Shown: piece after piece, positions 1-64,000 of the stretch
Numbering within the stretch: position 1 is the first letter of the stretch
How the letters are laid out: the number at the start of each line of letters is the position of its first letter
Assembly (NCBI GenBank): GCA_963668175.1
Contig: OY764159.1
Span: 3,488,001-3,552,000, forward strand
DNA: 64,000 bases
Direction: 5' to 3'
Origin: Syntrophales bacterium
GTDB taxonomy: Bacteria; Desulfobacterota; Syntrophia; Syntrophales; PHBD01
Notes under the pieces: generated by a model
What the model was told of the DNA's origin: nothing
What the model saw: only the letters and a program-made list of their open reading frames with translations
The model's database searches: none
Translations under genes and position numbers: made by a program

Positions 1-428
1 CCATCACGGAGTTATCCACGGCCTTGCAGCAGAAGACGGTCGACGGACAGGACAACGGCGCCATCATCACCTACGACCTGGGGCTGCAGCAGTTCCAGAA
101 ATATGCCACCAAGGCGCAGCAGATCTATTCCGGCATGGAAATGTGCATGTCGAAAAAGACCTGGGACAAGCTGACGCCGGCCCAGCAGAAGATCGTTGCC
201 GAGGCCGCCAAGAAGGCCGCCGACGAACAGGTGAAAGTCAATCGCGAGCACGTGGCCCAGAGGTATGCGGCCATGGCGAAAGCCGGCATGCAGGTCATCG
301 ACCCGCCGCCTCAACTGGTCAGCGACCTGAAAGCGGTCGCCGTCAAGATTTGGAACGACCCCAAGTACGAGAAGCTGTACGGTAAAGAGGTTATGGATCG
401 CATTAAGAAGGAAGCTGCGAAGAAATAG
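1..428 (+). CDS. dctP: TRAP transporter substrate-binding protein (DctP family), 5' end outside the window
   Basis: Open from the window start; ELSTALQQKTVDGQDN and 'MSKKTWDKLTPAQQKIVAEAA' are typical of DctP C-termini; followed by dctQ/dctM. Confidence 0.9.
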   Translation, partial: ITELSTALQQKTVDGQDNGAIITYDLGLQQFQKYATKAQQIYSGMEMCMSKKTWDKLTPAQQKIVAEAAKKAADEQVKVNREHVAQRYAAMAKAGMQVIDPPPQLVSDLKAVAVKIWNDPKYEKLYGKEVMDRIKKEAAKK

Positions 429-455
429 ATTTCCTGACTTCTCTCTTTGATCGCT

Positions 456-494
456 GGGGAGGGGCGGGCGGAACCGGTTCCGCTACGCTCCCCC
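456..494. repeat. GC-rich intercistronic inverted repeat (possible mRNA-stabilising hairpin after the SBP gene)
   Basis: ggggaggggcgggcggaac-cg-gttccgctacgctcccc imperfect palindrome between dctP and dctQ; no U-tract. Confidence 0.5.
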
Positions 495-527
495 TCACGC
501 GATAGAATGAAACGAGGTAAACGCTCA

Positions 528-1082
528 ATGAAACTGTTGGAAAAATTCGTCAATGCCCTGACGGGAGTGGAATACTGGGTGACCGTCCCGCTGTTCGTCG
601 TGATGCTCATCGTGATGCTCCTGCAGGTGGTTTGCCGCTATATCCTGGAGATTCCGCTGGCATTCTCCGAGGAGCTGGCCCGTTACCTGTTCGTCGCCTG
701 CACCTTTCTGGGCGCGGCCATTGCCACCGCCGAACGCGGCCATATCGAAATCAACTTCGTCGAACTGGCGATCGTCAGATTCCTTAAAAATCCCTCAGGA
801 CGGATGAGGGCCGCCATCTTCATGAATATCTTTCGCGACCTCGGCACCGTTGTCTGTCTGTCCTTCGTCACTTATGAATCTTATCACCTGGTCACGGACC
901 AGGTGAAAATGGGGCAGATTTCCACCGCCATGGAAATACCTCTCTGGATCGTGACGGCTTCCATGTTTCTTGGGCTTGCGCTCTGCATCCTGCACAGCCT
1001 GGCGTTGATCGTTCTCAACCTGGCCGGACGCGGCCCCATGGGATACGAGTTCGCGGAAGGAGAGCAATCGTCATGTATCTGA
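528..1082 (+). CDS. dctQ: TRAP transporter small permease (DctQ)
   Basis: About 4 TM helices, 'QVVCRY..FSEELARYLFV', 'GHIEI'; ATG at 528 after GAGG. Confidence 0.92.
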   Translation: MKLLEKFVNALTGVEYWVTVPLFVVMLIVMLLQVVCRYILEIPLAFSEELARYLFVACTFLGAAIATAERGHIEINFVELAIVRFLKNPSGRMRAAIFMNIFRDLGTVVCLSFVTYESYHLVTDQVKMGQISTAMEIPLWIVTASMFLGLALCILHSLALIVLNLAGRGPMGYEFAEGEQSSCI

Positions 1083-2377
1083 TCAGCATGTTCATCCTGT
1101 TTTTCGTCGTTCTGGCCGTCCTGCGCATTCCCATTCCCTTCAGCGCCGGGCTGGCCGGCATCCTCTGCATGTTTCTGGGCGACATCCCTCTGACCGTCAT
1201 CCCCGCCCGCATGTTCGGCAGCGTCGATTCCTTCGCCTTTCTGGCCATTCCCGCCTTTATCTATTCGGGCGATGTCATGGCCCTCGGCGGAATCACGGCG
1301 GCGATGATCACCTGGGTGCGGTCGCTCACGGGACGGCTGAAGGGCAGCGTCGCCGCCACGGCGGTGATCGCGTCGGCCCTGTTCGGGACGATATCCGGTT
1401 CCTCCGTCGCCACCGTCAGCGCCATCGGCGGCATGATGCTCCCCGAAATGGTCAAGGCCGGCTACGACAAGCGATACGCCACCGCCCTGGTCGCGGCCTC
1501 CGGCTTTCTGGGCATCCTCATACCGCCGAGCATTCCGGGTGTCGTCTACGCCCTGTCCGTCGGTCTCCCCGTCGGCGACGTCTGGCTCGCCACGGCCGTG
1601 CCGGGCGTCCTCCTGACCATTGTCTATGTGGTCTATAACCGTATATTCTTCGCCCACCACGAGATCCAGGATACGGGAGCATTCACCGCCCGCACCTACT
1701 TTCAGAAAGTCGCCAAGACTTCGGCCCGGGGCGTCGTCGCCCTTCTCATGCCCGTCATCATCTTCGTGGGCGTTTACGGCGGCATCATGACGCCGACGGA
1801 AGCCGGCGCCGTGGCCGTGGCCTACGGTCTCCTGGCGGGATGGGTCATCTATCCCCTTATATTCAAGGACAAGTCGGAAGCGGGTTTGATCGCCATTACG
1901 AAGAAGAGCGCCGTAACGAGCGCCGCCATCATGCTCCTGATCGCCTTTGCGGCCATTCCCAGCGCCATGTTCACCTACGGCGACTGCGCCACGGCCGTAA
2001 CGGACTGGCTTCTCGGCATCACGCAGTCCCCGGTTGTCTTTCTCCTCCTTGTCAACGGCGTGCTTCTGATCGTCGGGATGTTCATGGAAACCAACACGAG
2101 CATCCTGCTTCTTGCCCCCATTCTGGCGCCGGCGGCCACGGCTTTCGGCATCGATCCGATCCACTTTTCGGCCGTCATGCTCCTTAATCTCGAAATCGGC
2201 ATGATCACGCCTCCCTTTGCCTGCAACATCTTCGTAGCCTGCAGGCTCGGCGACCTCAGTATGGACAAGATCCTCGTTCCTATTCTGGGATTCATTGCCT
2301 GCTGTATTCCGGTCCTGTTCGCGACCACATACGTTCCCTCCATATCGCTCTGTATTGTCCGATGGATGGGACACTAG
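1073..2377 (+). CDS. dctM: TRAP transporter large permease (DctM)
   Basis: 434-aa hydrophobic protein with 'ISGSSVAT', 'LIPPSIP', 'TPTEAG', 'ITPP' DctM motifs. Confidence 0.95.
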   Translation: MYLISMFILFFVVLAVLRIPIPFSAGLAGILCMFLGDIPLTVIPARMFGSVDSFAFLAIPAFIYSGDVMALGGITAAMITWVRSLTGRLKGSVAATAVIASALFGTISGSSVATVSAIGGMMLPEMVKAGYDKRYATALVAASGFLGILIPPSIPGVVYALSVGLPVGDVWLATAVPGVLLTIVYVVYNRIFFAHHEIQDTGAFTARTYFQKVAKTSARGVVALLMPVIIFVGVYGGIMTPTEAGAVAVAYGLLAGWVIYPLIFKDKSEAGLIAITKKSAVTSAAIMLLIAFAAIPSAMFTYGDCATAVTDWLLGITQSPVVFLLLVNGVLLIVGMFMETNTSILLLAPILAPAATAFGIDPIHFSAVMLLNLEIGMITPPFACNIFVACRLGDLSMDKILVPILGFIACCIPVLFATTYVPSISLCIVRWMGH

Positions 2378-2409
2378 ATATCTCATATATGAAAGGAAGA
2401 AGATTCAAC

Positions 2410-3780
2410 ATGGCAGTAGCTTCAGCGATAAGAACGAACCCTGCAAGTGCATACGGCAATAAGCTGGTTTCTCCCGAAGAGGCCGTGAAGGCCGTCAAAT
2501 CGGGCGATGTCGTTCACTATGGGGGTTTTAACGGAACGGTATACGATCTGGACGAGGCCCTGGCCAAAAGGATCCATGAACTTCATGACCTGAAAATCAT
2601 CAACAGCATCTGGCCCTATGCCCATCGCCCGGCAATCATGCAGGCCGATCCCAAGGGCGAACACGTCAAATGGCAGTCTACCCAATTCAGCCCGGTGGAA
2701 CGGCAGATGAACAGGGACGGTATCTGCTGGTACATTCCCGTGCAGTACCGGGAGCAGCTGAAATACTGGCGCCAGGATACGAAGATCGATGTGTCCATGT
2801 TCCAGGTCGCCCCCATGGATAAGAACGGGTTTTTCAATGTAGGCCCCCAGGTATCGGACGCCCCGGCCGTCATCGAACGCGCCAGGACCATCATCGTGGA
2901 AGTCAACGAAAAGATGCCGCGCGTCTGCGGGGCGTACGGCGACGCCCTGCACATATCAGACGTCGATTATGTCGTCCAGGGCGCGAACCGCCCCCTGCCC
3001 GAGCGCTTGGCCGGCGCACCCAATGCCGTCCAGCAGAAAATCGCGGAACTCATCGTACCCCTGATACATGACGGCAGCAGTCTGCAATTGGGTATCGGAG
3101 GACTTCCCAACAGCGTCGGCAACCTGATCGCCGCCTCCGATATCAAAGACCTGAGCGTCCATTCGGAAATGTTCGTGGATGCCTTCTTGAATCTCTACAA
3201 GGTTGGAAAAATTACGGGAAACAAGAATCTGGACCGCGGCAAAATGGTCTGGACCTTTTCCATGGGTTCCCAGGAACTCTATGACTTTATCGATCAAAAT
3301 CCCTTGCATCTTGTTTATCCTGTCGAGTATGTAAACGAAATATCGACGATAGCCAAACTCGACAATTTCGTTTCCATCAACAGCTGCCTGGAAGTGGACC
3401 TGTTCGGCCAGGTGAATTCGGAGTCGTCGGGTATGCAGCATATCGGCGGCAACGGCGGGCAACTCGATTTCGTTCTGGGCGCCTATCTGTCCAAGGGCGG
3501 CCAGAGCTTCCTCTGCACGCCTTCCACCCTCAGGACGAAAGATGGGCAGCTGAAAAGCCTGATACGGGGCCGTTTTGACGCCGGTGCGGTCGTCACGGTG
3601 CCGCGGCAGGCCACGCACTATATCGTCACCGAGTACGGCGTGGCCAATATGAAGGGGAAGTCGACGTGGCAGCGTGCTGAGGCCCTCATCAACGTCGCCC
3701 ATCCGGACTTCCGGGACGAGTTGGTCCGTGAAGCGGAAAAAATGGGCGTGTGGAAGATCAGCAGCCGCTGCAGTAAGTGA
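2410..3780 (+). CDS. Family I acyl-CoA:acetate CoA-transferase (butyryl-CoA:acetate / 4-hydroxybutyrate CoA-transferase-like)
   Basis: 'LQLGIGG', 'HSEM' (catalytic Glu), 'GGQLDFVLGAYLSKGG', 'VTEYGVANMKGKSTWQRAEALINVAHPDFR'; start taken at ATG 2410. Confidence 0.88.
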   Translation: MAVASAIRTNPASAYGNKLVSPEEAVKAVKSGDVVHYGGFNGTVYDLDEALAKRIHELHDLKIINSIWPYAHRPAIMQADPKGEHVKWQSTQFSPVERQMNRDGICWYIPVQYREQLKYWRQDTKIDVSMFQVAPMDKNGFFNVGPQVSDAPAVIERARTIIVEVNEKMPRVCGAYGDALHISDVDYVVQGANRPLPERLAGAPNAVQQKIAELIVPLIHDGSSLQLGIGGLPNSVGNLIAASDIKDLSVHSEMFVDAFLNLYKVGKITGNKNLDRGKMVWTFSMGSQELYDFIDQNPLHLVYPVEYVNEISTIAKLDNFVSINSCLEVDLFGQVNSESSGMQHIGGNGGQLDFVLGAYLSKGGQSFLCTPSTLRTKDGQLKSLIRGRFDAGAVVTVPRQATHYIVTEYGVANMKGKSTWQRAEALINVAHPDFRDELVREAEKMGVWKISSRCSK

Positions 3781-3875
3781 TGACAGATGCGGGAACGGCC
3801 GTCCTGACGGTTTCCCCGCCGCGTAGCGGGTCTGCCGGCATGCCGCAGCCTCCAGTTTTGCAGGAGCAGGAGATT

Positions 3876-5102
3876 ATGGAAAAAAAGAAGACGTCGAAGC
3901 AACTACTGGGCGAACTGCTCGCCAAACATTACGCGGATGCCCTGGAAGCAAAGAAGGCGGGAGAACTTGTGGCCTGGTCCACATCGATTGCGCCCCAGGA
4001 GCTTCTGGAGACGATGAATATCAAGGTTGTCTATCCCGAAAACCACGCAGCGGCCATCGGTGCGAGAAAAGACGCCCCGATGTTCCTTGAAGACGCGGAG
4101 AGTAACGGATACTCGCTCGATCTATGTTCGTATGCACGCGTCAATATCGGTTACTCGAACATCCGGGAAAGTCTGGCCGGCAATATCCCCCTGCCCGACC
4201 TTCTCTTCTGCTGCAGCAACATCTGTATGACCGTCATCAAATGGTACGAGAATCTGGCTCATGAACTCCATATCCCCATGATCCTCATCGATACGCCTTT
4301 TAACCACACTTACCAGATTTCGGACGAAAGCGTTCGATATATCCACGGACAGATGGAACACGCCATCAAACAGTTGGAGGCGATCACGGGAAAACGATTC
4401 GACCGGGACCGCTTCCAGGAGGTCATGAAAATCTCTTCCGAGACGGCGAAATGGTGGAAAAAGGCCACGTCGCTGGCCATGGCGAAGCCGTCGCCTTTCA
4501 ACGGCTTCGATATGTTCAACTACATGGCGATTATCGTCTGTATGCGGGGAACCAGGGAAGCGCTGGCGCTCTTCAAGCTGTGGGCGGAGGAGTTGCAGGA
4601 AAAGATAGACCGCGGCGAAGGGCCATGGAAAGATCAGGAAGAGAAATACCGCATCATGTGGGACGGAATCGCCTGTTGGCCCCACCTGTCCGATACGGCC
4701 CGGGTGTTGAAGAAGAACGGGATCAATATGGTTGCTTCGACCTACCCGGACTCATGGACGGTCGTTTACGACAGCGACGATCCGGACACGATGGCAAGGG
4801 CCTACAGCGCAAATTACGTCAACCGGAATCTCGATTACGGCACAGGCAACATCGTTCAACTGGTGAAAGATTTCTCCCTGGACGGCATCATCTACCATTC
4901 CAACCGGAGCTGCAAACTGATGGATTTTCGGCAGTACGAAGTGCAGCGCCGCGTACAGGAGAAGACGGGCATCCCCTCCGTTATTTTCGACGGAGACCAG
5001 ACGGACCCGCGGGCTTTTTCCCTGGCGCAGTACGAAACGAGGATTCAGGCCCTGGTCGAGATGATGGAGCAACGGAAAGAAGAAAGGGCCCGCAGAGTAT
5101 GA
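3876..5102 (+). CDS. 2-hydroxyacyl-CoA dehydratase alpha subunit (HadB/FldB/HgdA family)
   Basis: 'YPENHAAAIGARK', 'DLCSYARVN', 'CSNIC..VIKWYEN', 'RSCK', 'FDGDQTDPRAFS.AQYETRIQAL'; ATG 3876 after AGGAG. Confidence 0.93.
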   Translation: MEKKKTSKQLLGELLAKHYADALEAKKAGELVAWSTSIAPQELLETMNIKVVYPENHAAAIGARKDAPMFLEDAESNGYSLDLCSYARVNIGYSNIRESLAGNIPLPDLLFCCSNICMTVIKWYENLAHELHIPMILIDTPFNHTYQISDESVRYIHGQMEHAIKQLEAITGKRFDRDRFQEVMKISSETAKWWKKATSLAMAKPSPFNGFDMFNYMAIIVCMRGTREALALFKLWAEELQEKIDRGEGPWKDQEEKYRIMWDGIACWPHLSDTARVLKKNGINMVASTYPDSWTVVYDSDDPDTMARAYSANYVNRNLDYGTGNIVQLVKDFSLDGIIYHSNRSCKLMDFRQYEVQRRVQEKTGIPSVIFDGDQTDPRAFSLAQYETRIQALVEMMEQRKEERARRV

Positions 5103-6232
5103 ATCGCATCGAAGAGATCATCGAACTTTTGACGGATACGGCAAGCCATCCGGCGAAGGCGGTGAAAACCGCCATGAAGGAAACGGGAAAAAAGGCCGTC
5201 GGCTGTTTTCCCTATTACACGCCCGACGAGATCATCTACGCCGCGGGCTTTCTGCCCGTCGGCCTCTGGGGCGGCCAGACGGACGTAAAACTGGCCGACA
5301 AGTATTTGCAGAGTTTCTGCTGTTCCATCATGCGGATCAACGTCGAGCAGGGCATGAAAGGGCTGTACGATTTTCTGTCGGCCGTCGTGATTCCCATCTA
5401 CTGCGATACGTTGAAATGCATTTGCGACAACTGGACCGTGGCCGTACCGCAAACCCATTTGATTCCTATTTACTATCCGCAGCATCGCCGGATCGCAACG
5501 GGTATTGCCTATCTCGTGGACGAATACGGGAAGATCCAGAACGATCTCGAAAATATCGCCGCAAAGAAGGTGACGGAAGAGGACCTCAAGGCCGCCATCG
5601 CGCTTTACGACGATTACCGCCGGACCATGCGGCAATTTACGGTCCTCGTCGGCCGTTATCCGCTGACGCTGAATGCCAAGACGCGCCATGCCGTCATCAA
5701 GGCCGGCTATTTCATGGACAAGAAGACCTACACGCCTTTGGTCAGGGAACTCATGGCAGCGTTGGAGAAGACGCCTGCAGAGAAATTCAACGGGATCAAG
5801 GTGGTGGTCACCGGCATCATGGCCGAACCGGACATCCTGCTGGATGCCTTCGTACAGAACCGGATTGCCTTCGTCGCAGACGATCTTGCCCAGGAATCGA
5901 GGCAGTTCAGGACGGCAACGCGCAGCGAAGGGACCGCCATCGAAAGATTGGCCTATCGAATTGCCGATCAGTACGGTTGTTCGCTTCTATATGACGAAAA
6001 AAAGACGCGCGGGAAGATGCTGGTCGATATGGTTCAGGAAACCAAAGCCGACGGCGTGGTCGTGTCCATGATGAAATTCTGCAACCCCGAGGAGTTCGAT
6101 TACCCCATCTTCAAGAAGGAACTTGAAGAGGCGAATATTCCCGTACTGTACCTGGAAATCGAGCAGAAAATGGATGCAGCGGAACAGATCCGGACCCGGA
6201 TTCAGAGTTTCGCCGAAATGCTGAAACGATAA
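5099..6232 (+). CDS. 2-hydroxyacyl-CoA dehydratase beta subunit (HadC/FldC/HgdB family)
   Basis: ATGA overlap with the alpha gene; 'YTPDEIIYAAG', 'SFCCS', 'CDTLKC', 'DDLAQESRQF', 'MMKFCNPEEFDYP', 'EQIRTRIQSFAEML'. Confidence 0.93.
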   Translation: MNRIEEIIELLTDTASHPAKAVKTAMKETGKKAVGCFPYYTPDEIIYAAGFLPVGLWGGQTDVKLADKYLQSFCCSIMRINVEQGMKGLYDFLSAVVIPIYCDTLKCICDNWTVAVPQTHLIPIYYPQHRRIATGIAYLVDEYGKIQNDLENIAAKKVTEEDLKAAIALYDDYRRTMRQFTVLVGRYPLTLNAKTRHAVIKAGYFMDKKTYTPLVRELMAALEKTPAEKFNGIKVVVTGIMAEPDILLDAFVQNRIAFVADDLAQESRQFRTATRSEGTAIERLAYRIADQYGCSLLYDEKKTRGKMLVDMVQETKADGVVVSMMKFCNPEEFDYPIFKKELEEANIPVLYLEIEQKMDAAEQIRTRIQSFAEMLKR

Positions 6233-6311
6233 GCAGCGGGTAAGCGCATCATCGGCCTGTGAAAAGCAATCCGGACTACCGTTGAAAACTATGTTTCTCT
6301 GAGGAGGAAAG

Positions 6312-7100
6312 GTGTTTTTAGGCATCGATATCGGGTCATCAACGTCGAAAGCGGTCGTAATGAATGCCCGGCGGGAAATCGCGGGCAGGGCCGTCATCAA
6401 TACGGGGACGGGAACGCAGGGTCCGGAAAAAGCCGTGGCGGCTGCACTCAAAGAATCGGGGCTCGTCCGCGAGGATATCAAGGCCTCCGTGGTTACGGGC
6501 TACGGAAGAATCACCTATCAGGATGCGGATAAGCAGATTACGGAGATCAGCTGCCATGCCAGGGGCATCGCCTTTCTGATGCCGGCGGCCAGGACCGTTA
6601 TCGATATCGGCGGTCAGGACGCCAAGGTGATCAAGCTGGACGAAGGCGGCAACGTGACGAATTTTGTCATGAATGAAAAATGCGCGGCGGGAACGGGGCG
6701 ATTCCTGGAGGTGATGGCGCGGATACTGGATTGCGGGATAGAGGATCTGGCTGCTCTCGCGGAGCGGGCCACAGCGGAGATCGTTATCAGCAACACCTGT
6801 ACCGTCTTCGCCGAATCGGAAGTCATATCCCAGCTGGCCGCCGGCGCCAAAAGGGAAGATGTGGCCAAGGGCGCCCACAGAGCGGTAGCCAAGAGGGTGG
6901 CCGGTTTGGGAAGCCGTATGGGCATGCGACCGGACGTCGTCATGACCGGAGGCGTGGCCCTGAACCGGGGAGTCGTCGCTGCTCTCGAACGGGAAATCGG
7001 CGAAAGGATCATCGTCGCCGAAAATCCGCAGTTGATCGGGGCCATCGGGGCCGCCCTATATGCAACGGTATATTCAAAGGAAATGGAAGAAAAAGCATGA
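6312..7100 (+). CDS. ATP-dependent [4Fe-4S] dehydratase activator (HadI/HgdC/FldI family)
   Basis: 'GIDIGSSTSK', 'TGYGR', 'EISCHARG', 'DIGGQDAK', 'MNEKCAAGTGRFLE', 'CTVFAESEVIS'; GTG start after GAGGAGG. Confidence 0.95.
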   Translation: MFLGIDIGSSTSKAVVMNARREIAGRAVINTGTGTQGPEKAVAAALKESGLVREDIKASVVTGYGRITYQDADKQITEISCHARGIAFLMPAARTVIDIGGQDAKVIKLDEGGNVTNFVMNEKCAAGTGRFLEVMARILDCGIEDLAALAERATAEIVISNTCTVFAESEVISQLAAGAKREDVAKGAHRAVAKRVAGLGSRMGMRPDVVMTGGVALNRGVVAALEREIGERIIVAENPQLIGAIGAALYATVYSKEMEEKA

Positions 7101-8137
7101 AAACGAGGATTACAGAGCTTTTCGGCGTAAAATATCCCATCCTTCTGTCGGGTATGAGTTGGATCAGCACACCCGCCATGGTCGCCGCCGTGTCGAACGC
7201 CGGCGGTCTCGGCATCCTCGCCACGGGGTATTTCAGCCCGGAAGAGACGAGGAAGGCCGTCCGGGAAACCAGAAGCCTGACGGACAAGCCTTTCGGGGCC
7301 AATGCCTCCCTGATTCTTCCCCATGCCCTGGAAAGTGCAAGGGTCCTTCTCGAGGAAAAAGTTCCCGTGATCAATTTTTCCCTCGGCAAGGGCGACTGGA
7401 TCGTCAGAGGCGCCCATGAATACGGCGGCAAGGTCGTCGCCACGGTGGTCAATCATACCCATGCCAAAAGAGCCCAGGATTACGGCTGCGACGGCGTCAT
7501 CGTAACGGGGCACGAGGCGGCGGCCCACGGCGGGGATGTGGCGACGTTCGTGCTCGTTCCCGGCATCACCGGCAAGATTTCCATCCCCGTCATCGTTGCG
7601 GGCGGCATTGCCGACGGCAGAGGCCTCGCGGCCGCCCTGGCCCTGGGCGCGGAAGGCGTCGCCATGGGCACCCGTTTCATGACGACTAGGGAAAGTCCCC
7701 TGCACGATCTATCCAAGAAACTGGCCCTCGAAAAGAGCATTTACGATACGGTCTATTCGGACCGCATCGACGGCATGGGAACGCGGGTCCTCGACACGCA
7801 GTCGGCCCGGCAGGCCATTGCCCGGGGGTTCAGCGTCTTTTCCGCATTCACCAGCGCTGTGAAAATAACGAGGGAGATGAAACTGTCGTTTTCAAAGGAG
7901 TTGTTCGGGGTTCTCTCCCAGGGCATCAAGAAATCCATTCAGCTCGCCCACCTGGCGGCAGGCGGCGAAGCCTACGAGCGTTCCATGTTCGGGGACTTCG
8001 ACAAGGGGATTCTTCTCGCGGGACAGGCCGTCGGCTTGATCGAAGACCTGCCGTCCGTCGACGACCTGATCAAAACGATGGTTGCGGAAGCGAAGGACAT
8101 TCAAACGAGGATGGGCAGACAACTGGCAGACGTGTAA
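7097..8137 (+). CDS. FMN-dependent nitronate monooxygenase / FabK / IpdC-like oxidoreductase (probable enoyl-thioester reductase)
   Basis: ATGA-coupled; 'MKTRITELFGVKYPI', 'AAVSNAGGLG', 'TDKPFGAN', 'EAAAHGG', 'AGGIADGRG', 'MGTRF', 'AGQAVGLI'. Confidence 0.88.
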   Translation: MKTRITELFGVKYPILLSGMSWISTPAMVAAVSNAGGLGILATGYFSPEETRKAVRETRSLTDKPFGANASLILPHALESARVLLEEKVPVINFSLGKGDWIVRGAHEYGGKVVATVVNHTHAKRAQDYGCDGVIVTGHEAAAHGGDVATFVLVPGITGKISIPVIVAGGIADGRGLAAALALGAEGVAMGTRFMTTRESPLHDLSKKLALEKSIYDTVYSDRIDGMGTRVLDTQSARQAIARGFSVFSAFTSAVKITREMKLSFSKELFGVLSQGIKKSIQLAHLAAGGEAYERSMFGDFDKGILLAGQAVGLIEDLPSVDDLIKTMVAEAKDIQTRMGRQLADV

Positions 8138-8252
8138 TCACATCAGCGCGGGCGGATATCGACATAAAGGATGGGTCGCTCCAGTTACCAGGCCGGCAAT
8201 ATACATAGCGGCGGCTCATTCTATTTCATCAGCAAAGGAGTAGAACGAGACT

Positions 8253-9116
8253 ATGAAAATCAATACAATAGGAGTAATCGGGGCGGGGAACATGGGGCGT
8301 CAGATCGCCCTGCAGTGCGCCCTGTCGGGTTTCGAGGTTTACTGCACGGACACGATCGCCGTTGTTCTGCAAAGCGCCGAGGCCTTTTCGCGCAAGTGGC
8401 TCGCCGACCGCGTCGCCAAGGGCAAGATGGCCGAGGATGAGGCCAAAACGGTAAGCGCCCGCCTGCACTACACGGCCGAGCTGGCCGAGGCCGCCAAGGG
8501 CGCAGACCTCATCATCGAAGCCATCATCGAGATATTGGAAACGAAGCGGGCGCTCTTCAAAGAGCTGGACAAGCTCTGTCCGGCCCACACGATCCTTGCG
8601 ACCAACAGCTCGTACATCGTGAGTTCCAGGATCGCCGACGCCACGAAACGGCCCGACAAGGTCCTGAACATGCACTTCTTCAACCCGGCCCTCGTCATGA
8701 AGCTCGTCGAGGTCGTCCAGGGTCCCCACGTCTCCGACGAAACCGTCGAGACGGTCATCGAAGTCAGCAAGGCGTTGGGCAAGGTGCCCACCAGGGTGAA
8801 CAAGGAGATCTACGGCTTCATCTGCAACCGGATGTTCAGCGCCATCACGAAGGAGGCCTGCTACCTCCTGGATCTGGGCATCGCCTCCATCGAGGACATC
8901 GACAACGCCGCGAAGAACGGCCTGGGGCATCCGATGGGTCCCCTGCAGCTCCTCGACATGACGGGGATCGACCTCGAATACTACGTCTCCATGGAACGTT
9001 ACCAGGAGACGCGGAACCTCGCCGACAAGCCGAGTCCCGGCCTCGTGGAGCGTTACGCCCGGGGCGACTACGGCAGGAAGACGGGCAAGGGATTCTACGA
9101 TTACACGAAGAAGTGA
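8253..9116 (+). CDS. hbd: 3-hydroxyacyl(butyryl)-CoA dehydrogenase
   Basis: GAGNMG Rossmann motif, 'IEAIIE', 'ATNSS', 'MHFFNP', 'GFICNR', 'PMGP', 'GRKTGKGFYDY'. Confidence 0.9.
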   Translation: MKINTIGVIGAGNMGRQIALQCALSGFEVYCTDTIAVVLQSAEAFSRKWLADRVAKGKMAEDEAKTVSARLHYTAELAEAAKGADLIIEAIIEILETKRALFKELDKLCPAHTILATNSSYIVSSRIADATKRPDKVLNMHFFNPALVMKLVEVVQGPHVSDETVETVIEVSKALGKVPTRVNKEIYGFICNRMFSAITKEACYLLDLGIASIEDIDNAAKNGLGHPMGPLQLLDMTGIDLEYYVSMERYQETRNLADKPSPGLVERYARGDYGRKTGKGFYDYTKK

Positions 9117-9147
9117 GGCGGCGACGTTTTCCGGAAAGGATAGAGAC

Positions 9148-9912
9148 ATGAATTACGAAAACATTCAGTTCGCGGTGAGCGGGGCGACGGCCGTTTTAAT
9201 GCTGAACCGTCCGAAGGCGATGAACGCCCTGAACCGCGCGCTTGTGGACGAACTGGACCATGCCGTGGACCGGATCGCGAACGACCCGTCCATCGCGGCG
9301 GTTGTCCTCTCGGGCGAGAAGAACTTCGCGGCGGGGGCGGACATCACGTCGATGGTGGAGATGGACCCGGAAGCGGCGAAGGCGTTTGCCTTCACGCCGA
9401 CGTATCAGAAGATCGAAGAGCTGGCAAAGCCGACGATTGCCGCGATATCGGGCTTTGCCCTGGGAGGCGGCCTGGAGCTGGCCCTGGCGTGCGACATCCG
9501 GATCGCCGGTCCCGATGCGAAGCTTGCCTTCCCCGAGATCAATATAGGGATATTCCCCGGCGCCGGGGGGACGCAGCGTCTGCCCCGGCTGGTGGGACCC
9601 GCCCGGGCAAAGGAGCTGATCTTCCTGGGGACGACGCTCGACGCCCAGAAGGCGCTCGAATACGGTCTCGTGAACAGCATCGCGGACGATCCGCTGGACG
9701 CGGCCATGAAGATGGCGTTGAAGCTGGCGGGGAAGCCCGCCGTGGCCCTGGCGCGCGCGAAGGAATGCATCAACATCGCCTCGGAGTCGGGCCTTAAGGC
9801 GGGACTGAAAGCCGAGGCGGAGAAATGGGGCAGCCTCTTTACGACGGCGGACCAGAAGGAAGGCATGCGGGCCTTCCTGGAGAAGAGGAAACCGGTCTAC
9901 AAGGGTCAATGA
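9148..9912 (+). CDS. crt: Enoyl-CoA hydratase (crotonase)
   Basis: 'LNRPKAMNALN', 'FAAGADI', '[11 protein letters not shown]', '[22 protein letters not shown]' with both catalytic Glu. Confidence 0.9.
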   Translation: MNYENIQFAVSGATAVLMLNRPKAMNALNRALVDELDHAVDRIANDPSIAAVVLSGEKNFAAGADITSMVEMDPEAAKAFAFTPTYQKIEELAKPTIAAISGFALGGGLELALACDIRIAGPDAKLAFPEINIGIFPGAGGTQRLPRLVGPARAKELIFLGTTLDAQKALEYGLVNSIADDPLDAAMKMALKLAGKPAVALARAKECINIASESGLKAGLKAEAEKWGSLFTTADQKEGMRAFLEKRKPVYKGQ

Positions 9913-9928
9913 TTGGAAAGGAGCATCT

Positions 9929-11110
9929 ATGAGAGAAGTGGTCATTATCGGCGGTGCGAGAACCGCCATTGGAAACTATATGGGATCGCTGGCGGGGTTC
10001 AACTCCGTCGCGCTGGGCATCTTTGCGCTGAAAGGCGCCCTTGAGAAGACGGGGGTGGCCATGGGCGACCTGGAGTGCCTCGTTGCTGGTCACGTGAACC
10101 AGGCGGGTGCGCCGGGGAACTCGGCCAGACACATCGCCATGCGGGCGGGCCTGCCGATTACGTCATACGCCTACACGGTGCACCAGCAGTGCGCATCGTC
10201 CATGCGTGCGGCGGAGTGCCTGTCCCAGGACATCATGCTGGGGAAGTACGACGTGGGCGTCGTGGTGGGCATCGAGTCCATGAGCACGGCGCCGTATCTC
10301 CTGATGGGCGCCCGGAAGGGATACCGCCTCGGGGATGCGGAAAAGGTGCAGGACAGCCTCATGATCGGGGGCCTGGTCGACGATCTTCTGGGTTATCACA
10401 TGGGGATCACGGCGGAGAACATCGCGGCCGATTACGGGATCACGCGTGAAGAGCAGGACGAGTTTGCCCTCATGAGCAACATGCGGGCGTGCAAGGCCAT
10501 CCAGAAGGGCTGGTTCAAGGACGAGATCGTCCCGGTGGAGATCAAGACGAGGAAAGGGACGACGGTATTCGATACGGACGAGCATCCGCAGGCGAACACG
10601 TCGATGGAGGCGTTGGCGAAGCTGAAGCCCGCCTTCAAGAAGGACGGGACGGTGACGGCGGGGAACGCCTCCGGACTGAACGACGCGGGATCGGCCCTGA
10701 TCGTGATGTCGGCGGAAGCGGCGAAGGCGAAGGGCTTCAAGCCTGTCGCCAGGGTCGTCGCCTCCTCCCCCGGTTCGGTGGAGCCCCGGATCATGGGCAT
10801 GGGTGTGGTTCCCGCGGTGCGTAACGCCCTGAAGTTCGCGGGGCTTTCGCAGGACCAGATCGATTACTGGGAGCTGAACGAGGCGTTTGCGGCGCAGGTT
10901 TTGGGAGTGAACCGCGAGCTGAAGATCGGCCTGGACCGTGTGAATGCCGTGGGGTCCGGTATCGGCCTGGGGCATCCGGTGGGTGCGACGGGCGCGCGTC
11001 TCATCATCACCATGATCAACGAGATGAAGCGCCGGGGCGTGAGATACGGCTGCGCCTCCCTGTGCGCAAGCGGCGGACCCGCCCATGCGTTTATCGTCGA
11101 ATCCATCTAA
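9929..11110 (+). CDS. Acetyl-CoA C-acetyltransferase (thiolase)
   Basis: 'QQCASS' catalytic Cys, 'MGITAENIA', 'GTVTAGNASGLND', 'NEAFA', 'GHPVGATG', 'CASGG'. Confidence 0.95.
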   Translation: MREVVIIGGARTAIGNYMGSLAGFNSVALGIFALKGALEKTGVAMGDLECLVAGHVNQAGAPGNSARHIAMRAGLPITSYAYTVHQQCASSMRAAECLSQDIMLGKYDVGVVVGIESMSTAPYLLMGARKGYRLGDAEKVQDSLMIGGLVDDLLGYHMGITAENIAADYGITREEQDEFALMSNMRACKAIQKGWFKDEIVPVEIKTRKGTTVFDTDEHPQANTSMEALAKLKPAFKKDGTVTAGNASGLNDAGSALIVMSAEAAKAKGFKPVARVVASSPGSVEPRIMGMGVVPAVRNALKFAGLSQDQIDYWELNEAFAAQVLGVNRELKIGLDRVNAVGSGIGLGHPVGATGARLIITMINEMKRRGVRYGCASLCASGGPAHAFIVESI

Positions 11111-11130
11111 CCGAAACCAGGAGGCACGAT

Positions 11131-12582
11131 ATGGCACTCAAGACGCCTGAAGAGTACGAAGCAAGTCTGCGTAAAATGAACATGAAGATATACCTGATGG
11201 GCGAACGGGTGAAGGACCCGGTGGATCATCCCATCATCCGGCCTTCGATGAACTCCGTGAAGAAGACCTACGAGCTGGCCCTGGACCCGTCCTGCGAGGA
11301 CCTGATGACGGCGACGTCGTCGCTGACGGGGAAGAAGATCAACCGGTTCTGCCATCTGCACCAGAACACGGACGACCTGATCAGGAAGGTGAAGATGCAG
11401 CGTCTGCTGGGCCAGCAGACGGCGGCGTGCTTCCAGCGGTGCGTCGGCATGGACGCGATCAACGCCGTGGACTCGACAACCTTCGAAATGGACCAGAAGC
11501 TGGGTACGGAATACCACAAGCGCTTCCGGAACTTTCTCCTCAGGATGCAGGAGGAGGACTGGACGGTGGACGGCGCCATGACGGACGTGAAGGGCGACCG
11601 CGGTCTGGCTCCGCACCAGCAGGCGGACCCGGACCTCTTTGTCCGCGTCGTCGAGAAGAACGACAGGGGGATCGTGGTGCGCGGGGCGAAGGCGCACCAG
11701 ACGGGTGCGGTGAACTCGCACTGGGTTCTCGTGATGCCGACGATCGCCATGGGGAAGGACGATGCGGACTATGCGGTGGCGTTTGTCGCCCCGGCGGACG
11801 CGGAGGGCATCTTCTACATCTACGGGCGGCAGTCCTGCGATACGCGGAAGCTGGAAGGCGGGACGATCGACGTGGGCAACGCGACCTACGGGGGTCACGA
11901 GGCGCTGATCGTCTTCGAGGACGTGTTCGTTCCTTGGGAGAACGTGCTCATGTGCGGGGAGTGGCAGTACAGCGGGCTGCTGGTGGAGCGATTCGCCGGT
12001 TATCACCGTCAGAGCTACGGGGGCTGCAAGGTCGGCGTGGGCGATGTTTTGATCGGGGCGGCGGCTGTTGCTGCGGACTACAACGGAGCGGCGAAGGCGT
12101 CGCATGTGAAGGACAAGCTGATCGAGATGATGCACCTGAACGAGACGCTGTATTCTTGCGGGATCGCCTGTTCGTCGCAGGGGAGCAGGACGGCGTCGGG
12201 GACGTACCTGATCGACCTGTTGCTGGCGAACGTGTGCAAACAGAACGTGACGCGCTACCCGTACGAGATTGCGCGCCTGGCGCAGGACATTGCGGGTGGC
12301 CTCATGGTGACGATGGCATCCGAGCGCGACCTGAAGCACCCGGAGATCGGGAAGGTGCTGGAGAAGTACATGAAGGGCAACGCAAGCGTGCCGGTGGAGA
12401 ACCGCTGCCGGATGATGCGCCTGGTGGAGAACCTGACGCTGGGCACGGCGGCGGTGGGCTATCTGACGGAATCGATGCACGGGGCGGGTTCGCCTCAGGC
12501 GCAGCGGATCATGATCGCCCGCCAGGGCAACCTGGAACACAAGAAGAAGCTCGCCGAGAAGATCGCCGGGGTCAAGGAATAG
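11131..12582 (+). CDS. abfD: 4-hydroxybutyryl-CoA dehydratase / vinylacetyl-CoA delta-isomerase
   Basis: 'ACFQRCVGMDA' (CX3C), 'AMTDVKGDR', 'GAKAHQTG', 'YHRQSYGGCKVG' (His/Cys ligands), 'ESMHGAGSPQAQRIMI'; ATG after AGGAGG. Confidence 0.96.
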   Translation: MALKTPEEYEASLRKMNMKIYLMGERVKDPVDHPIIRPSMNSVKKTYELALDPSCEDLMTATSSLTGKKINRFCHLHQNTDDLIRKVKMQRLLGQQTAACFQRCVGMDAINAVDSTTFEMDQKLGTEYHKRFRNFLLRMQEEDWTVDGAMTDVKGDRGLAPHQQADPDLFVRVVEKNDRGIVVRGAKAHQTGAVNSHWVLVMPTIAMGKDDADYAVAFVAPADAEGIFYIYGRQSCDTRKLEGGTIDVGNATYGGHEALIVFEDVFVPWENVLMCGEWQYSGLLVERFAGYHRQSYGGCKVGVGDVLIGAAAVAADYNGAAKASHVKDKLIEMMHLNETLYSCGIACSSQGSRTASGTYLIDLLLANVCKQNVTRYPYEIARLAQDIAGGLMVTMASERDLKHPEIGKVLEKYMKGNASVPVENRCRMMRLVENLTLGTAAVGYLTESMHGAGSPQAQRIMIARQGNLEHKKKLAEKIAGVKE

Positions 12583-12706
12583 ATCAGACAGCGGGTTCCG
12601 ACGCCTCAATGGCCCTGCCTGCCTCCTTGCCGCGGCTGCTGAGCGTCTTGGAACGTTGGATTTTTTTTCTTGCCTGTCGAAGCACGACAGGTTCCTCCTA
12701 TCTACA

Positions 12707-12740
12707 AAGGGGCCGGCCCCAAGCCGGCCCCTTCTCTTCT
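12707..12740 (+). terminator. Probable intrinsic terminator of the TRAP-abfD operon
   Basis: Perfect 11-bp stem AAGGGGCCGGC-cccaa-GCCGGCCCCTT followed by a pyrimidine run (ctcttct). Confidence 0.6.
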
Positions 12741-13046
12741 CTCAGCAGCACACGAACTCCGATGATTTCCCCAAGGTAATCGGCATAGGTTCTGGAGATA
12801 ACGTTATTCATTATACGATGAACCATTGATCGCCGTTTACATGTCTACGGCTAAGCTCATTTGCTTGTCGCTTGGCGGCGAGAAGAACTCGACCACCGGA
12901 AACAGCGTGGTCGAACAACCCTCCGTCACGCTGTTTACGGATAATATCCATCGTATCTTTTTGGACGTATTTTTACGGTATCTCAATATCCAACCACTAA
13001 TATTCGGTTTTTAATCAATGCTGTCAAATCCGTTCGATAGACGACG

Positions 13047-13835
13047 CTATTTCGCCAGGAGGCCTCCGTCCACGCCGAGGATCTGACCTGTGACATAGGC
13101 TGAAGCGTCGGAGGAGAGGAAGACGGCGACACCTTTCATGTCGTCCACTCCGGCCGATCTCTTAAGCGGTATCGCCCTGACCATCATTTTATGGACGTTC
13201 TCCATGCCCGGTTTCTCGACAAAGGCCATCATGTCGGTCCTGAAGAACCCGGGTGCAACGGCATTGACCCGTATTTTGTGAGGCGCCAGCTTGACCGCCA
13301 GATTCATCGTCAGAAGGTTGATGGCAGCCTTGGCTGAATTATAGGGCACGGAGGGATGCCATTCTTCCTCCGATCCCCGGAACCCCATAATTGAAGAAAC
13401 ATTGATTATGACACCCCCGCCCTGTTCTTTCATTGTCCTGGCGACCCGCTGGCTCAGCATCCAGACCCCGCGGACGTTGGTATTGAAAATTTTGTCCCAC
13501 TGTTCCAGGGGAAACTCCAAAGTCGGCGCCCCCCATGTCACACCGGCGTTATTGACCAGGATGTCGATGCGCCCCATCTTCGCGAGGGTATCGTCGACCA
13601 GGGCGGCAATCTTTTCTTCCTTCGACACGTCGCAGGCAATGGGAATCGCCCGGATGCCATAGGTCGCCGATAGCTCGGCCGCCGCTTCTTCCAGGTTATT
13701 CAGATTCCTCGATGCGAGGACCACGTCGGCCCCCGCCTCGGCCAATCCCGTGGCCATGTGTTTCCCTATGCCGCGGCCTCCCCCGGTCACCAGGGCCACC
13801 TTGCCTTTCAGATTGAACATCTCTTGCAGTTGCAT
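13047..13835 (-). CDS. Short-chain dehydrogenase/reductase (gluconate 5-dehydrogenase-like clade)
   Basis: 'TGGGRGIG', 'NNAGVTWGAP', 'YNSAK', 'VNAVAPGFF', 'VDGG'. Confidence 0.9.
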   Translation of the reverse strand: MQLQEMFNLKGKVALVTGGGRGIGKHMATGLAEAGADVVLASRNLNNLEEAAAELSATYGIRAIPIACDVSKEEKIAALVDDTLAKMGRIDILVNNAGVTWGAPTLEFPLEQWDKIFNTNVRGVWMLSQRVARTMKEQGGGVIINVSSIMGFRGSEEEWHPSVPYNSAKAAINLLTMNLAVKLAPHKIRVNAVAPGFFRTDMMAFVEKPGMENVHKMMVRAIPLKRSAGVDDMKGVAVFLSSDASAYVTGQILGVDGGLLAK

Positions 13836-13939
13836 TGCTATTCTCCTTTTTATATGATTCTCATCATGTCGTTTTATGCGGAAGCGTCATCTCAATGATG
13901 TCCTATATGCTCTTTAAGCAAAAGTCCTTCGACGGTTTT

Positions 13940-14236
13940 CTAATGGGCCGAAAATAGCTCTTCCATGATGGCGATTTCCGGTTTTCCCGCCAGGAATTCC
14001 GCGCCTTTTGCGTTAAACGCTTTGAAATGCGGAGTCCTTGAATGCGCATCCAACGCCATCCTGTCATGGTATCGTTCCATGAAAATAAACGCACCCGGCT
14101 CCTTGCGATTCTGGCTCACTGTGAAAAGCATCGTTCCCTCTTCCCGGGCCACGGCGGAAACAAACTCCCTTATTGCCGCGAAGGCCTCCACACGTTTCTC
14201 TTCTTTCACAATCAATTTGGCAATAACGGTCACCAT
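13940..14236 (-). CDS. Antibiotic biosynthesis monooxygenase (ABM)-domain protein
   Basis: 98 aa; 'REEGT', 'FIFMERY', 'ALDAHSRTPHFK' ABM/YgiN signature. Confidence 0.85.
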   Translation of the reverse strand: MVTVIAKLIVKEEKRVEAFAAIREFVSAVAREEGTMLFTVSQNRKEPGAFIFMERYHDRMALDAHSRTPHFKAFNAKGAEFLAGKPEIAIMEELFSAH

Positions 14237-14428
14237 ATTTCTGTTCCTTCTCTCGGTTTCCCTTTCATAAGATCATTCCGGCTGATACTGCACATCCCTA
14301 TCCGCCGGCGTGAATGGGGCGACGGTCGTACCATGGTTGCAGCGAAGGAGTAGCGGACATGAGACATGTTTTGGAGGTCGCATCAATGGAGCACATGCCT
14401 CTCTGTCACACGGATACGCCGCCGCCCA

Positions 14429-16738
14429 TCACTTAGGAGGTAATACAGACTTGTCGTACACGGTAAAGTCGAACATGTTAAAAACGCCGATATATTTGGC
14501 ATAGGTCGCCCGCGCCGCGGTTATGTCCCTGGACACGCCTTCCGGCGTCTCTTCCGTCTTGGATACTTCGATCCGTGCTTCATTCAGATCGGCGTCGAAA
14601 TGGATCGCTTTCGGACCGTCCTTCTCGTTCGACCAATGGGGCCAGCGCACAACTCCTGACCCGCCGCGGGTATTCGGATTCCCGCTTTGGATAAAGGAGC
14701 AGAGGTACGTCATCATGGCTTTGCTCAGAGCTTCACGGCCCTTCTTGTTCGCTTCCGTGAAGGAGTAGCCGAAAATGTCGTTATCGTAAGCGAAGAAAAA
14801 CGGAAGGTCGAAGGCATGCGCCGCCCCGAAGATGAACTTGAAATGCTCAAGTTCCGGATCGCCTCCTCCCGCCCACTGGAAAAGATAGGCATAGACAGCA
14901 TTCTTCGGATCTTGTGCCTTTAGAGCCCTCGCAACAGCGTCGGTTCCATGGAGTTTCCATAGCCTGGACTTCAGATTTCCGATCGTGTAGTATAGGTTCT
15001 TGTCCGTCTCCGTCGGGAAGACCTGGTCCATTGTCAGTTTCCCGTCCAGAATCCTATAGACGTTCTCCCATCCGTATTTACCCGAAGGGGCGCGAAACGC
15101 CGCCCTTGCCGCGGGTCCCCAGAAGGGGAGGAAATTGAAGAACTCGGACTCCGTCGTGCCGATCATGAGCGGGACCTTGTTGTATTTTCCGGCTGCGATG
15201 GCTTCCGTCCAGGAGGCGTCGGGAAGCACCGTGCCGTCCCTGTGGGCCGGATACGAGGGCATGCTTCCCTGGCCGACACCGTCCCTCGCGGCCCGCAGAA
15301 TCGCTTCCGCCGGCTGGCCGAGGAGGTAGGCCCTGATATCGGCGTTGCTCATCGACACCCGATAGGCTTTCGCCGCCTCGGCGTCCGCCGCTTTTCCGTC
15401 TTTCACCAAAAGCCAGTCGATGATTTTATCGGCCGCCGCGTCTGTTTCTTTAAAGCTGCGCAACGGCATCATGGATTCTACCGCCGGACTGACGGCGACG
15501 ACTCCGGAGAACAACCCTTTCGCCTGAGGCGAAATCATGAGGTTCATGACGTTGTGCCCGCCGGCGGACTGTCCGCCTATGGTCACTTTGCGGGAATCGC
15601 CGCCGAAAGCGGCGATGTTCTTCCTGACCCACTTCAGGGCCTGGATGTGGTCCAGCGTACCGTAATTCCCGGACGCATTCGCGGCGTCTTGTCCTTCCCT
15701 GAAGGCGGGATGACTGAACCATCCCAGGGCCGCCAGCCGATATTGCACGACGACAACGACCATGTTGCCTTCCCTGGCCAGCGCGCCGCCGTAAGTCTCT
15801 GCCGCGTTCCCGCTTTTGTTCGAGCCGCCGTGTATCCAGAAAAATACCGGCAGGTTTTTCGCATCCGTCCTGGGACGATAGATCTCCAGGTTCAGGCAAT
15901 CGTCGCCGCCCTTGAATTTGTCTTCCGGCCACCAGAATCTGCCGGATACCTGCTGGGTGCACTCGCTGCAATGGGCGGTCGCCTCACGGACGCCGCTCCA
16001 TTTATCGTAGTTCCGGGGAGCCTGCCAGCGACGCGTCTTGGCATAAGGAATGCCGAACCACGCCCATATATCGTCGGACGCTGCAAAGCCCGAAACAGCG
16101 CCGGATGTTGTGGTTACGATCTTTCTCGGCCTCAGTGTCGCCAGCAGGTGGTTTTTCGCAGATTGGGGGGTTTGCAGAACCCTCGGAACCGCAGCTGCGG
16201 ATTTGAATACTTTCGCCGCATTGAGCTCGGCGACCAGGGCGGCGACATGATCGTCGGACACGAAGCGCGCTATACTTTGATCGAAACGGATCCTGTCGGC
16301 GTACTTCGAGACGATGTCCGTCGTGGCCTTATTGATCCGGATGCCGTTGTTCAGGTCTCCGTCTTCATCCAGCGACTGGAGAAGAACGCAGATATTCGCG
16401 ACCGTCGCGTTGTCCGCATTCCGGGCTCCAGGAACCAGTTGAATGGGCGTTAGGATATCGGCGCCTTTTGCGGAGCCGAGTTTGAGATCGCCGATATAAA
16501 ATGCGACATCCTCGCCGGAGCGATATTTGAATCCGCCGCGGGCGTCGGTCGTCCCCGAAAGGGACGGCGTTTTGTACGTCAGTCCGTCTACGGGGCTGTC
16601 CACGAAGATCCCTTTTCGCGGTCCCGGATCGCCTTTTTTTGTCGCGCTATGCACAGCCGCTGTCCATCCAATAATTAAGGAAACCGCCACCAAACAGCAT
16701 AACACGCTTCGATTCAAAGCCGCTTTCCATGTCCTCAT
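14429..16738 (-). CDS. Exported type-B carboxylesterase with an extra N-terminal domain
   Basis: Signal peptide; 'FGIPYA', 'DDCLNLEIY', 'WIHGG', 'GQSAGG' nucleophile, 'GTTESE' Glu, 'AAHAFD' His. Confidence 0.9.
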   Translation of the reverse strand: MRTWKAALNRSVLCCLVAVSLIIGWTAAVHSATKKGDPGPRKGIFVDSPVDGLTYKTPSLSGTTDARGGFKYRSGEDVAFYIGDLKLGSAKGADILTPIQLVPGARNADNATVANICVLLQSLDEDGDLNNGIRINKATTDIVSKYADRIRFDQSIARFVSDDHVAALVAELNAAKVFKSAAAVPRVLQTPQSAKNHLLATLRPRKIVTTTSGAVSGFAASDDIWAWFGIPYAKTRRWQAPRNYDKWSGVREATAHCSECTQQVSGRFWWPEDKFKGGDDCLNLEIYRPRTDAKNLPVFFWIHGGSNKSGNAAETYGGALAREGNMVVVVVQYRLAALGWFSHPAFREGQDAANASGNYGTLDHIQALKWVRKNIAAFGGDSRKVTIGGQSAGGHNVMNLMISPQAKGLFSGVVAVSPAVESMMPLRSFKETDAAADKIIDWLLVKDGKAADAEAAKAYRVSMSNADIRAYLLGQPAEAILRAARDGVGQGSMPSYPAHRDGTVLPDASWTEAIAAGKYNKVPLMIGTTESEFFNFLPFWGPAARAAFRAPSGKYGWENVYRILDGKLTMDQVFPTETDKNLYYTIGNLKSRLWKLHGTDAVARALKAQDPKNAVYAYLFQWAGGGDPELEHFKFIFGAAHAFDLPFFFAYDNDIFGYSFTEANKKGREALSKAMMTYLCSFIQSGNPNTRGGSGVVRWPHWSNEKDGPKAIHFDADLNEARIEVSKTEETPEGVSRDITAARATYAKYIGVFNMFDFTVYDKSVLPPK

Positions 16739-16763
16739 AGTTCCTCCCCGTTATCCTTAACCG

Positions 16764-17915
16764 TCAGACTTTAATCTTGCCTTCCTTCATCGTCGCGGTC
16801 GGTTTGAAAATATCGAGTTTGAATGCCCTGTGGATATCTTCGAGTTTGGACACCAGAACGGCATAACCGATCTTCTGTGCAGACAGGAACGGACCTTCGG
16901 CGGCCCCGCCGCCGTTGGTCATGGCCAGATCGATCACTTTGGGATCGTCGGCTACGCCTTCCTCCAGGACCTTGGTCGCTTCATTCACAAGCAGGGCGAC
17001 GATGTGTAGTATATCCCATTCCTTGGTCGCTTTCGAGAGGTCTATTGCAGGCCTTCCTTTCGACCAATCGTAAAAACCTTTGCCGGTCTTCTTGCCCAAC
17101 TGACCGTTCTTGACATAGGATGTCATGACCTCCGAAGGCGCATAATCGGGCGAAAGCACCTGGGCGAAATATTCGAGCCCGTGGACGGCGACGTCGATGC
17201 CGACATAGTCCGTCGTCTCGAAAGGAGGCATGGGGGAATACGGCTTCATGGCCGCATCGAATTCCTCCGGTGTCGGATGCCCCGCTTCCAGTATCTTGGA
17301 GACGAATACGGCGACGGTTTCCGTTACGCGGTTATAGATGAAGCCGGGCGAGTCCTTCTTGACGACAACCGGAACTTTGCCGATCTTCTTCGCCAGATCG
17401 CAACCGATTAGAATCGACTCTTCGGAACTCTCGGCGCCTTTGATGACCTCGACAAGCTTCATGATCACGGCCGGGTTAAAGAAGTGATACCCGATGACCT
17501 GTGCCGGCCTCCTGGTTGCGGAAGCGATATCGGTAACCCTGATATTGGACGTGTTGGTCGCCAGAATGGCATGCGGCGGCGTATACTGGTCCAGATCGGC
17601 AAACACGCGCTTCTTGAGTTCCGGATTCTCGGGAACGGCTTCAATGGCGAATTCGACGTCCTTCACCGCTTCGCGAAAGTTGCCGATGGGCACCAGGCGG
17701 GACAGGACATTGTCGTACGTCTCGGGCGTGATCTTGCCCTTCTCCCTGAATTTATCAAAACTGTTCACGATGCCGGCGACGCCCCTATCCAGGAATTTCC
17801 AGTTGACGTCGTAAAGCATCACCTTGTAGCCGCCAAGCAGGCAACATGCGGCAATCCCGTGTCCCATGTCGCCTGCACCGATGACGGCAATGGTTTTCAC
17901 ATCATTCAGATTCAT
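16764..17915 (-). CDS. 3-hydroxyacyl-CoA dehydrogenase with duplicated C-terminal domain
   Basis: 'GAGDMGHG', 'IEAVPE', 'ATNTS', 'HFFNP', 'PGFIYNR', 'GKKTGKGFY', then a second C-domain 'LVNEATKVLEEGVA'. Confidence 0.9.
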   Translation of the reverse strand: MNLNDVKTIAVIGAGDMGHGIAACCLLGGYKVMLYDVNWKFLDRGVAGIVNSFDKFREKGKITPETYDNVLSRLVPIGNFREAVKDVEFAIEAVPENPELKKRVFADLDQYTPPHAILATNTSNIRVTDIASATRRPAQVIGYHFFNPAVIMKLVEVIKGAESSEESILIGCDLAKKIGKVPVVVKKDSPGFIYNRVTETVAVFVSKILEAGHPTPEEFDAAMKPYSPMPPFETTDYVGIDVAVHGLEYFAQVLSPDYAPSEVMTSYVKNGQLGKKTGKGFYDWSKGRPAIDLSKATKEWDILHIVALLVNEATKVLEEGVADDPKVIDLAMTNGGGAAEGPFLSAQKIGYAVLVSKLEDIHRAFKLDIFKPTATMKEGKIKV

Positions 17916-17940
17916 GATTGATCCTCCCTCAAATGTCCCG

Positions 17941-19149
17941 CTATCGTTGCAGGTTCTCGATCACCGTCGCGACTCCCAGACCGCCGCCGCAGCACGTGCT
18001 GATGAAGCCGTATTTTCCTTTGCGCCGGATCAGCTCTTTCATCGCGAAAAGGCAAAGTCTGGCGCCCGATGCGCCGTTGGGATGACCGAAGGCGATGGCG
18101 CCGCCGTTGGGATTCCATTTTTCCATATCGATTTTCTCGCCGGTCTGCTTCTCAAGCTCCCGGATGACGGCCAGATTCTGTACGGCAAAGGCCTCATTGC
18201 ATTCCATGACGTCCATATCCGCGATCTTCAGGCCGGCTCGCTTCAAGGCCTGCGGGATGGCATACGCGGGACCGATCCCCATAATCTTAGGATCGACGCC
18301 GTAATCGCCGCCGCTGATCCATTTCGCCATTGGCTTGTATCCCAACTCCAACGCTTTTTCTTTCGACATCATCAGCACGAACGCGGCGCCGTCGTTACGA
18401 CCCGAGGAATTTCCCGCCGTCACGGTTCCGTCCTTTTTGAAGGCAGGCGGCAGGGTGGACAGGGCATCCATGTTTGTTTCCCGGGGATGCTCGTCGACCT
18501 TGAACTCGATGGGCGCGGCCTTCTTTCCCTGAGGAATCGCGACAGGTACGATCTCGTCCTTGAAGTAACCGGCGTCCATGGCCCTCTTGGCCAGCGTCTG
18601 GCTTCTCAGGGCGAATTTGTCCTGTTCGATACGGGGTATGTCGTACATCCTTTGCAGAGCCTCCGCAGTGAAGCCCATGTTGAGACTTTCGGGATCATTG
18701 TCCGGCGAAACGGATGGCATGAGCGGAATGGGAGGGATCAGACGAAAGGGCTCCGTCGCCATGGAAAATCTGGCAATACACTGGCTGTAGGATTCCATAC
18801 CGCCGGCAATGACGATATCGGCCTGGTTGGCGACGATCCGCCATGCGGCGTGATTGATGCTGTCGATCGCCGATCCGCACTGCATCTCTACATAGGAAGC
18901 GGCCGTGTCGATCGGAAGACCGGCGGCAAGCAGGGCCCAGCGGGCAGGATTCAAAGCCGCCGTGGCGCCCAGCGCCGAACCGGCGAATACGCTGTCGACA
19001 CGCGCCTTCTCCGTAATTTTCGTTTTTTCTATAAGACCTTTAAGGGCGCGGCCTCCCAGCTCTTCCATGGTGAGACTGCGCAGCGAGCGCCCCATGGTTC
19101 CGAAAGCCGTCCGCATACCGTCGATGAAAACCACTTCTCTGTTTGACAT
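17941..19149 (-). CDS. Acyl-CoA thiolase
   Basis: 'MQCGSA', 'GTVTAGNSSGRND', 'NEAFA', 'GHPNGASG', 'CCGGG'; ATG 19149 after GGAGG. Confidence 0.93.
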   Translation of the reverse strand: MSNREVVFIDGMRTAFGTMGRSLRSLTMEELGGRALKGLIEKTKITEKARVDSVFAGSALGATAALNPARWALLAAGLPIDTAASYVEMQCGSAIDSINHAAWRIVANQADIVIAGGMESYSQCIARFSMATEPFRLIPPIPLMPSVSPDNDPESLNMGFTAEALQRMYDIPRIEQDKFALRSQTLAKRAMDAGYFKDEIVPVAIPQGKKAAPIEFKVDEHPRETNMDALSTLPPAFKKDGTVTAGNSSGRNDGAAFVLMMSKEKALELGYKPMAKWISGGDYGVDPKIMGIGPAYAIPQALKRAGLKIADMDVMECNEAFAVQNLAVIRELEKQTGEKIDMEKWNPNGGAIAFGHPNGASGARLCLFAMKELIRRKGKYGFISTCCGGGLGVATVIENLQR

Positions 19150-19184
19150 AAAACCTCCGTGAAACATGAATTTGCCGAGGATAT

Positions 19185-19200
19185 TGCATTGGACGTGCCA
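19185..19200 (-). promoter_or_regulatory. sigma54 (-24/-12) promoter for the thiolase operon
   Basis: Minus strand TGGCAC-GTCCA-ATGCA matches TGGCAC-N5-TTGCW with one mismatch, 36 nt upstream of the ATG. Confidence 0.75.
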
Positions 19201-19273
19201 GGCGGGGCGCGGCATAAAGTGTCTTCATTACGGGGACATAAACGGCCCGTCAAAAACGGCGCAGGACGATTTC

Positions 19274-19307
19274 AACGATATATTGTGACTTTTCTTTATA
19301 TATCGTT
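19274..19307. promoter_or_regulatory. Candidate enhancer (UAS) inverted repeat
   Basis: AACGATATAT-N14-ATATATCGTT perfect 10-bp arms, 74 nt upstream of the sigma54 element. Confidence 0.55.
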
Positions 19308-19633
19308 TCACTCAAGAGAGATAACGGTCCAACCGGGTCATGAGAAGCCCCGGCTGGACCGTTATGGAGGAAGAAAAAGAGAAAGAATGATACAGCAGGC
19401 TAAATCCGGTGTATTGAAACGCTGCGGCATCCTGCCTTCAGAGAAATCGGATCACGGATTCGACATGCCTTACCAAGCCTTGGAAAACTGGAACATTTGT
19501 ACAGTCATCCTACGGCGGAGCGGACGCGCCTTCAGCGCTCCGCATGCATGCCGTCATTGTAAAGCGGCGACGATCGTCCTTCGATACGATCCCGGCCTTC
19601 TCTGACGCAGGAATGGATGCCTGCTTCATGATG

Positions 19634-21499
19634 TTACGGTTGCGTAGGCGTCACGTTCCACGGCCTGGAAAACTGAAATATCTGCGCAGCGCTCCTGTAG
19701 TTGCGGGGATACTTTTGCATGGCGGCCTTCATTTCCGCCGTCACCCCTTCGACCGTCATTTCTGCGTTGCTCATTCCGATCTTCGCCTTCTCGAAGTCTG
19801 CATCGAACACGATCATCTTGGGTGAGTCCGACCCGTTAGTCCATTTCCCCCAGCGCGGCAGGCGCGACTTTGGGGGATTCGGGTCGCCCGTCCGGGCAAA
19901 CTGTGCGATATAGGCCATAATGGCATCCTGAAGGTCCTTCCGACCCGCTTCATTTGCCTGAGTAAAACCCGAATAGGACCGGTTCCCCAGGCTATGTTTG
20001 GTTCCGAAAAAGAAGGATAGTTCCCAGGCATGGGCCGCGCCGAAAACGAAACTGAACGGATAGGATCCCGAACCGTCTTCCCCCCACCGGAACAGATACG
20101 CATACACCGCATTCTGGGCCAGGCTCAGCTCGTGCGCCACCGTGTCCACATATTTGGCCCTCCAGTTACGGCTGCCGAAGAAACCGGCGTCACGATAGAA
20201 ATCCCTGTCCATCGGCGACGGGAGTACATCCTCGATCGTCAGCGGCCCTCCGTCCGCCTTCAATTTGCCGCCGAGAACATCCGGCAGATCGGACCATGTG
20301 TAATCGCCCGAAGGGATGCCGGACTGCTTGACCATGCTTCCGTATCTGGGCATGAACAGCTTGCTCTCCGATTCCGTACCGCCCAGGATGATCGGAACCT
20401 TATTGTATTTTCCGGCCTTGATCGCCGGGATCCATCCCCCGACCGGCATGACCGCACCGTCGTTGACGGCCGGATAATCCCAGGTCACATCGTATTTGTA
20501 GAGCGCCAGGAAAAAATCTTGCGCATCGACTTTCCGCAGATAGGCCGTCAAGATACCATCCTTCTCCATGGTTATTCTGCGTTGTTCAGCGGCAACCTGA
20601 TCGAGACCTTCCTTGAGCCGGATAAGCTGTTCGACGATGAAATTCGCCTGCTTTTGCGCCACCTCGGCGGTCATGGTCTGCATCCCGCCGCTCTGGGACA
20701 TGGCCCTCTGAAAGAGCCCTTTGCCGAGCGGCGAGATCACGAGATTCATGACATTATGGGCGCCCGCCGATTCGCCTGTTATCAGTACGCGCCGGGGATC
20801 TCCGCCGAAAGCGGCGATGTTCTTCTGAATCCAATTAAGCGCGCAAACGGTGTCCAGGGTCCCGAAGTTGCCGGAATCGGTCAGCGGGTCTGCCCCTCTC
20901 GTCCGGAGTGCCGGCTGATAGAGCCACCCCATGGGCCCGAGTCTATACTGGATCGCCACGACAACCATGTTCGAGCGCTTCGCCAGGGTCTTGCCGTCAA
21001 AACTGAAATCCTCCATGGAGCCCTTGTAATTGGCGCCGCCGTGAATCCATACGTAAACCGGAAGCTTCTCCTTCGGAGATGACAGGCGCTGCGGTCTGTA
21101 GATGTTCAGGTAGAGGCAATCCTCGCATCCCTCCACTTTCCCCGTGCGAATCCCTTCCTCCGTCGTCGCCAGCTGCGTGCAAGCACTTGGCCGGGAGACG
21201 GCCGAGCGAACCCCGCGCCAGGGGGACGCTTCGCGCGGCGCCTTCCAGCGCAATTCGCCGACCGGCGGCGCAGCATAGGGAACGCCGCGCCAAATTATCG
21301 CGCCGTCGCTCACATAGCCTTTCATCCAGCCCTGCTGCGTCCGAACGGTTGCGGAAAAGTCCTTTGCGGCGAATACGCCGACGGGAGAGAGGCAAATGCT
21401 TACGCCCAGATAAAATGGAAGTACCAGGAAAAAGCCCGGTAACCGTCTCGATCTCTTTTTCGACGTCTTTTGTATGTCGCGCTTCATGGGCTGATTCAT
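19634..21499 (-). CDS. Exported type-B carboxylesterase (paralogue of 14429..16738, without the N-terminal domain)
   Basis: Basic N-region plus hydrophobic signal segment; 'WRGVPYAAPPVGELRWKAP', 'EDCLYLNIY', 'WIHGG', 'GESAGA', 'GGTESE', 'AAHAWE'; start is 21499 or 21487. Confidence 0.9.
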   Translation of the reverse strand: MNQPMKRDIQKTSKKRSRRLPGFFLVLPFYLGVSICLSPVGVFAAKDFSATVRTQQGWMKGYVSDGAIIWRGVPYAAPPVGELRWKAPREASPWRGVRSAVSRPSACTQLATTEEGIRTGKVEGCEDCLYLNIYRPQRLSSPKEKLPVYVWIHGGANYKGSMEDFSFDGKTLAKRSNMVVVAIQYRLGPMGWLYQPALRTRGADPLTDSGNFGTLDTVCALNWIQKNIAAFGGDPRRVLITGESAGAHNVMNLVISPLGKGLFQRAMSQSGGMQTMTAEVAQKQANFIVEQLIRLKEGLDQVAAEQRRITMEKDGILTAYLRKVDAQDFFLALYKYDVTWDYPAVNDGAVMPVGGWIPAIKAGKYNKVPIILGGTESESKLFMPRYGSMVKQSGIPSGDYTWSDLPDVLGGKLKADGGPLTIEDVLPSPMDRDFYRDAGFFGSRNWRAKYVDTVAHELSLAQNAVYAYLFRWGEDGSGSYPFSFVFGAAHAWELSFFFGTKHSLGNRSYSGFTQANEAGRKDLQDAIMAYIAQFARTGDPNPPKSRLPRWGKWTNGSDSPKMIVFDADFEKAKIGMSNAEMTVEGVTAEMKAAMQKYPRNYRSAAQIFQFSRPWNVTPTQP

Positions 21500-21820
21500 C
21501 TCCTCCCGTTGGCCTGCTAACGGCCGAATGAATTTTCGATAGACGACACCCCGGCGGTGATCCTGAAAGGCATCACCGGTGTACTCGAATTCTTCACGAT
21601 TACGGCATGGATCTCGTTTTACATCGGACTGCCCGTTGGAACGCGGCGCGAATACCGCATAGGCTGACAGAAGTAAAGGGCAAACGCCGGGCGAAACCCC
21701 GCGCTCTTTCGACGATCTCCATCGAAGGCATTCCATTCCACCCGTGAGCGCACCGCCGGCAGTAAGCGTCTTTTAAGATCGGCGACGGCGTGTGCTTTGC
21801 CCGCAAGCAGCGATCGCACG

Positions 21821-23497
21821 TCAGGGATTCAGCGTATAGGCGACGATAACGCTCTTGGTCCGAGCCAGAGAGCCGGGATTCGTGACCAGTGCGAGAACAA
21901 GCTCCGGTTTACCGTCGCCGTTGATATCCCTGATCTGCATATCGGCGATATAGCCCTTGATCTTTTTCGTCTTACCCCTCTCCAGCAATGCCTTCCCTGT
22001 CCAGATAAAATCGTGGACCTCGCTTGAGGAAAAAACCTTCAAGTTGGAAAAAACACGGGCGACGGTGGAGATATTCTTGGCGACAACGATGTGCTTCCTG
22101 TCATCCCCGCCAGCCTCCGCGCAACCGATCATCCTGATATTGACCGGCGTTGCCGGTGGCACGATCTCCGTCTTCGATAATACTTTTTGCAGGGAGTCGA
22201 AAGTGTTGCTGCTGCCGCCGAACTGGTCCTCGCTTGTCCAGAGCAATTCCTTCGGCGTCTGCAGGCCGATGAGCGACGTGACCAGTTTGTCCGTTTCTTC
22301 AAACACCCTTAAATAATCGAGCTCGTCCAACGCGATGATGCCGCTGGATGCCATCCCGGACAGCGATTGTATCAGGACATCGTAGACGGAAAGTCCGCGC
22401 GGTATTTTGACGGTTCCGCCTTCCTCAAATTTGCCGTTTCGCCAGACGATCTCAAAGATTGGCGTATTGAAGGCCTCCCTGTTTCCGATTGTCTGGCCGG
22501 TCAGGACCGATTTGCCTTGTATTTCCTGAACCCGGAGTAACCATGGCAATTTCGTGTCCGTTTTGACAAACGTACCGCCCTTATATTCCAGAACGAACGA
22601 CTCGGGAATGCCTCTATTAATGCCCGTAACAAAAATCTGCGGCACCCCTGTCCCCTTGATATCGGCGATATCGACGGCCAGATAACGGTCATACGATCTG
22701 CCCCCGGCCTTATGGAGCAGTTTGAATTCGCCGTTTTCTTCCCTGTAAATCCTCACATTCTGCTTGTCGATGGCCACGATCTTGTTTCGTCCGTCCCCGG
22801 TGACGTCGCCGACGGCCATGCCAATGAGCTCTACGGGGGTCTCCTCGCTTATGGAAAATCCCTTGCGCTCGGAAACGGGCGGAGGCATGACGATCCAGTC
22901 CGTCTCAATGGCCTCCAGGAAGCTCGCGCTCTTCGACTTCGGCGGCTGCGCCACGGCGCTTCCCTGGACGGCGGGCGCTGCCGCCTGACCGGGCAAGGCT
23001 CCGGCGGCGACTGCCCCGGCCGGTTCCTTGCCTTCCAGGATATACGAAGCTGCCGAGCCGGCCAACTTTGTGACCTGGGGAATGATGTCGTCCATGGTCT
23101 GGCTTTGCGTAAAAATGTAGATGGGCGGCTTGTCGACAGCCGTATCGAGGATACGGCCGTCGACGCTTACGCCGGGTCCAAGTTTGGTGATGGTCCCCCA
23201 GATGACGTAATCAACCTTGAGTTTCTTGCCCACCTGGGACGCACTCGATACGGTCAAATCCTTCATTGCCGTTTTTTCCAGGGCAGCCTCCACGTCGTGT
23301 CTGCTCAACACTTCGATCTTGCCGGCCGCGGCAATTCTGGAAATCAACATATCCGTAACACCCGCCTGGATATAACCCAGATTCTCGGAACTGTTCGCCG
23401 CAAACGGCAAGACGGCGACGCGTTTGACACCAGACGCCGCAAGGGCGGCCGACGTCATCAGGATTATACCGGCCAACACCAATAGGAACTTTTTCAT
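21821..23497 (-). CDS. Periplasmic FG-GAP/VCBS-repeat protein with N-terminal TolB-N/CsgG-like domain
   Basis: Signal peptide; 'VAVLPF...DMLISRIA' N-domain; Ala/Pro linker; DxxGxG repeats (DVTGDG, DIKGTG, DINGDG). Confidence 0.75.
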   Translation of the reverse strand: MKKFLLVLAGIILMTSAALAASGVKRVAVLPFAANSSENLGYIQAGVTDMLISRIAAAGKIEVLSRHDVEAALEKTAMKDLTVSSASQVGKKLKVDYVIWGTITKLGPGVSVDGRILDTAVDKPPIYIFTQSQTMDDIIPQVTKLAGSAASYILEGKEPAGAVAAGALPGQAAAPAVQGSAVAQPPKSKSASFLEAIETDWIVMPPPVSERKGFSISEETPVELIGMAVGDVTGDGRNKIVAIDKQNVRIYREENGEFKLLHKAGGRSYDRYLAVDIADIKGTGVPQIFVTGINRGIPESFVLEYKGGTFVKTDTKLPWLLRVQEIQGKSVLTGQTIGNREAFNTPIFEIVWRNGKFEEGGTVKIPRGLSVYDVLIQSLSGMASSGIIALDELDYLRVFEETDKLVTSLIGLQTPKELLWTSEDQFGGSSNTFDSLQKVLSKTEIVPPATPVNIRMIGCAEAGGDDRKHIVVAKNISTVARVFSNLKVFSSSEVHDFIWTGKALLERGKTKKIKGYIADMQIRDINGDGKPELVLALVTNPGSLARTKSVIVAYTLNP

Positions 23498-23565
23498 CTT
23501 TCTTCTCCTCGTGCATAATCACTGATCCCATGCACGGCTTCCGCCCGTACAGACACCCGGGACGT

Positions 23566-24948
23566 TCAGAATGTCAAGGTCAGCTTGTGCATGATCAGCC
23601 AGTCGTTGGATACCTGGGTATTGGCGTCCGTTCCCTTCCAGGCGTCGCCCGCCCACAGGTAGCCGAAACCGACCGTGTAGCTCAGGTTGTCATTGATCTT
23701 ATAATTTCCCGTAACATCCACTTCATCGCCGAGCTTGGTGCTGAGATAGCCGGTTGGTTTTCTGTCCATTTCGGCGTGGTTATACGTGACCTGGATACCA
23801 AGTTTCTCCATCGGATTCAAGCCGAAATAGGCCTGGCTCATCTGCAGGTTCGTGGCTCCGTTGTTCACATAGGTGTCCCCGAGGGGCTGCGCGCTGCCGC
23901 CCATTCCCAGCGGTCCCATATATTTATCGCGATCAGGATTGACCAGGATCAACGCCATGTGCAAGTCGCGTCCCGATGTCCCGATGGCTTCCTGCTTGTT
24001 CGTCGTGCCGGGATCTTCACCCATGACATACAGGAAAGCGCCGCCCAAATATGCGGGGCCGTAAGTATACCTGGCATGCGCATAGAGATTATAGCCCTGC
24101 AAATCCCTGTCCTGGACGAACGGTGACGGACTCTGGAATTCAATGCGCCCATCCAGGTAGATGCCCTTCGCTTCGACAAACAGCGGGCCAAACGTCGCCC
24201 TGGCGTAAGGTTCGATGTAATAATAGCGCGTGCGCGTTCCGTATGTCGCGAGCGATTTGTTCGTATCGTTTATATGGTAGGCGATTTCCGCGCCGCAATC
24301 CCACCTCGGTCTTGTGTAGATCATGGTATACTTCCAGCGGTTGTCGTCGACATCCGCCCCGGTACCGTATACGGGAGAACCGGCAGCGTACGTCAATTCT
24401 TTCTCATTGAATTTTACATAACCGATCTGGTGATACCAGTTGCCGAAGCCCAGGCCGTACAGGATCATGTTGCGCGGTATATCGTCGCTCCCAAAGGGCG
24501 CACCGAACGTCGTCCCGCCGGCTGCGGCATTCCCCGGTATCGCGCCGACCGTCAGCGTGCCGGGCCCCAACTTCGCCGTCATATAAAGGGTATCGAACTC
24601 GACGTTCTCCCGCTGAAGCTTGGTCGTCGAATAGGCGCGGTCCTGTTCGACGGTATCGCCCCATATCTTGTCGAGAATCCTTGCTCTCGAATTGACTTCG
24701 AGGCCGTCCGCCACTTTCAGCCGCCCATTCAGAAGCAGCATGCTGTCTTGAAATGTAACCGAATTGCTCTGGGTGGTCGAATTGTTCTTCAGGCTGTGGC
24801 GGTCCTCGGACCATCCCTCGTACTTATACTGACCGCTGACTTGTATATCCACTGCCATGGCCTTGGGACTGAAAGACAGGGCAAGTCCCGCGGCTAGCAG
24901 CAACAGCAGAAGATTTTTCGTGTAGCAGGCATCCAAAATTTTCTTCAT
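23566..24948 (-). CDS. Outer-membrane beta-barrel porin (deltaproteobacterial type)
   Basis: Signal peptide ending AMA, alternating amphipathic strands, 'LGDEVDV..NYKINDNL', C-terminal Phe (HKLTLTF); ATG after AGGAGGAG. Confidence 0.8.
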   Translation of the reverse strand: MKKILDACYTKNLLLLLLAAGLALSFSPKAMAVDIQVSGQYKYEGWSEDRHSLKNNSTTQSNSVTFQDSMLLLNGRLKVADGLEVNSRARILDKIWGDTVEQDRAYSTTKLQRENVEFDTLYMTAKLGPGTLTVGAIPGNAAAGGTTFGAPFGSDDIPRNMILYGLGFGNWYHQIGYVKFNEKELTYAAGSPVYGTGADVDDNRWKYTMIYTRPRWDCGAEIAYHINDTNKSLATYGTRTRYYYIEPYARATFGPLFVEAKGIYLDGRIEFQSPSPFVQDRDLQGYNLYAHARYTYGPAYLGGAFLYVMGEDPGTTNKQEAIGTSGRDLHMALILVNPDRDKYMGPLGMGGSAQPLGDTYVNNGATNLQMSQAYFGLNPMEKLGIQVTYNHAEMDRKPTGYLSTKLGDEVDVTGNYKINDNLSYTVGFGYLWAGDAWKGTDANTQVSNDWLIMHKLTLTF

Positions 24949-25323
24949 GTCTCCTCCTGAATCCATTGAACTTTCGATCTTAAACGCGTTACCCGTTCAT
25001 ATACTTTGATGCATTCCAGCTTAAACCCGATATCAACATAAACCCGTTATGTGGGAACAACGATCCGCTCACCTCCTTTAACAGCCCATATTCAGCATAA
25101 CAAGTTCATCTCTTCAATAATGATTTTTCATACGCAATCAAACGGTTAAGAATATCTCAAAGGCCCCGTCAATACGGACGATAATATAAGAAGAACAACA
25201 GCCCGTTCATTTTATACGCTTGACTGTATCGCTTCCTCTCCCGCAGACGGACGGCAGATAGACCACGCCGGTCACGTAAGGTTCATTCCACGGGTTTTAC
25301 CTTCAGAAACTGGATGATATGGG

Positions 25324-25339
25324 TGCTATGCAATCGCCA
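25324..25339 (-). promoter_or_regulatory. Candidate sigma54 promoter upstream of the porin
   Basis: Minus strand TGGCGA-TTGCA-TAGCA has correct GG/GC spacing; the motif AACGATATATTGT shared with the thiolase promoter lies 79 nt upstream (25418-25430). Confidence 0.55.
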
Positions 25340-25486
25340 TACCCAAGGAGAGGATCGGCAATCCCTTATCTTTTCAATGTGATACGGATTGCCTCTGAAA
25401 TAACGCGGGGCACGAATAACGATATATTGTTTTTAATCGTGAAATATCAAGAATACGCTTGATTTGAAGTGATGGAGAAAGGATCT

Positions 25487-26095
25487 TCAGCGTGCAGAGC
25501 GGGTGGGTTTTCGGAATGGCTTCTTCTTTCGCTCCGGAAGCAGGAATCCCTGGACGATTCTGTTGCTGCCGTCGCGCATCAGCTCGACGATCCGCTCGTC
25601 GCTGAATTGCTGCGTCTGCATCCAGTTCTTGAGCGATGCTACGCCGTGAACAAATATCCACAACAGAAAGTTGAGGTGGCGCAACTGCCTTGTCGTCAGG
25701 CCCTTCACGCGCGGGTCGCTCGCGAGTTCCTCGATGTGCTGGTCGAACGTAGCATCCCCGTATTTTGCCTGCCAGGCGCTGTGTCTCTCATCGTTGATGG
25801 CCTGAAACAAGTGCGACTCCTCGCGGGCGAACATGACGTAGCCGATGCCCCGGTCCTGGGTGCTGTCGCCCGTATAAGGTTTTGACTGGTATTCCTTGAG
25901 CAGGGCCATCGCCTTCTTCACAATCTCCTCTTCCAGATCGACCATCGATTTAAACTGGTGATAAATCGGCATGGTCGACAGATTGAGCTCTTTGGCGATG
26001 GATCTTGCGGAAAGCTTCGTCCAGCCGTGCCTGCGCACGACATTGAACGCCGCTTCGATGATTTCTTGCTGTGAGACTTTAAGGCTTGCAGGCAT
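25487..26095 (-). CDS. TetR/AcrR family regulator (copy 1)
   Basis: HTH 'LSARSIAKELNLSTMPIYHQFKS', C-terminal 'WIFVHGVASL'; start 26095 by homology to copy 2 (26107 possible). Confidence 0.92.
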   Translation of the reverse strand: MPASLKVSQQEIIEAAFNVVRRHGWTKLSARSIAKELNLSTMPIYHQFKSMVDLEEEIVKKAMALLKEYQSKPYTGDSTQDRGIGYVMFAREESHLFQAINDERHSAWQAKYGDATFDQHIEELASDPRVKGLTTRQLRHLNFLLWIFVHGVASLKNWMQTQQFSDERIVELMRDGSNRIVQGFLLPERKKKPFRKPTRSAR

Positions 26096-26270
26096 AGAAT
26101 GCGCCATCCGGTATCAAAGATTCTTACCTGCTTTGTTTATATAATGCCGTATCTTTTGCCAAGCACTTTTTTACGGATGCCCTCCGAAAAAAACGAATGC
26201 CCCCGCAGCGACGGACACAAAACAAGGGACAGACGCTTCGTTCGGCCCGCCGATTCCCCGCTGCGGCCCT

Positions 26271-27317
26271 TCATGATGCGCCTTCCGCTCCGCATTGGTT
26301 GAAGCCGTTGACGATGCTCCGTCTCTGGATGCCCAGTTTCTTCATCCGGGCAAAAAGCGTGTTGGGATTGATCTCCAGAATCTCGGCGGCTCCCCCGACG
26401 CCGGTCACCCTTCCGCCTGTTCTTTTCAATACGCCGATGATATGCTTCTGCTCAAGTTCCCTCAGGCTCAAGGACGGCGATTCCGTCTCCAGCGGAACTT
26501 CGTCATGTCTGAGTTCGGGAACCGCAAAGCAGCTTCCCTGGCTCATGATAACGCCCCGCTCGACGACATTTTCCAGTTCCCTTACGTTTCCCGGCCAATC
26601 GTAAGCAAGCAGCTTGTTCATCTCTTTTTGCGGTATGTGCTTCAGGACCTTGCAAAACCTGGCGGAGTAGATTTCCAGAAAATGCTGGGCCAGAAGCGGA
26701 ATGTCCTCCTTCCGCTGCCGCAGCGGCGGCACGTAAATGGGGAAGACATTAAGACGGTAGAACAGGTCCTGACGAAACCGGCCGGACTCGACGTCCTTCC
26801 TCAAATCCCGGTTCGTCGCCACCACCAGGCGGAAATCGGAACGGAGGGTCATATAGCCGCCGACGCGCTCAAATTCCTTGTACTGCAGAACCCTGAGCAG
26901 TTTGACCTGCACTTCCGGCAGGACATCGCCGATTTCGTCCAGGAAGATGGTCCCGCGGTCGGCCATCTCGAATCTTCCGACCTTCCTCGAAACGGCACCC
27001 GTGAACGCCCCTTTTTCATGGCCGAAAAGTTCGCTCGTTATCAGACTTTCCGGCAGAGCGCTGCAGTTCACCTTGACAAAGGGGTTGCTGCGACGTTGGC
27101 TGCGCCCGTGAATGGCGCTCGCTACGATCTCCTTCCCCACCCCTGTTTCGCCCAGGATAAGAACCGTGACATCGGTTTTTGCGACCTGTTCCACCTGCCC
27201 GAGCACCTTGGCGATGCCGGGACTCTTTCCGATAAATTCCTCGTTGCAGCCGTTCTGTTCGTTCTTCTTCTCTTCGTAACGGAATTCCCTTGATTGCTTC
27301 TCTAACATGGACCGCAT
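26271..27317 (-). CDS. sigma54-dependent transcriptional activator (AAA+ and Fis-type HTH) with no N-terminal sensor domain
   Basis: 'GETGVGKE', 'ELFGHEKGAFTGA', 'FLDEIG', 'FRQDLFYRL', 'WPGNVREL', C-terminal HTH; AAAGGAGG RBS only about 27 codons before the AAA+ domain. Confidence 0.93.
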   Translation of the reverse strand: MRSMLEKQSREFRYEEKKNEQNGCNEEFIGKSPGIAKVLGQVEQVAKTDVTVLILGETGVGKEIVASAIHGRSQRRSNPFVKVNCSALPESLITSELFGHEKGAFTGAVSRKVGRFEMADRGTIFLDEIGDVLPEVQVKLLRVLQYKEFERVGGYMTLRSDFRLVVATNRDLRKDVESGRFRQDLFYRLNVFPIYVPPLRQRKEDIPLLAQHFLEIYSARFCKVLKHIPQKEMNKLLAYDWPGNVRELENVVERGVIMSQGSCFAVPELRHDEVPLETESPSLSLRELEQKHIIGVLKRTGGRVTGVGGAAEILEINPNTLFARMKKLGIQRRSIVNGFNQCGAEGAS

Positions 27318-27412
27318 TGGCCTCCTTTACTCATGAAAACACGACGGTGACCCGGCGGGAACATCCCCTCCCCGCCTGATTGCAGTTTTGTGATATTGAC
27401 CCGAAAACGCTC

Positions 27413-29107
27413 TCATCTTTTCTTCTTCAGCATGACCAGACCGCGGCCGGCCGTGGGCAGATAGATATCCCCTTCCGGACCGACGGTCATGGGACAGGGC
27501 ATTTCAAGACCCGGATGGTGGCCGATGACATTCGAGCGAACGGGAAGACCGACGGCAATGACTTTCAGCGCCAGATTCCCGGTATGGATGCGTACGAGCT
27601 TGCCTCCCGCATCGTCCATGGCGAGAAGATTTCCCCGCCCGTCGTTCGCCAATGCGCCGAATTTACCCAATCCGACGACGACGATCTCAGTTTTTCCGGT
27701 TTTCATATCCACTTTGCTGATCCGGGCGGCCTTGCCCTCCGACACGTACATCGTATCGCCGATGATGGCCAGGGCCAGCGGCCCTTCCAGTCCTTCTGCC
27801 AGGATCTTCTTCCCGCCGTCGTCAAGGCCGATGGACAGGATCTTTCCGGAACCGTATTCGGCCACATAGACCGTAGATCGGTCCCCGGACATGACCATGG
27901 CCACGGGCCGGTTCAGGGATTCGACAGCGCCGACAATAGTCCGGAACCCTCCCCGCACAGGGTCCCCTATCGCCAGTGTCCCGGCAAAGGGTTCGAGCCA
28001 CAGGATCTGGTCGCCCGGTCCGTCGGACAGGATGCCGGGAACGGGCATATTGTCGGTCACGGCATAAGGATTGATCGCGGATTTGACATATTTTCCGCCC
28101 TCCGCGCTGCGAATCATGATGTTGTCCGCCACCCAGAGCTTTCCGTTCTTCAACAGGACCCCGGTGATCGTGTTGATGCCCTCGGGAAAGAGCGTCCTGA
28201 ACTTTCCGCTGCCGTCCGTCGCGACCTCGTACACGGTCGCATCCCACCAGTTGGTCACGTACAGCCGGCCGTCAGGGGCGAACGCCAGATTGTCCAATCC
28301 CGGCGGTAATTGGGCGATCTTCTCCTTTTTCTCTCCGTCAAGGCTCAGCCGGTACAGCGCACCGGAAATTTCCTGCGTGTATGCCTTCTTGTCCGGGCCG
28401 ACCTTGAGGGCGACCGGCCTCTGAAATCCGCCGGCGATTTTCGTGAGCGCCCCCGATTCCGGATTCACGCGGTATATTTTCCCTGTCCCCATGTCCGGAA
28501 CAATCAAATCATTCGTGTCCGGATCGAAGTCGAACCCTTCGGGAACAACGAGCCTGGCCTTTTCGAGGAGCCGGGGTTCCCTGATCCCGGCGGGATCGAG
28601 TTCGAAAACGCGGTTCCCCTGGAAACACTCGCTCATGAAAAGGCGACCCGTACGCTTATTGTACTGAATGCCGTTGGGTGCCCGGAGTCCCCGGGCGATG
28701 ACCGACTTCATGCCTTGTCTGTCGATGCGATAAACCTCCCCCACGACCGGACTCATGCCCGTGGCATAGAGATTTCCCTTATCGTCGGCGGTGACGTCGT
28801 CCAGATAAAAGGCGCCCGCATATGAAGGAACGAACGGCGCGATTTTCAACGTCTTGAGGTCTATGCGCGATACCGAGCTGTCTCCCGTATGAACGACATA
28901 GAGCGCACCGTCCGGCCCCGCAATGGCCCCGTTGCAACCCGTCATGACCGTATCGCCGGCGATCCTGACGATGCTGTAAGCGGAATCGACCGCCTTCGGC
29001 TTCGAGTCATCGCCGGCCGCTATCGCATACGTTCCGAAAAGCATGAGCATTCCGGCAAGCAGTACGTGCATCATTCGTTTCATCGACAATACGGCTCTCT
29101 TTCTCAT
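27413..29107 (-). CDS. Exported double beta-propeller protein (SMP-30/gluconolactonase / NHL-repeat-like)
   Basis: Signal peptide; repeated 'GPDGALYV', 'DDKGNLYA', 'PNGIQY', 'LDNLAFAPDGRLYV', 'GPEGDIY' blades. Confidence 0.75.
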   Translation of the reverse strand: MRKRAVLSMKRMMHVLLAGMLMLFGTYAIAAGDDSKPKAVDSAYSIVRIAGDTVMTGCNGAIAGPDGALYVVHTGDSSVSRIDLKTLKIAPFVPSYAGAFYLDDVTADDKGNLYATGMSPVVGEVYRIDRQGMKSVIARGLRAPNGIQYNKRTGRLFMSECFQGNRVFELDPAGIREPRLLEKARLVVPEGFDFDPDTNDLIVPDMGTGKIYRVNPESGALTKIAGGFQRPVALKVGPDKKAYTQEISGALYRLSLDGEKKEKIAQLPPGLDNLAFAPDGRLYVTNWWDATVYEVATDGSGKFRTLFPEGINTITGVLLKNGKLWVADNIMIRSAEGGKYVKSAINPYAVTDNMPVPGILSDGPGDQILWLEPFAGTLAIGDPVRGGFRTIVGAVESLNRPVAMVMSGDRSTVYVAEYGSGKILSIGLDDGGKKILAEGLEGPLALAIIGDTMYVSEGKAARISKVDMKTGKTEIVVVGLGKFGALANDGRGNLLAMDDAGGKLVRIHTGNLALKVIAVGLPVRSNVIGHHPGLEMPCPMTVGPEGDIYLPTAGRGLVMLKKKR

Positions 29108-29129
29108 TTATCGTGAACCTCCGACTAGT

Positions 29130-30038
29130 CTAAACGAACAACGGTCCCGCCAGGACGTAGAGTTCGCCGGCGCTCGGATAGGGCTTGGCGGTGTCCAGGC
29201 TCGCGATCTTCTCGAATTGATCGCGGATCTCCTCCGCACGGATGTCCCGCTTGGTATCGCCGATGCACACGCCCGGCCCGGAAACAAGGGCGGTCCTTGC
29301 GAACCAGCCTGCGCCCATGGTGAAGATCATGCCCGTCTCCTTATTCTCTTCGGAAGACAGGTAGGTCACGATAGGCACATTGTATATGGGTTTCAATTTC
29401 CGGGCGATTTCGTCGGGAACGAGCCCTTTGGTCATCCGGGAGTCGGCGTTTGGCGCCACCGTATTGATCATGATATTGAACTTGCCCAACTCAAGCTTGA
29501 GGACGTTCATGAAACCGACAAGCGCCATCTTGGCCGCACCATAATTCGACTGTCCGAAGTTTCCGTACAGACCGGACGTCGAAGCCGTGAAGATAATCCT
29601 GCCGTAACCGTTCGCCTTCATGACCTCGGCCGCGGGCTGCGTCACGCAGAAAGCGCCTTTGAGATGAACGGCGACGACCTGGTCCCAGTCCGCTTCCGTC
29701 ATTTTGAGGAAGGTCCGGTCTCTCAGGATACCGGCATTGTTGATCAGGATGTCCACCTTGCCGAAGCGATCGACGGCGGTTTTAACAATATTCCTGCCGC
29801 CCTCCACGGTGGAAACCGAATCGTAATTGGCAACCGCTTCGCCGCCAAGGGCCTTGATCTCATCCACCACGACGTCCGCGGCCCTGCTGCTGGAACCGGT
29901 CCCGTCCAGCGAACCGCCCAGATCGTTGACCACAACCATAGCTCCGCGATTCCCCAGATCGAGTGCATATTCCCTGCCGATACCGCCGCCGGCCCCGGTG
30001 ACGATGGCTACCCTTCCCTTGAAACTCAAATCCGACAT
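29130..30038 (-). CDS. SDR related to the (3R)-hydroxyacyl-CoA dehydrogenase domain of MFE-2/HSD17B4
   Basis: 'VTGAGGGIGREYA', 'VVVNDLGG', 'NNAGILRDRTF', 'GLYGNFGQSNYGAAKMAL'. Confidence 0.88.
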   Translation of the reverse strand: MSDLSFKGRVAIVTGAGGGIGREYALDLGNRGAMVVVNDLGGSLDGTGSSSRAADVVVDEIKALGGEAVANYDSVSTVEGGRNIVKTAVDRFGKVDILINNAGILRDRTFLKMTEADWDQVVAVHLKGAFCVTQPAAEVMKANGYGRIIFTASTSGLYGNFGQSNYGAAKMALVGFMNVLKLELGKFNIMINTVAPNADSRMTKGLVPDEIARKLKPIYNVPIVTYLSSEENKETGMIFTMGAGWFARTALVSGPGVCIGDTKRDIRAEEIRDQFEKIASLDTAKPYPSAGELYVLAGPLFV

Positions 30039-30092
30039 CTTCCGTTCTCCTTTATCGATAATTTCCATTTCTGTGAATTGCATCCGCAATCG

Positions 30093-30913
30093 TTAAGCCT
30101 TCGCTTCGGCAGCCCGTTTCGCCAGGCTCGTGAAGGCGAGCTCATACATCAATCCCTTGCCGATCGACTCGGCGGGCGCAAACCGCCGGATGAAATCGAT
30201 TTCCCTTTCCGTCGGGGGTTCGGTCTCGGTCAAATCGGGCGCGACATTCAGGTCCCACGGCACTTTCTTTTTGATCTCCCCGACCGTCACACCCGGATGC
30301 ACCCTGGCCAGATAAATCTCCTTCGTGACAGGATCGAACTCGAAGACGCCTTTCGTGCTGATCAGTTTCACCGGTCCGGAACCCTTCGGGAAATGGCCCG
30401 TCTTGTCCCGGCTGTCTCCACCTTCCAGATATCCCGGCGATGTCCTGTAAGACAGCGATTCGACAAATTCGCCGCCCCGCATCGTGAGGATCGTCTTCTT
30501 CGCATACGAGAGGAAATCGGCAGCGCCGCCCGATCCCGGCAACCTGGTTATGGGTTTGTCGTAATCGCCGATCACCGTCGTGTTCACGTTGCCGTAGCGG
30601 TCGACCTGGGCGACCCCCAGGAAGCACACATCCACAAAACCGCGGTACGTCATGGTGAACGTCGAAAAGAGGTCCGTCGCATAGGAAAAACCCCGGCAGG
30701 CCGTACAATCCGCTATGTTGTTCAGGGGCACGAGCGGTTTGAAATCGATAATGCCCGATTCCATCATGAGGACGGCATTCGGCGCGAACAGGCCTTGGCC
30801 AGGGCGCCGGACACCATCGGCAGGCCCACGCCCAGGACGACGTTCTCGAAGTCGTGTATCTCCCTGGCAACAGAGATAATCAGAAGTTCGTTGAGCGTAT
30901 ACGGTTTAGCCAT
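30093..30913 (-). pseudogene. Glutaconate-CoA-transferase-like beta subunit, split by a 1-bp frameshift (pseudogene or sequencing error)
   Basis: ATG 30913 reads MAKPYTLNELLIISVAREIHDFENVVLGVGLPMVSGALAKA; adding one base at 30791-30792 continues in frame into LFAPNAVLMMESG...'AQVDRYGNVNTT..RLPGSGGA'. Confidence 0.85.
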
Positions 30914-31943
30914 AAAGGATTCCTCTCTCTTTCATGAACTGCTCAAGTTCTTCGATCGTTACTCCCATCATCCGCTCGCGGTTCTCCTCGTTCCAGACCG
31001 ATACGAAGGCCGAACCGTAATTGGCGGGGGCCGAGTAGAACGGACGCGCTTTGAGGGAATTGAGCATGTCCATGCCCGCACACTCGATATAATGCTTCAT
31101 GTAATCGCCGTGATCGCGGCACCCGTAGATCCATTCGTCCATCCACGCCTTCATCCCGGCTTCCGTCTGCAGGGCCTGGTAGAAGACCACCAGGGCAAGC
31201 CAGTCGCTGTTGTAATAGCCGATGACGTCCGAAGGATGGGCACCCCACGGCATTTCCACCACGGCGTCGACCCGGTACGCGGGGATGATCGTCAGGTGCG
31301 GGCTCGATTGTATGACGTCGTGTTCCACGATCTCCTCACAGGAGACGATAATGCGCTTGCTCGCAAGCGCAGCCGCCTGTACGCTCCCCATGGCGCCCCA
31401 GTACTGGGCGTTGCCGAATCTGTCGGCGCGCTGCACATGCACGACGCAAACGTCGGGGTTCAGGGCCGGAACGAGTACCTTATCCTTCCCGGTGAAGGGA
31501 CAGGTAATGATTTTAAATTTGTCCTCACCCATGAACCCCCTCTTCCTGAAGATATCGGTATGCACGATGCCTTCGAATACGGGCATGAAGCTGAACCCGT
31601 GCATGCCGGCGACCAGCCTCGCATTGTAGTGGTAATTCGTGTAATCCTCCAACTGGAGCCGCCCCTGCTTCCAGGCGCGCGTAACGGCGGACCCGCCTTC
31701 GGTGCCGCCGGCATTGAGTACGAACGTTGTGATCAAACGGTCCGCACAGCCTCCATCCACCAGTATTTCGTCGATGAGATGGCCCGATTGCGAACAGTGC
31801 GTAAGCCCTCTTTTTTTCTGTCTGACGATTTCGAAAACAAGGCCGCACGCCATGCTCACCGTATAATTCCCTATAATCAGCACGTCGCCGTCATGAACGA
31901 ACGACGCGACGGCCTCTTTTGCCGTCATGATTTTGTTGTTCAC
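30906..31943 (-). CDS. Glutaconate-CoA-transferase-like alpha subunit
   Basis: 'KIMTAKEAVASFVHDGD', 'CPFTG', 'VPALNPDVCVVHVQRADRFGNA', 'EEIV', 'PWGAHP'; GTG start after AGGAG. Confidence 0.9.
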   Translation of the reverse strand: MNNKIMTAKEAVASFVHDGDVLIIGNYTVSMACGLVFEIVRQKKRGLTHCSQSGHLIDEILVDGGCADRLITTFVLNAGGTEGGSAVTRAWKQGRLQLEDYTNYHYNARLVAGMHGFSFMPVFEGIVHTDIFRKRGFMGEDKFKIITCPFTGKDKVLVPALNPDVCVVHVQRADRFGNAQYWGAMGSVQAAALASKRIIVSCEEIVEHDVIQSSPHLTIIPAYRVDAVVEMPWGAHPSDVIGYYNSDWLALVVFYQALQTEAGMKAWMDEWIYGCRDHGDYMKHYIECAGMDMLNSLKARPFYSAPANYGSAFVSVWNEENRERMMGVTIEELEQFMKERGILYG

Positions 31944-32075
31944 GTCAGTTGCGTTTCTCCTTCTCGCATTATTTTTGAAGATGTGCGTCCCCGCAGCATC
32001 TGCTCCGGGTTACGTTGTAGCCGCAATCGCCGCAGGACCGGCCGTTTGCGGCGAAGCGCCACCGGCAACCCCTTC

Positions 32076-32804
32076 CTAACAGGCGGCCGAGAACAGCAGA
32101 TACTTCTTCCGCGCCTCGTCGTCCTCCTGCAATTCGTCGATCGTGCCGCTGTATCCGATAAAACCCTTACCCATCAGATAAACGCGGGTCGCAAGCGACA
32201 GGGCCACATTCAGATTATGCTCCACCAGAAGGATCGAAACGCCCGCCTTGTTGATTTCGGCCAGCACGTTTCTGACCTCTTCGACCATGAGCGGCGCCAG
32301 GCCTTCCGTGGGCTCGTCGACGAGAAGCAGCTTCGGATTGCCCATCAGGGCTCGCCCGATGGACAGCATCTGCTGCTCGCCGCCGGACAGATATCTTCCC
32401 TGCTGGTGGATCCTGTCCCGCAACTTGGGGAAGTGGTGAAAGATTCTCTCGACCGTCCAGCCGTCTCCTCCGGCCGCAGCCTGAACCTTTCCCTTCTTGA
32501 TCCCCAGGAGCAGGTTGTCCAGTACGGACAGTTCCGGGAAGATCCTTCTTTCCTCCGGCACATAGCCGATTCCTGCCCGGGCCACCTTGTGACAGGCCGA
32601 GCCGGCGTATTCCTTGCCTTCGTATACGACAGAGCCGGTCTTCGGCTTCACCAGCCCGATGATGCTTTTCAGGGCCGTACTCTTTCCCATGCCGTTCCTG
32701 CCCAGCAGGCCGACAATTTCGCCGGCGGCAATATGGAGAGAAATGCCCTGCAAGATATGGCTTGCACCGTAGTACGTATTCAGTTCGCTGACTTTTAACA
32801 GCAT
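32076..32804 (-). CDS. HAAT/Liv-type ABC transporter ATP-binding protein (LivF-like)
   Basis: 'GRNGMGKST', 'LSGGEQQML', 'VDEPTEGLAP'. Confidence 0.93.
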   Translation of the reverse strand: MLLKVSELNTYYGASHILQGISLHIAAGEIVGLLGRNGMGKSTALKSIIGLVKPKTGSVVYEGKEYAGSACHKVARAGIGYVPEERRIFPELSVLDNLLLGIKKGKVQAAAGGDGWTVERIFHHFPKLRDRIHQQGRYLSGGEQQMLSIGRALMGNPKLLLVDEPTEGLAPLMVEEVRNVLAEINKAGVSILLVEHNLNVALSLATRVYLMGKGFIGYSGTIDELQEDDEARKKYLLFSAAC

Positions 32805-32862
32805 GCGTTCATCCTATATAATCTGTCGTTGTTCTGTTAGGCACGTTCGCCGGTGCCGTTCC

Positions 32863-33627
32863 CTATCCTTCGCATATCGCCCTGCAATCCAGGTTCCCGA
32901 GATAGGCATCCTTCACCTCCTGATTGGAACAGATCGCATCGGGCGTTCCCGTCGCCAGAACGCGGCCGTAATGAAGCACGGTGATCCGGTCGGCCAGCGA
33001 AAAGACGACGTCCATGTCGTGTTCGATAATGACGACCGTTTTGCCTTCCGTTAACTTCTTGATGAGCTCGATGGTATACTTGCTCTCATCGTACGACATG
33101 CCGGCCGCAAACTCGTCGAGAAGCACCAGTTCCGGATTGATTGCGAGCGCCATGCCGATCTCAAGGGCGCGGTTCTTGCCGTAGGAAAGCTTGCTGGCCG
33201 GGATGTTGCGTTCCTCGACCAGGTTGATCCGTTCGAGCATATCTTCGGTCTCCCTCGTGATCTCGGACATCCTGTCGATCCGGCGCCAGAGATTGAACCG
33301 GATGTTTCTTTTGGCGAGAACCGCAAGGCGAATATTCTGGAACGCCGTCATCCAGGGGAAGGTGCTCGTGATCTGAAAGGAACGTCCGATGCCGATTCTC
33401 GCCAGCCGGTCCGGAGACAATCCGGTCACATCCCGTCCCTTGAACAGAATCCTCCCTTTGCTCGGGTTGTACATACCTGTGATCACGTTGAAAAGGGTCG
33501 TCTTTCCGGCTCCGTTCGGCCCGATGATGGCGTGGCGCTCTCCCTCCCTGATCAGCAGGTTGACGCCCATAAGGACTTTCAATCCGCTGAAATCGTGATG
33601 CAGGTCTTCGATCACCAGGATACTCAT
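32863..33627 (-). CDS. HAAT/Liv-type ABC transporter ATP-binding protein (LivG-like)
   Basis: 'GPNGAGKTT', 'GRSFQ', 'LSYG', 'IEHDMDVVF', 'VKDAYLG'. Confidence 0.93.
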   Translation of the reverse strand: MSILVIEDLHHDFSGLKVLMGVNLLIREGERHAIIGPNGAGKTTLFNVITGMYNPSKGRILFKGRDVTGLSPDRLARIGIGRSFQITSTFPWMTAFQNIRLAVLAKRNIRFNLWRRIDRMSEITRETEDMLERINLVEERNIPASKLSYGKNRALEIGMALAINPELVLLDEFAAGMSYDESKYTIELIKKLTEGKTVVIIEHDMDVVFSLADRITVLHYGRVLATGTPDAICSNQEVKDAYLGNLDCRAICEG

Positions 33628-33638
33628 GTATTCTTCTC

Positions 33639-34637
33639 CTAATCCACTTTCGCAGTCGATGCGACTTTTCCCTTCATCGTCATCTTTGTTTTCATTTTGG
33701 ACATTCCCTTTTTTATGAGACCGATAATGCCCGTAGGGGCAAACAGCATCACGATCACAAGGATCGTGCCCGTCAGCAGTTCGATCTTGTCCGTATAACG
33801 GCTGGCCATTTCTTCGATAACCTGGAAGAAAGCCGTCCCCAGCACCGGTCCGAAGAAATTCGAGGCGCCGCCCACTACCGTGCTGACGATGGGTATGTAA
33901 AACACCAGCAGAGAGCCTTCCGGAGAAGCCAGATTATTGAACAGGGTGTATATCGAACCGGCCACACCCGCGAAGGCGGCCGAAGCGATATAGATGACGG
34001 CCTTGGCATGGCTCACCTTGAAGCCCAGATAGGTGATCCTTCGTTCGTTGTCGCGGATGCCTATCTGAACCTGCCCGAAAGGCGTCTTCGTGAAAAACCA
34101 CATGAGCCACACGCAGATTCCCAAAACGATAACGGCAAAATAATAGAAATGATCGTATGCCCCCTGGATGGAAATCGGATTCAGGCCGGGTATTTCAAGG
34201 GCCGGAATGCGGAAATTGCCGATACCGTCTTCGCCCCCTGTTATCTCCTTCAGCCTGTATGCGAGAACGACCATGAACAGATTGAAAGCGAGGTGCCACA
34301 TGGCGAACGAATGCGTCAGCCGGACGGCCAGGGGGCAAAGAATGGCCGCCACGACGACGGCTGCAAGCACGCCGATAGCCAAGGCCGGAAAAAGCGACAA
34401 TCCGTCAATATGCTTCAATGCCAGGGCGATGCCGTAACTCCCGGCGCCGAAGAAAATGGCATGTCCGAAATTCAGGATGCCGGTATATCCCAGAAGCATG
34501 TTGAATGAGACGGAAAAGACGGAAAAGACGGCAAACGTGACGAGCAGGTTGGTATAGTAAGGTCCGACCTTGGGGATCAAAGCCAGCATTATGATCAAAA
34601 CCGGCCACAGGGCCATGTGATATGTTTTTATTTTCAT
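33639..34637 (-). CDS. HAAT/Liv-type ABC permease (LivM-like)
   Basis: 'LLGYTG..FGHAIFFGAGSY', 'TGGEDG', 'GIRDNERR', 'VGG..FFGPVLG'; ATGA-coupled to the LivH-like gene. Confidence 0.92.
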   Translation of the reverse strand: MKIKTYHMALWPVLIIMLALIPKVGPYYTNLLVTFAVFSVFSVSFNMLLGYTGILNFGHAIFFGAGSYGIALALKHIDGLSLFPALAIGVLAAVVVAAILCPLAVRLTHSFAMWHLAFNLFMVVLAYRLKEITGGEDGIGNFRIPALEIPGLNPISIQGAYDHFYYFAVIVLGICVWLMWFFTKTPFGQVQIGIRDNERRITYLGFKVSHAKAVIYIASAAFAGVAGSIYTLFNNLASPEGSLLVFYIPIVSTVVGGASNFFGPVLGTAFFQVIEEMASRYTDKIELLTGTILVIVMLFAPTGIIGLIKKGMSKMKTKMTMKGKVASTAKVD

Positions 34638-35506
34638 TCTTTCGCTCCAAACAAGCCTTGAGGACGGATAGACAGGACGACGACCATGAATCCCATCATG
34701 AGGACGGGAGCCAATGAGGAGAGGAACTGAATACCGAAGGCGCTCAACATACCGCATATCAGGGATACGATCAGGGCCCCCAGGAGACTGCCGAAACCTC
34801 CCGTGATCACGACGATGAAGGCGTCGAATCCTATCTGGTCGGCCAATCCCGGATAGACGGTCAGGATGGGAGCGATGACGACACCGGCAATACCGGCGAG
34901 CCAGATGCCGAAGCCGAAAACCGACATGTACACGAAGGAAACGTTGATCCCGAGCGCACTGACCATCCCGCTGTCGGAAACCGCGGCGCGAACGATCTTG
35001 CCCAGACGGGTTTTATAAAGAAGCATGGTCATCATTACGATGACCACCAGGCCGAGAGCGATTACAAAAAGCCTGTATTTGGGATAATCGAGGCCCGCTA
35101 CGGACACCATGCCTTCAAGAACGGACGGTTCCGGGACGGGGAGAAACTCCGTCCCCCATGCGGATTTGACGATGCCCGTAATCATGATCGATATCCCCAG
35201 CGTGAAGATCATTTCGCCGAGATAACCGAAGGCATGCACCCGTCTCAGTAAAAACCTTTCCATGAGTATCCCCAGAAAGGCCGTGGCCAGCGGCGCAAGA
35301 AGCAGCGCCATCCAAAAGCTCCCCGTCATACCCGAGATCTGGTAGCAGAAGTAGGCCGCCAGCATGAAAAAAGCGGCATGGGCCAGGTTCAGTATACCCA
35401 TCATCCCGTACACGACCGTCAAACCGGAAGCGATGAGAAACAGGATCATGCCATAGGCAAGCCCGTGGATTGCCTGCGCCACATACATAGAAATTATTGG
35501 ATCCAT
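34634..35506 (-). CDS. HAAT/Liv-type ABC permease (LivH-like)
   Basis: 'ASGLTVVYGMMGILNLAHA', 'TRLGKIVRAAV', 'GGFGSLLG', 'RPQGLFG'. Confidence 0.93.
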   Translation of the reverse strand: MDPIISMYVAQAIHGLAYGMILFLIASGLTVVYGMMGILNLAHAAFFMLAAYFCYQISGMTGSFWMALLLAPLATAFLGILMERFLLRRVHAFGYLGEMIFTLGISIMITGIVKSAWGTEFLPVPEPSVLEGMVSVAGLDYPKYRLFVIALGLVVIVMMTMLLYKTRLGKIVRAAVSDSGMVSALGINVSFVYMSVFGFGIWLAGIAGVVIAPILTVYPGLADQIGFDAFIVVITGGFGSLLGALIVSLICGMLSAFGIQFLSSLAPVLMMGFMVVVLSIRPQGLFGAKE

Positions 35507-35587
35507 CCGTTCATCCTCTGCGAGTTGGCGACCGGAACGCGCTTTGTGCCTCTCGTAAGCATGTTCCGGCCGCGCTGTGTTGTTGGT

Positions 35588-37072
35588 TCAATCCCCCCAA
35601 TTGTTCTTACCCCGGCATCGATCGAGCTTCTGATCCATCCAAGGCAAGACCTTGGCGGCCGGTATCCTGTACGACGGTCCGGCCGCACAGGCATTCTTCC
35701 ACCAGTAGTGAGGCGGAATATTGAAGGACACCTTCTGCATGTCCGGCGGAACGTATTCGGATATGCCGAGATCCTGAATAACCTTATGATCGCACGCCCT
35801 CATCTTGACGATTTTACCGTTGTTGAACTGATAAACGTCGCCCTCCCAGACCTTGATGATCTTCTCGGGATCGGTGCTCTTCGCCCTTTCTATGACGCTG
35901 AACAGCCAGAAGGTCTGTTCGATCCACGCCCCGAAGTTACCCAGGGGGTACTGATAGAGCAGCGTGTTGTACGGCGCCTTCCATTTCGTTTTCCACAAAT
36001 TGTTCCATGTTTTGAGATATCGCGACCATTCCGGGTCGTTGGCCGGGAATGTGGGGTGTTCTCCGCGAATGTTGGTCTCTCCCCCGTATTGGGTGATATT
36101 GACCAGATTCTTCGTCCCTTCGATGCCGATTTCATTCAACGTATTGGGCTCGTCGAGGAACAGATTGGCCATGGGAGTCATAATTCCCATTTTTCTCGCC
36201 TGCTTAAGCAGGTTGGAGCCGTCGGGAATCCAGTCGCCGGTATAGACAACCTCGGCGCCGGATGCCTTGATCTTCTCAAGATAGGGTGCGAAATCGGTGA
36301 GAATGAGTTTATGGTAATCCTCGCCGACGATCTGCGCCTGGGGATAGTACTCCTTCAAGCCCTGCTTGAATCCGTCCGCGAGTATGTGGCCGAACGAGTA
36401 ATCCTGACAGAGGATGTAGAATTTCTTTTCTTTTTTCCTGATCTGTCCGTAATAGTAGGCCATCCCCCTCCCGATCTGCCCGGTGGACCAGCCCGTCATG
36501 AACGAATAGCGGGAGAAGTTCGTGGCGTCCTGGAGTTCGTCGGACATGCCGGCGGCGCTCATGGAAATGATCTTGTACTTGGCCGCCGTGTCGTTGATGA
36601 TTTTCATAAGCTGGCTTCCACTCGTTCCCCAATAGACATGGATCTTGTTCTGCAAGGCCATTCTCTCGGCGATCTTTTTGGTCTGGTCCGTTTTTTCCAT
36701 CGTGTCGGCCTTGATGACTTCGACCAGCTTCTTCTTCCCATCCACCCAGATGCCTCCGCTTTTGTTGATCATATGCGCCGACCACTGGACACACAGGAAA
36801 TGGAGTTGTCCATTGATGGCGGACGGACCGGAAAACGGCGATATAACGGCTATCTTGATCGTATCTCCCGTCGGTATGATGGGATTGGCGGGATCGAAGT
36901 CGGACATGTCGACATTCAGGAGTTTTCTGTCAAAAGCGGCATTGAATTTGATTTTCTGATCCGGCTTCTTCTCCTTTTTAGCAGCAAGAGCGGGAGACAT
37001 GGCACAGGGAAGCAGAGACAGGCAAAAAACCATCAGAAGAAGAATCGGAGCAAGCTTACCGACCTGTTTCAT
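35588..37072 (-). CDS. HAAT/Liv-type ABC substrate-binding protein
   Basis: Signal peptide; 'IKIAVISPFSG', 'QDYSFGH', 'TDFAPYLEKIKASGA', 'MRACDH'. Confidence 0.9.
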   Translation of the reverse strand: MKQVGKLAPILLLMVFCLSLLPCAMSPALAAKKEKKPDQKIKFNAAFDRKLLNVDMSDFDPANPIIPTGDTIKIAVISPFSGPSAINGQLHFLCVQWSAHMINKSGGIWVDGKKKLVEVIKADTMEKTDQTKKIAERMALQNKIHVYWGTSGSQLMKIINDTAAKYKIISMSAAGMSDELQDATNFSRYSFMTGWSTGQIGRGMAYYYGQIRKKEKKFYILCQDYSFGHILADGFKQGLKEYYPQAQIVGEDYHKLILTDFAPYLEKIKASGAEVVYTGDWIPDGSNLLKQARKMGIMTPMANLFLDEPNTLNEIGIEGTKNLVNITQYGGETNIRGEHPTFPANDPEWSRYLKTWNNLWKTKWKAPYNTLLYQYPLGNFGAWIEQTFWLFSVIERAKSTDPEKIIKVWEGDVYQFNNGKIVKMRACDHKVIQDLGISEYVPPDMQKVSFNIPPHYWWKNACAAGPSYRIPAAKVLPWMDQKLDRCRGKNNWGD

Positions 37073-37121
37073 TTACACCTCCTTGAATATTTTAAAACAG
37101 TTCAAACTTCAAACCAATCGA

Positions 37122-37622
37122 TTATTTAACGAACTTAATGGACTTGACGATTTTAGAGAAGTCGTCGTACTTGTAAGGATAACCGACGGGTACCGTATTG
37201 ACCATAACAATGTACCACTTGCCGTTTTTCTCGACACCGAGGGCGACGCCGGCGGCGGCATAGCCGGAGTTGGGCTCGATGAATTCGGTCTCGGTTATGT
37301 ACGCCTTGCTTCCGTCGGCAGTGACGGTCTCCTTGGGGGAATCGGCTTTGAATTCTTTCGCGCTCTCCTTATTGGCCTCGTTCAGGACGTCCAGAAATTT
37401 CGCTCCCGGCGCGTCGAAGGCGATGACGAGCTGCCACGGACATCCGCTGGGTTTCTGGGCCTGAAAAAGGACGGCCGGCGACGCCCCCTTCAACACTTTC
37501 CAGTCCGAGGGATACTGGATGGAGAATTCCTTCGACGTAAACTCCGCCGCCGACAAAGGCATAGCGAATGCGACTAAAAACAAGGTAACCATGATCAATA
37601 GGGATAAAGTTCTTTTAAACAT
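37122..37622 (-). CDS. Exported hypothetical protein (PsbP/DcrB-like N-terminal motif)
   Basis: Signal peptide; 'FSIQYPSDW' and C-terminal 'FSKIVKSIKF' resemble PsbP-like folds; GGAGGT RBS. Confidence 0.7.
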   Translation of the reverse strand: MFKRTLSLLIMVTLFLVAFAMPLSAAEFTSKEFSIQYPSDWKVLKGASPAVLFQAQKPSGCPWQLVIAFDAPGAKFLDVLNEANKESAKEFKADSPKETVTADGSKAYITETEFIEPNSGYAAAGVALGVEKNGKWYIVMVNTVPVGYPYKYDDFSKIVKSIKFVK

Positions 37623-37800
37623 TGTACACCTCCATATGCTCTTGCGTTTATAGAATTTAACACAACCATGACAAGATTCCCTAGCTTTACGACTTCAAAA
37701 TAACGACTTCAGACCACCTCCCCTCTCTCGCGGCCCCTGCCTGAAGACCGGGACCGCCTCACGGCCGGGCAACCGCACACCTGCCCCCCCTAAAAACCCG

Positions 37801-38673
37801 CTACCTTTGAAATATCTCATACGTGGAAATCGTTTCCAGGTAATGGTCGGGATTGTTCCGAACCAGCATGTCCAGTTCCCTGGCATCTTCTCCAACGAGT
37901 ATCCTCAGGCTCTTAGCCTTGATGCCTTCGACGATGATCGCCGCGGCCGCCTCCGGAGACAGAATTTCCCCGCTCTCATAGTACTGCTGAAAGTATTGGC
38001 TTTCGCGTTCGGCCGTCTCGATCTTTTCCGCCAGGGCGGCCTCGTCCAGACCGAACTTCCCGCTGAACAACTTCATATGCCCCAGGCTGTTGTTAACGAC
38101 GTTGGTCCTGACGGCACCGGGGAAGACGCAGGATACTCCGATATTTGAATGAATCAGTTCGGCGGCCAGCGTTTCCGTGAACGCCCGTACGGCCGCCTTG
38201 CTCGCGTTATAGGCCGACGATTTGGGAAAGGCGGCAATCGCATAGATACTCGATACATTGGCGATGTGCGCCTCCGGCCTCTTTCGGAGGGCGGGAAGAA
38301 ACGCCTTACAGCCGTAAACCACCCCCCAGAAATTGATATTCATGAGGGATTCAAAATAATCGTAAGGGATCTCTTCGATCGGACACCGGGTCGATATACC
38401 CGCGTTATTGATCACGATATCGACCTGGCCGTGCTCTTTTTCCACAAGTTCGGCAAAGGCGTAAACGTCGTCGCGTACACTCACATCCAGCCGATGAGAC
38501 GTGATTTTCCGGTCCGCCCGGCCGGCAAGGGACGCCGTTTCGTCGAGCATGTCCTTATCGCGGTCGGCGATGGCCAGATGACAGCCCAGCCCCGCCAGAT
38601 ACACGGCCATAGCCCGGCCCATGCCCGAGGCAGCGCCCGTGACTACTGCTACCTTTTGATCAAAATCTTTCAT
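37801..38673 (-). CDS. Short-chain dehydrogenase/reductase
   Basis: 'VTGAASGMG', 'NNAGI', 'INFWGVVYGCKAFLP', 'YNASK'. Confidence 0.92.
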   Translation of the reverse strand: MKDFDQKVAVVTGAASGMGRAMAVYLAGLGCHLAIADRDKDMLDETASLAGRADRKITSHRLDVSVRDDVYAFAELVEKEHGQVDIVINNAGISTRCPIEEIPYDYFESLMNINFWGVVYGCKAFLPALRKRPEAHIANVSSIYAIAAFPKSSAYNASKAAVRAFTETLAAELIHSNIGVSCVFPGAVRTNVVNNSLGHMKLFSGKFGLDEAALAEKIETAERESQYFQQYYESGEILSPEAAAAIIVEGIKAKSLRILVGEDARELDMLVRNNPDHYLETISTYEIFQR

Positions 38674-38681
38674 ACAGCCTG

Positions 38682-39251
38682 CTACTCCTTATTCTCCAAG
38701 AAGCCTTGGATGATTTTACGGGTTCCTTCCGTCATGAGTTCGACGACCCTTTGGTCGCTGAATCGCTGTGTCTGCATCCAGTTCTTAAGCGACGCCACAC
38801 CATGCACGAAAATCCAGAGCAGGAAATTGAGCCTGCGCAGCTGCTCCTTCGTCAAGCCTTTCACCAACGGATCGCGCGATAGTTCCTCGCTGTGCTGGTC
38901 GAACGTCGCATCCCCGTATTTCGCCTGCCAGGCGCTGTGGCTCTCATCGTTGATCGCGTGAAATAAATGCGACTCCTCGCGGGCAAACATGATGTAGCCG
39001 ATGCTCCGGTCCAGAGACCTGTTCCCCGTATAGGGCTTCGACTGGTATTCCTTGAGCAGCGCCATAGCCTTCCTGACAATCTCTTCTTCCAAATCGACCA
39101 TCGACTTAAACTGGTGATAAATCGGCATCGTGGACAGATTGAGTTCTTTGGCAATGGACCGAGCCGACAGTTTCGCCCAACCGTATCTGCGCACGACGTT
39201 GAACGCCGCTTCGATGATTTCCTGTTGAGATACTTTCAGGCTTGCCGGCAT
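38682..39251 (-). CDS. TetR/AcrR family regulator (copy 2)
   Basis: About 85% identical to 25487..26095 by manual alignment (27 differences in about 185 aa), identical HTH. Confidence 0.92.
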   Translation of the reverse strand: MPASLKVSQQEIIEAAFNVVRRYGWAKLSARSIAKELNLSTMPIYHQFKSMVDLEEEIVRKAMALLKEYQSKPYTGNRSLDRSIGYIMFAREESHLFHAINDESHSAWQAKYGDATFDQHSEELSRDPLVKGLTKEQLRRLNFLLWIFVHGVASLKNWMQTQRFSDQRVVELMTEGTRKIIQGFLENKE

Positions 39252-39265
39252 TGGCGACCCATTCG

Positions 39266-39311
39266 ATAACACCCTTTATTAATAACGATCGTTATTGATA
39301 ATGGGTGTTAT
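39266..39311. promoter_or_regulatory. 46-bp palindromic operator array (three ATAAC-N4-GTTAT-like units at a 16-bp period)
   Basis: ATAACACCCTTTATTAATAACGATCGTTATTGATAATGGGTGTTAT, two mismatches from a perfect palindrome, just upstream of tetR copy 2. Confidence 0.75.
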
Positions 39312-39335
39312 AGTTATGCCGTTTCGCTTTGTCAA
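39307..39335 (-). promoter_or_regulatory. sigma70 promoter of tetR copy 2
   Basis: Minus strand TTGACA (39335-39330), 17-nt spacer, TATAAC (39312-39307), overlapping the operator array. Confidence 0.75.
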
Positions 39336-39497
39336 GTCCTTTTTTCGCCATTTTCACAACTGCCCATTATGACTTGATATTTTCGCAGAAAAGGGATTGC
39401 CCGTACGCATTCATTCCGGTCGTATCCCTTGCCATACAGGCTGAGCCGACTTTCTGACGGCGATGAGGATGCAGTCCGGTGGGTTCTCAGTGCCTGA

Positions 39498-39701
39498 AAG
39501 GATCACAAGAAGCACATCATATCCTTGAGACGAAAACGCAGACTTCGTCCCAGGCTAATCTGCACTGAGATGAATCGGTTTTATGGAATAAAGCTGTCGC
39601 TTACTACAATCTATAGGATTCTCAAAAAAAGCGAGATGCCGCGGACGGATCGTGAAAGAACTTATCGCAAGGAAAATAGGCGTTATAGTCGTCCGATGCC
39701 C
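39498..39701 (+). mobile_element. IS481-family transposase remnant (HTH region only)
   Basis: 'HIISLRRKRRLRPRLICTEMNRFYGIKLSLTTIYRILKK...RYSRPMP' resembles the IS481 segment just before the DDE domain; similarity stops where 'GERVQxD' is expected. Confidence 0.6.
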
Positions 39702-40107
39702 GAAGTGAAAAGCGGATTTTACTTTAGTGGCAATGGCTTATTGATGGCTACCAAGAGGAGATACCGGATAGTTCCCGTCATTCCGATTAAAGTCGGATTG
39801 CGATCGACATCCGCCGCCGAGATCATTCTGCAGGAAAGGAGGAGGGACCGGCTTATGGCGGCCGGCCCCTTATAGCAGAGACGGGAGTATATGCAGCCAC
39901 CGATTAAAACATTGCTTCTACTCCGTCCTGCGCTGGAGCGACATTGGCATCCGTCGGCATCCGTGTCATGGATGCATATCGCAGGAATACATACCTTTTG
40001 AATGAGAGCGTCAGCTTGGGCAAGAAGTCCATTTCGGGATTTTCAATCCTGATCCTTCATGAGCAGGAACCCGGTCAGGCTGAAGCAATATGACCGTTTC
40101 TCCCGCA

Positions 40108-41970
40108 TCATCTCCCTTGATCATCTATCGCCCGGTCAGTGTATGATCGGGTATCGGGGACGAACATTGTCGTCGAAACCGCTTCTTCCGCAGAGAGAGG
40201 CCGGCGGCCGTTGTCGGCGCCGAGACCGACCACGTCAACCAACTCTTGAACTACTTCCTCTATTGTAGCCGCCTGGGCATTCATCTCCTCGGAGGCACTC
40301 GCCAATTCCTCGGCATTGGCGGCGTTCTGCTGAACAACCTTGTCCACTTCACGGACGGCCCTGCTGATCTGCTCAATGCCCTGCGCCTGTTCACGGGATG
40401 CATCGTTCATTTCATTAATCAGCGCCGTGGTCTTCTTGCCCGTCTCTCCCATCTCGCGAAACTCAAGGAGGACCCGGTCCACCAATGCGGCGCCCTCTTT
40501 GATGCCGTTCAGCGTTTCTCCGATGATTGCCGCCGTATCTTTCGCCGCATCGGCGGACTTCTTGGCAAGATTTCTGACTTCTTCGGCGACAACGGCGAAT
40601 CCCGCCCCGACTTCGCCGGCGCGGGCGGCCTCTACTGCGGCATTCAGGGCCAGCAGGTTGATCTGAAAAGCGATTTCATCGCTGGTCTTAACGACCTTGG
40701 CGGCCTTGTTTCCCGATTCCGTGACGTGGTTCATGCGAACCTGAGACTCTTTGATGCTCTTATAGCAGGATTTCTGCAAGACATAGGTGGCTTCACCCGC
40801 CCTCACCAGTTCCTCGGCATTATGTGCGGTATTTTTCGTCATCGAACTCATCTCCTCCAGAGTGGATGATGTTTCCTCGATGGCAGACGCCTGTTCCGAT
40901 GCACCTTCCGCCAGGTTCTGGCTTGCAGAAGCGACTTCGCGGAAGGCCGCGGTAATCTGTTCCATGCCGGCATTCAATTGCTCCGAGGCTTTCCGGATCG
41001 GAACCGCGATCCTCGCGGCGGCGAAATAGGCCGCCACGGCTGCGAGCAGGGCGAATAGGACCATTCCTATGAAGATGATATTTCGGACAGCATAAACGGA
41101 GGCCAGCATCTCGTCGACCGGAACCGCCACGATGACACTCCAGCCGTTGATCTTGACAGGCGCGAAACCTGCGTATTTGTCGATCCCGTGGTAAGTGTAT
41201 TTCCGGACACCTGCCTCCCCGGCGGCGGTTTTCCGAATGATCTCCTCCATACCCTGCTCTTTCGCTATGTTGAGCTTAAGAACCTGTTTGGTGTCCGGGT
41301 AGACGATCACCGTCCCTTCCCTGTTGACGATATAGGCGTAACCCGTTTTTCCCAGTTTGACCTGATTGATCTTCGCCGCCAGGTAGGGCACCCGCAACAT
41401 TCCGGCAACCATGCCTATGATGCTGCCGTTCTCGTCCTTCACCGGATAAGGCAGGGCATTGACCGGTGCATTGTACTTTTTCGACATGATGACGGACTCC
41501 ACGCTGGTCTGCCCCTGCATGGTCTTTTTGACGTAGTCCCTGTCCGCGATATTGAAACCCTTGATAACACCCTTGACATCGTCGGCAAAAATGATCGCGT
41601 CCTTTCCCAGAACGACGATCGACTCGTACCGGCTTTCTGTTACGGGCAGAAGCTTATCGAACTCATGTTGCAGCGATTCCGCCTTCTGCGCATCGCCGGC
41701 ATTCATATCCTTCACAGCCGTTATTACGGAGTGCCTCTGGGCCAGCATGGCCATTGCGCCGGATTCCGAAGTAACGACGCTGTCGACCATATCCGCAATG
41801 CTCTTCGCGACAGTGAGCACCTGTGCCTCAGTTTCCTTCTCGATATTCGCCCGGGTGTAATAGACGGCTGCCGCCCCGAGAACAACGACGGGGATAACAG
41901 CCATGAGGCAACCGCCGATCATCAGTTTCGTTTTCAATCCCCCCCTGTTTAAAGACGACCTTCCGATCAT
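40108..41970 (-). CDS. Methyl-accepting chemotaxis protein with periplasmic Cache domain
   Basis: Two TM helices, 'ADRDY', 'GKTGYAYIVN', 'IAFQINLLALNAAVEAARAGEVGAGFAVVAEEVRNLA'. Confidence 0.95.
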   Translation of the reverse strand: MIGRSSLNRGGLKTKLMIGGCLMAVIPVVVLGAAAVYYTRANIEKETEAQVLTVAKSIADMVDSVVTSESGAMAMLAQRHSVITAVKDMNAGDAQKAESLQHEFDKLLPVTESRYESIVVLGKDAIIFADDVKGVIKGFNIADRDYVKKTMQGQTSVESVIMSKKYNAPVNALPYPVKDENGSIIGMVAGMLRVPYLAAKINQVKLGKTGYAYIVNREGTVIVYPDTKQVLKLNIAKEQGMEEIIRKTAAGEAGVRKYTYHGIDKYAGFAPVKINGWSVIVAVPVDEMLASVYAVRNIIFIGMVLFALLAAVAAYFAAARIAVPIRKASEQLNAGMEQITAAFREVASASQNLAEGASEQASAIEETSSTLEEMSSMTKNTAHNAEELVRAGEATYVLQKSCYKSIKESQVRMNHVTESGNKAAKVVKTSDEIAFQINLLALNAAVEAARAGEVGAGFAVVAEEVRNLAKKSADAAKDTAAIIGETLNGIKEGAALVDRVLLEFREMGETGKKTTALINEMNDASREQAQGIEQISRAVREVDKVVQQNAANAEELASASEEMNAQAATIEEVVQELVDVVGLGADNGRRPLSAEEAVSTTMFVPDTRSYTDRAIDDQGR

Positions 41971-42099
41971 GTGGATTCTCCTTGATAAACGATATTCAAC
42001 GGACGGATCCGTTTACCGATTTAACCGCCTTGATCCTCACTTTTCATGATTTTATTTTGATTTGATGACGACTTGCCGCTTCAACAGACGGCGTTTTCA

Positions 42100-42960
42100 T
42101 CAGGCAGACATTTCGGAAAAATACTTCTCGGCCATGTATGAGCTGCGCACAAACGGCGATGCTGCAACGCTTCTGAAACCTAAATCCAGAGCCCGCCGCC
42201 GATAAAAATCGAAGACTTCAGGGCGGACATATTCCACGACGGGATGATGCGAAGCGGAAGGACCAAGGTACTGGCCGATCGTCAGCATGTCGCAGCCGAC
42301 ATCTCTCAATTCCGACAAGACTTTGGCCACTTCCTCGGCCGTTTCGCCCAACCCCACCATCAGGCCCGATTTGGTCACGCCCTCCGGATACATGGCCTTT
42401 ATCTCGCGAAGCAGCGTCAGGGACCTCGCGTAATCCGCCTGGGGCCGGGCCGCCCGATAAAGTCTCGGCACGGTCTCGATGTTATGACTGACCACTTCCG
42501 GCGCCGCCATAGCTATGGTATTCAGGGCCTGCTTCGAGCCCTGAAAATCGGGAATCAGCACCTCGACGCCCACGCCGGGACAATGGATGCGCAACGACGC
42601 TATCGTGCGGGCAAAATGCGATGCGCCGCCGTCGGGCAAATCGTCCCTGGTCACGGACGTCACGACGACGAAGCGCAGCTTCATCTCTTTGACTTCCAAG
42701 GCAAGCCTCTTCGGCTCGTCCATGTCGAGAGGAAACGGCTTTCCGTGTTTGACGGCGCAAAAACGGCAGTTCCGGGTGCATGTATCCCCCATGATAAGGA
42801 AAGTAGCCACACCCCGCTCGAAGCATTCGCCCTGATTGGGGCAGCACCCCTCCTGGCAGATCGTATGCAGGCGTTGACTGCTCAAACCGGCCTCCACGCT
42901 TTGAAAGGCAGCACCCAAAGGGAGTTTCTTTCTCAACCAGTCAGGTTTCGCCAAGGTCAT
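42100..42960 (-). CDS. lipA: Lipoyl synthase
   Basis: CX4CX5C 'CQEGCCPNQGEC', radical-SAM 'CTRNCRFC', 'RDDLPDGGA', 'IGQYL', 'VRSSY'. Confidence 0.97.
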   Translation of the reverse strand: MTLAKPDWLRKKLPLGAAFQSVEAGLSSQRLHTICQEGCCPNQGECFERGVATFLIMGDTCTRNCRFCAVKHGKPFPLDMDEPKRLALEVKEMKLRFVVVTSVTRDDLPDGGASHFARTIASLRIHCPGVGVEVLIPDFQGSKQALNTIAMAAPEVVSHNIETVPRLYRAARPQADYARSLTLLREIKAMYPEGVTKSGLMVGLGETAEEVAKVLSELRDVGCDMLTIGQYLGPSASHHPVVEYVRPEVFDFYRRRALDLGFRSVAASPFVRSSYMAEKYFSEMSA

Positions 42961-43670
42961 GACATCCCCTCATGAATCATCTCCGGAAATTTATGTCTGA
43001 ACGCTTCCCACGACAGCCGCGCCGTTACCGGCACGGCAAATACGAGGGAAAAGGAACGAACGATCATATCCCTCACGCGGTTCATGATCGATCTGCCGCC
43101 CGTATTCACAAAATGCTCCAGAAAAGCGATACCGCGATCGGCAATGCCGCAGGGAACAAAGAATTGATAAATCCCTATATCCTCGAATACATTCAACGAA
43201 AAGCCATGCATGGTAACATGTTCCTTCACTTCCACGCCGACGGCGGCGATTTTCCTGCCGTCCACCCAAACGCCCCGCAAACTCTCTATCCTGCCTGCCT
43301 GGATATCGAATTTCGTAAGGCAGGCAATAAGCGTCTCTTCCAGACGATAAACGAGAAAAGGAATATCGGGTTGAGACGTTTCGACCCGCATGATGGGATA
43401 ACCGACCAACTGCCCCGGATAGTGACACGTCATCTTTCCGCCCCGACTCACCTGGCGGAACGCAATACCCCTCTTTTCCAGCTCTTCATGGGGAACAAGC
43501 AGATCATTCTTATTCCCCTGCCTGCCGGACGTGATAACCGGTTCGTGTTCCAGAAGCAGCAGAACATCATCCCCCTTGCCGGCAACCCTTGCGGCATGGA
43601 TCATCTGCTGGATTCTAAGCCCTTCGTCGTAGGACACGACATCAAGATAGACGGCAATCACGGCGCTCAC
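42957..43670 (-). CDS. lipB: Octanoyl transferase
   Basis: 'LLEHEPVIT.GR', 'RGGKMTCHYPGQLVGYPI', 'KIAAVG', 'HGFSLNV', 'VPCGI'; GTG start at 43670 is uncertain. Confidence 0.93.
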   Translation of the reverse strand: MSAVIAVYLDVVSYDEGLRIQQMIHAARVAGKGDDVLLLLEHEPVITSGRQGNKNDLLVPHEELEKRGIAFRQVSRGGKMTCHYPGQLVGYPIMRVETSQPDIPFLVYRLEETLIACLTKFDIQAGRIESLRGVWVDGRKIAAVGVEVKEHVTMHGFSLNVFEDIGIYQFFVPCGIADRGIAFLEHFVNTGGRSIMNRVRDMIVRSFSLVFAVPVTARLSWEAFRHKFPEMIHEGMS

Positions 43671-43773
43671 TCCCGATGGTACTTCCCCCCCCGCCCCGCT
43701 AAGGGGAGCGGGGGGAAGCAAGGAACATCCCCTGCGCCGCCGTCATCGGCGGCAATGGGGTGACTGAGAATAT

Positions 43774-44550
43774 CTACAATCTCTCCGCACCTTTTTTCGG
43801 GTCGTCAAAATTTGCGGGTTTCTTGAAACCTAACCGTGTCCAGTATCTCTCCGGCATGACTTCCGGTTTTTTATAAAAATGCCAGGCACAGGGCTTGGAG
43901 GCGTCGGGGTTATACTCCGTAACCCAGAGAGGCCATCCGCCCCACTCGATCATGAGGATCTCGTTCATGGCGCAGTGGATGCAGTAGTAAGGAACGTCGG
44001 CCAGCGACCAACTCCACCAGTAGGGCTTGGACGTCACGCCGAAGTTGTAGGGTTTTCCCAGCCGGGAAGGCGTGCCGTCGACCGGATCGCCCCGGCGGAT
44101 GCGTCCGCCGCTGCCGCAGGGATCGCAGAGGAGTTCATATTTATCTGCGTCTTCCGTGAACGTCAATTCGCCCATCTGCCGGGGACCGCAGCGGTGCGCC
44201 CGGAAAATCTCCGCGTTCAGCATCAGCCGCTGGAACGGCTGCATCTTGGAAAGGCCGCTCCATGTTCGCCGCATCATCCAGGTGCTCTGTGTTGCGCGCA
44301 GCAGGTCGAACATCGCTTCCTCCCCATGCATTTTTGCCACTTTGTCAAAGATGTCGGCCGTCCAGTCCACATACAGGTCATGAAGCCCCTTGGACTCGGG
44401 AACAAAGTATTGGGCCAGCTCCTTGGCAAGCTCCAGTTTGCCTTCGTCGATGCAACGGCAGATCATGTCCCCCGTGGGAACACCCAGATCCTCCAGATCG
44501 TCCTGACGGATCTTTCTCTTGATCAAATCCCATTTTTCGTATTTCAGCAT
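43774..44550 (-). CDS. Hypothetical Cys/His/Trp-rich protein (possibly V4R / ATC-hydrolase-like fold)
   Basis: 258-aa ORF with GAGGT RBS inside the operon; motifs 'HDLY', 'RAHRC', 'CDPCGSGG', 'YYCIHC', 'PCAWHFYK'. Confidence 0.75.
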   Translation of the reverse strand: MLKYEKWDLIKRKIRQDDLEDLGVPTGDMICRCIDEGKLELAKELAQYFVPESKGLHDLYVDWTADIFDKVAKMHGEEAMFDLLRATQSTWMMRRTWSGLSKMQPFQRLMLNAEIFRAHRCGPRQMGELTFTEDADKYELLCDPCGSGGRIRRGDPVDGTPSRLGKPYNFGVTSKPYWWSWSLADVPYYCIHCAMNEILMIEWGGWPLWVTEYNPDASKPCAWHFYKKPEVMPERYWTRLGFKKPANFDDPKKGAERL

Positions 44551-44600
44551 GATTCGATACCTCTCTTTCCATGCAATGACAATGTGTTGACGACTGTTCG

Positions 44601-45869
44601 CTAATTCTTCATCCTATCGACCGCAGGTTCGTGGTAAAGCACGTCTTCGCCGTACAGGGCCTTGATCTGATCCTCCCCGTATCCCAGAACTTCTGCGAGA
44701 ACATGGTCGTTATGCTCGCCCAGGATGGGTGCATGGCCCCTGATGCAGGAAGGTGTTTCGGACATCTTCAGGGGACTGCCGTACATCTTCATGGGGCCGA
44801 TGAAGGGCTGATCGACGACGGGCATCATTTCCCTCGCCTTGATCTGGGGGTCCGTATCCGCCAGTTCCTTCAGTGTCCGGACGCGCAGGCACGGAACTTC
44901 CACTTCGTCGAGCAGCCGCTCCACTTCTTCGACCGATTCCTGCTCCATGACCCACTCTTCCAACACCTGATGAATGAAGGGGGCATTGGACGTGGAGCAC
45001 CGCGTCGAGACATCCTTCGCCCGGGGATCATTGAGAAGCCAGGCGTATTTTTCCCCCATGAGCTTCACCAGGGGCTGCCATCTGTTTTCCGTCAGGCAGG
45101 CGATGCAGATCAAGCCGTCGTTCTTACCCTTGTAAATGCCGTAAGGGGCGTAACCGGGATGCTGGCGGCCGATCCTCGGAGGTTCGATGGGATTCCCTAT
45201 CGCCTGGCTGATCAGATACCAGGGAAGCGTATTTTCATGGAGGGAAAAGAGGCAGTCCATCATGGAGATGTCGAGGTTCTGGCCGATCCCGCTCATCTTC
45301 TTCGCATAAAGGGCGCCCAGGATGGCTATACATGCATGTACCGCGGCCACCGTGTCGCCGATGGACACCGGGGCGATGATCGGGGGATCGCTCTGGGCGG
45401 TCCAACCGCTGGCGCCCTGGGCGATCATGTCGTACCCGGGCTTGTGGCTGTAAGGCCCCCAGTGGCCGAAACAGGAGATGGAACAGTAAATGATATCGCT
45501 CTTGATCTTCTTGACCGACTCGTAATCGAGTTTCAGCCGGTCCATGACGCCGGGGGCAAAGTTCTCTATCACGACGTCACTCTTTTTAATCAGCTCATGA
45601 ATCACGGCCATCCCTTTCGGGTTTTTCATATTGACGCAGATGCTTTTCTTGCCCCGGTTGACGTTGACGCTGTATGAACTCTGGGTGACGTCGTCATGGG
45701 TCACCCGGTAAGGGAGCCAACGCTCGTTGGCGCCGGCCTTGTATTGCTCCACTTTGATGACATTCGCACCCATATCGGCAAGGGTTTTGGTTGCATGAGG
45801 ACCAGCCAGCACCCAGGTAAAATCCAGAATCGTAACGCCTTCCAAGCACCCCGGTTTCAAATTCTCCAT
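44601..45869 (-). CDS. Family III CoA-transferase (CaiB/BaiF)
   Basis: 'LEGVTILDFTWVLAGP', 'NRGKKS', 'ENFAPG', 'PGYDMIAQGASG', catalytic Asp in 'SIGD', 'APILGEH'. Confidence 0.94.
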   Translation of the reverse strand: MENLKPGCLEGVTILDFTWVLAGPHATKTLADMGANVIKVEQYKAGANERWLPYRVTHDDVTQSSYSVNVNRGKKSICVNMKNPKGMAVIHELIKKSDVVIENFAPGVMDRLKLDYESVKKIKSDIIYCSISCFGHWGPYSHKPGYDMIAQGASGWTAQSDPPIIAPVSIGDTVAAVHACIAILGALYAKKMSGIGQNLDISMMDCLFSLHENTLPWYLISQAIGNPIEPPRIGRQHPGYAPYGIYKGKNDGLICIACLTENRWQPLVKLMGEKYAWLLNDPRAKDVSTRCSTSNAPFIHQVLEEWVMEQESVEEVERLLDEVEVPCLRVRTLKELADTDPQIKAREMMPVVDQPFIGPMKMYGSPLKMSETPSCIRGHAPILGEHNDHVLAEVLGYGEDQIKALYGEDVLYHEPAVDRMKN

Positions 45870-46014
45870 AACCAGTCTCCTTATATATATCAAACCGTGT
45901 CATCCACGGCGCTGTTTTTTTGTTACGTTCCGGCGCCGACAAACCCGCCGCCGGAACGACCCCGCCGTCATTTCAAGGCCTCGGCCCGCACCTTCCTGCC
46001 GGGTATCGCGACAC

Positions 46015-47136
46015 CTACAATCCCAGTTCGGAGGCAATGAGTTGACGATGATAATTGGCATTGCCGTAAGCGTATTCTGAGGCTTTCGCCCTCCTGGAGT
46101 ATATGGGCATGGGATGTTCCACGATGTAGCCCGTACCTCCGAAGATCTGGTGGCCGATGGCCGTCACCTTTTTATAAGCTTCGCTGACCCAGGCCTTCGC
46201 CGAGGAAACGAAACGTGCGGCCGACATGCCGTTATCGAGCATCCAGGAGGCCTTGTAGGTGATGTAGGTGCTGCCTTCAATGGCCATTTTCTGATTGGCG
46301 CAATGATGCTGCACGGCCTGATAGACGCCGATGGGCTTGCCGAATTGCACACGCTCCTTGGCATACGCGACGGTCAATTCCATGACCTTGTTGGAGCCCC
46401 CCAGCATTTCGGCGCATTTACCCACCGCCGCATACTGCAGGACTTTTTCGATGATGGGGCCGGCGCCGTTCAATCCGCCCAGGAGGTCCGACTTCGGGAC
46501 CCGAACGTGATCCAGGACGACCTCGCACAGTTTGTCGCCGGCGGTCGTCTTCAGCACCGTGACCTCGACACCCGCCGCCTTTCCATCCACCAGGAACAGG
46601 GATATGCCGCCGGCGGTCCTTACCGCACAGATGATCTTGTCCGCCACATGGGCATCGGGAACGAAGAGTTTCGTTCCGTTTATGACGTAGGCGTCCCCGT
46701 CCGCCGCGGCCGTTGCTTCGATGAAGGACGGATCGTAAACGGTGCTGCCGGCTTCGCTCAGGGCGAGCGTCATCATGCATTTACCCTCGGCGATTTTCGG
46801 CAGGAGTTCGTCCTTTTGCCCGTCATCCCCCCCGAAAAGAACGGTCAAACCTCCCAAAAGGACGGTGGAAAAGAAGGGCCCCGGAACTGCAGCATAACCC
46901 ATCTCTTCCAGAAGGACAACCAGGTCCGTGAACGAGCCTCCGATGCCTCCGTACTGCTCGGGAAACATGACGGCCATCCATCCCAGTTCGGCCATACCTT
47001 TCCACAGCTCAGGCGTAAATCCCTTTTCGTCCCGGTCCATTTCCAGATACCAGTCGACATTGGGACACGCCTTCTCCAGGAAGCCCCTTGCCGCTTCCTT
47101 CATCATTCTCTGCTCTTCCGTATATGTAAAATCCAT
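46015..47136 (-). CDS. Acyl-CoA dehydrogenase, non-catalytic partner subunit (PimD/ChsE/FadE27-type)
   Basis: 'WKGMAELGW', 'EEMG..AVPGP', 'RVQFGKPIG.YQAVQH', truncated C-terminus 'RAKASEYAYGNANYHR' typical of heteromeric ACAD small subunits. Confidence 0.88.
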   Translation of the reverse strand: MDFTYTEEQRMMKEAARGFLEKACPNVDWYLEMDRDEKGFTPELWKGMAELGWMAVMFPEQYGGIGGSFTDLVVLLEEMGYAAVPGPFFSTVLLGGLTVLFGGDDGQKDELLPKIAEGKCMMTLALSEAGSTVYDPSFIEATAAADGDAYVINGTKLFVPDAHVADKIICAVRTAGGISLFLVDGKAAGVEVTVLKTTAGDKLCEVVLDHVRVPKSDLLGGLNGAGPIIEKVLQYAAVGKCAEMLGGSNKVMELTVAYAKERVQFGKPIGVYQAVQHHCANQKMAIEGSTYITYKASWMLDNGMSAARFVSSAKAWVSEAYKKVTAIGHQIFGGTGYIVEHPMPIYSRRAKASEYAYGNANYHRQLIASELGL

Positions 47137-47166
47137 TTTTATACCTCCGTTCCAATATGGCCTTGT

Positions 47167-48345
47167 CTATCCGCGGGGAAGCCCCAGACCGCGCTGGGCG
47201 ATGACCGTTCTCCCGACCTCGCTCGTTCCCGCCCCTATCGTCGTCATGAAGGAGTGCAGGAACTCCCATTCTATCCTTCCCTTCAGGGGAGCCCACTTGG
47301 AATCCTCCTTCAGTTGGCAGAACTGGTCCAGGATCTGCATCATGCTGTCGACCATGCGCTGTTCCATCTCGGAGACGAATACCTTCGTAATTTCAGGCTC
47401 GCAGGTCATGGGCAGGTTGTTCCATTCCATCCATCGGGCGTGATCGGCCAGCAGCGTGGACATGTCGATTTCCACGGCGATCTGGGCGATCTTGTCCCTG
47501 ACCATGGGGTTTTCGGCCAGCGGCACGCCTTTGAACGTCGTACTCCTGGCGTAGTCGATGATCATATTGAGATAGGGCGTATAGCGGCTCGGTACGAAGA
47601 CGTAATTCCGCTCGGACCCCAGGGCTTCCATCATATAGTAGAAGCCCTTGTTCTTCTCGCCCACGAGCCTGTTCTTGGGAACCTTCACGTCGTCGTAGAA
47701 GATCTCGTTGGTCCTCTCCCCGGACATGGTGATCATGGGTCTGATGGTGATGCCGGGGCTGCGCTGGTCGACGATGAAGAGACTGATCCCCTTGTAGGCG
47801 GAAACCTTGGAGTCCGTCTTGGCGGCCAGCCAGTGGTATTCCGAATAGTGGCTTTCCGTGTTGAACGTCTTCTGACCGTTCACGATGTAACAATCTCCGT
47901 CCTCAATGGCGGTCATTTTCATGTTGGCCAGGTCGGAACCGGCCTCCGGCTCCGTGTAGCCCAGACCGAACTCGATCTCCCCCTGGATAATCCGGGGAAT
48001 GAATTCCTTCTTCATCTCCGCGTTTCCCCTCCGCAGAATCGTGTGGCCGACCATCGTATAAGCCACATCGTTGGGGACATGCGCACCCCAGCGTTTTCCC
48101 AGTTCATCGATCAGGATGAAATCGTATATGGGCGGCAACCCCTTTCCGCCGTATTCCACCGGCCAACTCCATCCCATCAGCCCCGCGGCGTGAAGCTTCT
48201 TGGCGAAACCCCGCCCTAGATCGCCCAAACCAAGATCTTCCCAGTTTTCCCGGGCGATCTCCTCGGTCAGTTCCCTGTCGAGGAACGCAGCTACCTGCTG
48301 ACGGTAGGCTTCCTCTTCCTTTGAAATTCCAAAATCCCAAGCCAT
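47167..48345 (-). CDS. Acyl-CoA dehydrogenase, catalytic subunit (PimC/ChsE/FadE26-type)
   Basis: 'WPVEYGG', 'GYTEPEAGSDLA', 'NGQKTF', 'ALGSER', 'IGAGTSEV..TVIAQRGLGLPR'. Confidence 0.9.
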   Translation of the reverse strand: MAWDFGISKEEEAYRQQVAAFLDRELTEEIARENWEDLGLGDLGRGFAKKLHAAGLMGWSWPVEYGGKGLPPIYDFILIDELGKRWGAHVPNDVAYTMVGHTILRRGNAEMKKEFIPRIIQGEIEFGLGYTEPEAGSDLANMKMTAIEDGDCYIVNGQKTFNTESHYSEYHWLAAKTDSKVSAYKGISLFIVDQRSPGITIRPMITMSGERTNEIFYDDVKVPKNRLVGEKNKGFYYMMEALGSERNYVFVPSRYTPYLNMIIDYARSTTFKGVPLAENPMVRDKIAQIAVEIDMSTLLADHARWMEWNNLPMTCEPEITKVFVSEMEQRMVDSMMQILDQFCQLKEDSKWAPLKGRIEWEFLHSFMTTIGAGTSEVGRTVIAQRGLGLPRG

Positions 48346-48410
48346 GATCTACCTCCCGATTAACTTCAACGTTTACTGGTTCCTGTTGTGCCTCTGTTTC
48401 AACACCGGTG

Positions 48411-50117
48411 CTAAGGCATATGGATGGCCCCTCCCGCCAGCGTCAGCGCCGCTTCCATGATCGCTTCCGAAACCGTCGGATGGGGATGGATGGCATGGGC
48501 CAGTTCCTCGACCGTCATTTCCATGCTCATCCCTAAAACGGCTTCCGCAATCATGTCCGTCGCATGCGGGGCCAGGATATGCACCCCCAGCACCTCACCG
48601 TACTTCTTGTCGGAAATGATCTTCACCATTCCGTCCGTCTCATTGAGGATCAACGCCTTACCGTTTCCCCGAAGCGGGAAGCGGCCGACCTGGACATCGT
48701 GCGTCTTCTTGGCCTCCTCTTCCGTCAAGCCGACCGAGGCCACCTCGGGCGTCGTATAGATGCAGGAGGGCACGGCCCGGTAATTCATAACGGAATCGTG
48801 GCCCAGGGCGTTTTTGACGGCGCATTCGCCTTCGGTCGTGGCGACATGGGCCAGCATAACCCCGCCTATCGCATCGCCGGCGGCGTATATGCCGGGAACG
48901 TTCGTCTCCATGCGGTCGTTGACCTTGATGGCGCCCTTCTCAAGGGCAAGGCCCACCTTCTCCACGTTCAGACCGGTGAAATCCGGTTTCCTCCCTACCG
49001 CCAGGATGACGCTTTCCACGACGCATTCCGACACCTTGTCGTCGACGGCGTAATAGACCGTCTTCTGCCCGTTCTTGCCGCCGATGCCTTTGACTGCCGC
49101 CTTCGTGACGACCTTGACTCCCGAAGAAGCAACTATCTTTTCCAGGGTGGCGGCTATTTCCCGGTCCAGACCGGGAATCAGGTTCGGCATCAGTTCCAGG
49201 ATGGTGACGTCCACGCCCATTCCGTTCAGAAACTGGGCAAACTCCACGCCGATCACGCCGCCGCCGATGACGGCGACGCTTTTCGGAAGCTTCTCCATAC
49301 CCAGCACCTGATTGCTGTCCATAACGCCGGAGGTTTCGATGCCTTCGATAGGCAGCTTGCCCGGTTTCGATCCCGAGGCGATCAGGATCTTGTCGGCGGT
49401 GATTTTCTCTCCCGTCTCCGCAATCTGTACGGTCCGGTTATCGATCAACGCCGCCGTTCCCTTGACGATCTTCACCTTCTTCGCCGTAAGCAGGCTCTTC
49501 ACGCCGTTGCACAACTGCGAAACGACGGTGTTCTTGCGGTTCATGACGGCGGGGAAATCGATTTCGTAGCCCTTGCTGCGGATCCCGAACACTTCCGAAT
49601 GCTTGATGGCACTGGCAATGCCGGCGGAGTGCAGAAAGGCCTTCGTGGGAATGCATCCTAAGTTCAGGCAGGTGCCCCCCAGGGCGTCGCGTTCGATGAT
49701 AGTGACCTCTGCTCCCATGCGGGCCGCACGGATCGCCGCCGGATAACCGCCGACGCCGCCGCCGATTATAACGATCTTTGCTTTTCCCGCCGGTCCCTTG
49801 GGCGCCGGTGCGGGGGATGCAGCCGGCGTCGGTGCTTGTGCCGCTGCAGCGGCAGCGGGAAGCGTGTCGGCTTTTTCGCCGGGCTTCATGAGATAACCCA
49901 CCACGGCCCCTACCGGTACCGTCTCCTGCGCCTTGACGAGAATTTTTCCCAAAGTCCCGTCCTCCGGCGCCTCCACTTCATATGTGACCTTCTCCGTCTC
50001 CAGAACAAAAAGGATATCGCCCTTCTTGACGCTGTCTCCTTCCTTCTTCTTCCACTCTACGATGAGCCCCTCGGTCATGGTTAAACCGAGCTTCGGCATG
50101 ACGATTTCTAATGGCAT
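48411..50117 (-). CDS. lpdA: Dihydrolipoamide dehydrogenase (E3) with N-terminal lipoyl domain
   Basis: Lipoyl domain 'ETEKVT', 'GGGVGGY', 'GGTCLNLGCIPTK', 'GGGVIG.E', 'HPHPTVSE'. Confidence 0.95.
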   Translation of the reverse strand: MPLEIVMPKLGLTMTEGLIVEWKKKEGDSVKKGDILFVLETEKVTYEVEAPEDGTLGKILVKAQETVPVGAVVGYLMKPGEKADTLPAAAAAAQAPTPAASPAPAPKGPAGKAKIVIIGGGVGGYPAAIRAARMGAEVTIIERDALGGTCLNLGCIPTKAFLHSAGIASAIKHSEVFGIRSKGYEIDFPAVMNRKNTVVSQLCNGVKSLLTAKKVKIVKGTAALIDNRTVQIAETGEKITADKILIASGSKPGKLPIEGIETSGVMDSNQVLGMEKLPKSVAVIGGGVIGVEFAQFLNGMGVDVTILELMPNLIPGLDREIAATLEKIVASSGVKVVTKAAVKGIGGKNGQKTVYYAVDDKVSECVVESVILAVGRKPDFTGLNVEKVGLALEKGAIKVNDRMETNVPGIYAAGDAIGGVMLAHVATTEGECAVKNALGHDSVMNYRAVPSCIYTTPEVASVGLTEEEAKKTHDVQVGRFPLRGNGKALILNETDGMVKIISDKKYGEVLGVHILAPHATDMIAEAVLGMSMEMTVEELAHAIHPHPTVSEAIMEAALTLAGGAIHMP

Positions 50118-50154
50118 AATCTCTTTTCCTCGATGATGTCGTTTCTCTCTATAT

Positions 50155-50172
50155 TGACTGAGCGTTCAGTCA
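50155..50172. promoter_or_regulatory. TetR-type operator, copy 1 (between E2 and E3)
   Basis: TGACTGA-GCGT-TCAGTCA, perfect 7-bp arms. Confidence 0.75.
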
Positions 50173-50227
50173 TGTTTATTCTAAAAAAATAGACGGCAAA
50201 TAATATGTTTTAAAAATATCCTGTTCT

Positions 50228-51493
50228 CTACTGGGCAAAGACCGGCTCCTCCAGCATCTCTTTCAGTGTTTTCATGAACTTGCCGGCTTCCGCCCCGTCG
50301 ATGGTCCGGTGGTCGTAAGTCAGATTCACGGTCATCATGGGACGGATAACGACCTGCCCGTCCAAAGCGACGGGCTTGTCTATGATGGCGCCGACGGCCA
50401 GGATGGCGTTTTCCGGCTGGTTGATGATGGCCGTGAAGGTCTCCAGTCCGAACATGCCCATGGCGGACAGGGTAAACGTGCCCCCTTTGATGTCGTCGGG
50501 AAGGAACTTGTTCTCTTTGCCCTTCTTGATGAGCGAGACGCGGTCCGCGGCGATTTGGCCGTAACTCTTCTTGTTGATGTCCCGTATGACCGGAACGATG
50601 AGGCCGTCGTCCAGGGCCATCGCCATGCCCATGTGCACGTCGGGCAGGAACAGAACGCCCTTGTCTGTCCAGCGCGTATTGATGATCGGATGCTCCCGCA
50701 GGGCGGCGCCCGTGATCTTCATCATGACGTCGGTAATGGTGATCCGGACCCCGCGCTTCTTTTCGATGTAGGGGAGGAGCATTTCCCGGAGGTCCTGAAT
50801 CTTTGTTGCATCGATGGTGTTCCCCATATAGGCCTGGGCCGCTTCCACCTTGCTTGCCAGCATCTTCTTGGCAATGGTCCGGCGCATGCCTGTGAAAGCC
50901 GCGAGTGAGCCGTCGGCCTCGGATGCGGCGGCCGCCGATGCTCCTGAAGCCGCCGGCGCCTGCGCTGCTTCGGCCGGTGCCTGGCTTGCCCTGGCGGCGG
51001 CCTGCTGCTGTGCTTTCTCTACATCCTGGCGGGTAATACGGCCTCCGGAACCCGTTCCGGCAACACCGGCCAAATCCACGCCCGCTTCGCGCGCGATCTT
51101 CTTGGCCAGGGGTGTCGCCTTGACCCGACCCGCACCCGCGGCGCCTGCTGCGGCTACTGCGGCAGCAGGGGCGACTTCCGACGAACCGGCTGCCGGTGCA
51201 GCAGCGGCTGCCGCCGCAGTCGGCGCTCCGGCGGGAATGGCCGTCGCATCCTCTCCCGGCTTCAGAAGCCACCCGACGACCGCACCTACGGGAACCGTCT
51301 CCTGCGCCTGAACGGCGATTTTTCCCAGGACACCGTCTTCAGGGGCTTCCACGTCGTAGGTCACCTTTTCCGTCTCCAGGACAAAGAGGACGTCTCCCTT
51401 CTTGACCTCTTCACCTTCCTTCTTCTTCCATTCCACAATCAGCCCCTCGGTCATCGTGAGGCCGAGTTTCGGCATGACAATATCTAGCGGCAT
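50228..51493 (-). CDS. Dihydrolipoamide acyltransferase (E2)
   Basis: Lipoyl domain, Ala-rich linkers, PSBD '[27 protein letters not shown]', catalytic 'DHRTIDG'. Confidence 0.95.
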
Positions 51494-51504
51494 CGCAACT
51501 CTCC

Positions 51505-52287
51505 CTATTTTCCTGTGAAATTCGGTTTTCTTTTCTCCAGGAACGCACTCGTTCCTTCCTTCATGTCTTCCGTACTGAAACAGGTGATGCAGTTCTTCTG
51601 CGAATATTGGATGGCCTGCTCCAGCGGAAGGTCCATTCCGATTTCCACGGCGTCCTTGCACATCTCCACGGCGATGGGGGCATTGGCCATGATCTTTCTC
51701 GCCATCTCCTCCGCCGCCTTGAGAGCTTCCCCTTTCGGAACGACCTTATTGACCAGGCCGATATTCAGGGCCTCTTCCGCCGTCAGCGTATCTCCGGTCA
51801 GAAGCAGTTCGTAGGCCTTGCCCTTACCGACCAGTCTGGGCAGACGCTGCGTCCCCCCCGTGCCGGGGATGATTCCCAGCTTTACTTCCGGTAGGGCCAG
51901 TTTCGCTCCTTCCACCGCAATCCGGATGGAACACGACAGGGCCAACTCCAGGCCGCCGCCCATGGCCAGACCGTTCATGGCGGCAATCACGGGCTGTCGC
52001 AGTTTTTCAAGCTTGGCATGATTGCGAAGTACGCCTTCATTCCACCGCAGGATCGCCATCGGCGTCATCAGGCTCAGTTCCCTGATGTCGGCGCCGGCCT
52101 GGAATCCTTTGCCGGCCCCTGTCAGGATCAATACCTGGATCTCGTAATCATTGTTCACTGCGTCCAGGGCGTCGGCGAATTCATCGATGAGCTCCTGGCT
52201 GATGGCATTGAAAACCTCCGGACGGTTCAGCGTGATGTATCCGATCCCGTCTTTTTTCTCTAAAATAATCGTCTTGTATGCTTTCAT
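51505..52287 (-). CDS. Enoyl-CoA hydratase/isomerase
   Basis: 'LNRPEVFNA', 'AGADI', 'GGGLELAL', '[17 protein letters not shown]'. Confidence 0.92.
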
Positions 52288-52317
52288 GTTTTTCTCCTCC
52301 CATGCTGTTCGCAGGAA

Positions 52318-53091
52318 TCACCAGCAGACCTGCCCCCCGTCGATGATAAGGCACGAACCGGTCATAAAGTCGGAAGCCGGGGAAGCAAGATACACAGCCA
52401 GGCCCCGCATGTCGTCCATCTGTCCCAAGCGACCGGCGGGGATGTTTTTCTTGATGATTTTCTTACCGACATCGGTTGCGAAAAAGTGTGTATTCATGGG
52501 TGTTTCGAAGTATCCGGGCTGGATGGCGTTCACCTGAATGTTGTGGCGGACCCATTCCAGGGCCATGACTTTGGTCAGCTGCTTGACGCCTCCCTTGCTG
52601 GCGCAGTAAGCCGACATATTCGGGAAGATGATGTCCGCACCGATGGACGCCACGTTGATAACCTTGCCGCCGTTTCCCTGCAGGACCATCTGCTTTGCCA
52701 CTGCCTGAGTCAGAACGAAAATGCCCCGCAGATCCGTCGCGACCGTCTGATCCCAGTCTTCCTCCGTCATTTTCAGGATGGGTTTCTCGCTGCCGCCGAC
52801 TCCCGCATTGTTGATCAGGATGTCGATATGCCCGTATTTTTCGACCACATCTTTAACCAGGAGGTTAATCTCTTCCGTGCTCGTGATGTCCAGCCTGTGC
52901 GGATACGTGGGGGCTCCGGTCCGGTCGGCGATTTCCTTGCACGCCTCTTCCAGCACGTTGATCCGTCTGGCGCACAGAACGATAGTGGCACCGGCATCCG
53001 CCAACCCTTCTGCGAGACCGCGGCCGATTCCCGTGGCGCCCCCCGTGATGATGGCTACTTTTCCTGTCAGGTCAAAATATGGAATGTTCAT
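52318..53091 (-). CDS. Short-chain dehydrogenase/reductase (KduD/gluconate-5-dehydrogenase-like)
   Basis: 'TGGATGIG', 'NNAG', 'YCASKGG', 'VNAIQPGYF'. Confidence 0.92.
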   Translation of the reverse strand: MNIPYFDLTGKVAIITGGATGIGRGLAEGLADAGATIVLCARRINVLEEACKEIADRTGAPTYPHRLDITSTEEINLLVKDVVEKYGHIDILINNAGVGGSEKPILKMTEEDWDQTVATDLRGIFVLTQAVAKQMVLQGNGGKVINVASIGADIIFPNMSAYCASKGGVKQLTKVMALEWVRHNIQVNAIQPGYFETPMNTHFFATDVGKKIIKKNIPAGRLGQMDDMRGLAVYLASPASDFMTGSCLIIDGGQVCW

Positions 53092-53106
53092 GGGTTCCTC
53101 CTTGTC

Positions 53107-54159
53107 TTATGGACTAACCAGGATTTTAACATGCTGATCCGGATGCTCCATCAAAGGCATCAACCCTTCTGCAACCAGATCCTTTACTTTGATGTGGCCT
53201 GTGATGAGGTCGCCGACCTTTACACGCCCGTCTTCCAGATAGGCGATAGCAGCGGAAAATTCGTCTTGATAGCCGCTGCTGAAGGCTATTTCCTTCTCAT
53301 GCCCCCAGAGTTTAATGAAGGGAACCGAAATCGGTTTGAGGGCCAAACCGACGATACATATCTTCGCCCTTCGTCCCGTCACCTTGACGCAGGTATCGAA
53401 GGAAGACTGGTTTCCCACACAGTCAAAGGCGATGTCGGCCCGCAGGCCGTCCGTCAGCGCCCCGATCTCCTTCCCGGCATCCACGGCCGTAGGATCGAAT
53501 ACGGCATTGGCACCTGTCTTCGCCGCCGTTTCCATCCGGGCCTTCATCGGTTCGATGACGTAGACATGTCCGGCCCCGGCGGCCTTGCAGGCCTGGAGCA
53601 CGAAAAGACCGATAGGACCGGCGCCGACGATGGCCACATTATCGCCGATTTTCATGCCGCTCCGGTTGACCGCGTGGACCGCCACGGCCAGGGGCTCCAC
53701 CATGGCGCCCATGTCGTCCGTCACGGAATCGGGAAGTTTGTGGATGCCGTACTCGGGATAGACGCCGTATTCCGCGAATGCGCCGTCCCAGGCAAATCCC
53801 ACCGTGCCAAGCTGCGTACACATGATATGGACACCCTTGCGGCAATAATGGCACTTTCCGCAATAAATCAGCGGATTGACGGTGACCCGGTCGCCGGGAT
53901 TGACGGAAACAACGCCGCTCCCGACCGCCAACACATCCGCCGAAAATTCATGACCTAGAACGATCGGCCCTCCGGAGCGCCCTGTCAGGGGATGGGGCTT
54001 CGCGGGAATAATGAACGGGCCGCTCCTGAACTCATGAAGATCGGAACCGCAGATACCGCACTGTTTAATCCGGACCAGAACCTGACCGGCTTCCAATTCG
54101 GGATCGGGATAATCCTCATAACGAATGTCCTCTTTTGAATACCATACCGCTGCTTTCAT
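53107..54159 (-). CDS. Zn-dependent 2,3-butanediol dehydrogenase-like MDR
   Basis: 'CGICGSDLHEF..GP.FIP..PHPLT', 'GHEFS', 'CGKCHYC..C', 'VEPLAV', 'GAGPIG'. Confidence 0.88.
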   Translation of the reverse strand: MKAAVWYSKEDIRYEDYPDPELEAGQVLVRIKQCGICGSDLHEFRSGPFIIPAKPHPLTGRSGGPIVLGHEFSADVLAVGSGVVSVNPGDRVTVNPLIYCGKCHYCRKGVHIMCTQLGTVGFAWDGAFAEYGVYPEYGIHKLPDSVTDDMGAMVEPLAVAVHAVNRSGMKIGDNVAIVGAGPIGLFVLQACKAAGAGHVYVIEPMKARMETAAKTGANAVFDPTAVDAGKEIGALTDGLRADIAFDCVGNQSSFDTCVKVTGRRAKICIVGLALKPISVPFIKLWGHEKEIAFSSGYQDEFSAAIAYLEDGRVKVGDLITGHIKVKDLVAEGLMPLMEHPDQHVKILVSP

Positions 54160-54172
54160 ATCATCATCCTTC

Positions 54173-55150
54173 CTAAAAACTTTTATCCAAGACGGCCTTC
54201 ACGGCCTTGGCGACATCTCCCGCATTCGGCACATAATGTTTTTCCAGGCTGTAGGATGCAGGAACAAAGGGCGCACCCACACGGACGATAGGGGCATCGA
54301 GCTCGTCCAGGATATCCTCGGCTGCCGCCGCAGCGATTTCCGCGCCGAATCCGAACTGCTTCACCGCTTCATGAGCGATAACCAGACGATGGGTTTTGCA
54401 GATGGACCGATAGACTGTTTCCTTGTCCCAGGGCTGGATGGTCATCAGATCGACCACTTCAACGCTTATCCCCTCTCCCGACAGGTCCTGCGCCGCTTTC
54501 AGGGACTCGTTGACCAGGCGCGATGCCGAGACGATCGTAACGTCCGTTCCCTCTCTCTTTACGTCCGCTTTTCCCAGAGGAACCAGATATTCTTCTTCCG
54601 GAACCGAACCCTTCATGGCGTGGAGTGTCTTGTTCTCGATGAAGATGACGGGATTGTCGTCCCGGACGGCCGATTTGAGCAACCCCTTCACATCATAGGG
54701 ATTGGCGGCCATGACGACCTTCAGACCCGGCACATGGGCGAACCAGGCCTCGAGACACTGGGAGTGCTGAGGACCGGCATTGAGCCCGCCGCCTTCGGGC
54801 ATGCGTATAACGATCGGCACTGTGTACTGGTTGCCGAACATATAGCGCATTTTGGCAACCTGATTGACGATGCTGTCCATGCAGCAGGTCACGAAATCCA
54901 TGAACATGATTTCGACGATGGGTCGGAGTCCGCAACTGGCGGCGCCGGCGGCAATGGAAGTGAAACCCTGCTCGCTGATGGGCGTATCGATCACGCGCTC
55001 CGGCCCGAATTTCTCGTACAGGCCTTTGCTAGCTCCGAAAGACCCTCCGGCCAGCCCCACGTCTTCGCCGATCAGGAAGACGCTTTCATCCCTGTCCATT
55101 TCCTCTTCCATGGCTTCTTTTATGGCAAATATATAGCGAATGTCCTTCAT
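54173..55150 (-). CDS. ThDP-dependent dehydrogenase E1 beta subunit (AcoB/PdhB-like)
   Basis: 'IGEDVG', 'DTPISEQG', 'EIMFMDF', 'QHSQ.LEAW', 'DAPIVRV'. Confidence 0.93.
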   Translation of the reverse strand: MKDIRYIFAIKEAMEEEMDRDESVFLIGEDVGLAGGSFGASKGLYEKFGPERVIDTPISEQGFTSIAAGAASCGLRPIVEIMFMDFVTCCMDSIVNQVAKMRYMFGNQYTVPIVIRMPEGGGLNAGPQHSQCLEAWFAHVPGLKVVMAANPYDVKGLLKSAVRDDNPVIFIENKTLHAMKGSVPEEEYLVPLGKADVKREGTDVTIVSASRLVNESLKAAQDLSGEGISVEVVDLMTIQPWDKETVYRSICKTHRLVIAHEAVKQFGFGAEIAAAAAEDILDELDAPIVRVGAPFVPASYSLEKHYVPNAGDVAKAVKAVLDKSF

Positions 55151-55173
55151 GCGCTGTTCTCCTCAGACAATTA

Positions 55174-55191
55174 TTAGTGATCGCTCACTCA
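55174..55191. promoter_or_regulatory. TetR-type operator, copy 2 (between E1 alpha and E1 beta)
   Basis: TTAGTGA-TCGC-TCACTCA in a 55-bp intergenic gap. Confidence 0.65.
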
Positions 55192-55205
55192 GTTTAGCCC
55201 GCCGA

Positions 55206-56165
55206 TTAAAGATACAGGCCGTCCATCATTTCCGAAACTTCCGGATAAGGGCACTCCCGGGCAAACAGAACCGCTTCTTCTATTTCCCGATCCAAATCGG
55301 CATTGATTCCTTCGATGTCCTGCTTCTTTACGACTTTCGACTTAAGGAGTTCCTTCTCGAAATCCGCAATGCAGTCCTTCGTCATGGCTTGCGCTACGGC
55401 TTCCTTGCCTCTGTATTTCTGTGCATCTCCGACATAGTGCCCGTACCACCGCTCGCTTCTCACCTCGATGAGCATCGGACCGTCCCCTTTTCGCGCCCGT
55501 TCGACGGCTTTTCCGGCTGCTTCGTAAATCTTCAGTACGTCGTTCTCAACAGATATTGCGGGGATATCGTAAGCTTCAGCGCGGCGGGTCACGGTTTCTA
55601 TCGGCATGTGGATCTTCTGCGGCGAGAATTCGGCCCAGCCGTTGTTTTCGCAGACATAGACAACCGGCAGTTTATGGATCGCTGCAATGTTCAGCGCCTC
55701 ATGGAAGGCCCCTTCTCCCGTCGCCCCTTCCCCGAAGGTAGCCACGGCGACACGGTCCGTCTTTTTGTATTTTTCGGCAAAGGCTGCGCCGGTCGCGATT
55801 GGAATGCCGGCTCCGACGATGCCGTTTGCCCCCATGATGCCTCTCGATTTATCGGCCAGGTGCATGGACCCGGATCTTCCGAGGCAGTACCCCGCTTTCT
55901 TGCCAAACAGTTCCGCCATGGCCTGCTTCAAATCGATGCCCTTGGCAATGGCATGACCATGTCCGCGATGCGTCGTTGCTATGTAATCTTCATTCGTCAA
56001 ATGACTGCATACTCCGACGGGTGTCGCTTCCTGTCCGATGCTCACATGGAGAAACCCCAGGATCTCTCCATTAGAGAATACTTCCATGAGTTTCTGTTCC
56101 GTCTTGCGGATCTTGACCATGGATTTGTACATATCGACCAGCTTTTCGTTTGTCGGTTTTACCAT
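55206..56165 (-). CDS. ThDP-dependent dehydrogenase E1 alpha subunit (AcoA/PdhA-like)
   Basis: 'GFLHVSIGQEA', 'THRGHGH', 'GSMH', 'GANGIVG', ThDP motif 'GEGA...ENN', 'RWYGHYVGD'; ATG after GGAGGAG. Confidence 0.93.
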   Translation of the reverse strand: MVKPTNEKLVDMYKSMVKIRKTEQKLMEVFSNGEILGFLHVSIGQEATPVGVCSHLTNEDYIATTHRGHGHAIAKGIDLKQAMAELFGKKAGYCLGRSGSMHLADKSRGIMGANGIVGAGIPIATGAAFAEKYKKTDRVAVATFGEGATGEGAFHEALNIAAIHKLPVVYVCENNGWAEFSPQKIHMPIETVTRRAEAYDIPAISVENDVLKIYEAAGKAVERARKGDGPMLIEVRSERWYGHYVGDAQKYRGKEAVAQAMTKDCIADFEKELLKSKVVKKQDIEGINADLDREIEEAVLFARECPYPEVSEMMDGLYL

Positions 56166-56198
56166 AACTCCTCCTTCCGCGTATTCCGATCTCATGAC

Positions 56199-56216
56199 TA
56201 AATGACTAGTCACTCA
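56199..56216. promoter_or_regulatory. TetR-type operator, copy 3 (upstream of E1 alpha)
   Basis: TAAATGA-CTAG-TCACTCA. Confidence 0.65.
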
Positions 56217-56248
56217 TTCTCACGTTTCGATAAAGCCATCATATCTGA

Positions 56249-56938
56249 CTATTTCTTCCCATTTTCATCCGATTTCTTTTCGCTTACGATTAACTCAATC
56301 CCTTTTTCCATGAAATCTATGATTCCCTCTTTGACCTCTTCCATGGAATCGAATCGGCGCGTCAGGCTCCATCGCCTCAGTACCAGCAGCACCGATGCAT
56401 ACGAGAGTATGTCCGCCGCAAGCTTCAATCTGAATTCATCGATTTTCTGATTTTTAAACCGTCTCCTTAACAGCGCCTCAAACAATTCCACATACCTCAT
56501 TTCCTGGGAAAGCACCGTTCTTATGGCGTCAGTATCGTATGCTCCCGACTCTCTGTACAGGAACATGATTTCATCTTGATTTTCAAAGACCAGATCCAGG
56601 TTCTTCTTCATAACCGTGCGGAATTCTTCCCTGGAATCTTCCACATTGTCCAACGCTTCATTCAATCCTTCCGAAAGAATCGTCGTCATGTGCTGGTAGC
56701 AGATATACAGGATGTCTTCTTTGGTTCTTACGTAATTATACATCGTCCCCATCGTGACGCCTGCGGCTTCAGCAATTTCCCGGACCGTCGCTTTATGGAA
56801 TCCTTTTTCCGAAAATACCTTTACCGCCCCCAGAACGATCTGCCTTCTTCTGCTTTCAATAAGATCTTCGTTCTTGATGCTTGATTCTATCCATTTGTTC
56901 TTCACTGGCTTGCTTTTGAAATTTTTTATGAGTGGCAT
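56249..56938 (-). CDS. TetR/AcrR family regulator
   Basis: 'RRRQIV..A.KVFSEKGFHKATVREIAEAAGVTMGTMYNYVRTKEDIL' HTH. Confidence 0.93.
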   Translation of the reverse strand: MPLIKNFKSKPVKNKWIESSIKNEDLIESRRRQIVLGAVKVFSEKGFHKATVREIAEAAGVTMGTMYNYVRTKEDILYICYQHMTTILSEGLNEALDNVEDSREEFRTVMKKNLDLVFENQDEIMFLYRESGAYDTDAIRTVLSQEMRYVELFEALLRRRFKNQKIDEFRLKLAADILSYASVLLVLRRWSLTRRFDSMEEVKEGIIDFMEKGIELIVSEKKSDENGKK

Positions 56939-57030
56939 ATTTAAACTTCATCCTTGCAATTTTTTTTCGACTATGAAATATATAGCCACACGTTGTCAAT
57001 ATTTAACCAGTTTTTTTTTTGAAAGAACAT

Positions 57031-57048
57031 TGATTGAGCCCTCACTCA
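57031..57048. promoter_or_regulatory. TetR-type operator, copy 4 (divergent tetR / DUF6125-like promoter region)
   Basis: TGATTGA-GCCC-TCACTCA; a minus-strand TTGACA at 57087-57082 lies upstream. Confidence 0.7.
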
Positions 57049-57125
57049 GTTTCGTTATTTAATATAGAACAACGTTTTTTTTGTCAAGAACTTTTTCAAA
57101 AGAAAACGAACAGGAGGTCATGTAA

Positions 57126-57656
57126 ATGCAATCGAACATTCAAGACATGAACATCACGACACTTTCAAAAGAAGAGATTCTCGGTTTCCTCGAAGATGCG
57201 TCTTTAAACTGGCTGGCACATGACGGACTATGGTTCCAGGCCGTGGAAGAAAAATATGGAACGGAAAGCGCGAGCCTGTGCAATCAGAAGGCCATCGCCC
57301 AATACTCCGAGATCGAAGCCAAGCGCATTATGAAACGACTCAAACTTCCCAAGGACGGTGGAATCCCCGCATTGATGACAGCCCTTAAGTTCAGAATGTA
57401 CCATCTCATCAACCGTTCCGATTTCCAGGAAGTTACAGATAATCGCTGTATTTTCAGGATGGTAACCTGCCGGGTACAGAATGCCCGCAAGACGAAAGGC
57501 CTCCCTGATTATCCCTGCAAGCCCGTCGGTATTCAGGAGTACAGTCATTTCGCCCGAACCATCGATCCGCGTATCGAAACACGTTGCATTGACTGCCCCC
57601 CCGATGCACATAGCGATGATTATTGGTGTTCCTGGGAATTCACCTTAAAATTATGA
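57126..57656 (+). CDS. DUF6125-like Cys-rich protein (ATC-hydrolase/V4R-like superfamily)
   Basis: 'WLAHDGLWFQAVE', 'CRVQ..R..KGL..YPCK.VG..EY..FA..IDPRI...C..CPPD.H....WC.WEF'; AGGAGG upstream. Confidence 0.8.
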   Translation: MQSNIQDMNITTLSKEEILGFLEDASLNWLAHDGLWFQAVEEKYGTESASLCNQKAIAQYSEIEAKRIMKRLKLPKDGGIPALMTALKFRMYHLINRSDFQEVTDNRCIFRMVTCRVQNARKTKGLPDYPCKPVGIQEYSHFARTIDPRIETRCIDCPPDAHSDDYWCSWEFTLKL

Positions 57657-57671
57657 GTGAGCGCTCATTTT
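57654..57671. promoter_or_regulatory. TetR-type operator, copy 5 (overlaps the DUF6125-like stop codon, next to the MFS -35)
   Basis: TGAGTGA-GCGC-TCATTTT. Confidence 0.6.
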
Positions 57672-57676
57672 TATAC

Positions 57677-57705
57677 TTGACACGGATCTTTTTTTCGGTT
57701 ATATA
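57677..57705 (+). promoter_or_regulatory. sigma70 promoter candidate for the MFS gene
   Basis: TTGACA, 17-nt spacer, TATATA. Confidence 0.6.
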
Positions 57706-57919
57706 ACTTCAAACGCTAGCCATAGTCCGTTACAATTTTTTTTGGAGTCGGCATAGAGAATTCATGTTCGTTCATTCGTGATTTCTGCTGGCTCCCCCTT
57801 TTGTGCTTGTTTAACACACTGATATGTTACATTTATCCGGATAAATGTTCGATGTGAGGAAGGAGGTGCCCTAAAAAATTAACGCAGACGAGAAAAAAAT
57901 GTTTTTTTTGTGAATAAAC

Positions 57920-57937
57920 TGAGTGAGTGCTCAGTCA
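57920..57937. promoter_or_regulatory. TetR-type operator, copy 6 (MFS leader)
   Basis: TGAGTGA-GTGC-TCAGTCA. Confidence 0.72.
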
Positions 57938-58139
57938 TTATAGCATATGGATTCTGATCGAGACGAATGTCGTCTATGACGCAGTCATCGGAAATGCTAT
58001 CTTCTATCGGGAAAGACCGAATGATAAGCGCTCCTGATATGAGCAAGCATCGTCTGTACTTCAGGCGCAATCGGCTGCTAACAGCGTGAATCATCTGAAA
58101 CACATATACAGATATAAGACTCCGGGAGGTTAAAAGACC

Positions 58140-59486
58140 ATGAGTGACGCAACGAAAAAAATTTGGGGATACCGGTGGTTTATTCTATTTCTCGTATGGT
58201 TTCTCTACCTTATCAATTACTTCGACCGTATCAGCGTACTAACCTTTTTACCGTTCATCCAGAAAGACCTCAGCCTGAGCGCCGTAGAAATCGGTTGGCT
58301 GGGATCCATCTTCTTCTTTGGATATGCCTTCGCGCAGCTTTCGGCAGGCTTCCTGGCCGATAAGATGGGTCCCAAAAAGACGATGAACATCGCAATTTGG
58401 GCATTTACTCTGGTGACTTTCGTGACAGGCTTTGTCCGCACGTTCTGGCAGTTTATCTTCCTCCGTCTCGCTTTGGCTTTAGGTGAAGGGCATCATTATG
58501 TTCCCGCCGTCCGGGCTATCGCAAACTGGTTCCCCCTTGAAGAGAAAGGCCGTGCCTACGGCTACTTCGCCACGACATGGGCCGTTGCCCCGGCCGTTGT
58601 TCCCTTGGTTGTCACCTGGCTTGCAGCATCATTTTTCGGAGGCGCCTGGCGTCCGATTTTCTTCATCCTCGCCATTCCCGGCCTCCTGGGTATCGTTCTC
58701 CTTTGGAAATATTACGATGACTCCCCGAAGAAGACCTTGGACAAAGGCTATCTGTCCAAAAACGAGTATACACTCATCTCTTCTTCCGTCGGCACCGAAG
58801 CGGCAGAACACGGCAAGACTTACAGCACGGCCATCTTCCTGAAAGACCCCCAGTACTACCTTTTTACCGTCGCTTTTTTCATCCTGCTCATGATCTATTG
58901 GGGAATGACCACCTGGATCAGCACCTTTCTCGTCAAAATGCACGGCCTGAATATCAAGACCATGGGATTTTATGCATCCATGCCTTACATCGTCGCCTTC
59001 TTCTCCATGTGGCTTGGCGGTCAGATCGCCGACAAATTGTTCAAGGGAAAGATGAAGATTGTTACGCTGATCGGTTTTCTGGGATGTATCCCCGCTCTCT
59101 ACTTCATCGGACAGGTCCCGAAAGGCGTCGAGAATCAGGGTACGCTTCTGTTATGGCTCGCCATCGGCGGATTTGTCGTAAACTTCCCCTGGGGCGTTAT
59201 GCAGGCTTTTCCCTCCGTCCGTTATCCGAAAGAAGTCGTCGGGCGCGCATTTGGAATCACGAACGGGCTCGGGCAGTTTGGCGCTTTCATTTCACCCATG
59301 ATCGCGGGTTATCTTGTAATCACTCTGCCTGACAAATCGTACGATTTTGCCAATGTGTTTATCTTCTGGTCCGCCTTGGCCTTTGTAGCTGCCATTATGG
59401 TGCTGTTCCTGAAAGAAAAACCGATCGATCATTCCAAATATGAAATACGGGACGCCGTCAAGGTGAGCGAGGCCCCGGCTAAATAG
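58140..59486 (+). CDS. MFS transporter (anion:cation symporter-like)
   Basis: 'RW.ILFLV...YLINYFDR', 'GFLADKMGPKK', 'LRLALALGE', 'WFPLEEKGRA'; about 12 TM helices. Confidence 0.93.
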   Translation: MSDATKKIWGYRWFILFLVWFLYLINYFDRISVLTFLPFIQKDLSLSAVEIGWLGSIFFFGYAFAQLSAGFLADKMGPKKTMNIAIWAFTLVTFVTGFVRTFWQFIFLRLALALGEGHHYVPAVRAIANWFPLEEKGRAYGYFATTWAVAPAVVPLVVTWLAASFFGGAWRPIFFILAIPGLLGIVLLWKYYDDSPKKTLDKGYLSKNEYTLISSSVGTEAAEHGKTYSTAIFLKDPQYYLFTVAFFILLMIYWGMTTWISTFLVKMHGLNIKTMGFYASMPYIVAFFSMWLGGQIADKLFKGKMKIVTLIGFLGCIPALYFIGQVPKGVENQGTLLLWLAIGGFVVNFPWGVMQAFPSVRYPKEVVGRAFGITNGLGQFGAFISPMIAGYLVITLPDKSYDFANVFIFWSALAFVAAIMVLFLKEKPIDHSKYEIRDAVKVSEAPAK

Positions 59487-59513
59487 ATATTCCCTCCTAT
59501 TCCCCTTCAATAT

Positions 59514-59556
59514 CCGGGCAGAAGGTCCTTATACTGCAACCTTCTGCCCGGTTTTT
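59514..59556 (+). terminator. Intrinsic terminator after the MFS gene
   Basis: Perfect 13-bp stem CCGGGCAGAAGGT-N12-ACCTTCTGCCCGG followed by TTTTT. Confidence 0.85.
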
Positions 59557-60295
59557 CCAAGACGAACACTTCAATCATTTCATAAGACACACAACACGGT
59601 TCAAATTGCGGAATAAATCGCAAAAAGACTCGTCGCGGAGAGTGCTGTGTCTGACAAACTCCATGTCTCTCAATCTGTCTGATTTCGGATTGGTTGATAA
59701 CGTATCCGGACAAGAAAGTAACGCTGATGTACGAGGCAGCGAGGACAACGGTCAGGACTTGCTTACGCTGACAAATCTCGCCGCCGTCCTGCATTTTTTC
59801 ATAGAGTGCTCTTCATCCTATTAACATGCCGGCGGTTTTTCCCTTAGAGAACCTTCTGCTCCTATTGTCACAATCTGTTCAACGGTCGCCGCTAACAATG
59901 ACCACCATCCGTATAAAGACCGGCGGCACTTCTCTCACTTCGCTACCCTGTATGCTTTGCACTGTCTTCTTTAACCGTTTTCGACCTCCCGCTTGTCCCT
60001 ACTATTATTGACTAAGCCGTCCATATGCATCCGCTTTCCAGCATTATCTATACTTTCCCCACTCTTCCGGAACGGAAACACCGATGAGGCCATGTTCTCC
60101 ATTGCATCCTTACGATCGCGCGATGCGTTGCGAACAGGCGGCGCCTGCTTCTTTCCCCGGAATACCTAATACCCCGATACTCTCCAACATGCTGCATTAA
60201 TAATGCATTTTCCGGAGAAGAAGAATAATCCTGAGCGCCGGGCAAACTTTTTGGAAAAAAGCCTTGACAGATGATAAATAATCTCGTTAATAATC

Positions 60296-60317
60296 TTGCA
60301 AACAATATTGCTAACAA
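60296..60317. promoter_or_regulatory. Tandem GntR/FCD-type operator candidate
   Basis: TTGCAAACAA-TA-TTGCTAACAA just downstream of TTGACA (60264-60269) in an AT-rich tract upstream of gntR. Confidence 0.5.
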
Positions 60318-60840
60318 TTATGGCGAGGCTTTTGTATGACCATTGGATGCTACGTCCAGCGGGCATTTCACGATGCGGTGTTATGCCCCGGGGCGCAGGC
60401 CTGGTGTTCCGTACTATCATAAGTAGTCTGTTCGGGAGGAACCTGTGCAGTTTATTCGTTCGAGGATAGCAATTTCAGATGCAGAAGCGACGGATCGTTC
60501 TTTTGTCCCGGCATTCGCTATGCACGTCCTTGAAACGGTATGGATGTACCGTAGTTTCCCGAAACGCAAACATCCCGAAGAAACATCTCATGAAGAACCC
60601 GGTTATACGAATCGGCCCATCCGTCATCATGAAAATCCCGACACAACTATTTCCTCAACCGATCCCGTCACCGAGGCGGCCGACAGAATATGTCCGGTCG
60701 TACAAGGCATCTCCGCGCCTCTTGACGGTATAGGTCAGGCGTCTTCGATCTTCGCCGTCAACATTTCAACACTCCATAGTGACCTTCGTTCCACTCTTCC
60801 TCCAGTGAACGGCATCATCGTGTATTCGCCTGAGATTCCC

Positions 60841-60880
60841 ACCGCCATTGCGCCCGGAAGCATCCGGGCGCAATGGCGGT
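60841..60880. repeat. Perfect 18-bp inverted repeat with 4-nt loop
   Basis: ACCGCCATTGCGCCCGGA-AGCA-TCCGGGCGCAATGGCGGT; no U-tract on either strand. Confidence 0.85.
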
Positions 60881-61020
60881 CCGGTATCAAGGCCTCTCAT
60901 TATACAGAGGCAGGACAGGTCGGGGGCTTAAAAATACGGGACGATTATGGACGTTCTCAAGAGCAACAAGGAGCTGTAGGGCTCTGCAAATATCAGTGAG
61001 GTGAATGTTAAGGAAAGCAT

Positions 61021-61674
61021 ATGTTCTCAGCAGACGACATCTACAAAGCAATTCGCGACGAGATATTCGCGGGGAAACTGAATCCGGGGGAACGCCTGGT
61101 TGAAAAGGAGCTGTGCGAACGGCTGCAGACCACCCGCGGGTATGTCCGCGACGCCCTTAAGACTCTCTCCTCGGACGGGTTCGTCGTCATCAACCGGGGA
61201 AAAGGGGCGACCGTCACCAAGATATCCTACCAGGATACGAAAAATCTCTATGAGTTGCTCGCCGTGTTGGAAGCCAAGAGCGCCGAACTTGCCGCACCGA
61301 ATCTGACACCGGCGGACATAGAGTCCATGAAGGCCATCAATGTGAAAATGCATGGATGCATCGGCGCCAAGGACAGGGCTCAGGCGAGACGGGTCTGGCA
61401 GGAGTCCAACCTGGATTTCCACCGCGTACTCGCGGCCAAATCGGGCAATCAGGATCTGGAAGGCCTTGTGGAGAACATCCGCTGGCGCACGTTCGATTTC
61501 CGTTACGTTGTACTCTTCGAGCCCTACTATCCGCTGTTTGTCGAGCAGCACGAGGCGATTATCGAGGTCATAATAAACAAAAATCTTAAAGGGGTGAGAA
61601 AAATGATGGAAACCCATGTGGAAAAGGCATCGGAGGTGCTTTTGCAGGGCTTGGAAAAAATTCACGGTTTTTAG
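61021..61674 (+). CDS. GntR family regulator (FCD ligand domain)
   Basis: 'IRDEIFAGKLNPGERLVEKELCERLQTTRGYVRDAL' wHTH; 'NLDFHRVL...SGN', 'EQHEAII' FCD motifs. Confidence 0.93.
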   Translation: MFSADDIYKAIRDEIFAGKLNPGERLVEKELCERLQTTRGYVRDALKTLSSDGFVVINRGKGATVTKISYQDTKNLYELLAVLEAKSAELAAPNLTPADIESMKAINVKMHGCIGAKDRAQARRVWQESNLDFHRVLAAKSGNQDLEGLVENIRWRTFDFRYVVLFEPYYPLFVEQHEAIIEVIINKNLKGVRKMMETHVEKASEVLLQGLEKIHGF

Positions 61675-61739
61675 AGTGGTCACGTTTCAAACACTATCCC
61701 AAGAATGGTTTTGGACCATGCTTGATGTGAGGTTCTCAG

Positions 61740-62603
61740 ATGACAGAAACAATAATTCAGTTGATTATCAATGGTTTGTTGCTGGGCGGTATTTACGCGC
61801 TGTTCAGCATTGGCTTGACGCTGATCTTTGGAGTGCTGGAAGTCGTCAACTTCGCCCACGGCGAATTCCTGATGCTGAGCATGTATCTCACTTACTTTCT
61901 GTTTCAGCTTTTAGGAATGGATCCTTATGTGAGTCTCATCATCACGATTCCCTCTTTCTTCTTATTCGGCATCATTATAGAAAGACTCATCATCCATCCG
62001 CTGTTGAACGATCCGCCCATCAATCAGATATTTGCCACTATCGGCCTCCAGCTGATTTTCCAGAACCTGGCCCTTTTGTTCTTCAAGGCCGATTTCCGGA
62101 CCGTTAAGACGGATTACAGCAATGCCAACCTTATTTTTGGAGAAATGTTCGTTAGTGTGCCGCGCCTGATCGCCTTTGTCATCGCCGGTCTCCTGATCGT
62201 CGCCCTGTTTCTCTATCTTAAGAATACGTTCACGGGGAAATCGATCCGCGCCTTGGCGCAGCAGAGAAAGGCCGCGATGCTCATGGGCATCGATGTCTAC
62301 AAGACCTATATGATCGCCTTCGGCATCGGTATCGCCTGCGTCGGCGCTGCCGGCTCAATTATGATACCGCTCTATTTCGTTTTCCCGACGGCGGGATCCC
62401 TCTTCGTACTAATCGCCTTTGTCGTCGTCATTCTGGGGGGGTACAACAGCCTGGGCGGCACGCTCGTGGCCGGGCTCATCATCGGAGTCATCGAAGGATT
62501 CAGCGGCTTCTTCATCTCGCCGCATCTGAAGGAAGTCGTGTACTTCATCATGTTCATATTCATCTTAATCTTTAAACCAACCGGGCTGTTTGGAAGACGA
62601 TAG
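61740..62603 (+). CDS. HAAT/Liv-type ABC permease (LivH-like)
   Basis: 'INGLLLGGIYALFSIGLTLIFGVLEVVNFAHGEF', 'GKSIRA', 'KPTGLFG'. Confidence 0.93.
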   Translation: MTETIIQLIINGLLLGGIYALFSIGLTLIFGVLEVVNFAHGEFLMLSMYLTYFLFQLLGMDPYVSLIITIPSFFLFGIIIERLIIHPLLNDPPINQIFATIGLQLIFQNLALLFFKADFRTVKTDYSNANLIFGEMFVSVPRLIAFVIAGLLIVALFLYLKNTFTGKSIRALAQQRKAAMLMGIDVYKTYMIAFGIGIACVGAAGSIMIPLYFVFPTAGSLFVLIAFVVVILGGYNSLGGTLVAGLIIGVIEGFSGFFISPHLKEVVYFIMFIFILIFKPTGLFGRR

Positions 62604-62612
62604 GATAAGACA

Positions 62613-64000
62613 ATGAAACAAATACTGACAAACATCACAGAATTAGGAATTCGTTTCAAGAAACAGTTGATCGTGCTCGCCGCAGCCCTCGTCCTGCTGC
62701 TGCCGTTCCTGTTCGACAACCCGTTCTATCAGGATTTGATGATCATGGTGTTCTTCTGGGCCACCCTCGCGCTGGCGTGGAACCTGCTGGGAGGATTCGC
62801 CGGGCAGATTTCCCTTGGCCATGCGGCTTTCTTCGGCATCGGGGCCTACACGTCCACCATCTTGTACCTGACGTTCGGCATATCGCCCTGGATCGGAATG
62901 ATCGCCGGTGCCGGCATCTCCGTCGTCGTTGCCCTGGCGCTCGGGTACCCTTGTTTCCGGCTGACGAGTCATTTCTTTGCTCTGGCTACCCTCGCCTTCG
63001 GGGAGGTGTTGCGCTTGCTCGCTTCCTTCTGGCGGGACCTGACAAACGGCGGGGTCGGGCTCCTGATACCGTTTGACCCGGGCATCGCGAATTTTATCTT
63101 CGAGGATAAGATCGTTTATGCCTATATCATGCTGGCCATGCTGTTCGGTATTCTGATCATCACTTATCTCTTCAGCAGATCGAGATTCGGATACAGACTG
63201 GTCGCGCTCCGGGAAGACCAGGACGCGGCGGAAAGTCTCGGCGTCAATACGCATCGCTCCAAGATGATGGCCCTGCTTATCAGCGTTGTTTTCACATCCA
63301 TGGCAGGCACATTCTATGCGCAATATTTCGCGTTTATCGATCCCGATATCGTCTTTTCTTCGTCGCTCTCCCTGCAACTGGCCCTGCTGTCGATCATCGG
63401 CGGGGTCGGAACCGTTTTCGGCCCGATTCTCGGCGCTGTCTTCCTGACCCCTCTGGACGTCTTTCTGCGGGGCTGGCTGGGGGGCGTTCTTGCCGGTTTG
63501 AACTTCGTCGTGTATGGCGCCATCCTCATCGTCGCCGTCATGTTCTTCCCCTCGGGCATAGCCGGAGGAATCAAGAAATTCTTCGACAGATTCACAAAGA
63601 AGCCGTCCGGGCAGATATCGGCGGAAAAGACCAGTGCGAAGCCCGTGTGCAAGGTCGAGAGCAAGGACCGGGGGTGCATGGACAATGCGTCGCCCCTGAT
63701 GGTCGTCGATTCCATATCGAAGCGTTTCGGCGGCTTGGAGGCGGTGAAGGACTTGAGTTTCACCGTTTACGAAGGGGAGATTCTCGGTCTCATCGGACCG
63801 AACGGGGCGGGGAAAACGACGGTCTTCAATCTCATCAGCGGCTTTATCGAACCGGACAAAGGCAAAATTTCCTTCGGCGAAAAGGACATTACGAACCTGG
63901 GAATTCCCCACTGTTTTTGCCACGAATGCATTGGAAGGACGTTTCAATTGGTCAAGCCGTTTCAGAAGATGACGGTGACGGAAAACGTTATGGTCGGTGC
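62613..64000 (+). CDS. Fused LivM-type permease / LivG-type ATPase, 3' end outside the window
   Basis: Missing from the ORF track because it has no stop in the window: ATG 62613 MKQILTN...'WNLLGGFAGQISLGHAAFFGIGAY' continues in frame to 'GLIGPNGAGKTT' near 63786. Confidence 0.9.
   Translation, partial: MKQILTNITELGIRFKKQLIVLAAALVLLLPFLFDNPFYQDLMIMVFFWATLALAWNLLGGFAGQISLGHAAFFGIGAYTSTILYLTFGISPWIGMIAGAGISVVVALALGYPCFRLTSHFFALATLAFGEVLRLLASFWRDLTNGGVGLLIPFDPGIANFIFEDKIVYAYIMLAMLFGILIITYLFSRSRFGYRLVALREDQDAAESLGVNTHRSKMMALLISVVFTSMAGTFYAQYFAFIDPDIVFSSSLSLQLALLSIIGGVGTVFGPILGAVFLTPLDVFLRGWLGGVLAGLNFVVYGAILIVAVMFFPSGIAGGIKKFFDRFTKKPSGQISAEKTSAKPVCKVESKDRGCMDNASPLMVVDSISKRFGGLEAVKDLSFTVYEGEILGLIGPNGAGKTTVFNLISGFIEPDKGKISFGEKDITNLGIPHCFCHECIGRTFQLVKPFQKMTVTENVMVG

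Follow-up and report, generated by a model that had tools for sequence, protein, structure and literature searches.

Why would one operon encode two dehydratases, one for 2-hydroxyacyl-CoA and one for 4-hydroxybutyryl-CoA, and on which substrate would it act? The question is raised by the start of the window, the 64,000-nt stretch of a Syntrophales genome (G000; contig OY764159.1, positions 3,488,001 to 3,552,000) analysed here. An earlier note had read these genes as a dedicated route for 2,4-dihydroxybutyrate, each gene filling exactly one step. The operon itself is genuine: genes for a TRAP importer, a CoA-transferase and a 2-hydroxyacyl-CoA dehydratase, an oxygen-sensitive enzyme, are joined to a repeated crotonyl-CoA cassette (Table 1). 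All of its genes within positions 1-12582 are co-oriented on the + strand, and Pfam and NCBIfam profiles bear out every gene assignment made in that note (DctPQM, But/AbfT CoA-transferase, HadBC-like dehydratase and activase, NMO/FabK, hbd, crt, thiolase, AbfD). ATGA overlaps couple hadB to hadC (5099-5102) and hadI to nmo (7097-7100), and the dctQ and dctM reading frames share 10 nt. The operon starts outside the window, since the full DctP gene and a PAS-PAS-LuxR regulator (17 paralogs in the genome) sit just upstream. The single closing terminator noted earlier was recovered as the strongest terminator-like hairpin of the window scan, in which such sites in total showed no excess (12 found, 11.7 expected from shuffles).

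Table 1. Features of the operon. Coordinates are those of the window unless prefixed with G000:C1 (genome coordinates).
Feature	Position	Strand	Support
PAS-PAS-LuxR regulator (upstream, outside window)	G000:C1:3485641-3487089		PAS_3, PAS, GerE domains
DctP, full gene (begins outside window)	G000:C1:3487355-3488428		full protein 242 bits
DctP, TRAP solute-binding protein, C-terminal 141 residues	3..428	+	PF03480, 83.6 bits
DctQ, TRAP small membrane subunit	528..1082	+	PF04290, 84 bits; start codon uncertain, ORF opens 447
DctM, TRAP large membrane subunit	1073..2377	+	PF06808, 320 bits; TIGR00786, 326 bits (above cut-off 268)
CoA-transferase, acetyl-CoA hydrolase/transferase family (But / 4-hydroxybutyrate CoA-transferase type)	2410..3780	+	PF13336, PF02550
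HadB-like 2-hydroxyacyl-CoA dehydratase alpha	3876..5102	+	PF06050, 272 bits; NF052455, 545 bits (below cut-off 750)
HadC-like 2-hydroxyacyl-CoA dehydratase beta	5099..6232	+	PF06050, 276 bits; NF052456, 485 bits (below cut-off 700)
ATP-dependent dehydratase activase, HadI/HgdC type	6312..7100	+	PF01869, 234 bits; TIGR00241, 280 bits (above cut-off 125)
NMO/FabK-family FMN oxidoreductase	7097..8137	+	PF03060, 207 bits; FabK model, 246 bits (below cut-off 453)
Repeated 4.3-kb cassette hbd-crt-thl-abfD	8235..12569	+	blastn against own genome
hbd, 3-hydroxybutyryl-CoA dehydrogenase	8253..9116	+	PF02737, PF00725; every NCBIfam hbd model below its cut-off
crt, crotonase / short-chain enoyl-CoA hydratase	9148..9912	+	PF00378, 216 bits
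thl, thiolase (acetyl-CoA C-acyltransferase)	9929..11110	+	PF00108, PF02803; TIGR01930, 420 bits (above cut-off 241)
AbfD, 4-hydroxybutyryl-CoA dehydratase / vinylacetyl-CoA delta-isomerase	11131..12582	+	PF11794, PF03241
Terminator-like G+C-rich hairpin	12707..12733	+	consensus scan; 11-pair stem, 9 G-C; 125 nt past abfD stop

The CoA-transferase, one of 12 of the But/AbfT type in the genome, carries the AcetylCoA_hydro N and C domains. Its best model is TIGR03948 (butyryl-CoA:acetate CoA-transferase; 560 bits, below the cut-off of 675), and its best solved relatives are 4-hydroxybutyrate CoA-transferases (270-280 bits). The dehydratase, compared with NCBIfam models and solved structures, comes nearest to HadBC, an enzyme with a monocarboxylic substrate; the alpha subunit matches 3o3m chain A over residues 1-402 (447 bits). 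HadB is 77-80% identical in MAGs labelled Desulfobacterales, Smithellaceae, Negativicutes and Thermodesulfobacteriota, and the best match among same-family genomes is only 50-53% identical. Judged by its sequence, the abfD product is a bona fide AbfD, matching 1u8v over its full length (728 bits) in an alignment that conserves the CxxxC and HxxxxxxC motifs; the genome holds 10 genes of this family.

The hbd-crt-thl-abfD cassette recurs within the genome. By blastn it matches positions 3556318-3560652 at 97.97% over 4335 nt and 1757729-1760605 at 97.99% over 2879 nt, and abfD alone is found at about 98% identity at 1765673-1767128 and 1831562-1833025. The cassette resembles three other places in the genome at about 98%, each behind different feeder genes: (i) GntR, Liv-type ABC and an AbfD-like paralog, (ii) PAS-LuxR with ACAD, CoA-transferase and MFS, and (iii) Liv-type ABC, ACAD, crt and Fe-ADH. 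Use of this repeat behind other feeders contradicts the one-gene-one-step claim. The contig depth of the cassette is 1.7-3.6 times that of its flanks, and contigs from public runs reach into it from the unique sequence on either side (6800-8279; 12554 onward), with none spanning it. In six related genomes with AbfD orthologs (81-85% identical), the order thl-abfD or thl-ACAD-abfD is found in four, the adjacent thl being 73-83% identical to that of the window, and had genes adjoin none of the six. The thl-abfD part of the cassette is native to the lineage.

Around DctP orthologs (61-79% identical), hadBC adjoins the TRAP genes in all six loci with enough sequence, as does the activase gene hadI wherever the sequence extends that far. 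The genes hbd, crt and thl lie directly 3' of hadBCI in six of the ten closest loci and are present in 57 of the 80 HadB-related loci. The earlier expectation that abfD would be syntenic with the dehydratase genes was borne out in part: in 12 of the 80 loci the two are adjacent, with four or more different arrangements, but the thl-abfD of relatives stands without had genes. Of four TRAP-linked loci with enough downstream sequence, one has abfD in the operon, and the FabK-like gene is absent (below). AbfD is present in all 10 other tested genomes holding the closest had genes. It is widespread in the order in any case, with hits in 23 of 40 relatives (E <= 1e-120), so that its presence in the same genome is weak evidence. 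A single outside operon, L003, has the same layout (TRAP, cot, hadBCI, hbd, crt, thl, abfD) without NMO. Its thl and crt are just 48-50% identical to those of the window, whereas cot, hadB and dctM are 77-78% identical; with the had-free AbfD orthologs, this indicates that feeder module and cassette were joined independently in the G000 and L003 lineages. The independently reached layout and the 12 adjacencies could mean that both dehydratases serve one route, beyond sharing a product.

The NMO/FabK enzyme matches the FabK structure 5gvh at 226 bits and is predicted to be a short-chain enoyl-CoA reductase. Of the operon versions compared, only that of this genome has it, with no NMO homolog in the 80 loci found with HadB or in the seven found with DctP, L003 among them; the reductase step of the 2,4-dihydroxybutyrate route is not conserved. 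Other reductase genes occur in the HadB-related loci (bcd and/or etf in 31 of 80; SDR in 17 of 80, directly 3' of hadI in L034), and a reductase partner of the had genes seems to recur, yet not as an ortholog. The three NMO paralogs that the genome encodes all have ACAD, hbd, crt, thl, ligase or CoA-transferase genes as neighbours, as do most of 80 homologs elsewhere; the Syntrophales homologs lie within acyl-CoA gene clusters. As ACAD and NMO are frequently neighbours in Syntrophales, NMO may be something other than a simple enoyl-CoA reductase.

The binding protein DctP offers a view of the ligand. It keeps an Arg/Arg/Asn triad and the Glu of a GGE motif, which reportedly hydrogen-bonds the ligand hydroxyl in that TRAP binding-protein subfamily. 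Its structure was modelled with a pLDDT of 92, and the solved structures nearest to it are 4pdh, 4pdd and 4p9k, at 34-36% identity, a level at which ligand identity does not carry over. The supplementary table of PMC11668362 lists erythronate for 4PDH, pantoate or erythronate for 4P9K and pantoate for 4NQ8; plain 2-hydroxybutyrate is not among these ligands of the nearest solved relatives. Accessory genes of related loci encode SDRs (KduD-like or gluconate-5-dehydrogenase-like) and 2-ketoacid reductases (GhrA/GhrB-like), all below curated cut-offs, and an Fe-ADH of the glycerol-dehydrogenase subfamily, above its cut-off. This likeness to sugar-acid or polyol enzymes hints at more hydroxylated substrates.

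Another hydroxylated C3-C4 acid (erythronate/threonate, 2,3-dihydroxybutyrate or glycerate) is an unlikely substrate, albeit one favoured by the accessory enzymes and by the erythronate bound in two of the solved proteins nearest to DctP. By chemistry that we infer ourselves, if the dehydratase took the 2-hydroxyl off a 2,3-dihydroxyacyl-CoA by its radical mechanism, an enol would form and become a 3-oxoacyl-CoA. From erythronate or threonate, hbd and crt would run in reverse to 4-hydroxycrotonyl-CoA, the FMN enzyme and AbfD would yield crotonyl-CoA and the cassette acetyl-CoA, with net uptake of 2[H]; this version employs every operon gene, but its reductase is missing in L003. From 2,3-dihydroxybutyrate, thiolase alone would complete the route, which would then be whole in L003 with no reductase needed. 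However, we know of no 2-hydroxyacyl-CoA dehydratase that acts on 2,3-dihydroxyacyl-CoA, and the SDR and 2-ketoacid-reductase matches fall short of their cut-offs.

The dedicated 2,4-dihydroxybutyrate route is likewise improbable. The CoA ester would be dehydrated by HadBC to 4-hydroxycrotonyl-CoA, reduced by the FMN enzyme to 4-hydroxybutyryl-CoA and converted by AbfD to crotonyl-CoA, which would give two acetyl-CoA. The redox arithmetic is sound (C4H8O4 equals two acetate; one NAD(P)H used, one NADH made), and every step has a candidate gene. The 2,4-dihydroxy C4 skeleton is shared by acids held in the closest solved binding proteins (PMC11668362), and the conserved triad and GGE Glu fit. 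The had-abfD neighbours and the shared genomes also favour it, as does C. aminobutyricum, where hadBCI adjoins a separate second AbfT-like/AbfD-like pair, not the crystallised pair. Against it stand the repeated cassette, the lineage-native, had-free thl-abfD, the scarcity of abfD in TRAP-linked loci, the breadth of AbfD in the order and the low identity of DctP to the solved proteins. In L003, without NMO, the pathway would halt at 4-hydroxycrotonyl-CoA. A literature search found no paper describing a 2,4-dihydroxybutyrate pathway of this kind.

A route from (R)-2-hydroxyglutarate or another 2-hydroxy dicarboxylate, through glutaconyl-CoA and a Gcd encoded elsewhere to crotonyl-CoA and the cassette, is quite improbable. 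In L181 and L182 the TRAP-had module includes genes for a GctAB-like two-subunit CoA-transferase, and in L020 such genes adjoin hadBCI; G000 has orthologs elsewhere in its genome (69-76% identical) and two OAD_beta/GcdB-type genes, and CitMHS_2 transporter, GlcD-like and CCG-domain genes lie upstream in L002. The window operon, however, has neither gctAB nor gcd, its dehydratase most resembles HadBC, the solved relatives nearest to DctP hold monocarboxylic hydroxy acids, and the FMN enzyme would be left without a role. Least probable is conversion of lactate through lactyl-CoA and acryloyl-CoA to propionyl-CoA by the FMN enzyme, with the cassette merely co-located: the operon matches the CoA-transferase, dehydratase and reductase triad of the acrylate pathway, but the hbd, crt and thl genes accompanying hadBCI point to a product of at least four carbons, and TRAP structure entries that we take to be lactate-binding are absent from the 60 best solved matches of DctP. 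Also in line with this conversion, the FabK-family ArkA was predicted, not assayed, to reduce acrylyl-CoA (PMC4029986).

Considering the gene families, gene order, repeat and distribution in relatives, we give middling confidence to a mosaic, in which a generic crotonyl-CoA hub is joined to a mobile feeder comprising regulator, TRAP, CoA-transferase, dehydratase and lineage-specific FMN enoyl-CoA reductase. The alternative in the earlier note, separate funnels into crotonyl-CoA followed by disproportionation, comes close to this and fits the data better than the 2,4-dihydroxybutyrate route. The first unit would be a horizontally mobile feeder of PAS-LuxR regulator, TRAP, But/AbfT-family CoA-transferase, HadBC-type radical dehydratase and ATP-driven activase, to which this genome alone adds the translationally coupled NMO/FabK enzyme. 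A short 2-hydroxy acid would be imported and would receive CoA from an acyl-CoA to form its thioester, from which the dehydratase would strip the 2-hydroxyl to give a 2-enoyl-CoA. As to the identity of the substrate, 2-hydroxybutyrate, which would yield crotonyl-CoA, is the simplest fit; the ligands of DctP's nearest solved relatives and the sugar-acid- or polyol-like accessory genes are a counterpoint to it. In the Had pathway of C. difficile, threonine-derived 2-hydroxybutyrate is converted to butyrate (bioRxiv 10.1101/2023.09.18.558167).

In the mosaic, the second unit would be one copy of the repeated hub, by which the enoyl-CoA would be hydrated, oxidised and cleaved to acetyl-CoA, with AbfD feeding 4-hydroxybutyryl-CoA into the crotonyl-CoA pool; flux is presumed to run in this direction. 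The classical Had, Fld and Lcd pathways use an Acd/Etf reductase, in whose place the FMN enzyme is proposed here. It would most likely reduce part of the enoyl-CoA to a saturated acyl-CoA, recharging the CoA-transferase, either as the reductive branch of a disproportionation or as an electron sink for a syntroph. The organism, a Syntrophus-like anaerobe, thus most likely ferments a small 2-hydroxy acid by means of this operon.

The genes at the left end of the window are best filed as a variant of the known 2-hydroxyacyl-CoA dehydratase pathways. In the reading that we favour, at about even chances, a feeder module (regulator, TRAP importer, CoA-transferase, dehydratase and activase) would deliver an enoyl-CoA, which the hbd-crt-thl-abfD cassette would oxidise and the FMN enzyme would reduce in part, with AbfD acting as a component of the crotonyl-CoA hub. 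This reading is preferred because known chemistry simply covers most of the operon: lactyl-CoA dehydratase turns (R)-2-hydroxybutyryl-CoA into crotonyl-CoA (PMC8473912), and the Had pathway of Clostridioides difficile leads from threonine-derived 2-hydroxybutyrate to butyrate (available part of bioRxiv 10.1101/2023.09.18.558167). Each gene named in the earlier note was borne out by ORF listing and by Pfam and NCBIfam profile searches of the window, which corresponds to G000:C1:3488001-3552000 in a complete genome of 4.57 Mb (G000).

Features of the operon, its cassette copies and related gene sets (window positions unless prefixed G000; L083, L087 and L088 are loci of the same genome)
Feature	Position	Strand	Details
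DctP, C-terminal 141 residues	3-428	+	
DctQ	528-1082	+	
DctM	1073-2377	+	
CoA-transferase, acetyl-CoA hydrolase/transferase family	2410-3780	+	best model butyryl-CoA:acetate CoA-transferase
HGD-D alpha subunit, HadB-like	3876-5102	+	PF06050 272 bits; HadB model 545 bits
HGD-D beta subunit, HadC-like	5099-6232	+	PF06050 276 bits; HadC model 485 bits
Activase	6312-7100	+	TIGR00241 280 bits, cut-off 125
NMO/FabK-family protein	7097-8137	+	PF03060 207 bits, cut-off 28; FabK model 246 bits
hbd	8253-9116	+	
crt	9148-9912	+	
Thiolase	9929-11110	+	
AbfD	11131-12582	+	HpaB_N 339 bits, HpaB 252 bits
Hairpin, strong	12707-12733		3' of operon
SDR	13050-13835	-	
Putative further acyl-CoA cluster	13050-21736	-	convergent to operon
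Repeated cassette	8235-12569		
Full cassette copy	G000:3556318-3560652		97.97% over 4335 nt
hbd-crt-thl copy	G000:1757729-1760605		97.99% over 2879 nt
abfD-only copies	G000:1765673-1767128 and 1831562-1833025		~98%
AbfD-like paralog, 33-40% class	G000:3554503-3556092		directly 5' of a cassette copy
Second HGD-D pair and activase	G000:C1:975526-978793 (L088 5526-8793)		28-37% identical to window subunits
GctAB-like two-subunit CoA-transferase	G000:1769820-1771552 (L083 15820-17552)		separate reg-gctAB-crt-hbd cluster
Acyl-CoA ligase - ACAD - NMO set	G000:C1:200493-204459 (L087 6493-10459)	-	

The operon encodes a TRAP transporter (dctP, dctQ and dctM together), with the remainder of dctP and then a PAS-PAS-LuxR regulator upstream on the same strand, and an IclR regulator and a Liv-type ABC system further upstream on the opposite strand. 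The full dctP spans G000:C1:3487355-3488428. The public runs listed for window positions 2400-9000 include no RNA run. The CoA-transferase scored 560 bits against the But model TIGR03948, short of the cut-off of 675, and 270 bits against AbfT (3gk7); it is assigned at family level only. It is co-encoded with two adjacent, paralogous HGD-D (PF06050) subunits matched over their full length, the pairing typical of this kind of dehydratase, and with a separate ATP-dependent activase of the BcrAD_BadFG/TIGR00241 type. The subunits did not reach the equivalog cut-offs for HadB (NF052455, 750 bits) and HadC (NF052456, 700 bits). The HadB-like subunit aligned with HadB (3o3m) over its full length at 447 bits, with many cysteines conserved, and judged from these scores the enzyme is a relative of the (R)-2-hydroxyisocaproyl-CoA dehydratase HadBC but a different enzyme. 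AbfD matched the crystallised enzyme of C. aminobutyricum (1u8v) at 728 bits (residues 3-482 against 2-490), and its CfqrC (CxxxC) and HrqsyggC (HxxxxxxC) motifs are identical in the alignment; these we take to supply the Cys/Cys/His/Cys ligands of the [4Fe-4S] cluster. Overlaps of the ATGA type join hadB to hadC and hadI to the FMN enzyme gene. A strong hairpin lies 3' of the operon, and terminator-like sites in the region are not more numerous than in shuffled sequences. The convergent genes downstream encode an SDR, an ABM-domain protein and two carboxylesterase-family proteins (769 and 700 aa), between which lie a 383-aa hbd-like gene and a thiolase gene. This SDR was considered as an ortholog of the one that follows hadI in a Smithellaceae MAG (L034) and was rejected at 39% identity.

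A blastn search of the region against its own genome revealed that the hbd-crt-thl-abfD cassette is a repeat, whose ends lie 18 nt ahead of the hbd start and 13 nt short of the abfD stop. One cassette copy is preceded by a GntR gene, a Liv-type ABC importer and a 40%-identical AbfD-like paralog and followed by a family III CoA-transferase gene. In a second context, a PAS-LuxR gene precedes hbd-crt-thl, and ACAD, 52%-identical CoA-transferase, MFS, Usp and abfD genes follow; in a third, a lone abfD stands after Liv-type ABC, ACAD, crt and Fe-ADH genes. The two full copies are direct repeats about 56 kb apart that flank most of the window, and such a pair could undergo deletion, duplication or gene conversion of the intervening region. 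Contigs covering the stretch, from public runs probably including the source sample, continue out of the unique left flank for 44 nt of the repeat (to 8279) and start again at 12554, and contig depth rises within the repeat to 1.7-3.6 times the flank value; these ends and depths fit a multi-copy element located as assembled. Since none of the listed contigs spans 8279-12554, placement of the cassette rests on the assembly and on contigs from both flanks. The AbfD family has 10 genes in G000, of which four are ~99-100% identical as proteins, two 81-83% and four 38-40%, and each of five related genomes has 5-12 members. An Fe-ADH - abfD - NifU - CoA-transferase set of the classical kind (L086) lies away from the operon. 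The genome further holds 12 CoA-transferases of the operon's family, 17 regulator paralogs, three NMO genes and two HGD-D pairs, the second of which is preceded by a PAS-LuxR regulator and an AMP-forming ligase in place of the CoA-transferase.

Orthologs of AbfD in six related genomes (81-85% identical) occur as thl-abfD or thl-ACAD-abfD in four, with thiolases 73-83% identical to that of the window, and had genes were found near none of the six. The operon of L003, a Desulfobacterales MAG, has the window layout (reg-dctPQM-cot-hadBCI-hbd-crt-thl-abfD) except that the NMO gene is missing; its thl and crt share 48-50% and its abfD 66% identity with the window genes, whereas cot, hadB and dctM share 77-78%; this divergence indicates that had module and cassette were joined independently in the two genomes. 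This has weight in both directions: AbfD is no inherited component of the had module, but selection has favoured the combination at least twice. From the 50-53% identity of the best HadB in eight same-family genomes, we conclude that the family did not pass the feeder module on by vertical descent. All 10 other tested genomes with the closest had genes contain AbfD; this co-occurrence is weak evidence, because 23 of 40 order-level relatives also have AbfD (E <= 1e-120) and relatives are non-independent.

A scan with HadB, using one genome per species, returned 112 relatives, and the best 80 (53-80% identity) were analysed by tblastn with the window proteins and with proteins from the loci themselves. 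The resulting counts are lower bounds, as contig ends interrupt many of the 80 loci: hadI was found in 75, at least one of hbd, crt and thl in 57 and all three in 41, a cot homolog in 56, TRAP genes in 33, bcd and/or etf in 31, a FabA/FabZ-like hotdog gene in 31, a D-2-hydroxyacid dehydrogenase in 20, an SDR in 17, an Fe-ADH in 13 and abfD in 12. The earlier note had proposed a search of genomes for the dehydratase trio, the FabK-like gene, abfD and the TRAP genes recurring together. Synteny of this set did not hold in relatives: an NMO homolog (E <= 1e-3) was found at none of these 80 loci and at none of the seven loci recovered with DctP. The TRAP genes, trio and abfD form one co-oriented operon like that of the window only in L003 among the best 80 of 112, and there without the FabK-like gene; in L023, L057 and L060, TRAP genes and abfD also occur close to the trio but are arranged differently.

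The ten closest loci (HadB >= 74%) belong to MAGs labelled Negativicutes, Desulfobacterales, Smithellaceae, Thermodesulfobacteriota and Bacillota, and to Sinanaerobacter. The Smithellaceae locus L034 reads reg-dctPQM-cot-hadBCI-SDR. The closest Firmicute relatives of the window dehydratase among the best 80 of 112 (L004, L043 and L067; 75-76% identical) combine a sigma-54 regulator and hadBCI-hbd-crt-thl-cot with a class III aminotransferase, an Fe-ADH and a D-2-hydroxyacid dehydrogenase, a gene set that suggests an amino-acid-derived substrate. The common Firmicute form is a sigma-54 regulator, bcd-etfBA-thl-hbd-crt-hadBCI, a FabZ-like gene and cot; abfD is the gene after these in seven loci. 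The Oscillibacter form is hadBCI-cot-dctPQM-SDR-D-2-HADH. Across these neighbourhoods, dehydratases of this type appear to be repeatedly accompanied by an enoyl-CoA reductase, putatively the NMO protein here and Bcd/Etf or possibly an SDR elsewhere. In Firmicutes, HadBC-like genes have a conserved partner in the small FabA/FabZ-like hotdog gene, which lies mostly between hadI and the CoA-transferase gene (L005, L006, L016, L017, L019, L021-L026, L028-L030, L036, L041, L044-L047, L049, L056, L057, L069, L075, L079 and others). To our knowledge, none of the known 2-hydroxyacyl-CoA pathways requires such an enzyme, which might be an isomerase or an (R)-hydratase. The abfD and cot genes beside hadBCI in C. 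aminobutyricum (L028) were considered as those of the crystallised AbfD and AbfT and rejected, being paralogs (720 and 394 bits). L060 carries genes for a BKACE, an hbd-like dehydrogenase, a TRAP importer and a ketopantoate-reductase-like protein together with a sigma-54 regulator, hadBCI and abfD; its BKACE could supply a 2-hydroxyacyl-CoA from a 3,4-dihydroxy acid.

The FMN enzyme belongs to the NMO family (PF03060). Its best solved match is FabK (226 bits), but its score against the FabK equivalog TIGR03151 falls short of the cut-off of 453, and together with the catabolic gene context this sets it apart from FabK proper. Its scan returned 460 relatives, the best 80 of which (56-71% identical) come mainly from Syntrophales and Smithella MAGs. 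Most of these 80 are nearer to a second paralog of G000, 59% identical to the window protein and encoded after an acyl-CoA ligase and an ACAD; this ligase-ACAD-NMO set is conserved in Syntrophales and Smithella at about 20 loci among the best 80 of 460. The gene for the third paralog is part of a cluster under PAS-LuxR control, together with hbd, ACAD, ligase and thiolase genes and two genes for family III CoA-transferases. The nearest pair of relatives is L090 from Smithella (71%), where a 9-kb contig lacking the upstream part reads abfD-thl-cot-hbd-NMO-crt, and L089 (69%), where the gene lies among ACAD, crt, hbd and thl genes and an acyl-CoA mutase set. These neighbourhoods tie the family to acyl-CoA metabolism, not to fatty-acid synthesis. 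The window protein shares the NMO/FMN TIM barrel of FabK and ArkA and, unlike FabK, is located in catabolic acyl-CoA clusters; Mycobacterium IpdC is an NMO-family acyl-CoA reductase. We infer that the window enzyme is an enoyl-CoA reductase. ArkA, of the FabK family, has been proposed without assay to reduce acrylyl-CoA (available part of PMC4029986).

Clues to the substrate come from the transporter. Seven loci (61-79% identity) were recovered with full-length DctP as the query; hadBC lies beside the TRAP genes in all six with enough sequence, as does hadI where the sequence reaches, and a GctAB-like CoA-transferase is additionally present in two. The operon includes abfD in one of the four loci that are informative downstream (L034/L183, L184, L186 and L003/L185). 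By its structure model (pLDDT 92) and by sequence searches, DctP is closest to 4PDH, 4PDD and 4P9K/4PAK (34-36% identity), and then to 7BBR, 4NQ8 and 4PBQ. For 4PDH, 4P9K/4PAK and 4NQ8 (29% identical), sequence and Foldseek comparisons gave E values of 1e-48 to 5e-51 and TM scores of 0.85-0.92. The ligand of 4PDD is presumably erythronate. DctP shares a GGE motif with 4PDD, 4PDH, 4NQ8 and 4PBQ, the motif being GAE in 4P9K. Ligands of this binding-protein subfamily, mostly co-purified, are erythronate for 4PDH (Bpro_1871), pantoate or erythronate for 4P9K (Veis_3954) and pantoate for 4NQ8 (BB3421); two Arg and one Asn hold the carboxylate and nearby hydroxyl, and a hydrogen bond from a conserved acidic residue to a hydroxyl of the ligand is usual (PMC11668362). 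DctP retains R173, R194 and N234 with the spacing of the published Arg/Arg/Asn triad, and its E96 is, by spacing, the likely counterpart of the acidic residue. Accessory enzymes at related loci have best matches to KduD or gluconate 5-dehydrogenase and to GhrA, GhrB, PGDH or VanH-like reductases, all below cut-off, and to a glycerol dehydrogenase subfamily above cut-off. Together, the DctP relatives and accessory enzymes point to a 2-hydroxy acid, perhaps with further hydroxyls, whose identity they do not fix.

Against the favoured reading, in which AbfD merely belongs to the crotonyl-CoA hub, stands the rather unlikely alternative that two different radical dehydratases act in series on one TRAP-imported hydroxylated C4 acid, an arrangement that would have been assembled independently in several phyla. 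The substrate would be 2,4-dihydroxybutyrate, or erythronate or threonate by a detour through hbd and crt. The HadBC-type enzyme would strip the 2-hydroxyl, the FMN enoyl-CoA reductase would saturate 4-hydroxycrotonyl-CoA (in Firmicute versions, a FabZ-like isomerase together with an alcohol dehydrogenase might replace it), and AbfD would then strip the 4-hydroxyl, so that deoxy-sugar or tetronic acids would reach acetate or butyrate by a CoA-dependent anaerobic route not yet described. In the literature searched, which includes few subscription journals, no pathway combining 2-hydroxyacyl-CoA and 4-hydroxybutyryl-CoA dehydratases was found; the match for 4-hydroxycrotonyl-CoA concerns Pseudomonas putida only, and searches for 2-hydroxyacyl-CoA dehydratase with TRAP or Syntrophus gave no described pathway. 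The available part of Vital et al. 2014 (PMC3994512) handles the glutarate and 4-aminobutyrate routes as separate.

Related hydroxylated acids as the substrate are an unlikely alternative. Next comes the redox-neutral fermentation of 2,4-dihydroxybutyrate put forward in the earlier note, which we consider improbable. The route is chemically coherent, and both the binding-protein relatives and the recurring had-abfD neighbourhood speak for it; its two specific supports have been lost, however, as abfD belongs to a shared cassette and is not dedicated, and the reductase is not conserved. The note knew of no described anaerobic catabolic pathway for this compound, and the literature searched, with few subscription journals, yielded none either.

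A hydroxyglutarate-type route (HgdH, GctAB, HgdC, HgdAB, GcdABCD) is very unlikely. It shares the dehydratase and activase families with the window and likewise handles crotonyl-CoA by hbd and thl, and two GcdB-type genes and GctAB-like genes are present elsewhere in G000. The operon itself, by contrast, has neither GctAB nor Gcd, its dehydratase is closer to HadBC, and its transporter type points to monocarboxylic hydroxy acids. The GctAB-like genes of G000 are 69-76% identical to those inside the TRAP-had modules of two loci (L181 and L182), and no NCBIfam model matched these genes in G000, L020, L181 or L182 at E <= 1e-20. Least probable of all is an acrylate-type route as in Clostridium (Anaerotignum) propionicum, likened by its gene logic of CoA-transferase, dehydratase and reductase, since the operon is linked to C4 beta-oxidation genes and not to propionate formation.

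The favoured feeder-and-hub reading sets the operon closest to the Had pathway of C. difficile (LdhA, HadA, HadI, HadBC, AcdB-EtfBA), with which it shares a two-subunit HGD-D dehydratase, a separate activase, a CoA-transferase and a putative enoyl-CoA reductase in one operon. HadA is a family III CoA-transferase, whereas that of the window belongs to the But/AbfT family; an FMN NMO-family protein stands where Had has Acd/Etf; a 2-hydroxyacid dehydrogenase is lacking from the operon; and the TRAP importer and the oxidative hbd-crt-thl-abfD cassette are additional. Compared with the AbfH/AbfT/AbfD pathway of C. aminobutyricum, AbfD is close to 1u8v and the CoA-transferase is related to AbfT, but the operon has no 4-hydroxybutyrate dehydrogenase or aminotransferase, and its abfD is one of four near-identical copies among 10 family members. 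What is new is the mobile feeder module with its TRAP link, the replacement of Acd/Etf by a presumed FMN reductase, and the join to a repeated hbd-crt-thl-abfD cassette.

If two radical dehydratases did act in series, this would be the first such case, and 2,4-dihydroxybutyrate or tetronic acids would have their first anaerobic pathway. If the favoured reading is true, the operon would show how an anaerobe builds catabolic operons: a mobile module to import, activate and radically dehydrate is attached to copies of a standard crotonyl-CoA cassette, and Acd/Etf gives way to an FMN enzyme whose family is frequent yet uncharacterised in Syntrophales. The comparison also revealed a large HadBC-like clade (53-80% identical, best 80 of 112 relatives), uncharacterised as far as the literature was searched and probably of greater value as a lead. 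Its members in Oscillospiraceae, Anaerovoracaceae and relatives lie within butyrate operons (bcd-etf-thl-hbd-crt-hadBCI-FabZ-like-cot, sometimes with abfD), and a butyrate source so far overlooked in guts and digesters may lie here.

Follow-up and report, generated by a model that had tools for sequence, protein, structure and literature searches.

The genes at positions 42100-59486 of the window (the whole 64,000-nucleotide stretch of DNA that was analysed) are best explained as a single catabolic regulon under TetR repression, for the breakdown of a hydroxy- or oxo-carboxylic acid taken up from outside, in which an acetoin-type E1 and its E2 and E3 partners are encoded together with a pair of acyl-CoA dehydrogenases (ACADs). 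All 16 genes were confirmed in place and order by their open reading frames and their Pfam and NCBIfam matches, in agreement with the sequence-only reading, to whose gene list tetR is an addition; it is the leading gene of the operon, with E1alpha on one side and the divergently oriented DUF6125 gene on the other. The minus-strand order is tetR-E1alpha-E1beta-MDR-SDR-enoyl-CoA hydratase-E2-E3-two ACADs-class III CoA-transferase-Cys-rich unknown-lipB-lipA, with the DUF6125 and anion-type MFS genes on the opposite strand. A literature search found no description of the cluster. Its genes and candidate operators are:

42100..42960, minus: lipA, lipoyl synthase (TIGR00510 375.2 bits, cut-off 310.25)
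42957..43721, minus: lipB, octanoyl/lipoyl transferase (NF010925 167.5 bits, cut-off 155; TIGR00214 138.3, cut-off 83.55)
43774..44550, minus: Cys-rich protein "CysX", undescribed family, no Pfam or NCBIfam match
44601..45893, minus: class III CoA-transferase, accessory (PF02515, 345 bits)
46015..47136, minus: acyl-CoA dehydrogenase, small subunit (three ACAD domains)
47167..48345, minus: acyl-CoA dehydrogenase, large subunit (three ACAD domains)
48411..50117, minus: E3 dihydrolipoyl dehydrogenase with an extra N-terminal lipoyl domain (TIGR01350 536.6 bits, cut-off 408.8)
50155..50172: candidate operator, E2-E3 gap (1 mismatch; same position in L005 and L006)
50228..51493, minus: E2 dihydrolipoyl acyltransferase with lipoyl, E3-binding and catalytic domains (PF00364, PF02817, PF00198)
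51505..52287, minus: enoyl-CoA hydratase, short-chain crotonase type (PF00378, 233 bits)
52318..53091, minus: SDR dehydrogenase, hydroxy-acid (gluconate 5-dehydrogenase/KduD) type (PF13561, PF00106)
53107..54159, minus: Zn-dependent MDR dehydrogenase, butanediol-dehydrogenase-like (PF08240, PF00107)
54173..55150, minus: E1 beta (PF02779, PF02780)
55174..55191: candidate operator, E1alpha-E1beta gap (2 mismatches; same gap in G401, G404 and G405)
55206..56165, minus: E1 alpha, ThDP-dependent, acetoin-type subfamily (PF00676, 265 bits)
56199..56216: weaker candidate operator upstream of E1alpha (2 substitutions against the looser palindrome pattern)
56249..56938, minus: TetR-family repressor, first gene of the operon (PF00440 TetR_N, E 7.4e-14)
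57031..57048: candidate operator, tetR/DUF6125 divergent region (pattern match; same position in G401)
57126..57656, plus: DUF6125 protein, V4R/Bet3-fold, four invariant cysteines (PF19620, 247.5 bits)
57654..57671: weaker candidate operator at the DUF6125 stop codon (3 mismatches, one good half-site; same position in G401)
57920..57937: candidate operator upstream of the MFS permease (best copy; same position in G401)
58140..59486, plus: MFS permease, ACS-type, organic-anion (D-galactonate transporter) type (PF07690)

The minus-strand genes are separated by gaps of 11-121 bp, with a 4-bp overlap of lipB and lipA, and a consensus scan of this strand within the cluster gave only weak terminator-like matches, all of which fits one predicted transcription unit of ~14.8 kb; the best promoter-like site of the region is at 56999-56970 on the minus strand. 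The proposal that six copies of one operator tie the locus together held, in that an 18-bp palindrome occurs there in four strong copies (50155, 55174, 57031, 57920) and two weaker ones (56199, 57654). Five copies (50155, 55174, 57031, 57654, 57920) fit TGAsTGAGCGCTCAsTCA with up to 3 mismatches, where 0.03 would be expected, and the sixth, at 56199, came from a looser palindrome pattern. Across the whole genome (4,567,304 bases) there are only four matches with at most 1 mismatch, every one within the locus, and a reversed control pattern gave 0 in the same scan. In all five relatives fetched for this region, and also in the G316 cluster, the gene immediately upstream of E1alpha encodes a TetR homologue.

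The E1alpha reading frame extends to 56213 (335 aa), and its start is most likely the ATG at 56165, which sits behind GGAGGAG; the length of its relatives is 319 aa in 94 of the 120 listed and 311-345 in the others. Against NCBIfam the protein scored 340.7 with TIGR03182 (below the cut-off of 393.85) and 236 with TIGR03181, the same pattern as E1alpha of a Bacillus operon in acoABCL order (370/246) and the reverse of that in Bacillus BkdAA (252/341) and PdhA (207/469). In a tree whose labels "aco", "pdh" and "bkd" derive from operon content and NCBIfam cut-offs, not from an experimentally characterised AcoA, E1alpha formed its own clade (support 100/98) inside the Aco-like radiation, apart from the classical aco-like operons and far from BKD. 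The Aco-like group (19 rows, 91/91) leaves out Bacillus BkdAA and PdhA, as well as two PdhA from alphaproteobacteria whose TIGR03182 scores are above the cut-off. The earlier view of an acetoin-type complex, rather than PDH or BKD, is thus borne out by score pattern and tree together, as is the view that this is no classical aco operon, for here the regulator is of the TetR family, AcoR and acoX are absent and the E1 clade is separate. An acetoin-type assignment is therefore supported, at a level where acyloin-cleaving and 2-oxo-acid E1 enzymes look alike in sequence, and an E1 that cleaves a 2-oxo acid rather than an acyloin is an alternative.

Bearing on an acyloin are the two dehydrogenases, which resemble enzymes that make alpha-hydroxy-ketones out of vicinal hydroxyls. 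Among solved structures the MDR best matches (R,R)-butanediol dehydrogenase 6ie0 (227.6 bits, residues 1-350; next match 177), in keeping with its earlier label, and the SDR best matches gluconate 5-dehydrogenase 1vl8 (185.8 bits), hexonate dehydrogenase (184.7) and 2-deoxy-D-gluconate 3-dehydrogenase (174.8); an alternative reading of the SDR is a 3-hydroxyacyl-CoA dehydrogenase. The best solved relatives of the hydratase are 3-hydroxypropionyl-CoA dehydratase 5zai (233 bits) and a short-chain enoyl-CoA hydratase (226).

That the substrate is carboxylated, as had been suggested, gained support from transport and regulation; rather than plain acetoin, the most likely substrate is a carboxylic acid. 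The locus encodes an ACS-type permease, and an operator copy is found 203 bp upstream of its gene; in relatives the same operator stands before uptake genes, namely dctP of a TRAP dctPQM set (G402, G404) or two SDR genes with an ABC system behind them (G405), and in G405 an acyl-CoA ligase gene adjoins tetR. The ligands of TRAP and ABC binding proteins are occasionally compounds other than carboxylates, and the best NCBIfam match of the permease (TIGR00893, 198.3 bits) is below the cut-off of 395, which counts against the anion assignment. The CoA-transferase, whose best solved relatives are formyl-CoA transferase (207.7 bits) and succinate-hydroxymethylglutarate CoA-transferase (184.9), also points to a carboxylate, since the solved enzymes nearest to it have dicarboxylic acids as substrates (such as oxalate, glutarate/HMG and benzylsuccinate). 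A hydroxy- or oxo-carboxylic acid is the probable substrate of the cluster. The earlier suggestions that this substrate is large or cyclic, and that the MDR and SDR each take a stereoisomer of a single diol, go further than the sequence.

The description of the ACADs as a heteromeric pair is backed by solved relatives. The large subunit is best matched by 4x28 chain A (192 bits), named only "Acyl-CoA dehydrogenase" in the search output, which we take to be ChsE4 of the M. tuberculosis ChsE4-ChsE5 heterotetramer; its Glu245 aligns with Glu247 of that chain, presumably the catalytic base of ChsE4, and it is the probable catalytic subunit. Its score with pimC_large is 172.5 (cut-off 623.85). The small subunit matches partner chains of heteromeric entries (6wy8_A, 131.7 bits; 4x28_D, 108.2), its top match nonetheless being a homomeric Bcd-type enzyme (153 bits). 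ChsE4 is an enzyme for bulky substrates; a large ACAD of this kind and a short-chain-like hydratase suggest no coherent substrate size, which counts against the model.

The cluster recurs in many uncultured relatives, with the order tetR-E1ab-MDR-SDR-ECH-E2-E3-ACADl-ACADs kept down to 52% E1alpha identity in searches seeded with CysX or E1alpha. Among 80 CysX-seeded loci, many on truncated contigs, 21 hold the ACAD pair and 13 the MDR, SDR, ECH, E2, E3 and both ACADs, in line with the earlier expectation that these genes go with the complex. The two E1alpha-seeded loci without CysX that were inspected (G316 and G203, 52% E1alpha identity) have E1ab-MDR-SDR-ECH-E2-ACADl-ACADs; G316 also holds tetR and E3, neither of which tblastn detected in the G203 stretch. 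Since the core is conserved whichever seed is used, the ACADs belong with the complex, and the ACAD genes travel with E1 as the sequence-only reading needed. The CoA-transferase gene adjoins the Cys-rich gene in closer relatives only, and in another family of the phylum the clusters lack the CoA-transferase, CysX, lipB, lipA, DUF6125 and the permease; judged by gene content, these six are accessory. In the available excerpt of its description (PMC3543383), the Pelobacter carbinolicus aco cluster offers a precedent, with lipB, the lipA-like acoS, butanediol dehydrogenase and acyl-CoA-active genes.

The pathway that we infer is tentative, a possible course being oxidation of a hydroxy acid to an acyloin, ThDP/lipoyl cleavage and, last, beta-oxidation of the acyl-CoA that results. 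The acid would enter through the anion-type permease (a TRAP or ABC system in relatives), and the MDR and SDR would oxidise its secondary alcohol groups to the alpha-hydroxy-ketone, in which E1alpha/beta would break the C-C bond adjoining the carbonyl, so that an aldehyde fragment is released. The acyl fragment would be carried to CoA by the lipoyl arms that both E2 and E3 possess, with E3 reoxidising the lipoamide with NAD+ and lipB and lipA supplying the cofactor. E2 has the DHRxxDG motif and scores under every NCBIfam equivalog cut-off. Its reading frame (477 aa) opens with a GTG further upstream, but the protein starts at 51493, and over its first ~80 residues it is a duplicate of the lipoyl domain at the N-terminus of E3 (repeat D1, 75% nucleotide identity; PF00364 at E3 residues 4-74). 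The two-subunit ACAD would then desaturate the acyl-CoA and the crotonase hydrate the product, as the start of beta-oxidation. Most clusters have neither CoA-transferase nor ligase, so the E2 reaction would be the simplest thioester source for these enzymes; where present, the CoA-transferase (the ligase in one relative) may activate the acid from the aldehyde fragment, or the CoA-transferase may instead move CoA on a dicarboxylic product. Against this model, neither an aldehyde dehydrogenase nor an aldehyde:ferredoxin oxidoreductase (AFOR) gene is present in the window's own cluster or was detected in most related ones; in its favour, an AFOR gene lies beside the cluster or CysX in a few loci: G402, where it points away from the region with the operator, L034, and also L064, L071 and L084, in all three of which it is immediately upstream of CysX.

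The models of the remaining proteins, CysX and DUF6125, show V4R/Bet3-like folds, and the probable ligand of both is a small molecule of the pathway. CysX, for which 441 relatives were found, 0 with a functional name, has invariant C145, C190, C193, C221, H119 and H192, and its model (pLDDT 81.9; best structural match Bet3, Z 6.4, then BcsD, PoxR/DmpR and H-NOX) is probably such a fold with a four-Cys site. In DUF6125 the invariant cysteines are C115, C131, C154 and C168, and its model (pLDDT 85.9) matched Bet3 (Z 10.7), DmpR (10.6), PoxR (9.8) and the V4R protein MJ1460 (7.4).

On the minus strand between 42100 and 56938, fourteen genes follow one another with gaps of 11-121 bp and one 4-bp overlap, in the order tetR, E1alpha, E1beta, a Zn-dependent dehydrogenase (MDR), a second dehydrogenase (SDR), an enoyl-CoA hydratase-like gene (ECH), E2, E3 with an additional N-terminal lipoyl domain, the large and small acyl-CoA dehydrogenases (ACADs, 392 and 373 aa), a class III CoA-transferase, a cysteine-rich protein of 258 aa that we call CysX, lipB and lipA. 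The plus strand, in the direction divergent from tetR, holds a DUF6125 gene and the gene of an MFS permease; the permease's top-scoring model is that of the D-galactonate/organic-anion subfamily. Three of these genes recur throughout what follows:

56249-56938, minus strand: tetR, the first of the fourteen genes
43774-44550, minus strand: the gene for CysX
57126-57656, plus strand: the DUF6125 gene

The sequence-only reading had stated that AcoR and acoX, familiar companions of acetoin operons, were missing here, and that held when every ORF of 42100-59486 was assigned: neither a sigma-54 activator nor an acoX-like gene was among them, and the regulator is of the TetR type. Pfam searches of the cluster genes likewise revealed no thiolase or Etf gene, and no aldehyde-oxidising enzyme is encoded in the window's own cluster. 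The NCBIfam equivalog cut-offs were passed by lipA (TIGR00510, 375.2 bits vs a cut-off of 310.25), lipB (TIGR00214, 138.3 vs 83.55) and E3 (dihydrolipoyl dehydrogenase), and an equivalog cut-off was reached by none of E1alpha, E2, the ACADs and the CoA-transferase. The start of E1alpha is probably at 56165, where the ribosome-binding site GGAGGAG stands ahead of the start codon; its homologues are 319 aa long in 94 of the 120 matches listed. The start of E2 was corrected to 51493, and the first ~80 residues of E2 match the E3-fused lipoyl domain with about 85% identity, the two copies (51231-51493 in E2 vs 49855-50117 in E3) sharing 75% of nucleotides over 263 nt. Such similarity suggests that the E3 lipoyl domain was recently copied from that of E2, by duplication or gene conversion.

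An 18-bp palindrome, TGAsTGAGCGCTCAsTCA, recurs through the cluster. Six copies of a single operator had been claimed from the sequence alone, and six were recovered, five of them with at most three mismatches (0.03 expected) and a sixth, upstream of E1alpha, by a looser pattern; the others lie in the E1alpha-E1beta gap, the E2-E3 gap, the tetR/DUF6125 divergent region, at the DUF6125 stop codon and upstream of the permease. When at most one mismatch was allowed, the complete 4.57-Mb genome held four matches, all within the cluster locus, and a reversed control pattern gave zero matches in the whole genome. Related genomes and loci (numbered G and L, respectively) carry the operator in equivalent places: in the E2-E3 gap of L005 and L006, in the E1alpha-E1beta gap of G401, G404 and G405, at the tetR/DUF6125 region and permease promoter of G401, ahead of dctP in G402 and G404, and, in G405, upstream of SDR genes that precede an ABC system. 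At three substitutions, copies occur at close to the background rate (0.68 per shuffled 20 kb), and they were counted only where their position matched that of a stronger site in another genome. From the TetR_N helix-turn-helix domain of the regulator and the restriction of the repeated palindrome to its own locus, we infer that TetR binds this putative operator.

A search for conserved neighbourhoods had been proposed along with the original description of the cluster, and it was run with two seeds. With CysX as the seed and one genome per species, 255 stretches matched, 205 of them encoding a relative, and the best 80 loci were retained, all from metagenome or single-cell assemblies; onto these the window's sixteen proteins were mapped by tblastn (E<=1e-15, at least half the query length). 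Among these best 80 loci, at least one E1, E2 or E3 homologue was present in 24, the ACAD pair in 21, and MDR, SDR, ECH, E2, E3 and both ACADs in the window's order in 13, counts that are shaped by the shortness of many contigs and by a 10-kb flank that stops before E1alpha. The accessory genes were scattered through the same best 80 (lipA in 19, lipB in 11, the CoA-transferase in 13), and in 36 of them CysX stood alone, with or without an SDR gene. Full clusters were found in Syntrophales, Smithella, Desulfobacteraceae, Desulfatirhabdiaceae and other "delta" bins.

The second, independent search used E1alpha as the seed against 401 genomes of the phylum and found an Aco-like E1alpha (E<=1e-90) in 60 of them; CysX had matches in 20 of the 401. 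Loci were inspected in five of the nine genomes with at least 51% identity. G345 has the window's gene order on a truncated contig, and in G386 the cluster is rearranged (ACADl-ACADs-CysX-E1alpha/beta-MDR-ECH-E2-E3). The order in G316 is tetR-E1alpha/beta-MDR-SDR-ECH-E2-E3-ACADl-ACADs, with CysX, CoA-transferase, lipB and lipA not detected in the cluster; G203, of the same family, keeps this order from E1alpha through the ACADs, with tetR and E3 not found by tblastn in its stretch. G216 has tetR-E1alpha/beta-E2-E3 alone. In every full cluster seen, down to 52% E1alpha identity, the E1beta-E2 interval contains the MDR, SDR and hydratase genes, and E3 is succeeded by the two ACADs. The CoA-transferase, CysX, lipB and lipA vary in presence between clusters. 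The gene content recovered by the two seeds, including clusters that lack CysX, therefore defines a core of nine catabolic genes plus tetR, the remainder being accessory.

The complex has the features of the acetoin-dehydrogenase type (a heterotetramer-type E1alpha/E1beta of the Aco-like branch, a lipoyl E2 and an E3), as judged by Pfam, NCBIfam and phylogeny. The nearest solved structures of E1alpha are human PDH E1alpha (180 bits), a Thermus 2-oxo acid dehydrogenase (143) and human BCKDH (113), and its closest plasmid-borne matches are "thiamine pyrophosphate-dependent dehydrogenase E1" proteins of Rhizobium, Nitratireductor and Enterococcus with 46-48% identity. Public pipelines name its relatives "pyruvate/acetoin dehydrogenase" or "acetoin:DCPIP oxidoreductase". 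Its NCBIfam score pattern equals that of the Bacillus E1alpha encoded in acoABCL order, and against the PDH equivalog TIGR03182 it scored 340.7 bits, under the cut-off of 393.85.

An E1 phylogeny, which the sequence-only reading had named among its checks, was computed from 23 rows of E1alpha whose reference labels derive from operon content, with no assayed AcoA among them. Three references came from operons of one Bacillus record: "bkd" (sigma-54 regulator, ptb, amino-acid dehydrogenase, buk, lpdV, E1alpha/beta-E2), "pdh" (E1alpha/beta-E2-E3 whose E1alpha exceeds the TIGR03181 cut-off) and "aco-like" (E1alpha/beta-E2-E3 in acoABCL order). The reference set was completed by an Enterococcus plasmid locus that has a sigma-54 regulator, two rhizobial sugar-cluster loci, and two alphaproteobacterial PdhA proteins over the TIGR03182 cut-off (513.5 and 483.6 bits). 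Two over-long ORFs were trimmed at the N-terminus, and four rows were dropped from the second tree: L074, which had formed a long branch in the first, the frameshifted gene of G405, L087 (short, with no blastp match) and L142 (ORF unclear). The Bacillus BkdAA and PdhA separated with support of 100/99, the two true (alphaproteobacterial) PdhA formed a sister clade outside the Aco-like group, and the latter comprised 19 rows at 91/91. The window's E1alpha, 33% identical to that of the Bacillus bkd operon and on the opposite side of the 100/99 split, grouped with the E1alpha of G401-G404 and L036 (100/98); it is thus Aco-like, outside true PDH and far from BKD. Separate from this clade was a classical-like one (99/95) of the Bacillus aco-like protein, the Enterococcus protein and one G406 paralogue, which a second E1alpha of the window's own genome joined at 89/90. 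CysX-linked E1alpha of Alphaproteobacteria and Polyangiales formed two further clades.

The remaining enzymes were compared with solved structures. For the MDR the best match, (R,R)-butanediol dehydrogenase, spans the full length and scores 227.6 bits, the next scoring 177; the SDR matched gluconate 5-dehydrogenase, hexonate dehydrogenase and 2-deoxy-D-gluconate 3-dehydrogenase at 175-186 bits, and the hydratase matched 3-hydroxypropionyl-CoA dehydratase at 233 bits and crotonases at up to 226. The large ACAD scored 192 bits against 4x28 chain A and 175 against Tcur3483. We take 4x28 to be ChsE4-ChsE5 of M. tuberculosis, with chain A as ChsE4, and Glu245 of the large ACAD aligned with Glu247 of that chain, presumably the catalytic base. 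The small ACAD was nearest to butyryl-CoA-dehydrogenase types (153 bits), followed by Tcur3481 (131.7) and 4x28 chain D (108.2). A heteromeric ACAD had been predicted from the sequence, and at the gene level the prediction stands: an adjacent pair resembles both chains of these heterotetramers, with the Glu in one. The PimC and PimD equivalogs were missed by a wide interval (172.5 vs a cut-off of 623.85 and 169.2 vs 652.7). The class III CoA-transferase assignment comes from PF02515 (345 bits, residues 17-395); the nearest solved relatives are formyl-CoA transferase (207.7 bits) and succinate-hydroxymethylglutarate CoA-transferase (184.9), with YfdE and a benzylsuccinate CoA-transferase subunit as further matches, and the best NCBIfam equivalog score was 238.6 against an unreached cut-off of 442.

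The genes upstream of tetR bear on what the cluster acts upon. G401 has DUF6125 and an MFS permease there, as in the window, G402 and G404 have dctP-dctQ-dctM and two more SDR genes, and G405 has two SDRs, a branched-chain-type ABC system and an acyl-CoA ligase. Because three kinds of uptake system, usually carriers of organic acids, share the place and the operator, the substrate would be a carboxylic acid, and this speaks against plain acetoin or butanediol. NCBIfam supplied generic names only for the relatives' TRAP binding proteins, extra SDRs, ligase and aldehyde:ferredoxin oxidoreductase (AFOR). Activating enzymes occur in some clusters, as a CoA-transferase in close relatives and as a ligase in G405 and L081, and most related clusters have neither; the E2 reaction is consequently favoured as the source of the thioester.

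The model that we adopt, at a confidence somewhat short of even, is a TetR-repressed regulon for a hydroxy- or oxo-acid. The acid would be imported and oxidised by the MDR and SDR to an alpha-hydroxy-ketone, which the Aco-type complex would split into an acyl-CoA and an aldehyde; the two-subunit ACAD would then desaturate the acyl-CoA, the crotonase would hydrate the product, and the CoA-transferase or ligase, where encoded, would activate the acid co-product. An AFOR gene was considered as a marker of an aldehyde product. It lies with an Fe-S protein gene in G402, divergent from the operator-bearing region, and AFOR genes are rare near the cluster: the seven found in ~150 loci examined, three of them near-identical, are too few to decide the chemistry.

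The chief alternative to acyloin cleavage, to which we give an appreciable minority of the probability, is a 2-hydroxy-acid/2-oxo-acid route, in which the MDR and/or SDR would form a 2-oxo acid, the complex would decarboxylate it oxidatively to an acyl-CoA one carbon shorter, and ACAD, hydratase and SDR would continue in a beta-oxidation like that of valine and isoleucine or of glutaryl-CoA. Such a route makes a CoA-activating enzyme superfluous and requires no aldehyde-oxidising enzyme, in keeping with the clusters that lack the former and with the window's own cluster, which lacks the latter. It accords with carboxylate transporters, and also with the E1alpha/beta-ECH-E2-ACAD-(SDR)-CysX loci of Alphaproteobacteria and Polyangiales, which look like branched-chain acid clusters and include one with a 3-hydroxyisobutyrate-dehydrogenase-like gene nearby and another with a thiolase. 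It sits poorly, however, with the position of E1alpha in the tree and its score under the PDH cut-off, and with an MDR whose nearest solved relative is a vicinal-diol enzyme and no 2-hydroxy-acid dehydrogenase; moreover, strict anaerobes usually use ferredoxin oxidoreductases on 2-oxo acids. Plain catabolism of 2,3-butanediol and acetoin is improbable in our estimation. The ACAD pair, crotonase, SDR and CoA-transferase would in that case be a linked branch that handles C4 units derived from acetyl-CoA (redox balancing of the butyrate type) or by-products, a role of the kind proposed for acyl-CoA genes of the Pelobacter carbinolicus aco cluster, where lipB and a lipA-like gene are also found as here (PMC3543383). 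The top match of the MDR, the Aco-like E1, and the butyryl-CoA-dehydrogenase and crotonase types nearest to the small ACAD and hydratase all suit it. Against it stand the separation of the cluster's E1 from the classical aco-like clade, into which the genome's second Aco-like E1alpha falls, the missing AcoR and acoX, the operator-linked TRAP, ABC and anion-MFS uptake that indicates an acid, the lack of thiolase and Etf genes in the cluster, and an ACAD of two subunits, the kind seen in heteromeric ACAD structures.

The order of events could also be turned around, a proposal we think doubtful: the acid would be activated at the outset, ACAD and hydratase would place a 3-hydroxyl beside a 4-oxo group (or a 4-hydroxy group, oxidised later), and the Aco-like complex, in place of thiolase, would cleave the resulting acyloin-CoA. 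The hydratase found between E1beta and E2 in several phyla, and the CoA-transferase or ligase of some clusters, fit with this, and the butanediol-dehydrogenase-like enzyme would be supplied with a vicinal diol. The activating enzyme is nonetheless absent from many clusters, the proposal was reached purely by chemical reasoning, and we know of no enzyme of the Aco-like family that takes a CoA ester. Taken to its full extent, and still with little probability in its favour, the proposal would make the Aco-like complex a thiolase substitute acting on an acyloin-CoA built by the two-subunit ACAD and crotonase from CoA esters of 4-oxo or 4-hydroxy acids, gamma-lactones or a related dicarboxylic acid, with the four-cysteine proteins of putative V4R fold as carriers or sensors of the reactive intermediate; were it true, it would be an unprecedented bypass of the block that a gamma-oxygen puts on beta-oxidation. 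That the Aco-like complex and the beta-oxidation set are two unrelated modules sharing only their place and regulator seems very unlikely. The variable CoA-transferase, CysX, lipB and lipA, and the bare tetR-E1alpha/beta-E2-E3 of G216, could be read in this manner, but the interleaving of MDR, SDR and hydratase in the E1beta-E2 interval with the ACADs after E3 persists in all full clusters to 52% E1alpha identity, and recurs in rearranged form in G386.

CysX itself belongs to a family without a name. None of its 441 relatives in a 90%-clustered collection carries a functional name, and a profile search gathered 959 representative clusters at E<=0.001, of which 216 also passed E<=1e-30. In many members (P0125-P0274) the protein is extended at the N-terminus by about 100-190 residues, to a length of 330-400 aa, and others are about 500 aa, in tandem form with two to three matched stretches; Pfam found no credible domain in thirty of these longer or tandem proteins. 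An alignment of 22 members from several phyla (mean column identity 65%) gave no Pfam family even at E<=10, save for scattered weak matches to B12-binding_2 (3/22) and Rbsn (5/22). The invariant residues are C145, C190, C193, C221, H119 and H192, with the motif DPCGSGGRxRRGD. Foldseek found nothing in the PDB at E<=0.001 for the CysX model (pLDDT 81.9). With VIA its best match was Bet3 (Z 6.4, 145 residues aligned, rmsd 4.7), followed by BcsD, the sensor domains of PoxR and DmpR, and H-NOX, the V4R, Bet3 and H-NOX families spanning Z 4.5-6.4. The DUF6125 model (pLDDT 85.9) matched Bet3 at Z 10.7 (147 aligned, rmsd 3.9), DmpR at 10.6 and PoxR at 9.8, with nine chains at Z>=8 and V4R/Bet3-type matches of Z 7.4-10.7 over most of its length, and the predicted fold is clearly V4R/Bet3-like; one Atlas cluster of DUF6125 proteins is automatically named "4-vinyl reductase domain". 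Neither protein has a Pfam V4R match.

CysX and DUF6125 have four invariant cysteines each, and they have in common the order of helices and hairpins, a C-x(4-5)-R after a hairpin and a C-terminal C-x-W-x-F. A profile comparison by hhalign was not significant (probability 1.9%, E 0.026, 28 columns), so homology is suggested only by the order of secondary structure, the cysteine pattern and the common structural neighbours, and on the predicted models the two may be distant homologues. The domains nearest to the two models in structure (the DmpR, PoxR and MopR sensors, and MJ1460) show no sequence-level link to them; in DmpR, PoxR and MopR they are parts of regulators, whereas CysX and DUF6125 are stand-alone proteins in catabolic operons. 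The position of CysX beside lipB and lipA raised the prospect of a lipoate-assembly factor, which was rejected, since CysX also occurs without lipA, adjoining acyl-CoA ligases, class III CoA-transferases, luciferase-like monooxygenases and AFOR (or, elsewhere, thiolase), and full clusters exist without CysX. In L064, L071 and L084, three proteobacterial loci that are close relatives, an AFOR gene immediately precedes CysX. L064 also has, in its vicinity, a pair of acyl-CoA ligase genes, a class III CoA-transferase gene and a gene of the homodimeric-type E1/transketolase-like kind encoding 792 aa.

Among described systems the nearest is the aco cluster of P. carbinolicus, an anaerobe of a related lineage, the comparison being one of gene content. 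As described (PMC3543383), that cluster (acoABCSL with budX) shares E1alpha/beta-E2-E3, a butanediol dehydrogenase, lipB and the lipA-like acoS in one co-directional arrangement, along with some acyl-CoA enzymes, and it alone has AcoR activators, acoX and thiamine genes; the same text describes the organism as without any acyl-CoA dehydrogenase or enoyl-CoA hydratase. Peculiar to the cluster described here are the TetR repressor, two-subunit ACAD, crotonase, class III CoA-transferase, CysX and, with the same operator ahead of its gene, an anion permease. The classical acoABCL operons of Bacillus (L130) and Enterococcus (L128) agree in the NCBIfam pattern of E1alpha (45-46% identity) and in an E2 with a full catalytic domain; they differ in their E1alpha clade (99/95 vs 100/98 here), and the present cluster has no sigma-54 activator and has additional MDR, SDR, ECH, ACAD and CoA-transferase genes. 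A further classical operon is acoRABCL of Acetobacterium woodii, described in a preprint (10.1101/2020.01.23.904417). As in ChsE4-ChsE5-type enzymes (4x28), Tcur3481-Tcur3483 (6wy8) and PimCD of Rhodopseudomonas palustris, the ACAD genes are adjacent and of unequal length; unlike those of ChsE4-ChsE5 and PimCD, they stand in the context of neither steroid nor pimelate degradation, and their heteromer is predicted from the genes.

Two rhizobial plasmid loci (L127, L129) have an Aco-like E1alpha of a different clade (47-48% identity) and no ACAD or hydratase. Their E1-E2(-E3) sets, with an NAD(P)H oxidoreductase just upstream, lie within sugar-utilisation clusters with sugar ABC transporters, sugar kinase, and aldolase (class II) or deoC, which suggests that they would cleave ketose-type acyloins; by these loci, the Aco-like E1 radiation appears to serve non-acetoin substrates. 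The second Aco-like complex of the window's genome (L148, G000:C1:1768000-1787999, outside the window) is situated in another acyl-CoA cluster, in which a PAS-LuxR regulator, family I CoA-transferase A and B, hydratase, 3-hydroxyacyl-CoA dehydrogenase, thiolase, ACAD and MFS genes are followed by E1alpha, E1beta, MFS, ketol-acid reductoisomerase, MFS, methyltransferase, E2 and E3. Its E1alpha, 48% identical to that of the cluster, is the one that falls with the classical aco-like clade, and the ketol-acid reductoisomerase suggests an acetohydroxy-acid as a possible substrate.

Each enzyme family of the cluster is thus known, whereas the constant grouping of these families, their regulon and the probable class of substrate are undescribed. 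Full-text literature, subscription journals being outside its coverage, yielded no description of this gene combination or of DUF6125, and in PMC6114531 the mention of acetoin refers to AcuB only. Lipoate-dependent ThDP complexes have seldom been considered in the strictly anaerobic Desulfobacterota, and here one is the centre of an operon conserved in uncultured bacteria of several families, from sediments, wetlands and digesters. To our knowledge, no described pathway combines such a complex with a two-subunit ACAD, a crotonase and two alcohol dehydrogenases. The identity of the substrate would add a route of C-C cleavage to anaerobic carbon cycling and assign a function to an E1 subfamily that pipelines label "pyruvate/acetoin dehydrogenase"; the TetR repressor with its clean operator, the TRAP binding proteins of relatives and a soluble complex are experimental handles. 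The locus also connects two undescribed four-cysteine families of predicted V4R fold, CysX and DUF6125, to acyl-CoA catabolism.

Several other genes of the window deserve mention. The gene that follows lipA on its own strand, after 129 bp, encodes a methyl-accepting chemotaxis protein with a dCache_1 sensor domain (40108-41970, minus strand), and the nearest sigma-54 activator ORF (26271-27317, minus strand; 348 aa, no visible N-terminal sensor domain) is ~15 kb from the cluster and does not adjoin the Aco-like genes. A 3-hydroxyacyl-CoA dehydrogenase gene and a thiolase gene stand between two large genes of the carboxylesterase family (14429-16738 and 19634-21736, minus strand; 769 and 700 aa). 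At 1073-12582 on the plus strand is a separate cluster with TRAP DctM, an acetyl-CoA hydrolase/transferase, two 2-hydroxyacyl-CoA dehydratase D-component genes, an NMO-like flavoenzyme, a 3-hydroxyacyl-CoA dehydrogenase, a hydratase, a thiolase and an HpaB-like gene of the 4-hydroxybutyryl-CoA dehydratase family.
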